Source: Macrostomum lignano (taxonomy: Eukaryota). Taken from it: a stretch of 64,000 nt of DNA. Position numbers and translations under genes: made by a program. Under the pieces are notes generated by a model, which worked only from the letters and a program-made list of their open reading frames with translations, was not told where the DNA came from and ran no database searches. This document shows positions 1-64,000 of this stretch, in pieces (position 1 is the stretch's first letter; every line of letters begins with the position of its first letter). Where the stretch lies: assembly GCA_002269645.1 (NCBI GenBank), contig NIVC01000152.1, forward strand, positions 901,176-965,175. The letters run 5' to 3'.

Positions 1-252
1 TGTCACACAATCAGCGAGAGGCATTGCTGCCCATACGTACGCAGTCATACGCACAGGTACACACTCACACAGGGGTGTACAGCGGCACTAGCTTGAGATT
101 ACTCATCGTCAGCCATGTACACTTCACTGTGCCTTGGGGATTGGCCCTCAAGGGCTTTAATGGACGAGCGAGATTTCAATTTAACCCCAGATTAATTTGA
201 CTGCACTTGGAATCGAGCCTGGGCCACTGGTTCATAAAAGCGCTATGCTAGA
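1..252 (-). mobile_element. tRNA-derived SINE, family A, copy 1 (inside NKIRAS intron 3, runs off window)
   Basis: About 250 bp colinear with 47370-47666. The minus strand has a B-box-like GGCTCGATTCC and a tRNA-like head (GGTCTAGCATAGCGC) right after the exon 3 donor. Confidence 0.75.
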
Positions 253-264
253 CCTTGTACTTAC

Positions 265-721
265 ATCTGCTCCAACAACAAAGTGCTTTGGTATGCTGAC
301 TGACTTGATGTCCTAAAAAATGAAAGAGGCTTATTTGAACAATCAGTTTAACTGCACTATTCACAAAGGTAGATGGCTTGCTCAAATGCAATTCAAAACT
401 CACTGATGAGCCACCGATCTCATAAAAGCGAACTTTCTCCTTGACGCCTCGCTCTGACTCAATGTGAGCAACATAGGTATCTTCAATAGTATGAGGGAAT
501 TGTGGCTGAAAAGAAAACAACAAAGATACAAAGCAAATTTTTGCTGTGCGATTTGATAAGGACAACAATAAATGAAATAAGTAGAAATTATTAATAAAAG
601 CTTTTTAACTCACCTTTGAAGACGTCGAATTTGAATAGTTGCAATAAATTAACTGTTCAAGGATTGATGTCTTGCCACAACCCTTGCTGCCACAAACAAC
701 CAGTTTAAGTGTTTTGCCCAT
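265..721 (-). CDS. NKIRAS: NF-kappa-B inhibitor-interacting Ras-like protein (kappaB-Ras), first three exons: 721-614, 505-404, 312-265; gene continues left of the window
   Basis: Spliced translation MGKTLKLVVCGSKGCGKTSILEQLIYCN..PHTIEDTYVAHIESERGVKEKVRFYEIGGSS/DIKSVSIPKHFVVGAD aligns by eye with human NKIRAS1 (MGKGCKVVVCG..GKTAILEQLLYGN..TMEDVYMASVETDRGVKEQL..LPKHYFSFAD). All three introns are GT-AG or GT-started and phase 0. Confidence 0.92.
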
Positions 722-1650
722 TGCTCAACATGCAAGTATTAAAGATTTATTAGTAAGTGTGGTAAACACCAATGAAATTAATATTATGCCATGGTCTATT
801 GACTATATAAATGAAATGGGAAAAAGTTAATTAATGTACTAGGTACATAATATTGCTTATCAATTAAAGGTAAGCATTGCTAGCTCTATTTTAAATCAAA
901 GTAAAGTAACCCAAAGCATTATATATTATATTGTATATAAAAAACAAAAGATTATATATAGAGTCCCAATGAGCCTAGCTTTTTCAAGTCAAGGTCAAGT
1001 CAGTAGTGCAGCTAGGGGGGGGGGGTAGGGGCCTAGGGCTCTTCAAAATTCTAGAAAAAATTACTCCCCCCTGAAATTCTAGAAAACCCCCCTTTATACC
1101 TTTTGTTCCAAGTGCTAAATAGGTACCCACCCCTCAAAAATTTCTAGCAATGCCACTAGCTCAAGTTGAATAGTATGAATATCTGCCTAAATAAAATTAA
1201 AGGCACCTTACTTTTGAAAATTGTTCAAGTATTGTAACAGAAAAGTTACAAAACTTTTTGTACTTTATATTTAATATTTTTTATTGCATTTTGCCTATGA
1301 GGCACTGTGATGAGACCTGGTTTTACTTAAAATTTCTATGTCCAATATGTCATTTTAGCTTTTTTATTAATTATTTATTGATAAAAATATTTAACATAGA
1401 CATTATAGCCAAAACCTTTGCAACAATGCCTATGAAACTTCATCTTAGGCCTAAAGCATATAAGGACCTAAAAATCTTATTAATATTATTTCTAGGGCCT
1501 AGTATATTTCTCAAAACTATACTATATTTATCCTATAAATAGGGTCATAAATAAATCATATTATATATTATAAAGTTCTATTATAACCAAAGGGCCTATC
1601 AACTTAAGCTCAAAGTTGAGCCTAAGTAACATGTATACACAAATGATATG

Positions 1651-1890
1651 TCATTCTGCTTGTTGTGACACTTGGAAGCTGGGTTTGGCAAAAGCGATAA
1701 AAAACCAGACTTGAAATAGGGGAGAAAATTATCAATATTTAGGAATAGTTGATGATTAATGACTATTATATTGACTTTAGCTCATAGTAGAGTCCCTAAT
1801 TATTTCCTTAGTTATTATCCCACATTCCAAGTCCAATTTTATCGCTTTTTTGCCAAACCCAGCTTTTTCGTGTCATTATGAGCAGAATGA
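1651..1890. mobile_element. MITE with ~70-bp imperfect terminal inverted repeats (TIRs)
   Basis: TCATTCTGC..AAGCTGGGTTTGGCAAAAGCGATAAAA at the left end is mirrored by TTTTATCGCTTTTTTGCCAAACCCAGCTT..GCAGAATGA at the right end. Confidence 0.75.
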
Positions 1891-2215
1891 TATCGTATAT
1901 AGCCATATCTCAATTTTTTATTATAGGCCTAGCTATCTATCTATATCCATTCCATATCCATAGCTTATAAACTCCCTATAAATTCTTACAACTTTCTTGC
2001 AAGAGTCAAGAAAAATAAGTAGAATTCTTAATATAGGTGTAGGACCAAGACTGCCATATACCAATACCATCATACTTAGGGGAGCAGGAGCTAAGCGAGA
2101 AATTTGGCTCAATGTGATTATTAGATGGTGCTAATGAGAAGATGAATGGGTAGGAGAGCTAGCAAGACAAGGCTGCGAGAAAAGAACCTATGAGAGGATT
2201 AGCAATGCTAAAAGA

Positions 2216-4246
2216 CCATAGTGCAGAAGGACGGGTGTACGACGGAAATTTCCGTCGTACATTGAGGTTGGTTGTCGTACATGTCGTACATCGTTCATTT
2301 TTGCAAGGGCTCTTTGTCGTACATGTCGTACCGTCGTTGGCCACACTGTCACTGTCGTACATCTCTGACTAGAAAGCTATATGCATAGGGCGAAATCCAA
2401 AAACGTGGGATAAAACGGTAAAACAAATCTGCGGACATTCGATGGAAAGTAATGTATCTAAAAAAGGTTTTTGAAAGATAGATAGGTCTTTAGAAAATAG
2501 TTCTGGATAAAAACTATTGTTTTCATGCTTTATATTGTTGAATAAACAAGAAAAAACCACAAAAAAGCATTTTGAAAGTCCGAGTTGACCGATTTGCAAT
2601 TTTTTGTTTCACTTTTTTTCATTATTAAACAATTAATTTTAAGACTTGTAGGCCTTAGAGAAGGCTAATTTTTTTACTACTTACAAAACAGAAAGTAATC
2701 TGTGTTTTACTTTTTATTCAATTCAAAAAGATGAAGTATTTCTAAGGATTTTAAAGTTTTTCTAAAACCATATAAACTCGCAAAAATTCATACTAATATA
2801 AAGTGCAAAGTTTGCCAGCAAACATCTTTTTCTAAAAGTAAATATATCGCTAATTCCTTGTTGCAAAATAATCTTTAAGTTGTTTTCTTTCATTTAAATA
2901 TCAACTTGCATAGCATTAGTATTTGTAATATGCCTATATTTAGACTTAAAAATTTTGGGTAAAAAATGGTACCACAAAATGTGAACCCGGCATCCAAATC
3001 AGATGCTTACTGTATGCTCATTAAGCGACGAAGAACAATGAAATTACACTAAAACATGTATCATCGCGGCGTGTATGCAGGAAAAAAAGAATTTTCCAAA
3101 TCGCTTCAGTAGAAGCTGAGTAAAATGCAATTTTCCAATCCTTATGGGAATTCCAATGTGTTAGCCGGCTTCCAAATCAGATGCTTACTGTATGCTTATT
3201 AAGCGACGAAGAACAATGAAATTACACTAAAACATGTATCATCGCGGCGTGTATGCAGGAAAAAAAGAATTTTCCAAATCGCTTCAGTAGAAGCTGAGTA
3301 AAATTCAATTTTCCGACCCTTACGGGAATTTGTATGTTTAAATAATAAACTTACGTTGAATACAATTTATTGCAAACGAACTCTACAAAATACACGTTGT
3401 CAAGAGTAACGAAAGTGATAAACAAATAAAACCTTAAAATAATGTTAAATATGTTGTAGAATTATAGAGTGTAACATTATAATATAGTTAAAGTTAATAA
3501 AATACATTATTATAGCTTTTCAATCATTTTCATTAGACTCATTTTAGGTCGTAATTAAACTTACCGTTTTAACAAATCATTTTATTAAAAATAAAGCTAT
3601 ACGAAAATAATTTGTGCTTTAATAGACTTTTTTACTTTTTAAAAACTTGAATAAATTTATTTTATAGCTTTATTGCTTTCAAATTGCCAAAAAACGAATT
3701 TTCATAAAACTTGCCCCCGATTTTTGGATTTCCCCATAGGCATTTAAAAATACAATTTCGTTTTCATAATTAAATTAAATTTATTCAAAGTGCTTTTTAC
3801 GAGGCACAAATAAAATATAATCTTGGCATACTTAATAATGATTTTTTATTATGTGGCACCAAATTTTACATTTTTATATTCAAGGCCACACAAATGTGCA
3901 TCCGTTGTTTTAATCTTAACCTTGTTTATTTCTTTTTTGAAATGCGTATCGTTACCATTCATCGGCCGTCGGAAGCAGAAGCCCAAAGACGGCGACAATA
4001 ATGCCAATTGATAAATTCATTTAATTGAATCATTCATAATTAATATTACTTCAATTACTTGTAAACTTGTTATTACCACTTACAACTTATTATTACTCTT
4101 TGTCTGGGTCGGGAGTATGTGGGTTTCTGCATTGTAGTTTGTCGTACAAAAAAAAATTACTTAGTTCACTTGTGTCGTACTGTCGTACAGCAGGCTAAAA
4201 CTGAAATTTGCCTTCCGTCGTACACAGAAATCCTTCTGCACCATGG
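2216..4246. mobile_element. Non-autonomous DNA transposon with CCAT(A/G)G termini
   Basis: TIRs CCATAGTGCAGAAGGA..GTGTACGACGGAA and TTCCGTCGTACAC..TCCTTCTGCACCATGG, subterminal GTCGTAC repeats, and a 5-bp direct repeat AAAGA on both sides (2211-2215, 4247-4251). Confidence 0.8.
2386..3738. mobile_element. Nested ~1.35-kb element carrying an internal ~178-bp tandem duplication (2993-3330)
   Basis: TAGGGCGAAATCCAAAAA is mirrored by TTTTTGGATTTCCCCATA. There are two near-identical copies of TCCAAATCAGATGCTTACTG..GGGAATT. Ends are approximate. Confidence 0.5.
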
Positions 4247-4406
4247 AAAGATTGGTAGCTCCCCCGCAATACCTACCAGTAGCTAGTAATAGCTAAGGTG
4301 TTCTTAGTGTATGGCAGTCTTAGTCATGCACCTAATAATGGTTTCTAGTTGTAATTGTTTTATGCCATAAATAAATACTGAAAATTGAAACCCTACTGGT
4401 ACTAGG

Positions 4407-4593
4407 CAGGGACTACTCAAACACCGGGATGGGAAACTTAGAAACTAGGATTTTTTACGAGGCTGGTCTATCATCAGCAGTAGAAAATAACCATAGACAA
4501 CAAAGTAACACAGCATCTCTCTAATGAAAATAATTGCCAGCCAGCCTCGTAAAAAAATTTTATTTTCCCATCCCGGTGTTTAAGTAGTCCCTG
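4407..4593. mobile_element. hAT-type MITE, 187 bp
   Basis: TIR CAGGGACTACTCAAACACCGGGATGGGAAA and its inverse; exact 8-bp target-site duplication (TSD) GTACTAGG (4399-4406, 4594-4601). Confidence 0.9.
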
Positions 4594-4849
4594 GTACTAG
4601 GCCTAACATAGGCCAAAGAAAAGCCATTAGCAGGATATAATATTATAAACATAAAATAACAATAGAATAAAAGTAAAATATTAAATTAAATTCATTTATC
4701 ATATTTAAAATGCTTAGGCCTTAGCAACATAAAAATAATCTTAATAATATAAGGTCTTTAAAATGAAATAAAATAAAGTACAAGAATCTAAAATAAAAAA
4801 TGTATGCTATTTCAGAAAAGTGAAAACATTGCTATTTTGGGGTTTGGGT

Positions 4850-5448
4850 CCATAGTCAGGAAGGTGGCAGTTTGGTCGGAAAATTCCGGCGCACACAAGC
4901 CCTTTTTGGGCACACAACGGCGCACAACGGCGCACAGCGGCGCGCCACAACAGCGCACAGCGGCGCACTGGCGCACAGCGGCGCACAACGGCGCACACCA
5001 GAGGACACCGGCGCATGGCGGCGCGGCGCGGCGGGCGCCGCGCCACATGCAGCGTTACCCTTGTGGCGATCCCATGTAACGATGTAAGTCGTTACTTGTT
5101 ACAGTACACTATTCACTGTTCTGTCTAATGTAACACTGCATTCTACCAAAAAATAAAAAATAAAATAAAATATTTTCCTTTTCCTTTTTACCTTTGTTTT
5201 TGCCATTTGCTTACTTTTTATGTTTGTTTTGTTTTAAAAATTAGAAATTAAATTAAAAATTTTTTAAATTTCTATTTTCGGTTTAACGATCTCAATTTCT
5301 CAAAAAAAAGGTATTTTATTGTCGCAAGGCAGGTAGTGGCGGGCGCACAACGGCGCACACGAGAGTTTTTGTGTCGGCGCACGGCGCACAATTTTGGGAG
5401 AGGCCAAAATTTGTTCCGGCGCACACTCTGCCACCTTCCTGACTATGG
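4850..5448. mobile_element. MITE with CCATAG termini and GGCGCACA subterminal repeats
   Basis: 21-bp TIR CCATAGTCAGGAAGGTGGCAG; 8-bp TSD GTTTGGGT (4842-4849, 5449-5456). Confidence 0.88.
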
Positions 5449-8168
5449 GTTTGGGTTTGTTATTAATGGTAATAACAATATACCATGATAACAGCAATAT
5501 AATAGTATAGATAGCAATAACAGTAACCAAAATAAATCTTAAAAAAGCAACCTTTCATTTAACACAAGTATATGATAATTTGCTTATTTATTTCACAATT
5601 AATTGCAGGTACGGGAAAGATTTTGAACCTTAATTTGCAAAAATTAAACATTTTGTGTATCCATCGAGTATTTTTCCTAACTCAAAATTTTACGTTACTT
5701 TGAGGATTCAAAAAGATTTACTTTTACATGCCACAATACAACAGCCAAATTTCCTTAAGGATATACTTTTTCAAAGAAATTTTGTTTGAACAAGAGTTTC
5801 TGAGAAGCTATTGCTACTTAAATATACGTTTTACCTACTTCTTCGAGTTTGCTTTGCTTACTAGACTCGAGTTTGCTAGACGAATACGAATACGTTTGTT
5901 TTGCTGGATTTTACATTAATTTATCTAACTAAAAATGGTCTTTTTATCTGAAAGCATGCGTTGCAGCAAACAATAATGAGATAACAAAACTTACCTGCTT
6001 TATTTTATTTAATCATTAGCCTAGAATCTATCAAAGATCTATTTCATTCAAGATCCAATGGCTTTGTAATTCCTAAGATAAGATAGTCAATATATAGTAA
6101 TAGTATTAGGCCTGGCTAGTATCTTGGCTAGGGCTGCTAGGCGAATGCATGCATACCATTCCTATTTAAAAATTGACTCCTTGAAATCATGCATGTGTCA
6201 AAACTATGCAAGGCAGCAAGTCCAATGAATACAAAATCTACTACTTAAAATTTCTACTAGTAGTTCCTCTTAGTTTTATTTTTATTGTTATTTTTAATAT
6301 ACTATATTAGTATTTAAATATTTTGAATATTTGAATATATTCTTATTATTGAGATAGGCCTTATTTAGCATCACTCGTTTTCTTAGAAAGTATTGTATTT
6401 GAAACTATGCTATTTTTGTTTTAATGAGTATAATATCAGTAATATTGTAAATATTATAAATATTATGAAATTTTATTTGTTTAAAACTGAGCTGAGAAAA
6501 GGGTATAAATACATAAGCAGAATCAAAAGGAAAAATAGGAAACCAACTTATCTGCCACTTGTTTCAAGCTTGAAATTGTTCTAGTATCTTGAAATTGAAG
6601 CCTTGTTCAATACTTACTGACTTAGTTATTTAGGTAGAAGCATTAAGAAGCCCCAAAATTGGGAAAGTTCAAACCATTCTTAGAAGAACAAGAAATCTAG
6701 ATCTAGCTAGAATCTGAAAAGTCGCTTTAAGAAAGGCAAGAATCCTACCACAAGGTAGAGAAGTCCAGACTCAGAGTCTAAGAAACTCGCCTCAGGGTAG
6801 AATACCCAGCAAGTGACCCTCTGATCCTGGGAACACCCAGGACTAAGAGAATAAAATCTGTAGAGGAATATAATGATAGAATAGATAGTGCCTAAAGACT
6901 GCTTAGGCCAGAAAGGACAATAGAAGTATATATGCTACCAATAGAAGTATATACACTACCAATAGAAGTACATGCGCTACTAGTGGAAAGGCAATTAATA
7001 ACCAATAAGATCATTAAGAAGAAGTAACCCCTATTACAGCTAGTAGCATTGTGAGATTATTTATAAAGACAAAAGTAATCCCTATGTCAACTTTGGTGGC
7101 AGTGGTGAGATTTTGTATTATACAGGAACACCGCTACATCATTATATATTTGAATAATAATATTTTGAATAAATAATAATATAAATAATAATAAAAAATA
7201 ATAAATATTCCACTTATGATCTAAGTTATCTGCCATTTTTACTTATTTTTTTCTTTTCACTGGGGTCTTGGATAAGATAATTCCCTGGAGAATTGACATC
7301 TATTCCCTTCCTAGGCCTATAAATCATTTGACATTAGAGACATTTTAAAACTCTTGCCTTACTTTATCTATTAGGCCAACTTTATATATGACATGACACA
7401 AAATATTAGGAGCATGAGCATCAGCGTTAATAATGCCTTGGAAGTCTTTAAATGATCAATACAACACTAGGTATTATAAAATTTCAACTCTAAAGCTCAC
7501 TGGGGCGAAGACTGTCTTCATTAACTAGTATAGTAGTTGTAATATCACTTGGCTAGGGCCTATTAATAGGAATTAATAAACGTGCCTACTAGCCTATATA
7601 TTAATAGTAATAAATGCATGCTTAGCCCAAATTAATTGGCACAAAGACTGAAAAATATTTTAAGTTTTTGTTCCCAAAAAGCCGAGACCCTAGGATATAC
7701 CATGCTCACCAATTTTAGCATCAATTTTACACCTCTATTAGCTTCTATTATGGGGGTTGGTTTTCGCTACTCTGTATTGGCCGATGACAAGGTCATTTGT
7801 ATACAGTCTAGGGTCGTCCTCCATTTATATTTAGCTCACTGGTATCGAAATAGAAAGCATGAGGGGGTATCCTACTAACTGATAGAATGCGCGTTCACGA
7901 GCATCAATCAAAGCCAATTCTTCATTCATTCAATCTATGGTTAGCCAAGTTGGTTAGCTATGTTCTCTTGTTTGCGAGTTTAGATCATTTCGCGTATTCG
8001 CCCAGTCTGTCCGCTTCGTTTGATGATTGTTTCTGGAATCCTGGATTATGATAAACTGTGATTGAACTTGTGATTGAACTGGAATATAGTGCGACAAGTG
8101 ATTTATACTTGATTGATTCATTGATGTTTGATTGATTCATTCATTCAATAAAAACCATACTACCAAAA

Positions 8169-10169
8169 GACTGGTGATGTGACTGAGTTTACTAGTGATG
8201 TGACCGCATAGACTGGTGAGGTGACCATGTTGACTGGTGATGTGACCCTGTTGACTGGTGATGTAACCGTGGTTACTGGTGTTTTGACCAAGTTGACTTG
8301 TGATGTGACCGTATTGACTGGTGATGTGACCATATTGACTGGTGATGTGACCGTATTGACTGGTGATGTGACCGAGGTGACTGGTGATGTGACCACATTG
8401 AATGGTGATGTGACTGCATTGACTGGTGATGTATGTGACCACATTGACTGGTGATGTGACCGTATTGACTGTTGATGTGACAGAGGTTATTGGTGATGTG
8501 ACCACGTTGACTGGGTGATGTGACCATATTGACTGGTGATGTGACAACGTTGACTGGTGATGTGACCGGATTGACTGGTGATGTGACCATATTGACTGGT
8601 GATGTGACCACATTGAATGGCGATGTGACTGCATTGACTGGTGATGTATGTGACCACATTGACTGGTGATGTGACCGTATTGACTGTTGATGTGACAGAG
8701 GTTATTGGTGATGTGACCACGTTGACTGGGTGATGTGACCATATTGACTGGTGATGTGACCGAGGTGACTGGTGATGTGACAACGTTGACTGGTGATGTG
8801 ACCCGATTGACTGGTGATGTGACCACATTGACTGGTGGTATGACAATGTTGACTGGTGATGTGACAGATGTGACTGGTGATGTGACCATGTTGACTGGTG
8901 ATGTGACTGTATTGACTGGTGACGTGATTGAGGTGACTGGTGATGTAACTGCGGTGACTGGTGTTTTGACCACGTTGACTGTTGTGACCACGTTGACTGG
9001 TGGTGTGACCGGATTGACTGGTGATGTGACCGTATTGACTGGTGATGTGACCGAGGTGACTGGTGATGTGACCACATTGACTGGTAATGTGACCACATTG
9101 ACTGGTGATGTGACCGAGGTGACTGGTGATGTGACCACATTGACTGGTGATGTGACCGCGGTGACTGGTGATGTGACCACGTTGAATGGTGATGTGACTG
9201 CGTTGACTGGTGTTGTGACCACGTTGACTGGTGATGTGACCCCGACGACTGTTGATGTGACCGTATTGACTGGTGATGTGACCGAGTTGACTAGTGATGT
9301 GACCACGTTTACTGGTGATGTGACCGTATTGACTGGTGATGTGACCGAGGTGACTGGTGATGTGACCACATTGAATGGTGATGTGACTGCATTGACTGGT
9401 GATGTATGTGACCACATTGACTGGTGATGTGACCGTATTGACTGTTGATGTGACAGAGGTTATTGGTGATGTGACCACGTTGACTGGGTGATGTGACCAT
9501 ATTGACTGGTGATGTGACCGAGGTGACTGGTGATGTGACAACGTTGACTGGTGATGTGACCGGATTGACTGGTGATGTGACCACATTGACTGGTGGTATG
9601 ACAATGTTGACTGGTGATGTGACAGATGTGACTGGTGATGTGACCACGTTGACTGGTGATGTGACCGTATTGACTGGTGACGTGACCGAGGTGACTGGTG
9701 ATGTGACTGCGGTGACTGGTGTTTTGACCACGTTGACTGTTGTTGTGACCACGTTGACTGGTGGTGTGACCGTATTGACTGGTGATGTGACCGGATTGAC
9801 TGGTGATGTGACCGGATTGACTGGTGATGTGACCGTATTGACTGGTGATGTGACCGAGGTGACTGGTGATGTGACCAAATTGACTGGTGATGTGACCACA
9901 TTGACTGGTGATGTGACCGAGGTGACTGGTGATGTGACCACATTGACTGGTGATGTGACCGCGGTGACTGGTGATGTGACCACGTTGACTGGTGATGTGA
10001 CCCCGACGACTGTTAATGTGACCACGTTGACTGGTGATGTGACCGAGTTGACTGGTGATGTGACCGAGTTGACTGGTGATGTGACCACGTTTACTGGTGA
10101 TGTGACCGTATTGACTGGTGATGTGACCGAGGTGACTGGTGATATGACCCGACGACTGGTGATGTGACC
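8169..10169. repeat. 21-bp minisatellite (consensus GTGACCACGTTGACTGGTGAT), ~95 units, with higher-order duplicated blocks
   Basis: Direct inspection. It accounts for all the TGDVTxL, SPVNxVT and HHQS ORFs in the track. Confidence 0.97.
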
Positions 10170-10239
10170 TTTTATCTCACTTTGCTGTAGTTATATAGAT
10201 TTAATATGTCTTTTTAACAATATTGTTATATAATCAATA

Positions 10240-10792
10240 TTATACAGACCAACTACGGATGCGAACTGATGTAGAGTCCGGTCTGATGTTGTCAGTTTGA
10301 CACGCGACAGAACGAGCGCCGCTACAGAAACTGGACTCTTCAAGAAGATTATCGTCTGAATCACGCAGAGACTCGGCCGGGCTACATCGACTAAGTGGAT
10401 TGATTAAGCCAGTGTTGTCGCCGGACGAGTGCTGTTCCGCGATAAACAGGTTATATAAAAACTCAATCTCTTCTAGTTCGTCGATCATCTGTTCGCCGGC
10501 GTCCTCGTCGAGATTGTCGAGCATCGGATCATCTGCCTCGGCGGCTGTTTCCTCGTTGGTCACTGAACAACAGTCGCCACTCGAGTGCGTTGGACTACAC
10601 GTACAATACGTTGTGTTGCCCTCTACAGACTTAAATATTAATGAAATACCAAATCTATAACAAAGTTCCTTTATATGACAGACTGATAAGCAGCAGATGC
10701 GAACAAATTATAGTCTATGTCATCATTAATAACAATCTATAATTCTAATATTTACGAACTTTACTGAGTACAGAATAGTTGTACTTATGCAT
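10240..10792 (-). CDS. Putative uncharacterised acidic 156-aa protein (exons 10792-10765, 10682-10240)
   Basis: ATG exon with a phase-1 GT donor, an 82-nt intron ending TTATCAG, then an open frame CHIKELCYRFGISLIFK..DDPMLDNLDEDAGEQMIDELEEIEFLY. Total 471 nt is divisible by 3. No family recognised. Confidence 0.45.
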
Positions 10793-11463
10793 TTGTACTT
10801 ATGCTTGTCTAAAATATGCTCAATCTGCACAATTATCAGAATTATCAGCTACACTCAGACAGCAACAGGCGAAAATTTTCTAAGTCAAAGTTAATCTAAG
10901 CGCAGCGTTACCCAAAAATAAATGAGGCTGTGACAGGTAAGTGGTTGGGTTAGTGGGATAAATGCTGGTAATAGGTATGTGGGTGGGTAGATAGGTATGT
11001 AGGTAGTTAGTTAGTTAGTCAATCGGTATGTATTGGCGTGTGTGTGCGTGCGTTAGGCATTATTATATGCATACTAGTTATTATATGACTATATGCTGAG
11101 AGCTATATGATGAGTATTTACTAGTGCTTGTTTATTGTTTAGTAGCCAGCCGGGTGGTTAGATTAACAGCATTATTAGCAACACAGACAAACATAAACTA
11201 TATAACATAGCTCGTAGATAGCTTACCATAGACTATAAAGTACTCTAGTCGGTTAGTTACACTGTGTTAGCTTCCGACTACATGTCTGCCTAATATATAT
11301 TGGGGGGGGGGTAGTGGGGGTTGGGGTATAGACATAGACAATTGTTTATTATTTAACCGTGCTCGCTCACTCGCGCGGACACACACACTCTATTCCATCA
11401 TGTTACTATAAATAGTTCATAATTTGAAATTTGTTACTATTTATGGAAGTGCATACCTAGACA

Positions 11464-11676
11464 TATTGTTTAATCAATTATATTAGTAAATATTGATAGA
11501 ATAATAGACTTGAAACTAATTACTCATAATACAAAAACTCCCTAGTGATAGAGACTTGGATTATACTAAATTTAGAAACAATCATCCTATATCTCTAGGG
11601 AGTTTTTGTATTATGAGTAATTAGTTTCAAGTCTATTATTCTATCAATATTTACTAATATAATTGATTAAACAATA
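11464..11676. mobile_element. AT-rich foldback/MITE with ~82-bp perfect inverted arms
   Basis: 11464-11545 is the reverse complement of ~11595-11676. Confidence 0.8.
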
Positions 11677-13125
11677 ATTAATATAACAATAGCTATTAAG
11701 TTGCTAATTAATTGTAAAAAGATAGTGGATATAATAGAGATTCAATGTTGTGTGGCCATCTTAGTCTTATACCCTTTTTTAATAGGGATCATATAATAAA
11801 AGAATACAATAAAGAAAATTATTTAACAAAAAGAGAGCAGTTCAAAATGTTTTTGAAAAAAGCTTGTACGAGCCTAAGCTCGTAGGGCCTAAGCAAATTA
11901 GCAGAATGATCACAATGCCTAATAGGCAAAGTGTATCATAAAGTATTGAAAATATAAATACAAACAGTTTTATATAATACAAGCTCATAATAAGTCCAAT
12001 ATATTAAATATTTACTTAGCAAGAGACAAGTGCACTACTATTAGTAACATAATAATTTAGCAACTACGCCTGTCAGTCCAAAATGATTTACTATAGTATA
12101 AGAAATTGTGTTGTCTTATTATGAATGTGTATACTAATGATTGACTTTGATTTATCAGTGTGCTATGGTTTTCAAATGCTAAATTGATTGATCTATGTCT
12201 AAGGCTGCCACATGCTTATAGAAAAGACTAGAACTTACATGTTTAAATATGAGTCACATTTCTTAGAAATGGAAACCAATTAAACAAAATACCTATTATT
12301 AGAACCTTATAATAAACTACACATAATTATTATAGCTAAGGATCTTGACTAAAGTTAGAATAAATAAACTAGATTCAAATTACAGAATAGTTACAATACC
12401 TTTTTTATTACATGACAAATTTTTAAGACTAAGGTATCTTTTTAGGCAAGTGAGATTCATCAAATAAAATAAAAATACCAAAATAGCTTTTAAAATCCCA
12501 AATTTAAGCCAGGCCTAATAATTTTTTTACTAGAGGCCAATGCTTAGTCACTAGTAGCAAGTTGATTTGCTAAAAATCAATTTGCTGAAAGTAGGTTTTT
12601 TTGTTGAAAGTTTTATCTTGACTTCTAACTCATCTTATATATAAATATGATGGACCTTATATAATGGTATATTCAGTATTGTAAAATAGAAAATTAAATA
12701 AATAAATGAACAAGGTCCAGCTATGACAGGTTGACATCTAGCACTAGCTGCATTGTCCATAGAATGTTTATAGTCCAGCAGCGGCATCTGCTTGATATTG
12801 CCTTTGCAGTTGGCTATGAGTATGTCAATTATGCAATAATATGTCTACTATAAAAGCCGCAACATATTGGCTAAGGCAATGATAGTGTGTTGTGCTTGTC
12901 ATCATCATGATCATGTTAATAGAAGCCTTTTGGCAGATGGTGATGCTCTAGTCAAATGAGTTTTGCAAATTTTCCAAAAAGAAAGTAAAAAAGTAATTAA
13001 AAAATTGTTGCTTTTGTAGTAATAGTAATAGATAATATACTAATAAAGTATTTTTAGTCAACCATTATAATCTTCTGTCTTCTTTTTATGGTTCTTTCTA
13101 CCCACAATCATTGGGCTTTAATTTA

Positions 13126-16100
13126 ATGACTATGAAGAAATCAAATAAATTTCCTGAGAAAAATACTGAAGAAGAGGAAATGCTGCTGCAAAATTATGCA
13201 TTGTTAAAGAAATTGGTAAGTTAAATGGATTGTTTCTTTGGCCTAAAATTGTCTTTCCTTAAGCTGAGCTTCTATTCTAGCAGATCTCCAAGTTAAGACC
13301 CTACTCTACCACATCTCCAGGTTGAGACCCTACTCCACCACATCTCCAGGTTGAGACCCTACTCTACCACATCTCCAGGTTGAGACCCTACTCTACCATA
13401 TCTCCAAGTTGAGACCCTACTCTACCACATCTCCAAGTTGAGACCCTACTCTACCACATCTCCAAGTTGAGACCCTACTCTACCATATCTCCAAGTTGAG
13501 ACCTTACTCTACCACATCTCCAAGTTGAGACCCTACTCTACCACATCTCCAGGTTGAGACCCTACTCTACCACATCTCCAAGTTGAGACCCTACTCTACC
13601 ATATCTCCAAGTTGAGACCTTACTCTACCACATCTCCAAGTTGAGACCCTACTCTACCATATCTCCAAGTTGAGACCCTACTCTACCACATCTCCAAGTT
13701 GAGACCCTACTCTACCACATCTCCAAGTTGAGACCCTACTCTACCATATCTCCAAGTTGAGACCTTACTCTACCAAATCTCCAAGTTGAGACCCTACTCT
13801 ACCACATCTCCAGGTTGAGACCCTACTCTACCACATCTCCAAGTTGAGACCCTACTTTACCATATCTCCAAGTTGAGACCTTACTCTACCAGTCTACCAG
13901 ATCTCCAAGTAAGGACCCTACTTTACCAGATCTCCAAGTTGAGACCCTACTCTACCATATCTCCAAGTTGAGACCATACTCTACCCGATCTCCAAGTAAG
14001 GACCCTACTCTACTATCTGCTCTGCTTTAGGATCAATTCACCGGGTCAAGGTTAACCTTAGATCTACAAAATTATATATTTTAACTGTGCCTGTCAATCG
14101 CCGCAGAGAAAACAGCTGACTGAGCTGCGCAGCCGGCAAGCGGCCGAGGCCGAGACAAATCGCGAGAAGGAGGAAACGCCGGTTAAGCCTAACGAAGATG
14201 CCAGGGTGGCGGCTGAGCGCCTGGTGAAACTGGGCAAAATTAAAATACAAAGCGCCTGCCCGCCTCGGGTATTGATGAAGAAAGGCCGCGATTCGACTGG
14301 CCCAGTCTCCGCTTATCGGCCCTACTCGCCTACTGGCGGCGGCTCTGACGAGATTCAACAGCATCAGAATCAGCTGCAGCAGCCGCCAGCCAAGCGGCCG
14401 CGCTCGAATCTCTACGACAGCTTCGTTTCTGGCGGCGTACAGGATCCGGCGCCAGCTACCCCGTCAGGGAACAGCGCCGAGCCCAATAAGCCCCGTGGCA
14501 ACACTCTATTCGTGCAGGGCTACAATATCCATCCAGATATGCTCCGGTCGGCGTTCAGCCCGTTCGGCCCGATCTCGCGCATCGCTATGGAGAATCGCGC
14601 TGGCGGCCTCGCCGGCCGGTTTGGCGACTCCAAAGCCAACAACAAGCCGAAGGCGTTTGTCACGTTCGAATCGGAAGACGACGCCGCTAACGCTATGGAT
14701 CAGGTGTGCTACTTAATATTTTTATTAATTAGCTGGTAGATAGATAGATAAAAAGACGCTATAGAGTCAAAAACCTTAGCGCTCACACGCTCGCGAAAAA
14801 GCTCAGAAAGGCAGGAAGTGGGCTCAAGTGTGGTGAGGTAGATGGCTTGAAGGTCACTAGCAAAGTTCTTTAGAAGCGTCTCAGTGCGCGCATGTCCGCG
14901 ACGGTATGGGTCGCATAGACATGCATGCGCAACCTCCAAAATTCGGTCGGCCATGCGACTTAGTTTTAACAAAAATGCGACGTAGTTTTTGGCCAAAAAT
15001 GCGACTTACATGTAAAAAAACCTAAAGCAAAATTAATGCAACATTGGGTAAACAGCAGGAGTAACTATGACTGTCTTATTAAGCCAAAATGCCTCGTCAG
15101 CTACTTAGTACTACTACTGGGTAATTTTTTGGGTGGGTATTTTTGCGACTTCCTTGGTTGGCCACCAAATCGGCCAACTCGGCCGACTGTTGCGCATGTA
15201 TGCGCATAGCGGATTGAGCACGACAACCGCAAGGGGGTTCATTTCCCCTCGAACGTAGCTGCGTAGCACATTGCCGCGAAGTCGCCGCGCTCTCAGGAGG
15301 GAGCTCACTGGTGGGACGCCGGAGCGAGCAGCGAGCGCACGGTTTGACAGCCTTTCAGGGTAGCGGAGATCGAGAGCAAACCGCAGCAAAGCTCTGAAGG
15401 TGGCGTCGAGAGCCTGGTTGCGAGATTCCGTGACCGGCAGAGCTTCGAGACCGTAAAGGAATATCGGCAGCACGACAGCACAGAAAATCCGGATTTTAAG
15501 TTGGTCAAATTAGCTGATAGTAGTTGTTAATAGTCATAGTGTTTGGTAATATTTATTTAAGTTCTTAATGTTGGATTTTTATGCAAAAACGGTCGCGAAG
15601 TTTTTACAATTGTTTTTTTATTGATTCTGTTAATTTTTGCACTGTTAAGCACAGATCAAAACATAAAATTTCACTTAACTTCGAATTGGAATTGGAATTG
15701 GAACTCTGTTGACTAAGCAGTTTACGTATTGTATTTGCGTTGTTTGTTTTTGCTGAAACATTTGCTTAATATTATCTGCTTTCTACTGTAAGTAGGTGGA
15801 ATCGCTTATTAGCGACTTAGTAATTAAAAATTAGTTTCGTGCCTTATGGCTGGGGTGGCCTAGGGGGTAGCGGGTGGCGCGGCCGGCGGTCCAGGGGCAA
15901 AGAGGGGTTGGTAAGAGTTCGGAGGCGGGGCGGGCCGCTCTAGTCTACGCGAGGCCTCACACATTCCTTATTTGGTAAGCGGCCGGCGCCGAGAAAATTC
16001 TATTTATGGTCAAAACTAAACCTGAGAGACTTAGAAGTATTGAATAGTTTGGGCTATGCTACCAACTATGGCTTAGTCGGTACGGGCGGCAAGATTATGA

Positions 16101-18789
16101 CGCAGAAATTTTATCTGGTCCCGGCCGTTTATAGAAGTTTCACTAGCTGCCGGACCCCTCGCATCCTTCACTTGCTAACTTTTACCCCTCTGTAGAGTTT
16201 AGCGGTTATTCGTTTCTGTTTATGTGCTTTTATCGCTTAGTAAATTTTTATTAACCGGAAAAAACGGATGCAACTGTCAAGTTTGCCTGCAATTCTATTA
16301 ATTTCTGGTGTTTCTACACTAATAGAAAAAGTCTATGTTTTTTATCTGAATTTGGTTTTGGTTACCCTGACGATGAATTTTGCCTGTCACCTGAATAGAC
16401 GGCAGCTTAGAGGGGGCGCCAGCTACAGAAGGGGCTCCAGCTACAGAAAAGGGCGCCAGCAATAGAGGCGCCATCAACATAGTCAGGCGCTGCTAGCAAA
16501 AGAGGCGCCGGCTACAGAAGGGGCTCCAGCTACAGAAAAGGGCGTCAGCAATTGAGGCGCCATCAACATAGTCAGGCGCTGCTAGCAAAAGAGGCGCCGG
16601 CTACAGAAGGGGCTCCAGCTACAGAAAAGGGCGTCAGCAATAGAGGCGCCATCAACATAGTCAGGCGCTGCTAGCAAAAGAGGCGCCGGCTACAGAAGGG
16701 GCTCCAGCTACAGAAAAGGGCGTCAGCAATAGAGGCGCCATCAACATAGTCAGGCGCTGCTAGCAAAAGAGGCGCCGGCTACAGAAGGGGCTCCAGCTAC
16801 AGAAAAGGGCGTCAGCAATAGAGGCGCCATCAACATAGTCAGGCGCTGCTAGCAAAAGAGGCGCCGGCTACAGAAGGGGCTCCAGCTACAGAAAAGGGCG
16901 TCAGCAATAGAGGCGCCATCAACATAGTCAGGCGCTGCTAGCAAAAGAGGCGCCGGCTACAGAAGGGGCTCCAGCTACAGAAAAGGGCGTCAGCAATAGA
17001 GGCGCCATCAACATAGTCAGGCGCTGCTAGCAAAAGAGGCGCCGGCTACAGAAGGGGCTCCAGCTACAGAAAAGGGCGTCAGCAATAGAGGCGCCATCAA
17101 CATAGTCAGGCGCTGCTAGCAAAAGAGGCGCCGGCTACAGAAGGGGCTCCAGCTACAGAAAAGGGCGTCAGCAATAGAGGCGCCATCAACATAGTCAGGC
17201 GCTGCTAGCAAAAGAGGCGCCGGCTACAGAAGGGGGCGCGAGCTAAGGGGTGTCAGCTACATAAGGCAGACTAGACAGGGTCCTAGTAAGTACTGGAGGC
17301 TGGCTGCAACGAACTGCTTTTCAGTGAGTTCATCATGGCTCATAACTAAGCTTGCCGTCAACCCTTGTCAAAAATACACAGTTTGGTAAAATCTTACAAG
17401 TACCAGTTTACTCGTAGTGTTTCGTGTGCACATGCGCGCACAAGCAGGTGAGACAGATACTGGGTACTTTGCTTTCCCCCTGTCCCTGTGTTCTCATTTT
17501 TTCACCTACTCGTAGCTGGCACTCGCATGGAGCTTTGAAAGATTTTATCGTCTCTTTTTTTATTTCAATCAGTGCGCGATCGCCAGTTTCATGCAGTTCA
17601 AGTCGCCTTTCTTATCAGATTGCCTTGCCAGCTAATTTGTAGAAGGCTAAGTTGGGTGGCTAGATAAATAGTCGAGGGAAAGGTGAGGGTAGGGGGAGGG
17701 CTGGTCATGGCCTGTCTGAACAGGTGATTCTAGCACGCGACTGCAGTTTTTGGCGCGCAGTATTAAGAAAATGTGCTAAGATACAAATTCTAAATGAGAG
17801 AGTTGGACTTGGCTAGACTTTGTATCTGAGGTTTGGGCATTTATGTAGCTTAGCTATCTTACAATTTTGTTACAAAGCTTGTTTAGTCAACACTGCAGCT
17901 CCATAAAGTTGTTATTTAGCAGTGGTACAGAAATTGCTACTGCATAACCTTGTTGTGCGTATGTGTATGATGGAGTTTCTTTGGCTAGCGATTACCATGC
18001 CGTTAAAATATTTTTAAAACTCGTGATTATCCATAATTATCGCAACTTCACTCCAACCAACTCGAGAAATACCGTCATCAGCTACTTCCCTCACTCAACT
18101 CAGAGTACCTCAGTCAACTCAAAGAGTCCCTCAGTAATCTCGAAGAGTCCCTCAGTCAACTCGATGAGTCCCTCACTCATCTCAGATAGTCCCTCACTCA
18201 TCTCAGAGAGTCCCTCACTCAACTCAGTCCCTCATTCTATACCGGTGTTTATTATATTCGATTTCGCTAGGCTCCTATGCTGCGGCGTAACTCAACTTTC
18301 CAACACCTCCCTCCCAATTATCATCAGCTGGATGGCCAGCTGGTCAAAGGCAGCGTTCTGAGCGTTCGCCTGGCAAGGAAGCAGCCGTCAGCTGGCGGTC
18401 AGGGATTCCGCGGCTACGGAGGCCGCCCGATGCCTCCTCAGCTGCCTGGCATCTCCGACTGGACGTCGGACTCGGGCGGCGGCGGCGGCGGCGGCAGGTA
18501 CCGACTCGGTCTTGGCTTTGCCAGCCCGGACGCTCCAGACGCCGCTGGCGCTAGTAGTCCGCGCTACGCGCCACCGGACACTCCGACTAGTGCTGGCGGC
18601 GCTGAACTAGGAGAAGCGTCAAATCTGACTCCCGGCGCCAGGTCGACAGAGGGGCCGTCATCAATTGGCGAAGATTCCGACAGCCTGCGAGATCAGCAGC
18701 GGCGACCACTACAATACTCGGACGGAGTGTTCGTGTCCTCGGATCCGATGGAGGAGGACGCAGTTGTGGAACTGGATGAGGTCATGTGA
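13126..18789 (+). CDS. NELFE: Negative elongation factor E (exons 13126-13215, 14107-14703, 18328-18789)
   Basis: N-terminus FPEKNTEEEEMLLQNYALLKKL, then AAERLVKLGKIK, and an RRM GNTLFVQG..LRSAFSPFGPI..KAFVTFE..AMDQ|LDGQLVKGSVLSVRLARKQP match NELF-E motifs (EEEE..LKK, QLVKSGAI, GAFSPFGNI, NIARKQP). Both introns are GT-AG, phase 0. Confidence 0.93.
13285..14013. repeat. 29-bp minisatellite (CTCCAAGTTGAGACCCTACTCTACCACAT), ~25 units, in NELFE intron 1
   Basis: Direct inspection. Confidence 0.97.
14760..15510 (-). mobile_element. 5'-truncated RTE-clade LINE remnant, interrupted by a MITE
   Basis: KIRIFCAVVLPIFLYGLEAL..LDATFRALLRFAL..LSNRALAARSG..LLRARRL resembles the post-RT C-terminus of RTE elements. 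The frame continues as CDPYRRGHARTETLLKNFASDL once the MITE is removed. Confidence 0.75.
14920..15202. mobile_element. hAT-like MITE, 283 bp
   Basis: TIRs CATGCATGCGCAAC and GTTGCGCATGTATG; 8-bp TSD CGCATAGA/CGCATAGC (14912-14919, 15203-15210). Confidence 0.8.
16409..17238. repeat. 89-bp tandem repeat (~9 near-identical copies) built from degenerate 18-bp GGGGCGCCAGCTACAGAG subunits
   Basis: Period of 89 measured at 16465, 16554 and 16643. The subunit is the reverse complement of the 63558-64000 satellite. Confidence 0.95.
18085..18235. repeat. Degenerate 21-bp repeat (CTCAGTCAACTCGAAGAGTCC)
   Basis: About 7 diverged units near the 3' end of NELFE intron 2. Confidence 0.8.
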
Positions 18790-20503
18790 CAATGTTATGT
18801 ACTGGAGCTTGAATTTCGACGAAAGGCAGCATCTTTCGTCGCTATAAATATTTCAATCTTGTATTTGTTTTCTTTTCAAACCGAAATAAACATAAATTCT
18901 TGTACATTTTCAGTTGGAACTTTGAATTATCACTTTGAAATGCTCGTTTTGTAAATATTTTTTTTTTCATTTTTAACTCTAAAGTGAAATTCAATAAGCA
19001 GATCGTTTTGTTGAGAACTTCAGTAGATAATTAGAGGCTATAACCAGCTATACCAGTAGTTCAGGCGAACTTGCAAATTAACCATTTGGATATTCAGTGA
19101 AGTGGGGGGGGGGGGGTAAAGCTCCCTCCGGTTTAGCCTTTGGCTCTGCCTCAGACCGAAATGCGCATACCAAATTGACTGCCTAATCACGTACGCAACT
19201 GCGTGTCAGAAGCTGCTTGGCCTCTCTCTCTCTCTGTTTCTCTCGCTTTACTATTATAGTTCAGCTCGGTGTAGTGTAGGTAGCTCAGAATGTATGAAGA
19301 TTTAACGCTGGCGTCTGTCCCTCTCTCTTAGTAGAGTGCTTTGTATTTTGGCCTACTGCATGCTTACTGCCGTGCCGTGGGTTGCTAAATTTTAGTAGAA
19401 TGGGGCTCAGAGTCTCAGAGTTACAACTTGGCCAGCCATATACGAGCGTAGAAGTTTTCGTCCCGCTCGTTTTACAGGCAAGCTAGCTAGTTGTTAATAG
19501 TTTGTCTCTTAACTTCGCCTGATTCGAGTTCGCTGTTAATGCGCTAGCTATTGCACCGGATTTAGCATAGTGTTGCAGCCGATGTGCATGAATTACAATT
19601 ACTTTTGCTTTGTACATTGTAGGCGCTGTCCTAAATAAAGCAATTATTACTCGTAGATAAAAAACGATTGCAAAATGAGATTTCAAAGGCGATATCGACA
19701 TGTTTATTATTATTTTATTTTGTGGCAAAGGCATTCCTCACAGCACGCGGACACAGTTTACTGGATGCTCTCGTGTATTTAGTTCAGTTTATATTCATCC
19801 TTTCAATTGTTTACTACTGACTGGTGGATAAAAACCGACAGAAAAACTATTTTGCTAAATATAAACTGGGAAACAAATAAACGAAAAAACCGGATTAGAC
19901 AGTTAAATATAGGTGGGAAGAATATTTTAATTTGCATTTGCATTTGTTTATTTAACTTCAGAAAGAGAACAGAATAATGAGAAGCAAAGGAAAACCGATG
20001 CGTTTAACATTGTCAAATAGGAAGGCTGCTTCGCTATAACAATAGCAGACACAACAGACAGACTAACCGACTCCCACTAACTATTAGCTACGGCGGGGAT
20101 GTAAAGAGACAACACAACAAAGAATTTAATGTAGCACAGGAAATGTGACGGGCTTCTTGGAAAAGTTAATTATTGACAGAGCTGTCAAAAAGCTCTACGG
20201 AATACACAGAGAGACTGGGAGTTGCATCAAAGACTGCCACATGCCAAGCTTGATGGAATCATGTTTTTTCAATTATATTTCTGCTGTCTTGATTATAACA
20301 AAATGAAAACTTAAGTAACTCAGTCCAATAGTCAAGGCCTACATATTACTTAATAATATATTTAAAGACAGTTATAAAGATAGGCATAGGGTTTTTTAAT
20401 AATGCGGGCGGTCGAGTGCAAATGAACTGGTTGTCAAAAAAATATTCATTATTAATAATAGAAAAACTGATGATGAATAACCACCGGCTGACAGGCTGCT
20501 CGC

Positions 20504-21531
20504 TCAGTTGGCGCCACGGTCGCCCTGGCGGCAGAGCTCCAGCATGCACTCCTCCGAAGCCTCATCGATGCCGCTAGCCTGCAGCTCCTTGAAGATGCCC
20601 TGCAGTTTGTTCTTCAACTCAACCTTGGACGAGGCGATCAGCATCTTCTGTCTGATTGGGATGCCGTCGGGACCCCTGGACACAGTGGAAATCAATTAAT
20701 GCATTGTATTTTTAGATTCTAGAAGAAAGATCCCAATTATTGGGTTGAAGCGGGTTAGACTTCGGTCGAGAGTTTTCCCTCACTAGAAATCTCAGATCAT
20801 TGTGGATCCCACCAACTGATGCCTATCAATGGGGATCCCACCAACTGATGCCTATCAATGGGGATCCCACCAACTGATGCCTATCATTGGGGAATCCCAA
20901 CAACTGATGCCTATCATTGGGAATCCTAACAACTGATGCCTATCATTGGGAATCCCAACAACTGATGCCTATCATTGGGGAATCCTAACAACTGATGCCT
21001 ATTATTGGGAATCCCAACAACTGATGCCTATCATTGGGAATCCTAACAACTGATGCCTATTATTGGGGAATCCCAACAACTGATACTTATTATTAGGGAA
21101 TCTCAACAACTGATGCCTATCATTGGGGATCCCACCAACTGATGCCTATCATTAGGAATCCCAACAACTGATGCCTATTATTGGGGAATCCCAACAACTG
21201 ATGCCTATCATTGGGGATCCCATCAACACACAGTTAAAAAGGCAAAACAACTAACCAAGACACAAAAAACGAGCCGGCTGCGCTTTTGCTTGGACTCTTC
21301 AAATTCGAAGACCAAGTCATAAACGGCATAGCAGCCAACTTTCCTGTTCACCGAGTCCTTCAGATCTTCTATGAATTCATTGTAGGTGGCGTCAGCTGGG
21401 GCCTTTTTCAAAACGCCAATCTCCTTGTCATTATTGACAAAGCCAAACAGCAGATACCTGTAGCAGTGGTTGGTCTTGATCTCCTGGAAGGTGTCAAGCA
21501 CCTCCTGCTGAACTTTCACTCCGGAAGCCAT
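20504..21531 (-). CDS. cofilin: ADF/cofilin (exons 21531-21256 and 20675-20504; one extra base in T6 run 21264-21269; possible upstream ATG-only exon 21806-21804)
   Basis: MASGVKV..YRYLLF..YAVYDL..RLVF(VS)W|GPDGIPIRQKMLIASSK..LKNKLQGI..ELQA is the ADF-H pattern. The phase-2 intron lies in the Trp codon. Exon sum is 448 nt, one base too long. Confidence 0.93.
20801..21222. repeat. 29-30-bp minisatellite (TGGGGATCCCAACAACTGATGCCTATCAT) in the cofilin intron
   Basis: Direct inspection, ~14 units. Confidence 0.95.
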
Positions 21532-21545
21532 GCAATAAATTGGGT
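21529..21545 (-). promoter_or_regulatory. Spliced-leader-like sequence ACCCAATTTATTGCATG at the cofilin start
   Basis: 14/14 (16/17) match to the 3' end of the Macrostomum lignano SL as I recall it (..AGACTCAATTTATTGCATG). Branch-point-like CTAAC lies immediately upstream. Confidence 0.65.
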
Positions 21546-24500
21546 TAGAAATAAGTTAACAAAATCTTACTCAAACTGCTTCATATGCAACAAATACCTT
21601 GTAGTTTTTGAAAAATTATTTTTCATTTTTCTAAATTAAATATAGTAAAACAAAGCAATTCATTCAATTAAATGCTTGAAATTTATACTAAGAATTTTAT
21701 TTGGTTGATTTAAACAAAAAATAAACACTAGAACAAAAGAACTAATCATTTAATCAAATCCACTAAAATATGAGCCTAAACTTATTAATGGCATAACTTT
21801 TACCATATTGACAAGTTTTTATCCAAATAAACATTCAACATTTTAATTGCAACCTGAAAATTAGATCAAAAAGACGATTTTTAGTATATAGATGTGGAAC
21901 TAAACTAAAAATTTAAGTCTTATGTCTCTAATAATATTATTATCAAGTCTTTTATTACATAAAAATTGAATAGATAATAAGTTTAATACAAACATTAATA
22001 TTATATATATATATACTAACTTTGTCATAGTTTTAATTGAAATTCTAAAAAATGCAACCTAGTTTTTCAACACATTGATCCCTAATCCTTTTTGTGACTT
22101 CCTAATCTTTTTGCAACCTAGTCTGCTTTTTTTGTTTATTCTTTTTAATTTGTGCTATTTACCTGTTTTTGTTTTGCTTTTTTGTAGTACCTTTTTAATT
22201 TTTCTTTATCTTTCTATGCTAGTCTTCTTTTACACTTTTGATTATCAATTTTATAACTTAACCTTATAGTTTATATCAGCCAAATCAGCTGGGTTGGCTA
22301 GTAGTGCAATTGCAAAAACAGTTATAGATGCCTTATATGGAATGTTTTAAATCGATAACAGTCTAATTTAAGTAAAAATGGCTTGACAAGACTTAATGTT
22401 TATAGCAAAAAAAGGATAGGCCATTGCCAAAATTTTATTCTTATATACACTTGCTACCTTAAATATGGCATACACTTTTTTATTATGTATACCTCTATAT
22501 TACTTTTGTTTCTATTATTTATTCTATTAAGCCTATTTTAATATTTGCTACCTTGGGTTTAGCAGTTAATGTGGATAAAGTTTTCATTAAACAAATTTGA
22601 TTGCAAAGGATGAAGGTTTGAATGGTTTGAAGGATTGAATGGTCCAAAGGCAAAATGCCTATAGAAAAACAGTTAGAGGTCAATAGTAGGTCTATTTATA
22701 TAGTCATTTTGTCTCTTATCAAGTTAACTGCTAGTTGACAAACTTAATATTTATTAATTAGTACTTAAAAGATTGATTAATATATGCATAATTGTTTACA
22801 TAAAAAACTATTTTAAAATAGGGCTTGGCTTAGGCCTAGTTTTCTTATACTTAGTGAAACATCATTTGAAGAGCCAATGTTATGCCTTTTTCAATTTTAA
22901 TTGTGATTTCTCAATATATTTTGTTTGTACCTATCAAAGTCTTTCTTTCTCTTACAAAATGACAATAGACAAAACAATCTACACCTATAGGTTTAAATAC
23001 TAACCAATTTGGCAATAGAGATTTACATTGGACACATTTGGCAAAAAAGTAAATTCAGCAACAATCTTGTTGAATTGAGTAGTAATAAAGGAAACAATGG
23101 TATATCTTATTATTTAGTATAATCATATCAATCAATATGTATTAACTTTGCTTTCTACCCAAGTTTGTTTCATCTATTTTTTACCATAAACTTTCTAAAT
23201 ATACTTTTTAAGAAATGTTTATTCATTCTTATAGCCAATATAACTTATAGCCAAAGAAAATAAATTGTAAACTACAAAATTTTATAATTCTAAAGTTAGT
23301 TTTAGAGATATATACAGAGACATATATAACTTTTAAGGCATTTTAATTTGAATTTAAATTAAATAATATCATTTTTATTTTTTAGCTGACATGCACTTAA
23401 TCAAAACTTTTTGGCATACATAGTTATTGGTATACGTTTGTAATTGTTCAATTTTTGTTTGGCCATACACTTTGCATAATTTAGAATATGGTGGTTATTG
23501 ATTCAAGGCCATAGTTTAGAATGACATATATGCCAGGATTTCCCAGTATACAATAAAGGTACTTACTATTTTTCAGCATATAGCAAGCATATCCCAATGT
23601 ACATAACATAGTAGATACATTGTGTCAATGGCAATTTTTTTGCATTGGCATACAACCTTGCATACAAATGAGGTCTTGTAATTTTTCCGATATTAAACCT
23701 GGTATATACTAATATATAATCTAAACTATAGATTCAAGGTAGGCCTAAACATTGTAGAAAATATAGGCCCCCTTATTAGATTATAATTAAAAAATTTTAT
23801 AACTTCTTTAAGTTTAATACATACAAAAATGAAACATTTTTTTAATTTAAAATATTTTTTGCCTTTAATATATCTTTTAAAATTTATTATCACTACACTA
23901 ACAATAGGGGCCTAAATAAAAATTATTTTTTTTTACTAAATTTCAGCTTATATAAGCGCTAGTGCTTAATTAAAACAAAAGGTAACAAGTCAATTTGACA
24001 AAAGTTGATTTGCCAAAAGTCAATTTTTTAAAAGCAGGTTGTTTCACCAAAAGTTGTTTTGCCAAAAAATGACCAAATAAATAAATAAAATAAAATAAAT
24101 AAAGAAATAAAATTGTAAATGTTAGATTTAAAACATGTATTTTGTAAATTGACTTTTTCTAAAAGTTTTTTTGGCAAATCATCAAGTATTCATTTAAAAT
24201 GATTACATTTTGGTTTAAAAGTAAAATTCTTTCCTAATGCAGAGTGCATAGGCCTATGCACATTTATTAGTCCAAAAAGTGTTTTTGCACAGTTGATATG
24301 ATCAACCTAGGCCTAGGCCTTTATCTTCATAAAAAATTGCAACTTTTAGACCTAGTCTAGACTCTAGCCTATCATTTAAATCTAAAGGCATTGGACACGA
24401 ATAGAATATAAAGTGTAACAGTAGGCCTAGCCTAGTAAACTGCAGAGGTTAAAAAAATCATTAACAATTAAAAAGCAAACCAAGTTATTTCGTCGTTAAG

Positions 24501-25282
24501 GAGAATGCAGACTAATTTTGCAAAGTGTTATTTTTAGTGCGCACATACGTCGTATGTAATTAAATTTATAAAATTAGAATTGCTGCTCCGATCATGCTGA
24601 TGCATACATCTGACTAATCATATACATACGACCATGCGTGCGGAATTCAGAGTTCTGCAGTTGAAGAAGAATAGAAGATGGGTTTATAGCTGTCCCAAGA
24701 TAGGAAATATTCGCTTTTTAAAACATTATATGTAGCATGGTCCTGTTTAACAAAGTAAAAAAACGTTATAAAAAGTTAAAACTCTAAAAATTAACTTGAA
24801 AATAATACAAAAATACAAAATAATTTTTTCTTTACACACATGTAGCCAAAAAATCTAAATTTAATTCACAACAAAAGATATTTTGAATTGTTTATCGTTC
24901 ATTCCGTCCGTCGGTGATGCGTCGTCACTACTCGGCAGCATGTTCATACCTCCCGTTCAAGAAAAAATTAGGATTAATATTTAATTAAGGATTAATTAGG
25001 ATTAGGTTTATATATTTATAGTTAATTTAACGTGGTAACTATTAAATTTAAAAAAGCAATATAAACTTAAACATAATTAAATTTTTGAGTATTAAACTGT
25101 AGTGTTTAACTTTAACAAATTAACAATGAAAGTAAAAACACTTTATTAAGCTTATTATGTTTATTAAGCAAAGATTTAAAATCATTATTACTTCCGTACT
25201 TATTTCAGAAGTATGACCCTATTTGCCTTATGCATACAGGTGTTTTGGCATTTCGTCCATATGTCCATATTTTGATTTTTGG

Positions 25283-25948
25283 GCAATCCTTCAGTTTCCC
25301 GCTCTAAATTATCAAAGAGCTTGCGTGCACGGCAGCCGTTCACGTAAGCTCAGAATTGCGTGCACGGCGGCTATCTACCTAGTGCTTTATTTGCATGTAT
25401 GCAGCCGTCCACCTAGTGTTGTGATTGCGTGCACGGCAGCCGGCAATTGGCCGGGACTGGGGCCCTTAAATCCATGCATTGGCATTGGCAAACCTAATTA
25501 AAAAATATTTTTACTATATTGTTTTATAATGTTTTATTCCCCGTACACCATGGACGGACTGCAAATGTAATCTTAATTCATTGTTATTTTTGTTAACTTG
25601 AATATTAATTCGAATAGTATATGACTTACTATATAAGCCTATAAGATATAGCTCTGCCGTGCACGCAATTCTGAGCTTACGTGAACGGCGGCCGTGCACG
25701 CAAGCTCTTCGCTAAATTATTTAAACCCCTTTTTGAACATTCAGAGTCTGACTAGCTCACAGAGTTCTTGCAAGAGTTAAAAGAGTTCTACATAGGGTAG
25801 TAGTGTGTTATCCAGTAGAGGATATTGCCAAAGTGCTGATGGGGGAAAGCTCGGCAAATGGTTGACCATCAGATGGTTGGCCAACGTGTTGTAGGTGGCC
25901 TATTGGTCCAGGGTTTAAATAATTTAGAGCGGGAAACCAAAGGATCGC
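25283..25948. mobile_element. MITE with ~38-bp TIRs; the left TIR is split by a second element
   Basis: The right end reverse-complements to GCGATCCTTTGGTTTCCCGCTCTAAATTATTTAAACCC, which is reconstituted on the left after removing 25313-25720. Confidence 0.75.
25313..25711. mobile_element. Mutator-like MITE, 399 bp
   Basis: ~55-bp TIRs (AGAGCTTGCGTGCACGGC..CGTTCACGTAAGCTCAGAATTGCGTGCACGGC); exact 9-bp TSD CTAAATTAT (25304-25312, 25712-25720). Confidence 0.88.
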
Positions 25949-26099
25949 TGTTAGGCCTAGTTCAAGCCAAGGGCTAGGCAAACCTCTTGATTTAGCACAA
26001 TCTACCTATAAGCTATGTTGAGGCAAAAGGTTGTCCACCAGCCATTTTTAAGTAGAAACCACTTATTTGCAGTATTTGCAGCTTAGCAGCAAAATATTT

Positions 26100-26350
26100 C
26101 TAACCCCAAATTGGAAAATCCCTCTTTTTAAAGCCACATGGTACAAACTAAATTGCAGAAATGGTTTAGTCTTTCCCTATTTTCCTTAACTAGCTTTGTG
26201 CGACTAACATCCAGCATGTGGCCAATATTCATTCTAGATAGCAGGGCATTGGCTTTGATCACAAAGTCACTTCTGTGGTAGTCACACTGCAAATGTTTCT
26301 TCAACTTTGTTGTGATAACATTGAACTTAGTGCATAAAGGCATGGATTAT
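26100..26350 (-). pseudogene. Possible decayed hAT-derived/ZMYM1-like transposase fragment
   Basis: KLKKHLQCDYH..IGHMLD..LVKENRERL resembles the K.H..S..H / I..NR..L segment of such proteins. Flanks contain stops. Confidence 0.35.
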
Positions 26351-26559
26351 TTGCCCATAGATGGCAAAGTTGGTTGGAAGAAAGAGAATGCAATACCTGA
26401 AGGTAAGAGAAATGGTTAGAATGGTAAGAGTAAGTATTAAGTCCATGCCTCAAGACTAGATCCAGATGTTGAGAGTACAATAATATCAATCTAGAATAGA
26501 TAGGCCTTATCTGTCAACATGATTCTGTTTCACTTCCTCTTCCTCTTGCCTTTGGGTTC

Positions 26560-27986
26560 TTGTTTATATAGGCATAGCAATCATCTTTCCCTAGGCTTAA
26601 GTGTTATTTGTTTTAATTTGCCCAACAATTTATTTAAACAAAGGCTCAATTTCCATTGGCTATTAGCCTCAATCTCCCTGTTGACCATTCCTAGCCTTCC
26701 TTTGATAGCTAAAATCTAATTAGCTAGTCTACTCATCTTTTTCTCATCCAATGAAGTCCCAACTTGTTTGCTTTGGTTTTGTCCCTTACCTTTGCTATCA
26801 ACTTCCCTTAGGCCCCCTACTTAGTACTTTAGTTCTTCTATATAATAGATTCTATACAGAGACTAGCCTTTTCAGATAGCATTGGCATCTACAAGCTATT
26901 TGGGGGCTTGGTCTAATTGCACATGTTATACCTTTTAGCTGGTATTATGTCATCTTGTTCCTTATTTTGCTCATCGCTTTCTTATTTCCTCACTTTCTTT
27001 CTCTTTCATGCTCAAGCTCCGATTCTTCTCCCTTTCCACTTTCCTCAATCTCTTCTTTCAAGCTGTTATACTTGGTATTCTCTCCTTTGCTTCCTTCCTT
27101 TCTAATTTCTACTTCTGTGCCTACCTCTAAATCACTTCCTCATTAAATTATTTCTATCATAGAACTTGCATTGCCAATTAATTTAGCCTTCATCATCTGA
27201 TAATGATGGCTCTACTTCTTGTTTATTGATCTTCTTAGTTGATCTAATTTTTGTCTTCTTCCTAGGCTGGCTTCCCTTGCAAATTGCCTTTGTCCCTTGG
27301 CCTCCCATGCCTTGAAGCTTTGCAGTTGGCATACTGGGCTGGTGCTTGGCTTCCCTTATCTATTCATTCTTTCACTGAATTCAATACTAGTGTCATGTTG
27401 TCTCAGTGCACTACTAAGTTTATTACCTAATACTTCACTATTCTCTTCTTTCTAAATTTAAAAAACTATATATCCAAAATTTGCTTTAGCACTAGAGGTT
27501 GGATGGGATCCCGATCCCGATCCCGAAATCTCGGGATTCCGAGGAAAATTGAATTCCCGTGGGACCAGAATCCCGACCCTAAAAAACTCGAGATTCGGGA
27601 ACAGGTCTTTCGATTAATAATTTATAGAATTAGTGATTACTTGAAGGTATTTTGCTTTAACTTGTACTCGTTACATTATTTACTTTGTTGGTTACAAAAT
27701 TTCATATCAATTTCGTTGTGTTTTACTTCTTGATCTTGACAATCTTTTCTCAATTTTGTTTAACTTTACATGGACAATACACTAAAAGACCTGATCCCGA
27801 TTCCCGAATCTCGATCCCGATCCCAATCCCGAGAAAAAAATTATTCCCGATCCTGATCCTACCCGAAGATTTCAATCCTGTCCGACCTCTATTTAGCACT
27901 CTATAAGCTGCTCTTCTCTTTCTATGAAACTTGTGCAATTCCTCGTTCTCTAGTTGCAGATTGTTGATCAGCACCAAACTTCTTAG
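26560..27986 (-). pseudogene. Possible decayed LINE ORF1-like coding sequence, host of two hAT insertions
   Basis: The minus strand is purine-rich and gives Lys/Glu-rich, coiled-coil-like peptides with scattered stops. The frame LRSLVLINNLQLENEELHKF..AYRVLKQILD is continuous across the 27493-27891 insertion. Confidence 0.3.
27493..27891. mobile_element. hAT MITE, 399 bp, with CCCGAT subterminal repeats
   Basis: TIRs TAGAGGTTGGA and TCCGACCTCTA; exact 8-bp TSD TTTAGCAC (27485-27492, 27892-27899). Confidence 0.9.
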
Positions 27987-29195
27987 TAGGGGTCGGATGT
28001 GATCACGATTGTGATCACAATTTTGTGAATTCACGACCATTTTTTTCACGATTGTTATTTCCTTGAAACCCATTCACGACCGCTTCCGGACATTTGCCCT
28101 CCGGCACTTCCCCTCCGGCACTTGCCCTCCGGCACTTCCCCTCGGCGGCGTTTGCCCTCCGGACATTTGCCCTCCGGGACATTTCCCCTCCGGACATTTG
28201 CCCTCCGGACATTTCCCCTCGGGGACATTTGCCCTCGGGGACATTTGCCCTCCGGACATTTGCCCTCCGGCACTTCCCCTCCGGCACTTGCCCTCCGGCA
28301 CTTCCCCTCGGCGGCGTTTGCCCTCCGGACATTTGCCCTCCGGGACATTTCCCCTCCGGACATTTGCCCTCCGGACATTTCCCCTCGGGGACATTTGCCC
28401 TCGGGGACATTTGCCCTCCGGACATTTGCCCTCCGGACATTTGCCCTCTGGACATTTCCCCTCCGCACATTTGCCCTCTGCAAATTTACCCCCTCGCACA
28501 TTACTCACCTCACCTCCTCCTGTACCCACCCGTCGTTCCTCCAGCACCAACCTCATCCTCCCGCCTCTTGCATCCATCAGGTTCTTCTCCAGCCAACAAC
28601 TCATCCTTTTCTAGTAAGCAATATATACCCGCGCCCTACCCTATCCCCAGCCTTACCTGTAATTTTCCAGAGGGGAAATGTCCGGAGGGCAAATGTCCGG
28701 AGGGGAAATGTCCCCAAGGGCAAATGTCCCCGAGGGCAAATGTCCGGAGGGCAAATGTCCCCGAGGGCAAATGTCCTCGAGGGCAAATGTCCTCAAGGGC
28801 AAATGTCCGGAGGGGAAATGCCGGAGGGCAAATGTCCGGAGGGCAAATGCCGGAGGGCAAATGTCCGGTAGCCATTTACGACAGTCGTGAATTTCCGCTT
28901 TATTACATTTTTATTAGAAGTATAACTTTTCTAGTTGGTTTACCAAAATATATGAACACACATGTGTAAAAGAGTAATAAATTTTAATTTTGTTGACTTG
29001 ACAGCATTACTGAGTACTATTATCAATTTATAAATATTTCTTTTCTTGTTTTGTTATTTTCAACACTTGTAACTTACGAGCTCAAAATATGTGTATGCAA
29101 ATATAAATTCACAATCACAATCACGATCACGCCCGACTTTAAAAATTTTACGAAATTTCATGCCCGACCAAATTTTTCTGCTCATCCGACCTCTA
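27987..29195. mobile_element. hAT non-autonomous element, 1209 bp, with CACGAT subterminal repeats and a foldback insert
   Basis: TIRs TAGGGGTCGGATG and CATCCGACCTCTA; exact 8-bp TSD CTTCTTAG (27979-27986, 29196-29203). Confidence 0.9.
28072..28893. mobile_element. Foldback-type element with modular 15-bp arms (GGACATTTGCCCTCC)n ... (GGAGGGCAAATGTCC)n
   Basis: The 28085-28490 array is inverted relative to 28670-28870, around a ~180-bp spacer; ends are TTCACGAC and GTCGTGAA. Confidence 0.8.
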
Positions 29196-29631
29196 CTTCT
29201 TAGTTCAATGTTAGTATAGCATATTGGTTAGGTAGGTAGATATAGATATCAACTTTAATGTATTATGATAGACATATTGCTTTCTTAGTTGCTAGCATTC
29301 AGAATGTCAACTCTTGGGGCTTATGGCCATAGTCTTTGTTCCTCTTTATATATATATATATAGGTTGGTCTGCATTGCCATTGTTTATACCTTTTTGCAT
29401 TGCTGATACACTACCAGTGAATGATAGCTAGCTTCTAAAATTTTAACCTCTAAAATCAAACTGGCCAACACACTATGTAAAGTTTTGATTGAAAAAATTG
29501 ATTACTAGAAAGCTGTTAACTTTTGACTTGGCCAATAACAAATAAATATAATAAGATTCTATGCTATACTACAAAGTTCCCTTTTCTTATAACAATCTCA
29601 CATTCTTAAAGATAATTTTGCACTAGATATA

Positions 29632-30250
29632 CAAGAGTTGTCCCAGAAATAGTGGGAAAACTGGTATAGAGGCTGACTGTGATATTCAAATTTGATGCAA
29701 TCTGTGTCATAAGTAGAAAAAATCCAACTGTTATTTTGCTTTTTAAATGGAGTAAAAATGTCAATTCATTCAAAAGTTATGCCTATAATTAGAACAAGGG
29801 GTAGGGGGTAAAGTTACACCAAGTTGAGGGGTCTGCAAAGTCAGTCACACAGCATTGCCATTGCCCTTGACTAATGACTTTTTGACAAAGTCATTCCTCA
29901 GCCTGCAGCTGTTCTGCTTCTGCTTCTGCTTCAGATTAGCTTCTGCTTTTTTTGAGAGCTTATGTGCTCTTTTGTTTCTCTTCAGCTTCTTTGTTTGCTT
30001 TTGATGGTTCTGACTAAACATCAAAAGTTTAATCTATGGCCAGCATAGTAGGCTCAATTTGGTGTAACTCTACCCCTACCCCTTGTTCTAATTATAGGCA
30101 TAACTTTTGAATGAATTGACATTTTTACCCCATTTAAAAAGCAAAACAACCGTTGGATTTTTTCTACTTATGAAACAAGTTGCATCAAATTTAAATATCA
30201 CAGTCAGCCTCTGTACTGGTTTTTCCCACTATTTCTGGGACAGCCCTTTG
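29632..30250. mobile_element. Tc1/mariner-type MITE, 619 bp, with ~200-bp TIRs
   Basis: TA|CAAGAGTTGTCCCAGAAATAGTGGGAAAA ... TTTTCCCACTATTTCTGGGACAGCCCTTTG|TA; TA TSD. Confidence 0.88.
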
Positions 30251-30893
30251 TATATGTAAACATATAATGTGTTAATATAAGAATGTTATAATTTGTTACC
30301 ATTAATTTTATCTTCCTAAAGTATAAGACTTTTCTCACGCGATTTAAAAAAATATTTTTTGTCACTAGTCTAATAAAGCAAACAGTTTCTAGAAAAAATA
30401 TTTGGCCATTTCAACCAGTTAAAAACCTGATAGAAGTTAATTTGTCCTACAATCATTTGTCTAGGTCACAGTCAAATCAAAGCAAATAAACAAATCCAGA
30501 CACTTACTGAAAAGTAGGAAAGTTTGTCAAATTTGTCATATTATTTGTCATTTTCTTCAACCACACACAACTGTCTTGAAATTTTTTATTAAGCATCAAA
30601 AAAGTCCTTCAATTTGTCTCAGATTATGGTAGCTGCTATAGTGATGCTTCTCTTTAAAAATTGCTTTCTATTATCTATAGTAAAAAGATCAATTTATAGC
30701 TGGTAGTTAGCTAAAGCCTAAAAATCTGTTAAGATCTTTTGTTAATTCTTCACAATGTATCTTTAACTCATCTAGATTATTTACGTGTTCCTATCTGCAC
30801 ATATTGAGTTTAAAGGCATTATGCCCCATTTTTAATTCATGCCATCTCCCATGTAAGCCTGCACGCCTCCAACTTCAGTGACCTTTCTGAACG

Positions 30894-31451
30894 ATGGGCC
30901 GGTACAGCGTTAAGCCAGAGAGCGCCGCAAAATGCGCCAAGGCGCGCGGCTCTTACTTGCGCGTGCACTTTAAAAATACCCGCGAAACCGCCGGCGCTGT
31001 GCGCGGCATGGCGCTAAAACGGGCGCAGCGATTTTTAAAGAACGTCATCTCCAAGAAGGAGATTGTCCCCTTCAGGCGGTTCATGGGCGGCACTGGCCGG
31101 CACGCGCAGTCCAAGGTCTGGGGCACAGCCACCGGTCGTTGGCCGAAAAAGTCCTGCGAATTTCTTCTACAATTGTTGAAGAATTGCGAAAGCAACGCCG
31201 AGTTTAAAGGCCTCGACGCCGATCATTTGGTTATTGATCACATCCAGGTCAACCGGGCGCCCAAAATGCGTCGCAGGACCTACCGAGCCCACGGCCGCAT
31301 CGGGCCCTACATGTCCTCGCCATGCCACGTTGAGGTCATCTTGAACGAGAAGGAGCAGGTGGTCGCCCGCGCCGCCGACACAGAGGAGACGTCCGCGAAG
31401 AAGAAAGAAAGCAAGAAGAAGCTGAAGAAGGCTAAGCTGCGCGGCGAATGA
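30894..31451 (+). CDS. RPL17: 60S ribosomal protein L17 (uL22), intronless CDS
   Basis: Intact 185-aa ORF with [25 protein letters not shown] and [32 protein letters not shown]. Confidence 0.98.
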
Positions 31452-32069
31452 ATTAATTGAGAGAGAGAGAGAGAGAGAACTTGACGTCTTCAATAGCAAG
31501 TTCATGATGGTAGTTGTTGATTGTGTTTCCTAGCCTGGTTTGTTAACAAAGTGGATTGCTTAGTTTTTTTGAAACCTAATACGATCGAAAATATAGCGAG
31601 TTGCAGCAAATTATAATCTGAGCAAGTGAAATGTGCTCTCTTGGAAATGTTTTTGTTTGCCTTTGGCTTATCTGATTTATTTTTGAAAACTGGTCACAGA
31701 CTAGATTACGAGCACAAACAGATATTCCCTTAATCTATTGTTGTATTCAATAACATAGATCTTAAATTATGCAGATTTACGTTTGATTAATAGTTTACGA
31801 GTATCGAGCTAAATTGTTTTAAAGACCGACAGACAGGCGAAGCCAGATTTTTGTTGTAGGGCTGATCCCATACTCTCTGTGCAGACGACAACTAAGCTTG
31901 TTTTTTCAGCACAGTCGAACAGGGAATGTCAGCGCATGAACTGTAGAAGACGTCTGACACCATTTCTAAAAACAGTTGTTCAACTTATAGTACCTGCGAT
32001 CCGTAAGCCTAAAAATTTCCTGGTGAATTTGCGCTGCTGGTGTCCCTCGATGCAAATTCTTTGCTCCAT

Positions 32070-32295
32070 GGTTTGTAGCATAGAGGTTAGAGCGTCGGAC
32101 TTTCGACTGAAAGGTCGGGGGTTCGATTCTCGTCCTCCTGGGAACAATATGTGTCCTTGAGCAATCCACTTACTCTGCATTGCTTCAGTTCACCCAGCTG
32201 TAAAATGGGTGCCAGCATTAGCTGGGGTAATTGAGGGTGTGTGTGGCGACCCCCCAGTCCTTGGACTGAACAGCCGGCTGTACGCAGCCTTCAGA
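32070..32295 (+). mobile_element. tRNA-derived CORE-SINE (family B)
   Basis: tRNA-like head with an A-box (TAGCATAGAGG) and B-box GGTTCGATTC (32120-32129). It is followed by GTGTCCTTGAGCAATCCACTTACTCTG..CTTCAGTT..CTGTAAAATGGG (32151-32210), which aligns with the MIR CORE domain. Confidence 0.8.
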
Positions 32296-32329
32296 TGCGC
32301 CACGCAATAGCTGCGGTTGAGCTGTCGGT

Positions 32330-33150
32330 TGCACATCTGCCATCAGGGCAAGGTGTAATCAACAACAAAATACGTTGTCAGCCAGTCAATCGAGGCAAAG
32401 ACGTCACATGGCGCGAACGTAGGCCGCACCGGCACCGCCGGCAGTGTCCAGGGCGCCGGCATCAGCCAGCAGGCAGTCGATGATACGCTGAGTGCGTGCC
32501 TGTCCCCGCCGGTAAGGTGCCTAGCGTCAGCAGCATCACCTCTTGCACCGGTTGCTGGCAGTAGGACGATCGGCTCGGACGATGTGCTAGCTGGAGTCGC
32601 CGACGGCGCAACAGTTCGCTGAGGCGGGACGCCGGTGCGGCGATAGAGTGCCGCGTTGACTCTCTCGTAGCCTATCTTGAAGGCGGCACGCAGCAGGCCA
32701 GCGTGCGCCGCATCGACCCGCTGTTCGAGCGATTCCGTCAGCGTCTAGGTCTCGGCGTTGTACAACTGGACGGTCTCGATCACCGCCTGGAACAGCGCCG
32801 CCAACGGGCGTCATGCAGGCAGGGCCTCGGACTGCAGGACAGCCTTCTAGAAACGAGAGGCAGCCCAGGCAAGTCCGCGGCGGTGTCAGATCCTCGCAAC
32901 CATCAGGCAACAGACCGCATCGGCAGACGAACTACTGATAGTGCGGACGCTTCCTCACCTGCCCGTCAGCGCCTCGGCAAAACTGCAGATCATCGGCGTA
33001 GTCAAGCACGCTGAGACGCCTCTCCGGTTGGCGTCGACCGACGCGTCGCTGTAGCAGGAAGCCATCGTCCCTTGGAAGAGCGGTCTGCAGCACCCAGTCA
33101 AGCACCAGGACGAACAGGAACCCCGATTGGCCCATTTTTCGTCTATAATA
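32330..33150 (-). mobile_element. Frameshifted RTE-clade LINE reverse transcriptase remnant
   Basis: FLFVLVLDWVLQTALP..LSVLDYADD (YADD at 33000-32989), then LFQAVIETV.LYNAET*TLTESLEQRVDAAHAGLLRAAF. Several stops and frameshifts. Confidence 0.88.
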
Positions 33151-33473
33151 GGCAGATTCCGGGAGTTTTTGGGATATGATTGCTTTCACAAGCTCAAGAT
33201 TTCACATCATCGGAAAAGTATTGTTGATCACTCTACGCTCGTAAAACAATGCGGAAACATCATAAGATCGAAGTTTTACATCGTCCAATAATCTTGCTTG
33301 TTAACTTCACTGGAGCGAAACTTTTACAAGCTCAAGCACATCGTCGAAATCGTGAGATCGAAATCGTTAAAAGTTGTGAGATAGCGGAAATTACTCTAAC
33401 AAGACTTTGAAGGTGTGAAATTTCGAGCCTGTGTATAAGCGTCAGAATACTCATACGAAAGTTCTTTTAATTC

Positions 33474-39092
<5,619 letters not shown>

Positions 39093-39804
39093 GGCTCTGC
39101 ATAGAACTGTCAGGCAGGCTTAACTAAAAGCATGGATGCTCGAATGCAAGAACTTTTTATTCGGGCCTGTTTTGCAGACAGTGTAAAAGCTAAACTTTGG
39201 TCGTTTAACAATCAGAAGAATTGTTCTCCTTATCAAAGGACAAATAGGAGTTGAGCGTGCAAGTCTGTTTTTTCTCCAAAGTATTTTTAAACGAAAAGAA
39301 CAAAAACTCGAGCGGAACAAAACCTGTTTGCAAAACTCTGCAAATAAGTCTATCAATGAACCGTTCTTCCATGCCAAAAGAGGAAATTCTTGTGTTGACC
39401 TTCTCATGACCCTGTTGTATTTTACTTTGAACTCCTCGCTGTCTGAAGCACAGCCTCCATTCTAGGGTCTCGTCAAAATCCATTTGGTTTTTTTTCGCTT
39501 GTACAGCATTCTAACCAGACTGTTTTCTTTGTTGCCTGAATTCTGCTACATGTGTATTCAATAATCATTTTTTCTTTCTCAGGCAAAAAACACAACAAGG
39601 CGCTTATTAATTTGCCTGTCAATTCAATTCATTCTTTTTTGCATCTTTTATTAAAATAATTTAAAAATCACTGTGGATCAGCGAACTCGGCAGTGCAGCC
39701 TAGGGAAGATGTTATTGGGATGACAAGATGATTATGGGGGAATTCTGCAGAATCTGGAGCTTCAATTGAATTTCAGCCAAGCTCAAAAGTTCGATTTTAC
39801 GATA

Positions 39805-41065
39805 CGGTCACATCAACACACTGGCTAGCCTGTGCTCAGCGGTACGGTCACATCAACACACTGGCTAGCCTGTGCTCAGCGGTACGGTCACATCAACACA
39901 CTGGCTAGCCTGTGCTCAGCGATGCGGTCACATCAACACACTGGCTAGCTTGTGCTCAGCGGTGCGGTCACATCAACACACTGGCTAGCCTGTGCTCAGC
40001 GGAGCGGTCACATCAACACACTGGCTAGCCTGTGCTCAGCGGAGCGGTCACATCAACACACTGGCTAGCCTGTGCTCAGCGGTGCGGTCACATCAACACA
40101 CTGGCTAGCCTGTGCTCAGCGGTGCGGTCACATCAACACACTGGCTAGCCTGTGCTCAGCGGAGCGGTCACATCAACACACTGGCTAGCCTGTGCTCAGC
40201 GGTGCGGTCACATCAACACACTGCATGGCTAGCCTGTGCTCAGCGGTGCGGTCACATCAACACACTGGCTAGCCTGTGCTCAGCGGAGCGGTCACATCAA
40301 CACACTGGCTAGCCTGTGCTCAGCGGAGCGGTCACATCAACACACTGGCTAGCCTGTGCTCAGCGGAGCGGTCACATCAACACACTGCATGGCTAGCCTG
40401 TGCTCAGCGGTGCGGTCACATCAACACACTGCATGGCTAGCCTGTGCTCAGCGGTGCGGTCACATCAACACACTGGCTAGCCTGTGCTCAGCGGTGCGGT
40501 CACATCAACACACTGCATGGCTAGCCTGTGCTCAGCGGTGCGGTCACATCAACACACTGCATGGCTAGCCTGTGCTCAGCGGTGCGGTCACATCAACACA
40601 CTGGCTAGCCTGTGCTCAGCGGTGCGGTCACATCAACACACTGGCTAGCCTGTGCTCAGCGGTGCGGTCACATCAAAACACTGGCTAGCCTGTGCTCAGC
40701 GGTGCGGTCACATCAACACACTGCATGGCTAGCCTGTGCTCAGCGGTGCGGTCACATCAACACACTGGCTAGCCTGTGCTCAGCGGTGCGGTCACATCAA
40801 CACACTGCATGGCTAGCCTGTGCTCAGCGGAGCGGTCACATCAACACACTGCATGGCTAGCCTGTGCTCAGCGGTGCGGTCACATCAACACACTGCATGG
40901 CTAGCCTGTGCTCAGCGGTGCGGTCACATCAACACACTGGCTAGCCTGTGCTCAGCGGTGCGGTCACATCAACACACTGCATGGCTAGCCTGTGCTCAGC
41001 GGTGCGGTCACATCAACACACTGGCTAGCCTGTGCTCAGCGGTGCGGTCACATCAAAACACTGGC
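39805..41065. repeat. 40/44-bp minisatellite (CGGTCACATCAACACACTG[CATG]GCTAGCCTGTGCTCAGCGGTG), ~30 units
   Basis: Two unit lengths differing by a CATG insertion are interspersed. Confidence 0.97.
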
Positions 41066-42156
41066 AAGCATGTAGGCAGCGGGTCGACTGTGTCCAATAG
41101 AATCACCCCCTGCACATCGGCAATAGAAGAGGCTCTATAATAGCTATAGATCTGACGCTAGTTCCTAAAGTCAATAATTTATCCAGGAACTGTAACTTGA
41201 TTCTCCTTTTTCTAACTTTGTGACAGGATCGATTGAAACGATTTTATAAAGCGGTCATTACTCCCTCTTACTATATTCTTCCGGGTAAGAACTTCAAAGT
41301 AAAATAAGTTATCAGTTCGTTATGATCAACAAGGAAAAATGAATTTTACTTATAATTTTTATTAAAATGTCAGCAAATTTTTCAGGTTTGGTCAATTGCA
41401 GACAAGAGCGCTCTCACCACATACTTTTTAATATAAACATATAACATATAAACACTGAATTGAAAATCAGAAGATTGAAATGATAAGTTTTATGATCAGT
41501 TTGTTCACACTGCTAATGACCTAACCGTCACTCTAATGTCAGAAATCACTGCGGCAATCAGTGACCTACGAAAAGCCTCCACAAATACAAGTTTTATGAT
41601 AAGTGAGGAACAAGGACAACTAGAAAGGGGGATGGGAAACGCCTCAGATTATACAGAAAAAGCTTGAAGGCCTATTCATTTCTATTGTGTCAATTATAGC
41701 GTAATTATGTGTCTACGGCTGCAATCCCATGACCGGAATCCCATTAACAAGTCCTCTCCAAATCCACCAAAATCCTCTCTGTGAAACAGAAACCCGTCAA
41801 AATCCTCCCGTGAAACCGAAATCCATCAAAATCCTCTCCGTAACAAAATCCTCTCCGTGAAACAGAGACCCATCAAAATCCTAAAAGGGAAAGAACTCCC
41901 ATCTCCAGAATTTCATTCCCTGAAATCAATCAGGTGAATCCCATGACCCGAATCCCATCATCCAAATGCATCAGAATCCTCTCCGTGAGACAGAACTCCA
42001 TTGAATTCCTCTTCGTGAGGCTGAAATTCATCAAAATCCCTTTTGATAAACTAAAATGTATCAATATAATCTTCGTCAAGCTGCAAAAAATCAATATGAA
42101 CAATAATATCTCCATCAAATTGCAGAAAATCAAGACTGAACAGAAAGCCTGACTTA

Positions 42157-42569
42157 AAAGAAAGACATATAGATTTCAAAGAAAGACATCTAGATTTCAA
42201 AGAAAGACATCTAGATTTCAAAGAAAGACATCTAGATTTCAAAGAAAGACATCTAGATTTCAATGAAAGACATCTAGATTTCAAAGAAAGACATCTAGAT
42301 TTCAAAGAAAGACATCTAGATTTCAAAGAAAGACATCTAGATTTCAATGAAAGACATCTAGATTTCAAAGAAAGACATCTAGATTTCAAAGAAAGACATC
42401 TAGATTTCAAAGAAAGACATCTAGATTTCAATGAAAGACATCTAGATTTCAAAGATAGACATCTAGATTTCAAAGAAAGACATCTAGATTTCAAAGACAG
42501 ACATCTATATTTCAAAGAAAGACATCTATAGATTTCAAAGAAAGACATCTAGATTTCAAAGACAGACAT
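42157..42569. repeat. 21-bp minisatellite (AGATTTCAAAGAAAGACATCT)
   Basis: Direct inspection; it explains the SLKSRCL ORF. Confidence 0.97.
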
Positions 42570-42829
42570 TTCCCCATCCGTTCCCCATCTCACTCTCGTC
42601 CCAATCTCGTCCCGCAGCGAAGTTTTCCTACGATGGTTTTGCATGTGCCTTTTTAACGCCCCTGAATCCATGGACCGCTTTTATTTTTTCTGCCTCCTGC
42701 TAGAGAGAATCATAAAATGAGAATGTGACTAAAACAATCTGTGTCCCTGTTGGGAAGGCAACACAAAATTAGTAACTTTTTTTAAATAAAACTACATGTA
42801 GCTTTTCAACTTGTACATGTACAGTCACT

Positions 42830-43295
42830 ATGTATTGTTGTCTGAAAATGATTTTAAAGCAAGAAGAATCCACCCTGAAAGCTGCAGCTGCAGTCTACAT
42901 ATACAGTCTACGATTGCAGCATCCCCTAATTTGAGCTTTGGCTCCTTTTGATCCATGGCTAACTTTTTCTTTGATGCTTAGCCTTACCATTTAACAACTC
43001 CCAACTCACGCTTTGCAACTCAGCAGTCGCCAAGGACCAATGAGCATGAATTGTATGAGCAGTATATACTCGTATATGAGTTATATACATATGAGCATTT
43101 AAAGTTTAGCTGCAATGCTAACAAGCGGCTTTGAAATAATTTTGCAATATTTGAGCAAGCTACGTCGTCCTGATACAACAGTATAGATAGATAATAAACA
43201 TACAACAAATAGATACTGTGTTCTTAATATCTGTGTACAACAGAAACTTCTTGGTGGTCATTGTCCCCCACAGAACCTTCACATCTCAACAGTTC
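42830..43295 (-). pseudogene. Possible highly decayed eEF1A domain III-like fragment
   Basis: EPKLKLGDAAIVD (~42944-42906) versus eEF1A PKFLKSGDAAIVD, followed by SFSD and preceded by LVLGDC. Spacing is wrong and stops are present. Confidence 0.25.
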
Positions 43296-43305
43296 CCTCT
43301 AATAT

Positions 43306-43640
43306 CAGGGGTCAGCAGACAACCTAGCACATGACTGCGGGCAAGAGGAGGGGAAATAAAGGGAAGGGAATAAAAGAAGAGAGGAGAGGAGAGCAGAACA
43401 GAGAGGAGAGAGGAGACGAATAGAAGAGAGGAGAAGAGAAGAGCAGAGAAGTAGAGAGGAGAGGAGAGGGGTGAAGAGAGAGAAGCGAGACGTAATCTCT
43501 CTCTTGAGAGAGATTCGACAAGGGAGCTGAGAAGAGACACAAAACTCGAGCGGGCCGATATTGCTATTGTATTGCTATTGCCGGATAGAGAGACTTCACG
43601 GGCCGCATGTGGCCCGCAGGCTGCAGTTTGCTGACCCCTG
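43306..43640. mobile_element. hAT (Charlie-like) MITE with an internal GA-rich tract
   Basis: TIRs CAGGGGTCAGCA and TGCTGACCCCTG, with a GGGCCGCATGTGGCCCGC subterminal palindrome. TSD is degenerate. Confidence 0.75.
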
Positions 43641-45191
43641 CTTTATATTATCTTTGTCTTTTACACCTCAGCTCAGCAATTTCCCTATGAGCTTTGACAT
43701 CTTAGTAATAATTCCCCCATGACTCTTTTATGGTTGATATATGACAACCATATATGACAACCATGGTTGACATGGCGATTCTTTTATGGGCCTAAATTTT
43801 CGAATCCCTTGTGTGCAAACTGCCAAATATTGACAGCAAAACCTCTGTGTGCACAGATAGTACGAATACATGTATAACGTATAAGTTATACATGTACGAG
43901 TAAAACACACAAGGACGTACTATTCTAGTATGTCCTTGTGTGTGCGGGCACACGGGCTGGAAACCTGCGCCTGTGAGAAAATCTCGTGCTCCTGAATTTG
44001 ATTGCAGCATATCTTAATGGGCCTTTGGTGTAGAAGAGTAGACTTTCAAACATAGTATCATCATAAATGTAGTTTATTTGGCACCGCTTTTATGCTGAAT
44101 GTCTGACTAAAAATTCTACGTTTTGATTACCTAGCTGTGGCTTAGAAGTTGGATTGAAGATAAGTAGCTATATGAAACTGTACGTTCTCCAGATACTCGA
44201 AACTCTGAGTATCTATAGCTACATGTGAATATCTACAAGTAATTAAATGTAGCTCAGCTCGATCAGCATCCATGATCGTGGCTCAGTGCAAGTCAAATGT
44301 TACTAAGTTTAAGACGTTTAGCTAAAAGTTAAAATAAATACATAGTATATATTCACTTCAGTTATGGTAAGTTATAAAAATTTTGATCTAGAAATAATGT
44401 AGGTCACTATCTTAAATCTAAATTGTGAGATTTTCTGGAAGAATTTTTTATTCGTGATGCCCACGAATCTGCAATCGCACGGTTTTAACATTAGCGAAAT
44501 CTTATATTTTTGACAAATGTAATTTGCTTGCGTGCTTGCAATTGCTTGCTTTGTTAGTAGCTAGATTTTTATTTATAATGATATGAAAAATGTCAAATTT
44601 TCTTTTTCATGTATCTTGGCTGTTTTGTTTTTGTCCTATAATCTATTCAGTATGGTTGCATATTTCTGTCACTAATAACAATAAGCCAAAATAAGTTTAT
44701 AAGTATAGGTTTTTAGTTGTAGCTATAATAAAATACTATTTAAGAACCTATTAAAAATTCTATTCTTCATTAATATTATCATTTTTAAGCTTACTTTCGA
44801 GCCTTTATACTAATTTTAATAGTAACAATTTTACTATATATATTATACAATATTCCCATATTGGCACAATACAAATATATAGCTTAGGTTATATATATCA
44901 GTCTAATCATTAGACTAATGTATAATATAGATAGTTTAGACAACAATAAATAACAAAAATACTAATAATTATAATAAAGTTTCTGGGCCAAGTAAGTACA
45001 TATTAGCTAAGTATCTGAATCTAGGAAAATAGCATTTAATATAAAATATGAGGCTTTATTAAATGTGTTAATCTTTTGAATATTATAGCTAAGTACATGG
45101 CTAGGCCTTCTTAGTTTAAAAGTTTGCTTTAGTATTAAATAATCTTGCATTCCTGACAGCCAAACAGTCACCTAATGGTTCAGTTGCAGAG

Positions 45192-48100
45192 ATGGCTGAC
45201 CCATCATATGCTTGCACACAATGCTGCAATAGAACTTGCTACAAATGGTGTCTAGTAGAGAGACACAGGCTGCCAGATGACCCTAGCACAGCCCAGAGAC
45301 TGCGCCACGACCTGCTGTGCCCGCCACATGGTCGCACGGGCAGACTCTTAGCTGGCCTAGCTGCTGTGTTGCTCCTGTATGCCGCACTCTGGTCTTTGTT
45401 TCCCGAACTGTCTGTGCCTGGCACCTGCGTAACTGTGCAACTGCCAGACTCTACTAACAGTAGCAACTCGACAATATCATCAGCAAATCAAACTGACTCG
45501 ATCAGGCCATCTACTAATAAGCAGAAGTGCACTGGCGGCCTGTTCGGCCTCTACCTGGTGTTTACGCTGTCAATGCTAACAGGCGAACTGTTTGGCCTGA
45601 TTCCCCGCTGTCCAAAACTGCTGGGCATGCTGCTGGCCGGCTGTTTCCTGCGCAGCGTCCCGTTCCTGTCCGATTTCGCTCTGGCCATCGACAAGACTCT
45701 GTCGTCAACTCTGCGCAGCGTGGCTCTGTGCATCATCCTGCTGCGAGCCGGCCTGGGCCTCGACCCGAAGCGACTCCGCGCCCTGTCGCTGCACGTCGGC
45801 CTGTTGGCATTCGCGCCCTGCCTAACCGAAGCTGTCACTATTGGGATCGTGTCTCACCTGCTGCTCAAACTGCCGTGGGCTTGGGGATTCCTGTTAGGCT
45901 TCGTACTGGCAGCCGTGTCTCCAGCCGTTGTTGTGCCATCTATGCTGGCTATCAGTTCGGAGGGCTACGGAGTTGCTAAAGGAATTCCAACGCTGGTGAT
46001 TGCTGCCGCTAGCGTCGACGATGTGCTGGCAATCACCGGATTCGGCGTCCTGCTCAGCATCGTGTTTGGCAGCGGCGAGAGCCTCGCCCTGACCATCGCC
46101 CGCGGACCGCTCGAAGCCCTACTAGGCGTTGTTGTTGGCATCGTCCTGGGCCTGCTGCTTTGGTTCCTGCCGCCGGCCGGTCATCGCCGCTTCGTGTTCT
46201 ATCGATTCTGCTTTCTGGTGGCCTGCGGCCTCGCACCCCTGCTTGGCTCCGTTGTGCTCAAACTGCCCGGCGCCGGCGCTCTGGCCTGCCTGACTGCCGC
46301 TTTTGTGGCCGCCATCGGCTGGCGATCTCGCGACGGTTGGACTGACGATAAAAACCCGCTGCTAGCACCGGTGCGTTGCAAAAATACCCTTGAAGGACCT
46401 TAGGCTGGTTGCTGCGTCGCTTCGATGTGACTCCGCACCGCTACCTGATCCTCCCAGGTCATTTGATGGGACTCCGCACCGCTACCTGATCCTCCCAGAT
46501 CATTTGATGTGACTCCGCACCGCTACCTGATCCTCCCAGATCATTTGATGGGACTCCGCACCGCTACCTGATCCTCCCAGGTCATTTGATGGGACTCCGC
46601 ACCGCTACCTGATCCTCCCAGGTCATTTGATGGGACTCCGCACCGCTACCTGATCCTCCCAGGTCATTTGATGTGACTCCGCACCGCTACCTGATCCTCC
46701 CAGATCATTTGATGTGACTCCGCACCGCTACCTGATCCTCCCAGATCATTTGATGGGACTCCGCACCGCTACCTGATCCTCCCAGGTCATTTGATGGGAC
46801 TCCGCACCGCTACCTGATCCTCCCAGGTCATTTGATGGGACTCCGCACCGCTACCTGATCCTCCCAGGTCATTTGATGGGACTCCGCACCGCTACCTGAT
46901 CCTCCCAGGTCATTTGATGGGACTCCGCTACCCCTCTTTGAGCTTTTCCTCTCCAGAAACAATCACTGTGCACTTTAATTCTTGTCACTAGGTGGACGTC
47001 TGCTGGTGGATCGCCCAGCCAATGTTATTCGGTCTGATCGGCGTCGAAGTTGACGTTGGCAGCCTGCAGGCAGACGCAATCGGGCTCAGCTTGGCCGCTC
47101 TGGGCATCGGGCTGCTGCTCCGCATGGTTGCCTCGTTTATCGCGGTGACCGGGGCCGGTTTCACCGTGCGCGAGCGATTCTTCATCCCATTCGCCTGGTT
47201 GCCCAAAGCCACGGTGCAGGCTGCTATTGGGCCTGCCGTGTTGGATACCGCCTACAGGTGCGTATGGAGCTGGTCGAGGGCAGGAGGCGACACAAACGCC
47301 AAGGGAGGGTTGATTTTTTTATTAGAAGCAGGGGGGCTGTGTGCATCCTAGCGCACTTTAAAGCGACATTGTCACACAACCGGCGAGAGGCATTGCTGCC
47401 CATTCTGCCGACTCCCCTGAGCAGGCACACAAGCGCGCAGATACGTACGCAGTCATACGCACAGGCACACACTCACACAGGAGTGCACAGCGGCCCTGAC
47501 TTTATTTATCGTTAGGCATGCACACTTCACTGTGCCTTGGGGGTTGGCCCTTAAGGCCGTTAATTGCACGAGCAGAGCCAGGCCGAGATTCCAATTTAGC
47601 CCCAAAATGAATGTGACTGCACTTGGAATCGAGTCTGGGCCGCTGGCTGGAACATAAGAGCGCTGCGCCCAACAAAGACCCGGGGAGGGTTAGTACAATA
47701 GCATCCAACAAAGACCGGGAGAGGATTAGCAGCGCCCAACAAAGACCAGGAGAGGGTTAGTAACGCCCGACAAAGACCGGAGAGGGTTAGTAGCGCCCAG
47801 CAAAGACCAGGAGAGGATTAGTAGCGCCCAACAAAGACCAGGAGAGGGTTAGTAGCGCCCAACAAAGACCAGGAGAGGGTTAGTAGCGCCCAACAAAGAC
47901 CAGGAGAGGGTTAGTAGCGCCCAACAAAGACCAGCAGGAGAGGGTTAGTAGCGCCCAACAAAGACCAGGAGAGGGTTAGTAGCGCCCAACAAAGACCAGG
48001 AGAGGGTTAGTAGCGCCCAACAAAAACCCGGAGAGGGTTAGTAACGCCCAACCAAACCAGTTAGATATTTGCTTTTACAGAACCGGCGCCGGGCCCGAGG

Positions 48101-48342
48101 CGCAGGCCATGGGCGCCCAGATACTAACGGTGTCTGTGCTAGCCATTGTTTTAACCGCGCCGCTTGGCGCACTGCTCATCTCCCTGCTGGCGCCTCGGCT
48201 GCTCAGCCGTCAGGTGCTGTCCGTTGAGGATGCCAACGATCCGGACGCGATTCCGATGGACGAGCGGCCGCACGAGGCTGAAGACGGTGGCAACTACTTG
48301 CCCGTTGATGGCGACGATTATGATAAAGGCGCTGCTGCTTGA
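45192..48342 (+). CDS. SLC9B2: Na+/H+ antiporter of the NHA/SLC9B family, 568 aa (exons 45192-46370, 46992-47257, 48081-48342)
   Basis: Motifs LLGMLLAG, LRSVALCIILLRAGLGLD, GFVLAAVSPAVVVP, GIPTLVIAAASVDDVLAI and AWLPKATVQAAIGP. Introns are GT-AG, phases 0 and 2, and the frame closes (1707 nt). Confidence 0.95.
46424..46927. repeat. 41-bp minisatellite (GACTCCGCACCGCTACCTGATCCTCCCAGGTCATTTGATGG), ~12 units, in SLC9B intron 1
   Basis: Direct inspection. Confidence 0.97.
47370..47666 (-). mobile_element. tRNA-derived SINE, family A, copy 2 (SLC9B intron 2)
   Basis: Colinear with 1-252 and carries an extra ~40-bp segment; B-box-like GACTCGATTCC on the minus strand. Confidence 0.75.
47665..48052. 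repeat. 31-bp minisatellite (GCGCCCAACAAAGACCAGGAGAGGGTTAGTA)
   Basis: Direct inspection; it abuts the SINE head and ends ~28 nt before the acceptor. Confidence 0.95.
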
Positions 48343-48470
48343 GTTGCACAATGCACATTAGTTATATCGGCAATGTGGGCACTAGTATTATTTTTAACCT
48401 TATAATATTTGGTTTGTAAAATTTGATAGTATTGGCTTATGATGTTTATTGATTGTAAAGTTTAGGTTTT

Positions 48471-49148
48471 GTGAAGCTTAGGTATTGTGAAGCTTTGGGA
48501 TTATGAAGCTTAGGAGTTGTGAAGCTTAAGGGTTGTGAAGCTTGGGGATTGTGAAGCTTGGGAATTGTGAAGCTTAAGGGTTGTGAAGCTTGGGATTGTA
48601 AAGCTTGAGGATTGTTAAGCTTGAGGATTGTGAAGCTTGAGGATTGTTAAGCTTGAGGATTGTAAAGCTTGAGGATTGTAAAGCTTGAGGATTGTTAAGC
48701 TTGAGGATTGTAAAGCTTGAGGATTGTTAAGCTTGAGGATTGTGAAGCTTGAGGATTGTTAAGCTTGAGGATTGTAAAGCTTGAGGATTGTAAAGCTTGA
48801 GGATTGTAAAGCTTGAGGATTGTAAAGCTTGAGGATTGTAAAGCTTGAGGATTGTTAAGCTTGAGGATTGTGAAGCTTGAGGATTGTTAAGCTTGAGGAT
48901 TGTAAAGCTTAAGGATTGTAAAGCTTGAGGATTGTAAAGCTTGAGGATTGTGAAGCTTGAGGATTGTAAAGCTTGAGGATTGTAAAGCTTGAGGATTGTA
49001 AAGCTTGAGGATTGTGAAGCTTGAGGATTGTTAAGCTTGAGGATTGTAAAGCTTGAGGATTGTGAAGCTTGAGGATTGTAAAGCTTGAGGATTGTAAAGC
49101 TTGAGGATTGTAAAGCTTGAGGATTGTAAAGCTTGAGGGTTGTGAAGC
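48471..49148. repeat. 16-bp minisatellite (AAGCTTGAGGATTGT[A/G/T])
   Basis: Direct inspection. Confidence 0.97.
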
Positions 49149-49347
49149 AACTATAAGCTGATCTTCTCTGCTCAACAAAAATGGCATTAATAAAAGCCCA
49201 GTAGTTTGTACAGCTATTTTAATGGTTTCAAACAACACAACTGATGCCTCTATGCTAGTTTCATAGATTAATCATTCGTTGTATTGTCAATTACTATGTT
49301 GCTGTTGTTAGTCTAGTCTATTTTTGTTGCTTAAAATAGCACCTGTA

Positions 49348-49363
49348 CGAGGTACACCCCTCG
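49348..49363. mobile_element. 16-bp mariner end-to-end relic
   Basis: TA|CGAGGTACACCCCTCG|TA. Both ends match the TIR of the element at 54358-54818. Confidence 0.5.
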
Positions 49364-49894
49364 TAAAATGTGGTTGCTTATCGGCAGAATATCGATTTAA
49401 TTGGATTTCTCTCTGTTGGTTTTCTAGAGTAATTATTCGTAATTCCATTAAAAATCAGTAATATTAACCTAGAATATGTTGTAAATCGATTGTCTCTAGC
49501 TTTAAAGTAATCTAGCTCTTAGCAAATTTTATTTTTGTATCAACTCTCACGTTTCGAATCAGTAGGTTATAAAAAAATGTTAGAAATAAAAATATAGCAC
49601 TTACGAGTGTTCGTCAGAGTTTTCGTAATGACTTTGTGTTGGAATGATTCTAATGCTTTGGCTTTCATTTTTTAAAGGCAGACTTTTACTATTTTCAGAG
49701 ATCGAGTTTGTGTTACTAAAAAAATCTTAAGGTCTTAATTGCAGTCGTAATGCTTATGATTTTTATCTAAAAATCCACATTTTAGATGTGCCGCTTTTAG
49801 AGAACACTAATGGTCTTAGCGTTTGCCTGCGTGGGCTGTTAGGGACATTTGCTTGTCTTTCCGCCATTCTTGAGCCTTTACTTCTCTCCTTCCC

Positions 49895-51020
49895 TGTTCC
49901 CTCACCCCCTTGATTTTTCCTTCCCTCACCCCCTGTTCTTTCCTTCCCTCACCCTCTGTTCTTTCCTTCCCTCACCCTCTGTTCTTTCCTTCCCTCACCC
50001 CCTGTTCTTTGCTTCCCCACCCCTATTCTTTCCTTCCCCACCCCCTGTTCTTTCCTTCCCTCACCCTCTGTTCTTTCCTTCCCTCACCCTCTGTTCTTTC
50101 CTTCCCTCACCCCCTGTTCTTTGCTTCCCCCACCCCTATTCTTTCCTTCCCACCCCCTGTTCTTTCCTTCCCTCACCCCTGTTCTTTCCTTCCCTCACCC
50201 CCTGTTCTTTGCTTCCCCCACCCCTATTCTTTCCTTCCCCACCCCCTGTTCTTTCCTTCCCCACCCCTAGTCTTTCCTTCCCCACCCCCTGTTCTTTCCT
50301 TCCCCCACCCCTAGTCTTTCCTTCGCTCACCCCTGTTCTTTCCTTCCCTCACCCCTATTCTTTCCTTCCCCACCCCTGTTCTTTCCTTCCCCACCCCTAG
50401 TCTTTCCTTCGCTCACCCCCTGTTCTTTCCTTCCCCCACCCCTAGTCTTTCCTTCCCTCACCCCTTTTCTTTCCTTCCCTCACCCCTGTTCTTTCCTTCC
50501 CTCACCCTCTGTTCTTTCCTTCCCTCACCCCTGTTCTTTCCTTCCCTCACCTTCTATTCTTTCCTTCCCCACCCCCTGTTCTTTCCTTCCCCACCCCTGT
50601 TCTTTCCTTCCCCCACCCCTAGTCTTTCCTTCGCTCACCCCCTGTTCTTTCCTTCCCCACCCCTAGTCTTTCCTTCCCTCACCCCTTTTCTTTCCTTCCC
50701 TCACCCCTGTTCTTTCCTTCCCTCACCTTCTATTCTTTCCTTCCCCCACCCCCTGTTCTTTCCTTCCCTCACCCTCTGTTCTTTCCTTCCCTCACCCTCT
50801 GTTCTTTCCTTCTCTCACCCTCTGTTCTTTCCTTCCCTCACCCCCCTGTTCTTTCCTTCCCTCACCCTCTGTTCTTTCCTTCCCTCACCCCCCTGTTCTT
50901 TCCTTCCCTCACCCTCTGTTCTTTCCTTCCCTCACCCCCCTGTTCTTTCCTTCCCTCACCCTCTGTTCTTTCCTTCCCTCACCCTCTGTTCTTTCCTTCC
51001 CCCACCACCTATTCTTTCCT
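49895..51020. repeat. ~23-bp polypyrimidine minisatellite (TTCTTTCCTTCCCTCACCCCCTG)
   Basis: Direct inspection. Confidence 0.96.
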
Positions 51021-51269
51021 GCCCTCGTCCTCTCCCCCATTTTTTCCTTCCTTCGCTCTCCACCTCTCTTCCTACTCATACGAGTATATCCCCCCTATCT
51101 TCTTTTACTCAACTCTCTCCTCTCATCCTGTACTTTTCAATCTATTCGTTTCTCCCCACTCTGTCTCCGCTAATCTCGCCTTATAATTTCATATTTTTGA
51201 ATAATCTCGTCATAAATTCAGTGATGTACATTTGTGTTGGTTCTGTATTGTTTGAGTCCAATTTAAAAC

Positions 51270-51682
51270 TCAAACTGGCTGGCTTACTGAGGCCCGACCT
51301 GGCTATCGATCCCCGGCTGCTGCACCTATTCCCCGCCTCCTTCCCCTATCTGATTGGCGGTAGGAAGCGGCCAATCCAGGCGGAGCCAGCTGGCCAGGCG
51401 GAGGCTGCGGGCAGCAACAGCGGCAGCAGGGATGGAGAAGCTACGGCGACAAAGTTTCCAGCTAGGAGTCACCCCACAGACGACGGTTTCGTTCTCTACG
51501 AGATGAATAGAATGTCTTTGGACACCTGCCGGGAGCAGCAGGAGCCGACGCAGTCGACACCAGCACCGCTACAGGATGCTGAAGCTGTTCAACAACTGGA
51601 GAATGCATCGCAGCAGCAGCAGCAGCAGCAGATTCTGCGCGATGTGCTCAAAGCAACGCGAAGACGTTTCACAGCCGATTGA
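51270..51682 (+). CDS. Possible coding exon with poly-Q, unassigned
   Basis: GC-rich island with an open frame of >130 codons (..DGFVLYEMNRMSLDTC..QQQQQQQILRDVLK). No family recognised, and the 5' end is unclear. Confidence 0.35.
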
Positions 51683-52315
51683 GCTGCCTCAGTGTGAAAT
51701 TTTTCTGAGTACGGACTCTGGCAGAGACGGAGATGCAGCAGCACAGTCCAGATTTCTGCTTCTGGCTAGGTGTAACTCTTATTCTTTAGCCCTCTCCATT
51801 TTTTGTATTTAATCCGGTCATGCTTTGGTCATCATCAACAATGAGCTTTGTTTCTTACGGTACATACATGTCTTAATATACTTATTGAGCAGGAGTCCTC
51901 CATTTAACTCTGTGGCTTTACATCTAAAATGCCTTCTTCTCATTATAGTCATTATTCTTGTCAAATCTATTTCGGCTTGAACAAGGTATTCTGTTGTCTT
52001 TTTTTATTTCCCTCTATTCATTTCGTTCGATGCTTTTGAACTGACTTCCAATATAAGATTTTTAATTTCCTACTTTTGATTGATGCACTTTTGCTTTTAA
52101 ACCAAATGATTATGTGCTCGCTTGGTGTACCTTGTAGAGTTGCGCAATCGGATATGAAATAAATGCGCACTTTTGCACTTTTGAGGGCATTAGCTGCTTA
52201 ACTGTTGAGTGCATCCCTGACTCTTGGACTGAGCAGGGTCTTTCTTCCTTCTGACAACTAATCTTACTCGAAAACTGTACGATTTCTCTTGCTTTGCTTT
52301 TTAATTTTTATAAAA

Positions 52316-53762
52316 TCCCTGATTACTGATCCCTGATCCCTTATCAGTGATCCCTGGTCTCTAATCACTGATCCCTGATCCCTGATCACTGATCCCTGGT
52401 CTCTAATCACTGATCACTGATCCCTGATTCCTAATCACTGATCCCTGGTCTCTAATCACTGATCCCTGGTCTCTAATCACTGATCCCTGGTCCCTGATCC
52501 CTGATCCCTGATTCCTGGTCTCTGATCACTGATCCCTGATTCCTAATCACTGATCCCTGGTCTCTAATCACTGATCCCTGATCCCTTATCAGTGATCCCT
52601 GGTCTCTAATCACTGATCCCTGATCCCTGATCACTGATCCCTGGTCTCTGATCACTGATCCCTGATCCCTAATCACTGATCCCTGGTCTCTAATCACTGA
52701 TCCCTGATCACTGATCCCTGATCACTGATCCCTGATCACTGATCACTGATCCCTGGTCTCTGATCACTGATCCCTGGTCTCTGGTCACTGATCCCTGGTC
52801 TCTAATCACTGATCCCTGATCCCTAATCACTGATCCCTGGTCTCTAATCACTGATCCCTCATCACTGATCCCTGGTCACTGATCACTGATCCCTGGTCCC
52901 TGATCACTGGTCCCTGATCACTGATCCCTGATTCCTGGTCTCTTATCACTGATCACTGATCCCTGGTCACTGATCACTGATCCCTGATCACTGATCCCTG
53001 ATCACTGATCCCTGATCACTGATCCCTGATTCCTGGTCTCTTATCACTGATCACTGATCCCTGGTCACTGATCACTGATCCCTGGTCCCTGATCCCTGGT
53101 CCCTGATCACTGGTCCCTGATCACTGATCCCTGATCACTGATCCCTGGTCTCTGGTCACTGATCCCTGGTCTCTAATCACTGATCCCTGATCCCTAATCA
53201 CTGATCCCTGGTCTCTAATCACTGATCCCTGATCACTGATCCCTGGTCACTGATCACTGATCCCTGGTCCCTGATCACTGGTCCCTGATCACTGATCCCT
53301 GATTCCTGGTCTCTTATCACTGATCACTGATCCCTGGTCACTGATCACTGATCCCTGATCACTGATCCCTGATTCCTGGTCTCTTATCACTGATCACTGA
53401 TCCCTGGTCACTGATCACTGATCCCTGGTCCCTGATCCCTGGTCCCTGATCACTGGTCCCTGATCACTGATCCCTGATTCCTGGTCTCTTATCACTGATC
53501 ACTGATCCCTGGTCACTGATCACTGATCCCTGGTCCCAGATCACTGGTCCCTGATCACTGATCCTTGATTCCTGGTCCCTGATCACTGATCCCTGGTCAC
53601 TGATCTCTGATCCCTGGTCTCTGATCACTGATCCCTGATCCCTGATCACTGATCCCTGGTCTCTGATCACTGATCCCTAGTCCCTGATCACTGGTCCCTG
53701 ATCACTGATCCCTGATTCCTGGTCCCTGATCACTGATCACTGACCCCTGATCCCAGATCACT
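52316..53762. repeat. Complex 7-bp-unit repeat (GATCCCT, GATCACT, GGTCTCT, GGTCCCT, AATCACT variants)
   Basis: Direct inspection. Confidence 0.97.
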
Positions 53763-54357
53763 AACGGTCCCAGAGGCTTGGCTTCAATTTAAAATTTAAG
53801 GAAGAATTAGCATTAGCGACAACTTTTTCATGTTTTTGTCTCTATCAGACCACATGGGAATCGCTACTAAATTGACTTATCATATTGAATATTTACGAGC
53901 TAGTATAAAAATTATACTGTAAAAATATTAATTTTGTTAATATAAAGCAGCGCGATGAAAGTTGTTACAATGTCAAAGGAAAAAAACTTCCATCAATAAA
54001 AAAGTTCTTAAAAAGCAGGAGATTACGAGTCTTCATGTCTTCATGGGTTCACTACGGGGTAAAAATAAAAAATAAACTCGATTGTAAAAACAGCTTAATA
54101 GCATCGCGTCAGCAGTTGTCACGCAGCTGCGGCTTGCATTAAACTAATAAGGAAGTCGGATCGCATGGTATGTTGCTAATTCTAGAAAAAGTATTGTGGA
54201 TTAACAATTTGGGAAGATTGTATGGCTATTCAGAAAAAAACTGTTTGAGCAACCAGCACTTTTAAACAAAAAGAATTAATATCAAAATCGTTCAATTGTT
54301 TCAGCTAAGAGGAAGATTAAAGGAATATCTTGTGTGTAAAAAAGAAGTGCATATGTA

Positions 54358-54818
54358 CGAGGGGTGTCCCAGAAGTTGTGTCACTTTTGCTTGCTTCCAC
54401 AAGTATTAATGTGTGTCGAAAAAATCATGTGCCTTAAAATTTAGCGGCTTATTTTAGCTTTCATGCCACGAAAGTCCGATTTTATAAGTGCTTCCTGCTA
54501 TAAGCAGCATGCATTTGTTCGCATACCCTTAGCCATAGAAATACACACCGCATTGTGCTTCTATGCTCACTCAGAAGGCCACAAGTACAGCTGATCAAGC
54601 ACAGAGTTGCAAGACAGAAGTTCGAGGCTGGCCGGCAGTATGTTTTGCCAACTTACCCGAAGGTGGTTGGCCTTTGATATCTACAGCCAGTCTCGAACTG
54701 TTCGATCCACCTGTAAACTGTTCGTCGACTGATGGAATCGGGACCGTGAATGCGGGTCAGGTTTTCGTGAATTTCAGGGAAGCAAGCAAAAGTCGCACCA
54801 CCTCTGGGACACCCCTCG
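54358..54818 (-). mobile_element. Internally deleted mariner element with a transposase HTH fragment
   Basis: 16-bp TIR CGAGGGGTGTCCCAGA and TA TSD. The minus strand gives EIHENLTRIHGPDSISRRTVYRWIEQFETG, typical of mariner N-terminal HTH domains. Confidence 0.88.
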
Positions 54819-55046
54819 TACATTACTCGTATGAGTCGAAATACAGGGAGGGATTCGCCATGAGATTCACAATGGTGCGTACTTTCTATGTGATTACACG
54901 AAATCTCAGCCTTCATTTAATGGCCCTGATCAGATTTCCAAAGCATTCACGAAAGATTGAATCATCTTCAATAGAACTTCAAAGCAGCGCACGTGCTTGA
55001 ACCAAGGACTACTAAAGCACCGTAGAAGGACGCAACACCCGAAATC

Positions 55047-55572
55047 TATGGAAAAAGGCCACTTTTCGTCGAAAAACACACTACGGAGATAGGAAGTTTT
55101 CATTTTTCAGCACAAAAATTGTTATTGCTAGCTTTTGATAGGAGGCAGACCCAGTGTTCATCTTTTGACATGCTGTGCCTTTCTTACATAAAATGTAAAT
55201 TTTTTATTCAACGTACATTTCCTGTACCTAATAACATAAAAAATGCATGGCACAGCTCCAATCTTTGGTTCTATGAATCTATTTTATCATCACTGTTACG
55301 CATATTGTTACACAGTCAGCGTAGAAGGACAAAATAGACTCCTAAAACCAATGAGGTACGTAGAGTAAGAAATTAACATTGAATCCTAATTTTCTGAACG
55401 AAAAGCTTTATGAATATCAATAGAGCAATAAGAAAGGCACAACATATCAAAAGATGAACATTGGGTCTGCCTCCTTTCGAAAGCAATAACAATTTTTGTG
55501 CTGAAAAAATGAAAACTTCCAATCTCCGTAGTGTATTTTCAGCGAAAAGTGGCCTTCAAAACTTTTTCCATG
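55047..55572. mobile_element. MITE with ~125-bp imperfect TIRs
   Basis: AAGGCCACTTTTCG..CACTACGGAGAT..CAGCACAAAAATTGTTATTGC..GGAGGCAGACCCA is mirrored at 55430-55556. Confidence 0.8.
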
Positions 55573-55909
55573 AAACGTGAGTGTCGCGTCCTGTCTATAC
55601 GTTGCTTTAGTTGTCCTTGGCTTGAACGTGTAGCTCGGAGAGTAAGAAATTGCCGATAAGATAAAACTACGAGTAAGATTAAAGAAACAACTTCATAACA
55701 ATCGAACTCATGAGTAACCTCCATAGAGAACAACTGCATCTAAGCCATTCACGATACGATATAAAACAGACAGGTCAAGCAACCAAGCTGACTTGATTTT
55801 ACCCCCCCAATTATTGATGGGTCTGTTAAACGACCATCGGTATCTTTATCTTATTTTTCTACTTAAAGTAGCTCGACGCGCGTGTTTTTATTCTCTCTCT
55901 CTCTCTGAA

Positions 55910-56770
55910 TCAGAAAGCAATCGGTGGCAGCGTCGGGGTCGTCCTCGTCGGAGTGTCTTCATCGTCATCGTCGTCGTAGTCGTCGTCGCAGGCAGCTGCC
56001 GGCAGGTGGCGAAGTTCGACTTGTCCAGCTGCGTCGCCGCAGGCCAGCCGACTGTCCTGGCAGACGGCCAGCGAGGTGATTGGCCGATGACGCGAGCCAA
56101 TCAGAATTGTTGCCGCCAATTCAGAGTTAGAGCGCCGATTAAAATCGGCAAAGCAGCGGACGGAGCCGTCGGAGCAGCCGACGAGAAGCCAACGGCTGAC
56201 CGTCTCCAGCGCGGCCAGACGGACTGGCTCGATCGGGCCAAGGAGGCGACGGGTGGACCAGCAGGCGGCAGCGGCCTGCCGCTCAGTCCGGCTGTGTACA
56301 AGCGCTGCACACTCGCTGAGGCTGCAGATCCAGCAGGAGTCTGGGGCTCGAATCGCTAGAACGGCACCAGCGCCGCAGCCATGACGCGCGTGGCTGCCCA
56401 GTGCGGCCAGCTCGCGACCGGTGCTCTCGTCGAACATTCTAATGGAGCCGCTGGCGCAGCCGATGATCAGCTGACGGTCGCGACTGTCAGCCGGCATCGA
56501 TTCCACCGCCGTGACGGCGTCGTTCAGGGCCGGCAAGCCGGTTAAAACAGTCGGCTTCGCCGGTGCCGCCAGATCGCAGGTGGCCAGCCGGCCGCCGGCC
56601 AGGCCCAGGTAAAGCCGGCCGTGGCTGGCCCGGGCTGCGCTAAGCTCCGACGGCAGACGCCACTGGGCCAGGCGGCGGCCGCTTCGAGCGTCGTGAAGCG
56701 ACACGACGCCGTTCGAAGCGCAGGCGAGCAGTCGATTTGGCAAGCCGTCGCACAGTGCCAGACAGATGAT

Positions 56771-56801
<31 letters not shown>

Positions 56802-59553
56802 TCGCGCTCGTCGTCTCCGCAGTGAAAGTCGGCCAGACGTCGCCGCGTTGCCAGGCAGAGAACAGCGCCGGTGCCGCTAGCCGAGCCGGTGTAGAGCAGC
56901 CCGTTGTGACTGACGGCGCTGAGTACTGGAGCTCCTGGATGAGCGTCCAGTCGGATTGGCCGCTTCGACGGACGATCGGCGGAGCTTTCAGCATCGGCGT
57001 CTGACGAAGTCGAGCCGCTGCCGCTCGTGGCGTGCAAATACTCACGCAAAGCCGCCGCGAACGCCGGATCGTCGCGCTGGGAGCGCCCGCTGCTGACCCG
57101 CCGGCGTCGGGGGCGTCGGTGACTTGTTGAGTTATTAACGTTGCTGCTGCCGCGGCCTGCGCAGGCCTCGTCGATCGGAAGCCGTGTCTCTGAGGCGGTG
57201 CGGCGGCTGATGCGCGCCTTGCCATCGTCGCCGGCGAGTGCAGCAGCCGATGCAGGTCGACTTGGCGGTTCGCGCGGCGCCGCCGACAAGACGTCGCTGA
57301 GCACCTCGGCCGGCGGCAACTCCGGCTCCGCGGGCTGGCATTGCTTTCGCGGCCGACGCCGGCCTTGTTGAACTTGCTTTGAAGGCGGCGGTGGCGGCTG
57401 CGAAAGCGCCGATAGTCGATCGAGGGTTTGCTGGATGAGATCGGCATCTCTGGGTGAGTCCACCGCCAGGGGGCCGCCTCCGTTAGCTGCCGAGGCTTCA
57501 GAGTCGTCAAGTAGGACGCGGTGTACCAGCGACTGACGCTGCACCTCGCTGCCGGATTGGCCGGTCTCTGCATCCGTTTCAAAATCGGCGGGGAACGACT
57601 GCTGCTGCTGCTGCGGCGGCGGCGGTGGCGAAGGCGACGCAGCGTTTTCAGTTTCACAGAAGTCGTCGCGTGCAAACCTCGCCGAAGAGGGTTCGCCTCC
57701 ATTAAGTACAGGCAACTCGAAGCAACCTGAAATTGGGAGACAAGGAACAGGTTCAGTAGTTTGATAAGATGGGGATGGCTGTCAAGGGAATCCGGTCGAA
57801 GGACTACTCAAGAAGGACAGGAAACTACGTTACTTGGAAATTTATATTTTCCTAGAATATGCAGATTTCTTATTGAAAAAAATACAACACGGAGAATGGA
57901 GGTTTTCCTTTTTTCAGCACTAGATTTGTCACTGCTTTTGATAGCAGGCGGACTCAATGTTTATGTTTTGATATGACTTGCCTTTTAGCTTATACTCGTA
58001 GCTGTATTGCTATTCGTGTAGAGATTTTTGTTAGGAAAAATAGGATTCTATGTTAATTCTATAGCCTATATCTAAGAAACGTAGTTTCCCGTCCAAATTG
58101 AGCAGTCCTTGGTGCTGTCATGAAAAATACTCGCAGCTTTCACTCACCTCTCAGAACGTCCACTCTGCGCTGCAGAATTTCTAGTCGCTTTTGTTGCAGC
58201 TGCAATATTAGTCGGGGAAACAAGTATGTACAGTTGCTTTATCTTGATCACATGTAGCTGTCAATATGCTCAATAACAGTGGCTCTGAATGCCTACAGAT
58301 CGTACCTCTTCACGCACGGCCTCCTCCGCCGCGATCTGCTCGTTCAAAGCCTCAACCTGCCGGCGCAGATCGGCAATTCGATCGTCAACTTCACCGATCA
58401 CGTCGTCAACTTGGTCGGCCTGCAGAGACAGCTCCAGGGCAGCCTGCATTCGCTCCACCTCCCGGCTGCGATGCGGCAGCGGAGAGGCTGTCCGGTCGCT
58501 CACCTCTGCCTCCTCCTCCGCCTCCTTCTGAACTGCCGCGTCCGCCAAGCCGTTGATGGCGGCCACCTCCGAGTCGGTTGACGCAGCCAGACGAGGCGTC
58601 GGCATCTGGCTGGCAAAGTCGAAACGGTCGGCGGTAGGTTTTTCCTCCTTGACTTCAACCGCTGCTGGTACCGACAGTTGTTTTGTCGCTGCCGAAGAGG
58701 TCGCCGTCTCGAGGTCCGTCTCAGTGGCCACAGCAGCGTCACGTGTTTGCCGCATCGTCGTTTCTTGGCTGGGGACGTCCCGAGCCGAGCGGTGCAGCAA
58801 CAATTCGGCGCCCGTAGCATCGGTCCGGCAGGTCTCCAGCGGGGTCACTATCAAGGTCTCCGTGGCGCTGTCGCAGCGCTCTCGCTGCCGTCGCCGCCGG
58901 TTGCTACTTCTATCGTCGCCGCTCCGGCTTGACTCAGCGGCCTCTACCGGCTCCACTTCCGCCTCGAGCTCATTGCGGTATCGCCAAGAGAAGCTACGAG
59001 CGTTTCTCTCGGCTTTCTCTCCCCGTCCGGCCCGTTCGGCGCGCAGTCTCGCCAGCTGAGCCAAGGCTTCCGCGAGCAGAGCGTCCGTGCGTGGATGCTC
59101 CAGCATTGGCGGCGGCGGCGGCGGCGGCGGTGGCGGTAGGGACTTCGCAGTTTTCCAAAGGGAGCCATAATACTCAGCTTCTCCTTCAGCATTTCTAGCC
59201 TCGAAATCATTGTCATTGTAACCCCGGTAGCCTCCACTACTGTCGTATTCTGCAACGGCAGAGCTCATTTCAGCCTTCTCAGCGTCGTCTTTAGCGTTGG
59301 TGTGGACGCCATCGCCGCCGCCACCTAATCGCTGTAAGTTTATTCGGTGAGCCGCACTCTGAATGTGTTCGACGTACTTCTCACTAGCTAGCTCAATTCC
59401 ACACACGAAACAGCGTTGTCTCTTAACTCCATCGTCTAATAATAACCTCGGACATTTTTCTGTGTGTTCTGACTGGCGAGAATGATGCTGCCACTTTTCT
59501 TGTAATAATGAATGTGGACCTGTAGAATCATTTTTGTAGACAATGGAATCCAT
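55910..59553 (-). CDS. ZNF106: ZNF106-like zinc-finger/coiled-coil/WD40 protein, 1038 aa (exons 59553-58306, 58199-58148, 57726-55910)
   Basis: C2H2 finger CFVCGIELASEKYVEHIQSAAHRINL resembles ZNF106 CRVCG..YAKHISGQLHKDNV. WD40 strands NGLLYTGSA, RLYLGLAGG and RQLIIGCASGSIRMFD parallel ZNF106 GNLLYTCSA, ILYAGLANG and KLLVVGSYDCTISVRD. A 52-nt middle exon reconciles phases 0 and 1 (3117 nt total). Confidence 0.8.
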
Positions 59554-59774
59554 GTGTCAGGACATCGGCCAGGCTGAAAAACAAATAATGCGTAATTTAA
59601 CAATTATAATTGCTTTTTATTTTTAATGGCTCTGCTTCATTTTTCTAAATTGAATACAAAAATAATACTAAAAAACTTTATGAGACTTTAAAGACGGAGA
59701 TCACCAGAGAATCATAATTAAAATAAACATCTAGGTGATTAAAAAGAAATAAAAAGGGCATCCAAAAATAATCG

Positions 59775-59960
59775 ACATTTTCAAATAATCGAAAATCATG
59801 AATATCTTGTAGTTATGACTATGTCCTTAACTCACAACTGAACTGAACCCACGCAGTAAAGAGTAAATAAGAGTTCGAAGAAAATCGGTTGAGCAGTTTT
59901 TTCTCTAATCGATCACTATCACATAGATACCGACAAACCATTTTAGTATATTAGACTATG
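59775..59960 (+). mobile_element. Possible Helentron-associated (HINE/DINE-like) element 3' fragment
   Basis: GAAAATCGGTTGAGCAGTTT ... GACAAAC ... TTTTAGTATATTAGA resembles the conserved 3' part of such elements. Confidence 0.4.
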
Positions 59961-62165
59961 TAAATGTTTAATGCACCAAAGCTGCGAAAAAATCATACTG
60001 AGTTCTAAAGAGCTATTTATGAGTTTGTGGAGTGTTATTAAAAATTAGCTATGGCTATTCGACGCAAACATTGCCGGTTGCCGATTTAAAATTAAAAATT
60101 AGATTTAAAAAATTTAGTTTACAAACGTTGAAATTTGTACCAACGCTTTATTTTATCTCTTCAGAAAACTTTAAGAAAAGTTTTACAACGTATTTAACGC
60201 ATTTTATTAAGTTTAATGAAACAAATTAGTGAAGAACTTATAGTATGATAATTAGCTAGGCAGATTTGTTTTTCTAATATATAGATTGCTTTGATCAGTA
60301 TGCACCGCGAATTTAAGTTTTATTTATTTCAGAATTATCGTGCAGCAACGCTTCCGGCACGGCACAGTGTGTATTAATATCGTGCATGCGCAATTTTTTT
60401 CTTATTATTATTAACTGGGGCTTATTACAACGTTGTGGAACATGTTTTCATTGCTCACGCTCAAACGACTTCAAATATCCATACTGTCAATATGCTGTGT
60501 AATTCTATATTACTACCATCTCTTTAGGCCTATTCAAATTGTCACGTGACTCCAGAAGCACCAATTAACGATTAAGGGGCGTGTCTTACCGTCTATTGTA
60601 ATAAATGTATTGCAATAAATGTATTACATATTTTGTACTGTAGCTTGTAACAAGTCTTTTCAATTTAACAAGCTAGACCTAATACGAATTGCATAGTTGA
60701 ATTGTGATGTTGATGTAAATGACAATGAATCATAGACATATATAGGCTACTCATAAATAATGGACTAGGCCTATGGCTATATAATCTTAGACCTAGGGCA
60801 GTATCTTTTGCCTAATTATATTTTCTGTAGTATAGGCTTTATTAACCATTTAATATTATGAATATCAAATATTAATAAAAATAAAACAATTCAGTTGCAA
60901 AGAAAATTAGGGATTTAGGTCTAGATATTTTTTAGATATATTTTCCATAGACTGTAGCTATATATTTAGCCTAGATATATCTATATATGCTACAAAAAGT
61001 GTATAAATGCATTAGTCTTAAATCTTTTAGATTGTCATAGATATAGTCCTACTATACTATATAGCATGTTTAAATTAAATGTTTGTTAAATATATGTCTT
61101 ATATTTATATATTTAATAATTTAAATGCCAATTATTCTAAATGTCAAATGTGTGAGCCTTTTAAAATTTCTTCTAATATATATACTTATACTTTATAGCT
61201 GTATTGTAATGATCTTATATATATAAAATAATTAAACTTAATTCTATTGATGATAAACATAAGTTGCTATTTGATAAAGATAATTATAATAGTTTTTTGT
61301 CTAATAGCAACTTATATGCATATATGTCAATAGAAATAGATATAAGTAAATCTCAAAGTTTTATATATTTATTATAATACTAAGCTTGACCAATTTTCTA
61401 AGGCTTTAACAGCTAGTAGCCTATGGAAAATAAGTTTTTAATTAGGAATATTACTAAGAATAAGATTGAAAAATTGAAAAAACTACTTTGGAAAAAGTAT
61501 AGTCTATTTTAATAAAAAAATTGTTTTAAATATTTTTTAAGCAAATTCGTTATCTTTTATTTAATTTATAATAGTTTTCTTTAAAATGTTTAAAATTATT
61601 AAGCCAATTGAAAACATTTGTTCTAATTTGCTAAAAATTAGAATTCTTAATGCTTTTATTATTTTTAATGACTTATAATGATAAGCTTTTATTCATTATC
61701 AAACTTACATTTGATCATTTAGATAATAAAATGAAGAGTAGATAACATTGCTTAGCACTAGGTAAAGCAAGTACTAAAATTGTTATTATTAGAAATACTT
61801 ATTGGCTTCTTAGTGGTTAATTAAATTTCAAGTTCCTATAAATGTGTTTAAAGCTAAAACAGATTAAGCTTTTTCTCAAATATCCTTGTTGCCAATCTTC
61901 CCAATCATTTTAATGTGATTTTGTCCTTTAGTACTCTGTTTCCAAATGCCATTTGTTGTCTTCAATGTATTCATTGTCTTCCTTGTCTTTAATGTTGACT
62001 ATTAGAAAACCCAGATAACAATAGTCTTAGCATTTGTTTCTTTACCTTGCATGTGCCAAGAGCACCCTAGGTTGTTAGTGAGGAGAGAGAAGTGTGAGCG
62101 TGAGTGCAGTGAGCGATATTTAAAACGGTCAGGGGAAAGACAAGAAAGTAAAACACCTTGAAAGA

Positions 62166-62750
62166 ATGAGTTCCGGTGGTGATTGTTACAACTGTGGCAA
62201 GCCAGGGCACTTTGCGCGCGAGTGTCCTCAGGGTGGCGGTGGTGGAGGCCGCGGTGGCTTCCGTGGTGGTCGCGGCGGCGCCGGCGGTGGCAGCGCCTGC
62301 TACAACTGCGGCCGTCCAGGTCACTTTGCCCGCGAGTGCACGGAGATGCCTGGCGGAGGCGGAGGTGGTGGCGGTGGCGGTGGCGGCACCTGCTACAATT
62401 GTGGCCGCCCAGGTCACTATTCCCGTGACTGCACTGATAGCCCTGGCGGCCCTGGCTTCGGTGGCGGCGGCGGCGGCGGTGGCGGCGGCGCCTGCTACAA
62501 CTGTGGTCGTCCGGGTCACTTTGCTCGCGAATGCCCCGACGGTCCCGACGGCAGAGGCGGCTTCGGCGGCGGCGGCGGCTTTGGTCGCGGTCGTGGTGGA
62601 CGCGGAGGCGGTGGCGGCGGGCCGCGCTGCTATCGTTGCAATGGCATTGGTCATATCTCTCGCGATTGCGACAGGCCACAGGCTGAGACCACCTGCTACC
62701 GGTGCAACAAGCCCGGTCACATAGCTCGCGACTGCCCGGACAACGCCTGA
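62166..62750 (+). CDS. CNBP: CNBP/GIS2-like CCHC zinc-knuckle protein with RGG/Gly-rich linkers, intronless CDS
   Basis: 194-aa ORF with six CX2CX4HX4C knuckles (CYNCG.PGH.AREC four times, CYRC twice). Confidence 0.9.
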
Positions 62751-63557
62751 AGGGAGTTTTTCCTGAAGGCTTCTTATGTAATGAAATTTTTATAAATTAG
62801 TAAGAATTAGCTCTGTATTGTAGCGATTTTATGTAAGTTGCGGTGGCGAAAACTGACAATGAGCTCCGAACTAGTAACAATAATGCATGTAAGAGCAATG
62901 AGATTTTAGAACAGCTCGAAAGCTGCCTTAATGACTGACTTCTTTTAAAAGTTTTTAGTACATATTGACAGTTAGCAAAACTAACTATGCAACCCATTAT
63001 TGATGTCTCTCCTAAACATTGTAAGCCAAAAAATCCCATTGATAAACTAGCGGGATACATACCAATCTAATTTAACTGGAATGAACTTTAAGTATTTGTA
63101 TTTTATCCTTTCTTCAATAAGGATTTTTCAACACGCTGCTGTTCGTGTTATTGTTTTCTTTCTACATATTTGTTAAGATTTCTACATCTGTTACGATCTT
63201 ATTGACTGACTGCTTAATAGTTTGCTTCCCATGTTTTAATTGGGCGTTGTTTGCTTAAGGCAGAAATTAGTGTGTGTGTGGCTCTTATTAGTTAATGTTG
63301 ACTCGGGCATGTCTAGCTCATGAGCTAAGGCCTTTTGTAAGTTAAAACTCATTCTGTTTTTATTATCTTACTCTCTTTTACGAGTATATTCTTAGTACTG
63401 CACTACTCAACTTATTGAAAAGCTAAGCCTTGAAACCAAATAAACTAATGAAGAAAGACAATTTAAAATCAAATTACTCCGGTATTTGGGTGTTCTGATT
63501 TAAATGTAATTATTTTTGTTAGTGAAACTGTTGGTTTAAATTAGTATAAATCTAATC

Positions 63558-64000
63558 GTAGCTTGCGCCCCTCTGTAGCTGGCGCTTCTTCCGTAGCTGG
63601 CGCCTCATCTGCAGCTTGCGCTCCTCTGTAGCTGGCGCTTCTTCCGTAGCTGGCGCCTCCTCTGTAGCTGGCGCTTCTTCCGTAGCTGGTGCTTCTTCCG
63701 TAGCTGGCGCCTCTGTAGCTGGCGCTTCTTCCGTAGCTGGCGCCTCCTCTGTAGCTGGCGCTTCTTCCGTAGCTGGCGCTTCTTCCGTAGCTGGCGCTTC
63801 TTCCGTAGCTGGCGCCTCCTCTGTAGCTGGCGCTTCTTCCGTAGCTGGTGTCCGCTCTGTAGCTGGCGCTCCTCTGTAGCTGGCGCCCCCTCTGTAGTTG
63901 GCGCCCCCTCTGTAGCTGGTACTTCTGTAGCTGGCGCCCCATCTGTAGCTGACGCCCCTATGTAACTGGCGCCGTCTCTGTATCTGGCGCCCCCTCTGTA
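63558..64000. repeat. 18-bp satellite (CTCTGTAGCTGGCGCCCC / CCGTAGCTGGCGCTTCTT), runs off the window
   Basis: Direct inspection; same family as 16409-17238, in the opposite orientation. Confidence 0.95.

What the first reader, a model, noticed from the sequence alone, without database searches (positions are those of the whole stretch)
729..62053. Recurrent pyrimidine tract + (TTG/ATT)CATG at gene 5' ends instead of a YCAG acceptor
Seen: five gene starts have CATG after a T-rich tract where a trans-splice acceptor would sit. They are NKIRAS (TTAATACTTGCATG), cofilin (CAATTTATTGCATG), RPL17 (TTTTAATTCATG), the 33.5-kb gene (TTCTTTTAATTCATG) and CNBP (TTTCTTTACCTTGCATG). Deleting the T gives a canonical CAG acceptor in every case. 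The internal cis-splice acceptors I mapped, and the upstream acceptors of ZNF106 and SLC9B, keep normal AG. By eye I found only about three other TTGCATG heptamers in the window. Inference: this is a systematic acceptor-to-SL-end conversion restricted to 5' sites. It could be a real SL-templated genome-editing/gene-conversion process or a polishing signature, and either would give a DNA-only map of trans-spliced genes.
Basis: partly seen in the sequence, partly recalled or inferred. Interest (0 to 1): 0.75.

Follow-up and report, generated by a model that had tools for sequence, protein, structure and literature searches.

The report
Spliced-leader tail polished into assembly
The "CATG instead of CAG" at gene 5' ends is the last few bases of the flatworm Macrostomum lignano spliced leader (…TTGCATG), most likely written into this reference assembly when it was polished with RNA-seq reads; this makes it an assembly artefact that marks trans-splice sites, not genome editing.

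Summary
The window is the last 64 kb of contig NIVC01000152.1 of the Macrostomum lignano Mlig_3_7 assembly. All five quoted strings are present. The M. lignano spliced leader (SL) ends in …CAATTTATTGCATG. The cofilin site equals its last 14 nt, the NKIRAS and CNBP sites its last 7, and the RPL17 and "33.5-kb gene" sites only its last 4 (CATG).

- "Pyrimidine tract + CATG" is common in the window, and CATG is not enriched at 5' ends (P=0.06).
- TTGCATG is not enriched window-wide, but 3 of its 6 copies sit just upstream of start codons, in sense (P=1.6e-5).
- "Deleting the T gives CAG" holds for any CATG, so it is not evidence.
- The two cofilin copies differ at 3 of the last 14 outron bases, and each difference makes the window copy identical to the SL.
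- The assembly paper says Mlig_3_7 was polished with Pilon using Illumina DNA reads and STAR-mapped RNA-seq.

Best explanation (confidence about 0.8): SL-bearing reads overwrote the true …YAG acceptors. Raw DNA reads could not be checked. The RPL17 and 33.5-kb sites may be chance.

The parts
21529..21542 (-). CAATTTATTGCATG, identical to the last 14 nt of the M. lignano spliced leader. It abuts the first exon base of cofilin (GCTTCC…, 21528 downward). Its ATG serves as the apparent start codon (MASGVKV…).
   Evidence: - Searches give the string and coordinates; one search gives the SL sequence.
- the paralogue's annotated coding sequence is 5'-partial and starts at GCT, directly after CATG.
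- The paralogue reads CTATTTGCTGCATG. All 3 differences make the window copy identical to the SL.
729..742 (-). TTAATACTTGCATG upstream of NKIRAS. The last 7 nt (735 to 729) equal the SL tail TTGCATG. The real NKIRAS ATG is at 721-719, 7 nt downstream.
   Evidence: -.
- The gene has canonical GT-AG introns, so it is not a processed retrocopy.
- No RNA or annotation evidence for the junction was obtainable.
62037..62053 (+). TTTCTTTACCTTGCATG upstream of CNBP. The last 7 nt equal the SL tail, and the pyrimidine tract before them is strong (13 of 16). The CNBP ATG is at 62166.
   Evidence: -.
- GC content steps from 0.33 to 0.50 across the site.
- The junction itself was not verified.
13070..13090 (+). 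A sixth site, not in the finding: ATCTTCTGTCTTCTTTTTATG. This is a pyrimidine tract followed by TATG, where TAG or CAG would be expected. It sits 2 nt before the annotated 5'-partial coding sequence of an RRM protein (13093-18789, 393 aa, starts with Ser and has no Met).
   Evidence: -.
- A 5'-partial coding sequence whose first full codon is at 13093 fits a transcript 5' end at 13091, the base right after the ATG (inference).
- 5' ends in this annotation were set from SL-containing reads.
30830..30841 (+). TTTTAATTCATG, 52 nt upstream of the RPL17 ATG (30894). Only CATG matches the SL. Its status as a junction is uncertain.
   Evidence: -: identical in all three assembly copies.
- the same 12-mer recurs at 33465.
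- GC content steps from 0.31 to 0.55 across the site.
30873..30878 (+). An intact canonical CTTCAG| acceptor, 15 nt before the RPL17 ATG. It could be an alternative junction, or it may be unused. A TOP-like CCTTTCT follows it.
   Evidence: read directly from the sequence.
33462..33476 (+). TTCTTTTAATTCATG, 622 nt upstream of the annotated coding-sequence start (34099) of the long '33.5-kb' gene (772-aa product). Only CATG matches the SL. Its status as a junction is uncertain.
   Evidence: -.
- identical in three copies.
- A chance CATG with this much pyrimidine context is expected in about 620 nt.
45184..45189 (+). Control: an unaltered TTGCAG| acceptor 2 nt before the SLC9B-like ATG (45192). 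It shows what a TTGCATG site would look like with a plain AG.
59574..59581 (-). Control: an unaltered TTTTTCAG| acceptor 20 nt before the ZNF106-like ATG (59553).
25391..25397 (+). Background TTGCATG in the intergenic region between cofilin and RPL17. It is not at a recognised gene 5' end.
34511..34517 (+). Background TTGCATG at the 3' end of the first coding ORF of the 33.5-kb gene (TTGCATG|GTGCAA). This is a donor-like context, not an acceptor.
42639..42645 (+). Background or unassigned TTGCATG (GGTTTTGCATG|TGCC), 2.5 kb upstream of SLC9B. It was not examined further.

Best explanation
The window comes from the Macrostomum lignano reference assembly Mlig_3_7. In this flatworm, about 30-39% of genes receive a 35-nt spliced leader (SL) ending in …CAATTTATTGCATG.

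**Proposed mechanism**
1. The assembly was polished with Pilon using both genomic Illumina reads and STAR-mapped RNA-seq reads. This is stated in the paper.
2. RNA-seq reads that start inside the SL carry a few SL bases joined to exon 1. If the SL part is not clipped, it is laid over the end of the outron as mismatches or a 1-nt insertion (inferred).
3. Where RNA depth or alignment weight exceeds that of the DNA reads, Pilon 'corrects' the outron's last bases to the SL tail (inferred).
4. The true …YAG| acceptor then reads …[C/T]ATG| in the assembly. The SL-identical tract runs back from the junction for a variable length. Tracts seen here are 14, 7, 7 and 3 nt, plus 6 nt in the cofilin paralogue.
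5. Internal cis acceptors are spared because reads spanning them are spliced correctly. Weakly expressed trans-spliced genes (SLC9B, ZNF106) are also spared.

**Consequence for cofilin.** The real DNA probably has no ATG. The SL donates the initiator AUG, as is known for flatworms.

**Shown:** the organism and assembly; the SL identity of the strings; their position at annotated SL-defined 5' ends for two genes; the SL-directed differences between paralogues; the RNA-seq polishing step.

**Inferred:** that the DNA itself carries AG, and the exact aligner and Pilon behaviour.

The RPL17 and 33.5-kb sites share only CATG with the SL. They may be the same artefact with a short tract, or chance.
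For: - **Source.** The RPL17 protein look-up places the window on GCA_002269645.1, contig NIVC01000152.1, with 100% identity to locus L003.
- **SL sequence.** The published SL is CGGTCTCTTACTGCGAAGACTCAATTTATTGCATG, and the normal trans-acceptor motif is [T/C]TNCAG. That motif was reported at only 9,551 of 21,754 mapped trans-splice sites.
[quoted passage not shown] The same paper ran STAR with --alignEndsType EndToEnd for its transcriptome mapping.
- **SL match lengths.** The cofilin site is an exact 14-nt SL suffix; a suffix of 13 nt or more occurred about 0.01 times per simulated window.
- **Position.** Three of six TTGCATG copies lie in sense within 150 nt of start codons (P=1.6e-5).
- **Annotation.** The cofilin paralogue protein P0001 is annotated 'partial' and starts ASGVKV…, with its coding sequence beginning at the base after CATG. 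The RRM coding sequence is also 5'-partial and begins 2 nt after TTTTTATG. 5' ends in this annotation were cut at peaks of SL-containing reads.
- **Paralogue comparison.** The window reads CCCAATTTATTGCATG and L004 reads CCCTATTTGCTGCATG. These are 3 differences in 14 nt, all towards the SL, against 2 differences in the next 136 nt upstream.
- **Not retrocopies.** NKIRAS, cofilin and the RRM gene keep GT-AG introns.
- **No other SL source.** The 5' 22 nt of the SL are absent from the window at up to 3 mismatches, so there is no SL RNA gene or full relic.
- **Tract length.** The longest tract seen is 14 nt.
- **Splicing chemistry.** Established knowledge of U2-type splicing says an AG is needed at the 3' splice site. 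A mapped junction preceded by TG therefore points to an error in the assembly.
Against: - No raw DNA reads, no independent M. lignano assembly (ML2) and no DNA-only-polished Macrostomum genome could be reached with these tools. The key prediction, AG in the DNA, is untested.
- The polishing-run parameters for STAR are not stated. With default soft-clipping the SL tail would mostly be clipped, so the exact route to the miscorrection is inferred.
- RPL17 should be among the most highly expressed genes. It shows only a 4-nt match, and it keeps an intact CTTCAG| closer to its ATG.
- The RPL17 and 33.5-kb sites share an exact 12-mer, of which 8 nt are not from the SL.
- Clusters of 3 or more substitutions per 14 nt are not very rare between the two copies: about 10 in roughly 6 kb of colinear alignment.
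- PMC8629364 reports that the sequence earlier taken for the SL RNA (described from ML2) maps to the 5' end of a protein-coding gene in Mlig_3_7. How ML2 was polished could not be checked. If that locus already carried the SL in ML2, SL sequence in DNA would not be explained by the Mlig_3_7 polishing alone.
Confidence: 0.8

Rival explanations
1. The SL tail is really present in the germline DNA. SL-bearing cDNAs would have been copied back into the genome by retroposition or 5' gene conversion, as with the relict spliced leaders of dinoflagellate retrogenes. These genes would then truly carry part of the SL upstream of exon 1.
For: - The strings equal the SL 3' end and sit exactly at exon 1.
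- PMC8629364 reports that the sequence earlier taken for the SL RNA maps to the 5' end of a protein-coding gene in Mlig_3_7.
- Dinoflagellates show that SL relics in DNA do exist (PMC6050394, PMC5585692).
Against: - NKIRAS, cofilin and the RRM gene retain introns close to the junction.
- The tracts are short (3-14 nt), always contiguous with the junction, and differ in length between near-identical paralogues.
- The 5' 22 nt of the SL are absent from the window, and no poly(A) remnant was seen at the two 3' ends inspected (RPL17, CNBP).
- A cDNA end that is not homologous to the outron is a poor conversion substrate (inference).
- The genes are still annotated as trans-spliced at that very base, which would need an AG that a real CATG lacks.
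- A documented RNA-seq polishing step explains the same pattern more simply.
Confidence: 0.06
2. Some or all sites are chance or ordinary promoter sequence. CATG after an AT/T-rich stretch would simply be common in AT-rich upstream DNA, or would reflect an initiator-like CA+1 start site, unrelated to the SL.
For: - 155 of 366 stranded CATGs have a pyrimidine-rich 16 nt upstream.
- CATG is not significantly enriched near start codons (P=0.06).
- TTGCATG is not enriched window-wide.
- The RPL17 and 33.5-kb sites match the SL for only 4 nt. The 33.5-kb site is 622 nt from the coding sequence, and RPL17 has an intact CTTCAG| nearer its ATG.
Against: - The 14-nt exact SL match at cofilin, and three of six TTGCATG copies sitting in sense just upstream of start codons (P=1.6e-5), are not chance.
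- Annotated 5'-partial coding sequences begin right after the ATG in two genes.
- As an account of only the two ATTCATG sites, chance remains quite possible; I put it at roughly 40-50% for each.
Confidence: 0.1
3. The DNA really reads CATG, and M. lignano trans-splices at a non-AG (TG) 3' splice site at these genes.
For: The assembly lacks AG at two junctions that the annotation treats as SL sites. YTNCAG was reported at only 44% of mapped trans-splice sites.
Against: - U2-type 3' splice sites almost always end in AG (established knowledge).
- Other trans-acceptors in the same window (SLC9B, ZNF106) and all cis acceptors read here are AG.
- The non-AG bases are exactly the SL's own last bases, which an RNA-read artefact predicts and a novel splice signal does not.
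Confidence: 0.02

Closest known systems
Consensus-polishing miscorrection from RNA-seq reads (Pilon fed STAR alignments), as documented in the Mlig_3_7 assembly procedure (PMC5730564)
   Same: - The bases that depart from a normal acceptor are exactly those that SL-bearing reads would carry.
- The tract is contiguous from the junction and variable in length.
- It is bounded at about the length an end-to-end alignment tolerates.
- It is confined to trans-splice sites; internal acceptors are intact.
   Different: I found no paper describing this specific artefact (SL tail written over acceptors). The aligner settings of the polishing run are not published, so the exact route is inferred.
Relict spliced leaders at the 5' ends of dinoflagellate retrogenes ('mRNA recycling'; PMC6050394, PMC5585692)
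   Same: SL-derived sequence lies in genomic sequence immediately upstream of the gene body.
   Different: As I recall, dinoflagellate relics are long or near-complete DinoSL copies on intron-poor retrocopies, often stacked in tandem. Here the tracts are 3-14 nt, the genes keep their introns, and near-identical paralogues differ in tract length.
Flatworm SL 3'-terminal AUG used as initiator methionine (Cheng et al. 2006, J Biol Chem, cited in PMC9851317)
   Same: For cofilin, the reading frame MASGV… begins with the ATG that belongs to the SL tail. The paralogue's annotated coding sequence has no Met of its own.
   Different: That phenomenon concerns the mRNA. Its appearance in the genome sequence here is what is abnormal.
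Canonical M. lignano trans-splice acceptor [T/C]TNCAG (PMC8629364)
   Same: - An upstream pyrimidine tract.
- A position just before exon 1.
- A GC-content step across the site.
- SLC9B shows the unaltered form TTGCAG|.
   Different: In the assembly, the AG is replaced by TG at the affected sites.

Membership tests
RNA-seq polishing artefact (SL tail over acceptor) | The assembly was polished with reads that carry the SL | tested here: met
   The window is part of GCA_002269645.1, Mlig_3_7. The Methods state Pilon polishing with Illumina DNA reads and STAR-mapped RNA-seq.
RNA-seq polishing artefact (SL tail over acceptor) | The aberrant bases equal the SL 3' end and are contiguous from the junction | tested here: met
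   SL suffix matches are 14 nt (cofilin), 7 (NKIRAS), 7 (CNBP), 4 (RPL17), 4 (33.5-kb gene), 3 (RRM) and 6 (cofilin paralogue).
RNA-seq polishing artefact (SL tail over acceptor) | The site coincides with a mapped SL junction | tested here: inconclusive
   Supported indirectly for cofilin and the RRM gene, where 5'-partial coding sequences start right after the ATG. There are no RNA data for NKIRAS, CNBP, RPL17 or the 33.5-kb gene.
RNA-seq polishing artefact (SL tail over acceptor) | Raw genomic reads or an independent DNA-only assembly show YAG at the site | not testable with these tools
   Only Mlig_3_7 contigs were returned for the M. lignano proteins looked up. The Wasik 2015 paper is not held.
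RNA-seq polishing artefact (SL tail over acceptor) | Cis acceptors and weakly expressed trans-acceptors are unaffected | tested here: met
   The NKIRAS and cofilin cis acceptors are AG. The SLC9B and ZNF106 upstream acceptors are AG. Expression levels themselves were not measured.
Relict SL from retroposition (dinoflagellate type) | The gene body is a processed copy without introns | tested here: not met
   GT-AG introns are present in NKIRAS, cofilin and the RRM gene (a donor follows the first coding exon; the coding sequence spans 5.7 kb for 393 aa).
Relict SL from retroposition (dinoflagellate type) | A long or complete SL copy is present | tested here: not met
   The longest match is 14 of 35 nt. 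The 5' 22 nt of the SL are absent at up to 3 mismatches.
SL RNA gene | The full 35-nt SL is followed by a GTAAG donor and an Sm site | tested here: not met
   There is no full SL in the window. The SL-like strings are followed by exon sequence, not a donor.
Canonical SL trans-splice acceptor | An AG dinucleotide lies immediately before the first exon base | tested here: not met
   In the assembly, TG precedes the exon at the cofilin and RRM junctions. AG is present at SLC9B and ZNF106.
Core-promoter initiator (Inr-like CA+1) | The motif is enriched at transcription start sites, independently of the SL | tested here: inconclusive
   CATG is not significantly enriched upstream of start codons. 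No transcription-start data are available.

The most novel reading that the evidence does not exclude
The germline DNA of M. lignano really carries the last 3-14 nt of its spliced leader in place of the AG at many trans-splice acceptors. The two possible mechanisms are SL-cDNA-templated conversion of the outron end, and AG-independent trans-splicing. Either would make trans-spliced genes recognisable from DNA alone and would supply a DNA-encoded ATG to genes such as cofilin.
Probability: 0.05. Interest if true: 0.85.

Novelty: not a real feature. Interest (0 to 1): 0.15.

Why it matters
As biology it is most likely nothing: the acceptors are probably ordinary YAG sites. As a data-quality issue it matters to users of a widely used reference genome.

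If the explanation is right, a sizeable share of trans-splice acceptors in Mlig_3_7 is miswritten. In this window that would be 4 to 6 of 8 gene 5' ends. The consequences would be:
- false genomic ATG start codons, as at cofilin;
- lost AG acceptors;
- biased acceptor-motif statistics (the published YTNCAG motif was found at only 44% of mapped sites);
- possible errors in promoter or 5'-UTR constructs and guide designs copied from the assembly.

It is also a general warning against polishing assemblies of SL-trans-splicing organisms with untrimmed RNA-seq reads. Conversely, in this one assembly the SL-tail strings can be used as a rough DNA-only pointer to strongly expressed trans-spliced genes.

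Tried and rejected
1. **Processed retrogene with an SL relic.** Rejected: introns are present and the 5' 22 nt of the SL are absent from the window.
2. **SL RNA gene in the window.** None found.
3. **Second SL variant ending …TTTTAATTCATG**, to explain the shared 12-mer. I found no support in the papers read; they describe a single, conserved SL. The idea was not excluded.
4. **Poly(A)-tail overwriting at 3' ends**, a companion artefact one might expect. No A-runs were seen after RPL17 or CNBP. Uninformative.
5. **Paralogue comparison at the RPL17 and 33.5-kb sites.** All three copies are identical, so this is uninformative.
6. **A systematic scan for ATG-versus-AG differences between paralogues over 20-35 kb.** It found only two TATG/TAAG differences, in intergenic DNA (22339, 25159), indistinguishable from ordinary SNPs.
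7. **Fetching paralogues or orthologues of the NKIRAS, CNBP and RRM junctions.**
   - The homologue searches returned no M. lignano proteins for NKIRAS or CNBP.
   - The CNBP ORF is not on record.
   - The paralogous locus L006 does not reach the RRM gene.
8. **Independent read-level evidence through Logan or other assemblies.** Only Mlig_3_7 contigs carry these proteins.
9. **Wasik et al. 2015**, for how ML2 was built. The paper is not held.


Full report
**1. Where the window comes from**

The RPL17 ORF (30894-31451) is encoded, residue for residue, on three contigs of GCA_002269645.1. Locus L003, from NIVC01000152.1, is identical to the window over all 6,558 bases compared. The window is therefore the last 64 kb (record 901176-965175) of a 965-kb contig of the Macrostomum lignano Mlig_3_7 assembly. 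Two other contigs, NIVC01001154.1 and NIVC01004482.1, carry near-identical paralogous copies. This fits the known duplicated genome of the DV1 line.

**2. The observation**

All five quoted strings are present at the stated places. TTGCATG occurs six times on the two strands, three at the cited sites and three elsewhere.

- Of 366 stranded CATGs, 155 have at least 9 of 16 pyrimidines upstream.
- CATG is not significantly enriched in the 150 nt upstream of the eight recognisable start codons (7 against 3.4 expected, P=0.06).
- 'Deleting the T gives CAG' is true of every CATG.
- The CATG's ATG is the start codon only in cofilin. In NKIRAS, RPL17 and CNBP the real ATG lies 7, 52 and 112 nt downstream. 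The annotated coding sequence of the '33.5-kb gene' starts 622 nt downstream.

**3. What the strings are**

The published M. lignano spliced leader is CGGTCTCTTACTGCGAAGACTCAATTTATTGCATG, and the normal trans-acceptor motif is [T/C]TNCAG (PMC8629364).

Measured as exact suffixes of the SL ending at the G of ATG:

| Site | Suffix length | Matching string |
|---|---|---|
| cofilin | 14 nt | CAATTTATTGCATG |
| NKIRAS | 7 nt | TTGCATG |
| CNBP | 7 nt | TTGCATG |
| RPL17 | 4 nt | CATG |
| 33.5-kb gene | 4 nt | CATG |

- In first-order Markov simulations of the window, a suffix of 13 nt or more occurred about 0.01 times per simulated window.
- Suffixes of 7 nt or more are, if anything, rarer in the real window than in the simulations (6 against about 14).
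- So the signal is not a window-wide excess of the heptamer. It is the position of the heptamer: 3 of 6 copies lie in sense within 150 nt upstream of a start codon (0.056 expected, P=1.6e-5, a post hoc test).
- The 5' 22 nt of the SL are absent from the window, so it holds no SL RNA gene and no full-length relic.

**4. Are these SL junctions?**

No RNA data could be reached, but the GenBank annotation helps. Its 5' ends were cut at peaks of SL-containing reads by the TBONE pipeline (PMC5730564).

*Cofilin.* The paralogue on NIVC01001154.1 encodes protein P0001, named 'partial'. It starts ASGVKV… with no Met, and its coding sequence begins at the G of GCTTCC, the base right after CATG. So the annotators' transcript begins exactly there, and the initiator AUG is the SL's own. 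Such donation of the AUG is known in flatworms (Cheng et al. 2006, cited in PMC9851317).

*RRM gene.* In the window, the annotated coding sequence of an RRM protein (13093-18789, 393 aa) is also 5'-partial. It starts 2 nt after CTTCTGTCTTCTTTTTATG (ATG at 13088-13090). This is what a transcript beginning at 13091 would give.

*Other sites.* For NKIRAS and CNBP the support is the 7-nt SL suffix, the pyrimidine tract and the jump in GC content across the site. For RPL17 and the 33.5-kb gene I have no evidence of a junction:
- RPL17 keeps an intact CTTCAG| at 30873-30878, 15 nt before its ATG.
- A pyrimidine-preceded CATG somewhere in 620 nt is expected by chance.
- Their shared exact 12-mer TTTTAATTCATG is unexplained. 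With up to 1 mismatch there are 3 matches against 0.99 expected, and 7 of 100 shuffles reach 3.

**5. Paralogue comparison**

Upstream of cofilin, the window reads …TTCTAACCCAATTTATTGCATG|GCTTCC. The paralogue reads …TTCTAACCCTATTTGCTGCATG|GCTTCC.
- The two copies have the same length.
- They differ at three of the last 14 outron bases, and each difference makes the window copy identical to the SL.
- The next 136 nt upstream differ at two positions.
- Clusters of 3 or more substitutions per 14 nt are not very rare between these copies: about 10 in roughly 6 kb of colinear alignment. The weight therefore lies in the position and direction of the changes, not in their density alone.
- The RPL17 and 33.5-kb sites are identical in all three copies, which is uninformative.

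**6. Mechanism**

[quoted passage not shown] 2.5.2b'. For transcriptome mapping the same paper ran STAR with --alignEndsType EndToEnd.

The inferred chain of events is:
1. Reads that begin inside the SL carry k SL bases followed by exon 1.
2. Aligned end to end, those k bases are laid on the end of the outron.
3. All such reads agree with one another, so wherever their weight exceeds that of the DNA reads, the consensus caller replaces the outron's last bases with the SL's.

This predicts:
- **Tract shape.** The tract is identical to the SL and contiguous from the junction. Its length depends on the locus and the copy. Seen: 14, 7, 7 and 3 nt, plus 6 nt in the paralogue.
- **Tract length.** There is an upper bound set by the aligner's mismatch limit. 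The longest tract seen is 14 nt.
- **Cis acceptors.** These stay intact, because reads across them are spliced. Seen.
- **Weakly expressed genes.** Their acceptors also stay intact. SLC9B (TTGCAG|) and ZNF106 (TTTTTCAG|) fit, although I did not measure expression.

The model also agrees with the published statement that YTNCAG was found at only 9,551 of 21,754 mapped trans-splice sites. A U2-type 3' splice site needs AG (established knowledge). A mapped junction preceded by TG in both assembly copies is therefore more likely an assembly error than a new splice signal.

**7. Rivals**

- **Real SL relics from retroposition or cDNA conversion**, as in dinoflagellates (PMC6050394, PMC5585692).
  - Against: the introns retained in NKIRAS, cofilin and the RRM gene.
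  - Against: the short tracts, the absence of the SL 5' half, and the missing AG.
  - Caveat: PMC8629364 reports that the sequence first taken for the SL RNA (described from the earlier ML2 assembly) maps to the 5' end of a protein-coding gene in Mlig_3_7. I could not check how ML2 was built.
- **Chance or an initiator-like promoter element.** This remains a live option for the two ATTCATG sites only.
- **AG-independent trans-splicing.** This is very unlikely.

**8. Limits**

No raw DNA reads, no second M. lignano assembly and no DNA-only-polished Macrostomum genome were reachable.
- Look-ups returned only Mlig_3_7 contigs.
- The three homologue searches yielded no M. lignano NKIRAS or CNBP proteins.
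- The CNBP ORF is not on record.

The central prediction, YAG in the DNA, is therefore untested. My confidence in the artefact is about 0.8 for the cofilin, NKIRAS, CNBP and RRM sites, and about 0.5 for each of the RPL17 and 33.5-kb sites.

**9. Verdict**

It is the tail of the spliced leader written over trans-splice acceptors in an RNA-seq-polished assembly. It is not a biological editing process. It has practical importance for users of Mlig_3_7 and low biological interest.

Noticed in passing
window 21264-21269 (- strand): The window's cofilin copy has a run of six T (CTCGTTTTTTGTG) where the paralogue L004 has five. This shifts the frame before the exon-1 donor (TG|GTTAGT). The window copy is annotated only as an 81-aa protein (P0002, Mlig031117g3), and the paralogue gives the full 147-aa cofilin. 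It is either a residual homopolymer error or a real frameshifted copy.
   Followed up: partly
window 30830-30841 and 33465-33476: The exact 12-mer TTTTAATTCATG occurs upstream of two neighbouring genes (RPL17 and the 33.5-kb gene). Only its last 4 nt match the SL, and the flanks show no further similarity. The coincidence is unexplained.
   Followed up: partly
window 729-763 (- strand): The 35 nt upstream of the NKIRAS site are 20/35 identical to the full SL, in register and without gaps, and include CTTACT. This is the highest such value in the window but only marginally above background (others reach 17-19). CTTACTAAT also looks like a branch point.
   Followed up: partly
window 8169-10169, 13272-14013, 16415-17235, 20796-21227, 28085-28868, 36326-36696, 37004-37633, 39805-41073, 42157-42569, 46424-46928, 47665-48060, 48451-49148, 49897-51026, 52315-53759, 63558-64000: There is a very high density of minisatellite arrays (units of 15-89 nt, up to about 95 copies) and a (GTTA)157 microsatellite, lying in introns and between genes. 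These arrays account for the extreme GC/AT-skew blocks at 8-10 kb and 50-54 kb and for the many overlapping ORFs there. The cofilin intron is almost entirely a 29-nt array.
   Followed up: no
window 63558-64000: The window, and with it the 965,175-bp contig NIVC01000152.1, ends inside an 18-nt tandem array. The contig probably broke at this repeat.
   Followed up: no
L004 from about 6090 (about 2.09 kb downstream of the cofilin junction), absent from the window: The paralogous contig loses colinearity with the window at this point over several kb. The extra sequence appears to include a CCHC zinc-knuckle-like coding stretch, judged by eye, so it may be a retroelement insertion in one copy.
   Followed up: no
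window 34511-34517: A TTGCATG lies at the end of the first coding ORF of the 33.5-kb gene and is followed by GTGCAA. This mimics the SL exon/donor arrangement (TTGCATG|GTAAG in the SL RNA gene). It is probably a coincidental cis donor.
   Followed up: no
window 22339 and 25159 (+ strand): At two intergenic positions the window has TATG and the paralogue L006 has TAAG (…CTTATATG / …CTTATAAG and …TTATTATG / …TTATTAAG). They could be ordinary A/T SNPs or further acceptor overwrites at unannotated junctions.
   Followed up: no

Follow-up and report, generated by a model that had tools for sequence, protein, structure and literature searches.

Spliced-leader bases before a cofilin gene in the Macrostomum lignano assembly Mlig_3_7 are very probably an artefact of RNA-seq polishing

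Within the 64,000-nt stretch of Macrostomum lignano DNA analysed here (the window), the start codon of a cofilin/ADF gene is written as part of 14 nt identical to the 3' end of the spliced leader (SL). Comparison of gene copies makes it very probable that these bases are an artefact of RNA-seq polishing over a genuine trans-splice acceptor of the cofilin gene and are absent from the animal's DNA. There is no new biological mechanism at the site. The gene is BOX15_Mlig031117g3 (hereafter g3) on scaffold NIVC01000152.1 of assembly Mlig_3_7, and the window agrees base for base with that scaffold (GCA_002269645.1) over the 20.8 kb compared (10504-31329). The coordinates of all features are collected in Table 1.

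Table 1. Features at the cofilin site and at the two further overwritten acceptors of the window
Feature	Position	Strand	Description
SL-tail 14-mer	21542-21529	minus	CAATTTATTGCATG, covering the final 14 nt of the outron and with them the acceptor-AG position
ATG	21531-21529	minus	Continues in frame into cofilin codon 2 (GCT); written in the assembly where a CAG acceptor probably stood
CTAAC	21548-21544	minus	Plausible branch point (motif only), 16-20 nt upstream of the junction
Cofilin/ADF coding exon	21528-21256	minus	Ala2 to TG of the split Trp codon
Cis intron, retained	21255-20676	minus	580 nt, GT..AG, phase 2, splits the Trp codon
Cofilin last coding exon	20675-20504	minus	Through the TGA stop; identical in g1
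ATG/GTAAAAG	21806-21797	minus	ATG-only exon of the original prediction; evaluated, excluded from the feature
NELF-E (BOX15_Mlig000987g3)	13088-13090	plus	Second case; ATG in place of the CAG acceptor at the 5' boundary
Ras/Arf-superfamily small GTPase	735-729	minus	Third case; TTGCATG in place of the TTTCCAG acceptor

The 14-mer is identical to the 3'-terminal 14 nt of the M. lignano SL as published, CCGTAAAGACGGTCTCTTACTGCGAAGACTCAATTTATTGCATG (PMC5173321; PMC8629364), which ends in ..TTGCATG (ungapped match 16/17), so that both the SL sequence given in the original prediction and its 14/14 match to this site are confirmed. When the window was scanned on its two strands with the SL 3' end as anchor, an exact run of 14 was seen at one site only, the next-best run being 7 (five sites, ~8 expected); with a chance expectation of 5e-4 for a 14-mer in 128 kb, the match is not due to chance. 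No further SL sequence is present in the window at ≤3 mismatches. The ATG that closes the 14-mer does act as the predicted cofilin start in the assembly, being followed directly by GCTTCCGGA and opening the frame MASGVKVQQ... (Pfam Cofilin_ADF, E = 6.8e-27). As the assembly is written, the nearest AG lies 35 nt upstream of the GCT junction. The CTAAC motif noted earlier is present, shows no overwriting and is the same in the duplicate cofilin locus described below. The earlier view of the site as a splice acceptor, placed where cofilin genes have an intron after the ATG, is supported.

Comparison with paralogous loci, which had been put forward as a check, was carried out with a duplicate cofilin locus (g1) on NIVC01001154.1, which is 97-98% identical to the window in noncoding DNA. 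At the same place g1 reads CTATTTGCTGCATG and carries only TGCATG of the SL tail. Three clustered differences between g1 and the window fall inside the 14-mer (-13, -8 and -7), and at 3/3 of them the window carries the SL base; the probability of at least three differences in 14 nt is 0.002, and ~7e-5 with all three towards the SL base. The coding sequence of g1 (PAA71588.1) is annotated as 5'-partial with its first codon exactly at GCT, that is, Ala2, as follows from a cofilin reading frame without a genomic start codon of its own, and this start marks a mapped trans-splice boundary; that no AG stands within 35 nt of so exact a boundary is a further sign of an assembly artefact.

A third protein model of the cofilin gene, UniRef100_A0A1I8J914 (n=2), starts PICLQ/ASGVKV, and the DNA behind it must therefore have read CCN ATH TGY TTR/CTN CAR/GCT, with a canonical ..TGCAG acceptor. 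Translated back, the model implies a probable ..TGC TTG CAG/GCT, equal in length to the g1 and g3 sequences, which fits the native ..TTGCAG/GCT proposed in the original prediction. The model presumably derives from the earlier ML2 assembly (A0A1I8 accession series), which is not known to have been polished with RNA. Set against the PICLQ-encoding sequence, changes fall at -2 to -5 in g1 and at -2 to -5, -7, -8 and -13 in g3, with position -15 native in both; the overwriting reaches a depth of ~5-6 nt in g1 and 14 nt in g3. No third cofilin copy was found in L007 beside the third NELF-E copy, where synteny is broken.

The same overwriting is seen at 3/3 trans-spliced genes of the window that have comparable copies (cofilin, NELF-E and the small GTPase). 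The three NELF-E copies, aligned at one common transcript boundary, read tttttATG/GT in the window, atttCTG/GT in L005 and tttttCAG/GT in L006. A protein search with NELF-E exon peptides gave no match at E ≤ 1e-3, and the gene was recovered by rebuilding its 393-aa product followed by exact look-up. In the small GTPase the overwritten acceptor lies 7 nt upstream of the gene's start codon, and the window differs from L007 (TTTCCAG) at 733, 731 and 730, with 3/3 differences being the SL base. The native AG is thus kept in sister copies of both genes (CAG in L006 for NELF-E, CCAG in L007 for the small GTPase). Across five gene copies of three genes, 17/17 changed positions carry the base that the SL has at that offset in an ungapped alignment, all of them substitutions, without any insertion or deletion. 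Overwriting depths over the five copies are 1, 2, 5 (3 bases changed), ~5 and 14 nt, fading away from the junction, and locally the changes are 10- to 100-fold denser than a background divergence of 1.85% would give. A further candidate site lies at 62047-62053, in a CCHC zinc-knuckle gene of the window.

With respect to how SL bases could have reached the contigs, Mlig_3_7 was polished by its authors using Pilon with Illumina DNA as well as RNA-seq reads (PMC5730564), and this, together with the recurrence at two more acceptors, favours the third option of the original prediction, RNA-seq-assisted polishing. In the animal, the cofilin outron most likely ends in ..CTAACCCTATTTGCTTGCAG, and the SL would be spliced directly onto codon 2 (GCU), its 3'-terminal AUG serving as the start codon. 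Reads from the mature mRNA would begin inside the SL and, if aligned without clipping, would lay SL bases over the last bases of the outron; for a highly expressed gene such RNA reads could outvote the DNA reads when Pilon was run on the Canu contigs. Pilon would then have changed bases singly and at unchanged length, mostly near the junction and less often farther out. This scheme presupposes that the RNA-seq reads used in polishing still carried the SL and that the aligner behaved in this way. The paper is silent on SL trimming and on the alignment mode at the polishing step, and for its other RNA-seq mapping it used STAR with --alignEndsType EndToEnd (PMC5730564). Judging by the protein model, the genomic DNA should read CAG at the cofilin acceptor, and the native ends expected are ..TGCTTGCAG/GCT for cofilin, ..TTTTTCAG/GT for NELF-E and ..TTTCCAG/TT for the small GTPase. 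Some observations count against polishing as the source: the cis-splice junctions of cofilin are intact, and the RPL17 gene of the window shows no overwriting, although its start resembles a TOP transcription start, so that it may not be trans-spliced.

Among the rival readings, a genuine SL relic would require recombination between the cofilin gene and a reverse transcript of its trans-spliced mRNA, in which the outron's end and the beginning of exon 1 were replaced and the downstream intron stayed in place. Such an event is not without parallel, as SL-tagged retrocopies are well documented in dinoflagellates (PMC6050394, PMC5585692), and the "SL RNA gene" of ML2 was reported to coincide with the 5' end of a protein-coding gene that is trans-spliced (PMC8629364), a precedent for SL sequence beside genes in M. 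lignano assemblies; the identity of the g1 and g3 exons also agrees with it. Despite these parallels, we consider a relic very unlikely. The site holds no more than 14 nt of the SL, at unchanged length and as a base-for-base replacement rather than an insertion with its own boundary, and the 580-nt intron is retained, so that the gene does not have a processed structure; the retained intron and the lack of further SL sequence in the window both argue against a cDNA origin. The two cofilin copies differ in depth (~6 and 14 nt), which would call for two separate events, and the independent cofilin model reads CAG. Furthermore, the 1-, 2- and 3-base overwriting at NELF-E and the small GTPase (≤5 nt from the junction) cannot represent conversion tracts, each of which would destroy an essential AG. 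No protein among 5.8 billion sequences shares three 5-residue words with the SL in three frames, a search whose query was a 40-aa concatenation of the three SL frames and which would pick up only a near-complete SL within coding sequence. The first option of the original prediction, a cDNA-derived relic, is not supported. A related possibility, to which we give a similarly slim chance, is that the SL-tail bases are truly germline and that M. lignano recurrently writes short SL stretches over its own acceptors, for instance by micro-conversion from reverse-transcribed mRNAs, with dead copies being tolerated in its polyploid genome; if true, animals would for the first time have a counterpart to the SL relics of dinoflagellates, here in genes that keep their introns.

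Ordinary mutation, in which a T insertion or substitutions in decaying polyploid duplicates turned CAG into ATG and the remaining likeness to the SL is coincidental, would suit a recently polyploid animal with 2-3 copies of the genes and a frameshifted cofilin in the window, and 9/17 positions of the native tract agree with the SL by chance in any case. It is nevertheless very unlikely, given that every one of the 17 changes is directed to the SL base and given their clustering above background. The single T insertion originally offered as a second option is rejected, as it accounts neither for -7, -8 and -13, which also changed towards the SL base, nor for the two other genes, and one insertion yields neither g1 nor g3 from the PICLQ-encoding sequence. 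Finally, acceptor regions and the SL tail are both T-rich, but the idea that a pyrimidine-rich acceptor region resembles the SL tail by chance alone is refuted by the exact run of 14 described above, its probability being vanishingly small.

We know of no published description of SL overwriting in Mlig_3_7. The pattern resembles what polishing with nongenomic reads (Pilon with RNA-seq; PMC5730564) would leave behind, namely, substitutions only, placed within the overhang of abundant reads, and changes that differ between near-identical copies. As the original prediction had stated, flatworm SLs end in AUG and can donate the initiator methionine, and that of M. lignano ends in ..TTGCATG; the role of the SL 3'-terminal AUG as initiator methionine is described by Cheng et al. 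(2006, J Biol Chem 281:733, as cited in PMC9851317). Cofilin would share this arrangement, with an SL ending in AUG and a junction exactly before codon 2, and nothing about it would be unusual. As far as sequence can tell, a cofilin mRNA taking its AUG from the SL would be real biology beneath the artefact, and known in kind. SL relics and retrogenes of dinoflagellates (PMC6050394, PMC5585692, PMC12014239) likewise have SL-derived bases before a coding region. Unlike them, the cofilin site carries a 14-nt tail only, which replaces the existing bases one for one with the intron kept; the depth is not the same in both copies, CAG is read in the independent model, and the pattern recurs at other genes at 1-5 nt. 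The ML2 "SL RNA gene" (PMC8629364) is similar in that SL sequence opens a trans-spliced protein-coding gene in an M. lignano assembly, and differs in comprising the whole SL. In addition, an intron directly after the ATG is known from plant ADFs (PMC11374638) and from C. elegans unc-60 with its shared first exon (PMC3469465), and the M. lignano cofilin junction falls at the same phase-0 position; unlike in those genes, the upstream partner in M. lignano would be the SL RNA and not a cis exon.

In Mlig_3_7, a published genome assembly, SL-derived bases thus appear to have taken the place of the AG at trans-splice acceptors. Such overwriting could introduce spurious start codons and spurious upstream ATGs, make duplicated copies look more divergent than they are, and mislead the design of promoter/5'UTR constructs and guide RNAs. 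It could also hide acceptor motifs in motif surveys; a conceivable case is a survey in which only 9,551/21,754 trans-splice regions showed a [T/C]TNCAG motif (PMC8629364). At the same time, the artefact pinpoints trans-splice sites at single-base resolution.

Regarding the structure of the cofilin gene itself, the ATG/GTAAAAG upstream of the junction, read originally as the ATG-only first exon typical of cofilin genes, is present in the sequence; as an exon it was rejected. With ATGGT at a density of 0.77 per kb per strand across the window, one within 275 nt has p ~0.2 by chance; the donor is weak, being GTAAAA in the window and GTATAA in g1 (which reads GTATAAG), with an M. lignano donor consensus of GT[G/A]AG (PMC8629364), and the g1 coding sequence starts at GCT. 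The claim that the gene retains its Trp-codon intron held as to the intron, which is present, and failed as to the frame, since the frame opened by the ATG is out of frame there: the window has T6 at 21269-21264, whereas g1 has T5, a one-base frameshift. That T6 survived polishing is odd if RNA reads dominated the cofilin locus. The 148-aa MASGV.. protein is absent from the protein collection searched, and the 102-aa exon-1 ORF of the window was found on no other contig searched. A poly(A) counterpart of the overwriting was looked for at the cofilin 3' end, where nothing convincing was seen apart from differences in homopolymer length. The retained cis intron holds a tandem repeat of 29 nt x 14.7 at 20796-21227.

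Bases 21542-21529 of the minus strand read CAATTTATTGCATG, followed by GCTTCCGGAGTG.., and are identical to the last 14 nt of the M. lignano spliced leader (SL) as published (CCGTAAAGACGGTCTCTTACTGCGAAGACTCAATTTATTGCATG, PMC5173321; a 35-nt form appears in PMC8629364), so that the SL given in the original prediction and its 14/14 match are both correct. Across both strands of the window, the longest exact SL match anchored on the SL 3' end is this single run of 14, with the next best being 7, at chance frequency; the match is real and no coincidence. As had also been claimed, its ATG (21531-21529) opens the cofilin reading frame, MASGVKVQQEV..., which when spliced to the next exon gives a cofilin/ADF protein of 148 aa (Pfam Cofilin_ADF, E=6.8e-27). 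The cofilin cis-splice junctions are intact. The closest AG upstream of GCT in the assembly is 35 nt off, and the assembly sequence could therefore not act as an acceptor at the SL-read boundary.

A protein search yielded two NCBI M. lignano proteins, with locus tags BOX15_Mlig031117g1 and BOX15_Mlig031117g3 (here g1 and g3). The g3 locus is the window base for base (20.8 kb compared, window 10504-31329), which puts the window at NIVC01000152.1:901176-965175 of GCA_002269645.1 (assembly Mlig_3_7). The duplicate g1 (NIVC01001154.1; loci L001 and L004) shows 97-98% identity in non-coding DNA and exons that are identical except for one base. Directly upstream of GCT, g1 reads CCCTATTTGCTGCATG and the window CCCAATTTATTGCATG, with differences at -13, -8 and -7 from the junction, at all three of which the window carries the SL base, and only ~7 further differences in the rest of the 470 nt upstream (at least three differences in 14 nt, p=0.002 at 1.85% background divergence; all three SL-ward, p ~7e-5). 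In the proposed comparison of paralogues, g1 lacks the full 14-mer. Its NCBI coding sequence is 5'-partial with GCT exactly as first codon (ASGVKV..), which is the trans-splice boundary mapped by the assembly authors with SL-containing reads.

The g1 protein clusters at 90% identity with a third sequence, UniRef100_A0A1I8J914 (152 aa; two entries from M. lignano), whose N-terminus is PICLQ^ASGVKV (^, junction). The A0A1I8 accession series is presumably the WormBase ParaSite import of ML2, older than Mlig_3_7. This start implies source DNA or unspliced RNA reading CCN ATH TGY (TTR or CTN) CAR^GCT, and the predicted native sequence, ..CCTATTTGCTTGCAG^GCT, would be a canonical acceptor of the same length as in g1 and g3, in exact agreement with the TTGCAG^GCT anticipated earlier; the acceptor type of the species is [T/C]TNCAG (PMC8629364). 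Aligned ungapped with the SL, the native sequence mismatches at -2, -3, -4, -5, -7, -8, -13, -15 and from -18 on, the native outron sharing the SL base at 9/17 positions. Relative to it, SL bases have replaced the native ones at -2 to -5 in g1 and at -2 to -5, -7, -8 and -13 in g3; -15 stays native in both. The "14 of 14" is thus made up of roughly seven matches owed to chance in T-rich sequence and seven SL-directed substitutions.

The same overwriting is observed at two other genes. The NELF-E boundary is common to three copies, with zero (L006), one (L005) and two (window) SL bases over the acceptor; since the ORF is open upstream as far as 13036, the annotated transcript start must be 13091-13093. 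At the small GTPase gene, the window differs from its duplicate (L007) at -5, -3 and -2, with the SL base in the window at 3/3, and at two other positions in 224 nt. Summed over five altered copies, 17/17 changed positions match the SL at the same offset, with length constant and overwriting depths of 1, 2, 5 (3 bases changed), 5 and 14 nt. The third NELF-E copy is truncated (242 aa) and adjoins the small GTPase gene, with no cofilin nearby (L007).

Coordinates of features in the window and at comparison loci (^, junction)
Feature	Position	Strand	Details
NELF-E exons	13093-13215, 14107-14703, 18328-18789	+	gene rebuilt; 393-aa product exactly PAA89396.1 (BOX15_Mlig000987g3, annotated "partial")
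NELF-E acceptor, window	13088-13090	+	tttttATG^GT
NELF-E acceptor, g1 scaffold	L005:1998-2000		atttCTG^GT
NELF-E acceptor, NIVC01001476.1	L006:1998-2000		tttttCAG^GT
Ras/Arf-superfamily small GTPase acceptor, window left end	735-729	-	..tacTTGCATG^TTGAGCAATGGGC, 7 nt upstream of start codon
Duplicate small GTPase acceptor	L007 about 1876-1882		..tacTTTCCAG^TTGAGCAATGGGC
Possible overwriting site	62047-62053	+	ctttaccTTGCATG^TGCC, after pyrimidine tract, 113 nt upstream of 194-aa ORF
194-aa ORF	62166-62750		six CCHC zinc knuckles, CNBP-like; Pfam zf-CCHC E=1e-49
RPL17	30894-31451	+	intronless, 185 aa, own ATG; Pfam Ribosomal_L22 E=1.5e-33
403-aa ORF	45192-46403	+	Na+/H+ exchanger transmembrane domain; Pfam PF00999 E=4e-16
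29-nt minisatellite, cofilin intron	20796-21227		14.7 copies; unrelated to that of NELF-E
29-nt minisatellite, NELF-E intron 1	13272-14013		25 copies; unrelated to that of cofilin
Other minisatellite arrays	8169-10169, 16415-17235, 28085-28478, 36326-37633, 39805-41073, 42157-42569, 46424-46928, 47665-49148, 49897-51026, 52315-53759, 63558-64000

We consider it highly probable that the SL bases before cofilin are an assembly artefact. The pattern consists of substitutions only, is junction-anchored, fades with distance, is unequal between near-identical copies and also eliminates an AG needed by the gene. A genuine SL relic derived from cDNA would be expected as an insertion with its own boundary, would normally have lost the intron and would not yield the 1-3-base versions at NELF-E and the small GTPase, which makes this proposal very unlikely. 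Ordinary mutation is, if anything, slightly less likely still, as the single T insertion put forward earlier cannot convert the PICLQ-encoding sequence to either the g1 or the g3 version. Import of SL bases by RNA-seq-assisted polishing, the remaining option of the original prediction, is strongly favored by the recurrence at the two other genes and has a documented route, since Mlig_3_7, whose PacBio reads are those of the earlier ML2 assembly, was polished by Pilon with RNA-seq as well as Illumina DNA reads (PMC5730564).

Abundant mRNA reads beginning within the SL would be aligned end to end over the junction, and a pileup-based polisher would turn the overlying SL bases into substitutions. 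The assembly paper used STAR with --alignEndsType EndToEnd for transcript mapping (PMC5730564), and we infer end-to-end mode and untrimmed reads at the polishing step. The 9/17 native identity would let longer SL overhangs align at cofilin and may be behind its having the deepest overwriting. In g3 cofilin exon 1, a T6 run (21269-21264, minus strand; T5 in g1) breaks the frame, leaving only an 81-aa ORF annotated (PAA89397.1); it is either a leftover long-read homopolymer error or a true disabling mutation in one duplicate. As the run survived polishing, it is real or RNA reads were not dominant everywhere. Overall, the SL match is best classed as an assembly artefact marking a genuine, unexceptional trans-splice site.

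With respect to the underlying biology, the SL appears to be trans-spliced straight onto cofilin codon 2, with the SL AUG as predicted initiator, a mechanism established in flatworms (Cheng et al. 2006, as cited in PMC9851317). The junction is at the phase-0 position right after ATG, where the first exon of plant ADF genes consists of the ATG only (PMC11374638) and C. elegans unc-60 has a shared first exon (PMC3469465), so that, by analogy, it is reasonable that an old intron acceptor may now serve trans-splicing. An ATG-only first exon at 21806 (ATG^GTAAAAG), as originally predicted, is unsupported: the window averages 0.77 ATGGT per kb per strand, the donor has no G at +5, unlike the consensus for the species (PMC8629364), and differs in g1, and no such exon is annotated.

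Between the copies, the cofilin 3' UTR (window 20300-20470, minus strand, versus L001) differs mostly in homopolymer lengths (T7/T8, A6/A7) and by a 5-nt indel, which may be leftover assembly errors and not true divergence. Synteny breaks occur between the duplicated regions (L004 beyond 12010; L007), and the NELF-E to cofilin distance is >10 kb greater on the g1 scaffold than in the window.

Elsewhere in the window, the motif upstream of the CNBP-like ORF may be a candidate fourth overwriting case. No SL overwriting was found at RPL17, where the 5' flank is near-identical in the duplicate copy and a CCTTTCT motif just upstream of the ATG suggests a TOP promoter, not trans-splicing. The Na+/H+ exchanger ORF probably represents a single exon within a larger gene. 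Minisatellite arrays are dense across the window (periods 4-89 nt, up to 95 copies) and account for strong GC and AT skews in the 8-10 kb and 50-54 kb intervals and for numerous long but spurious ORFs on either strand.
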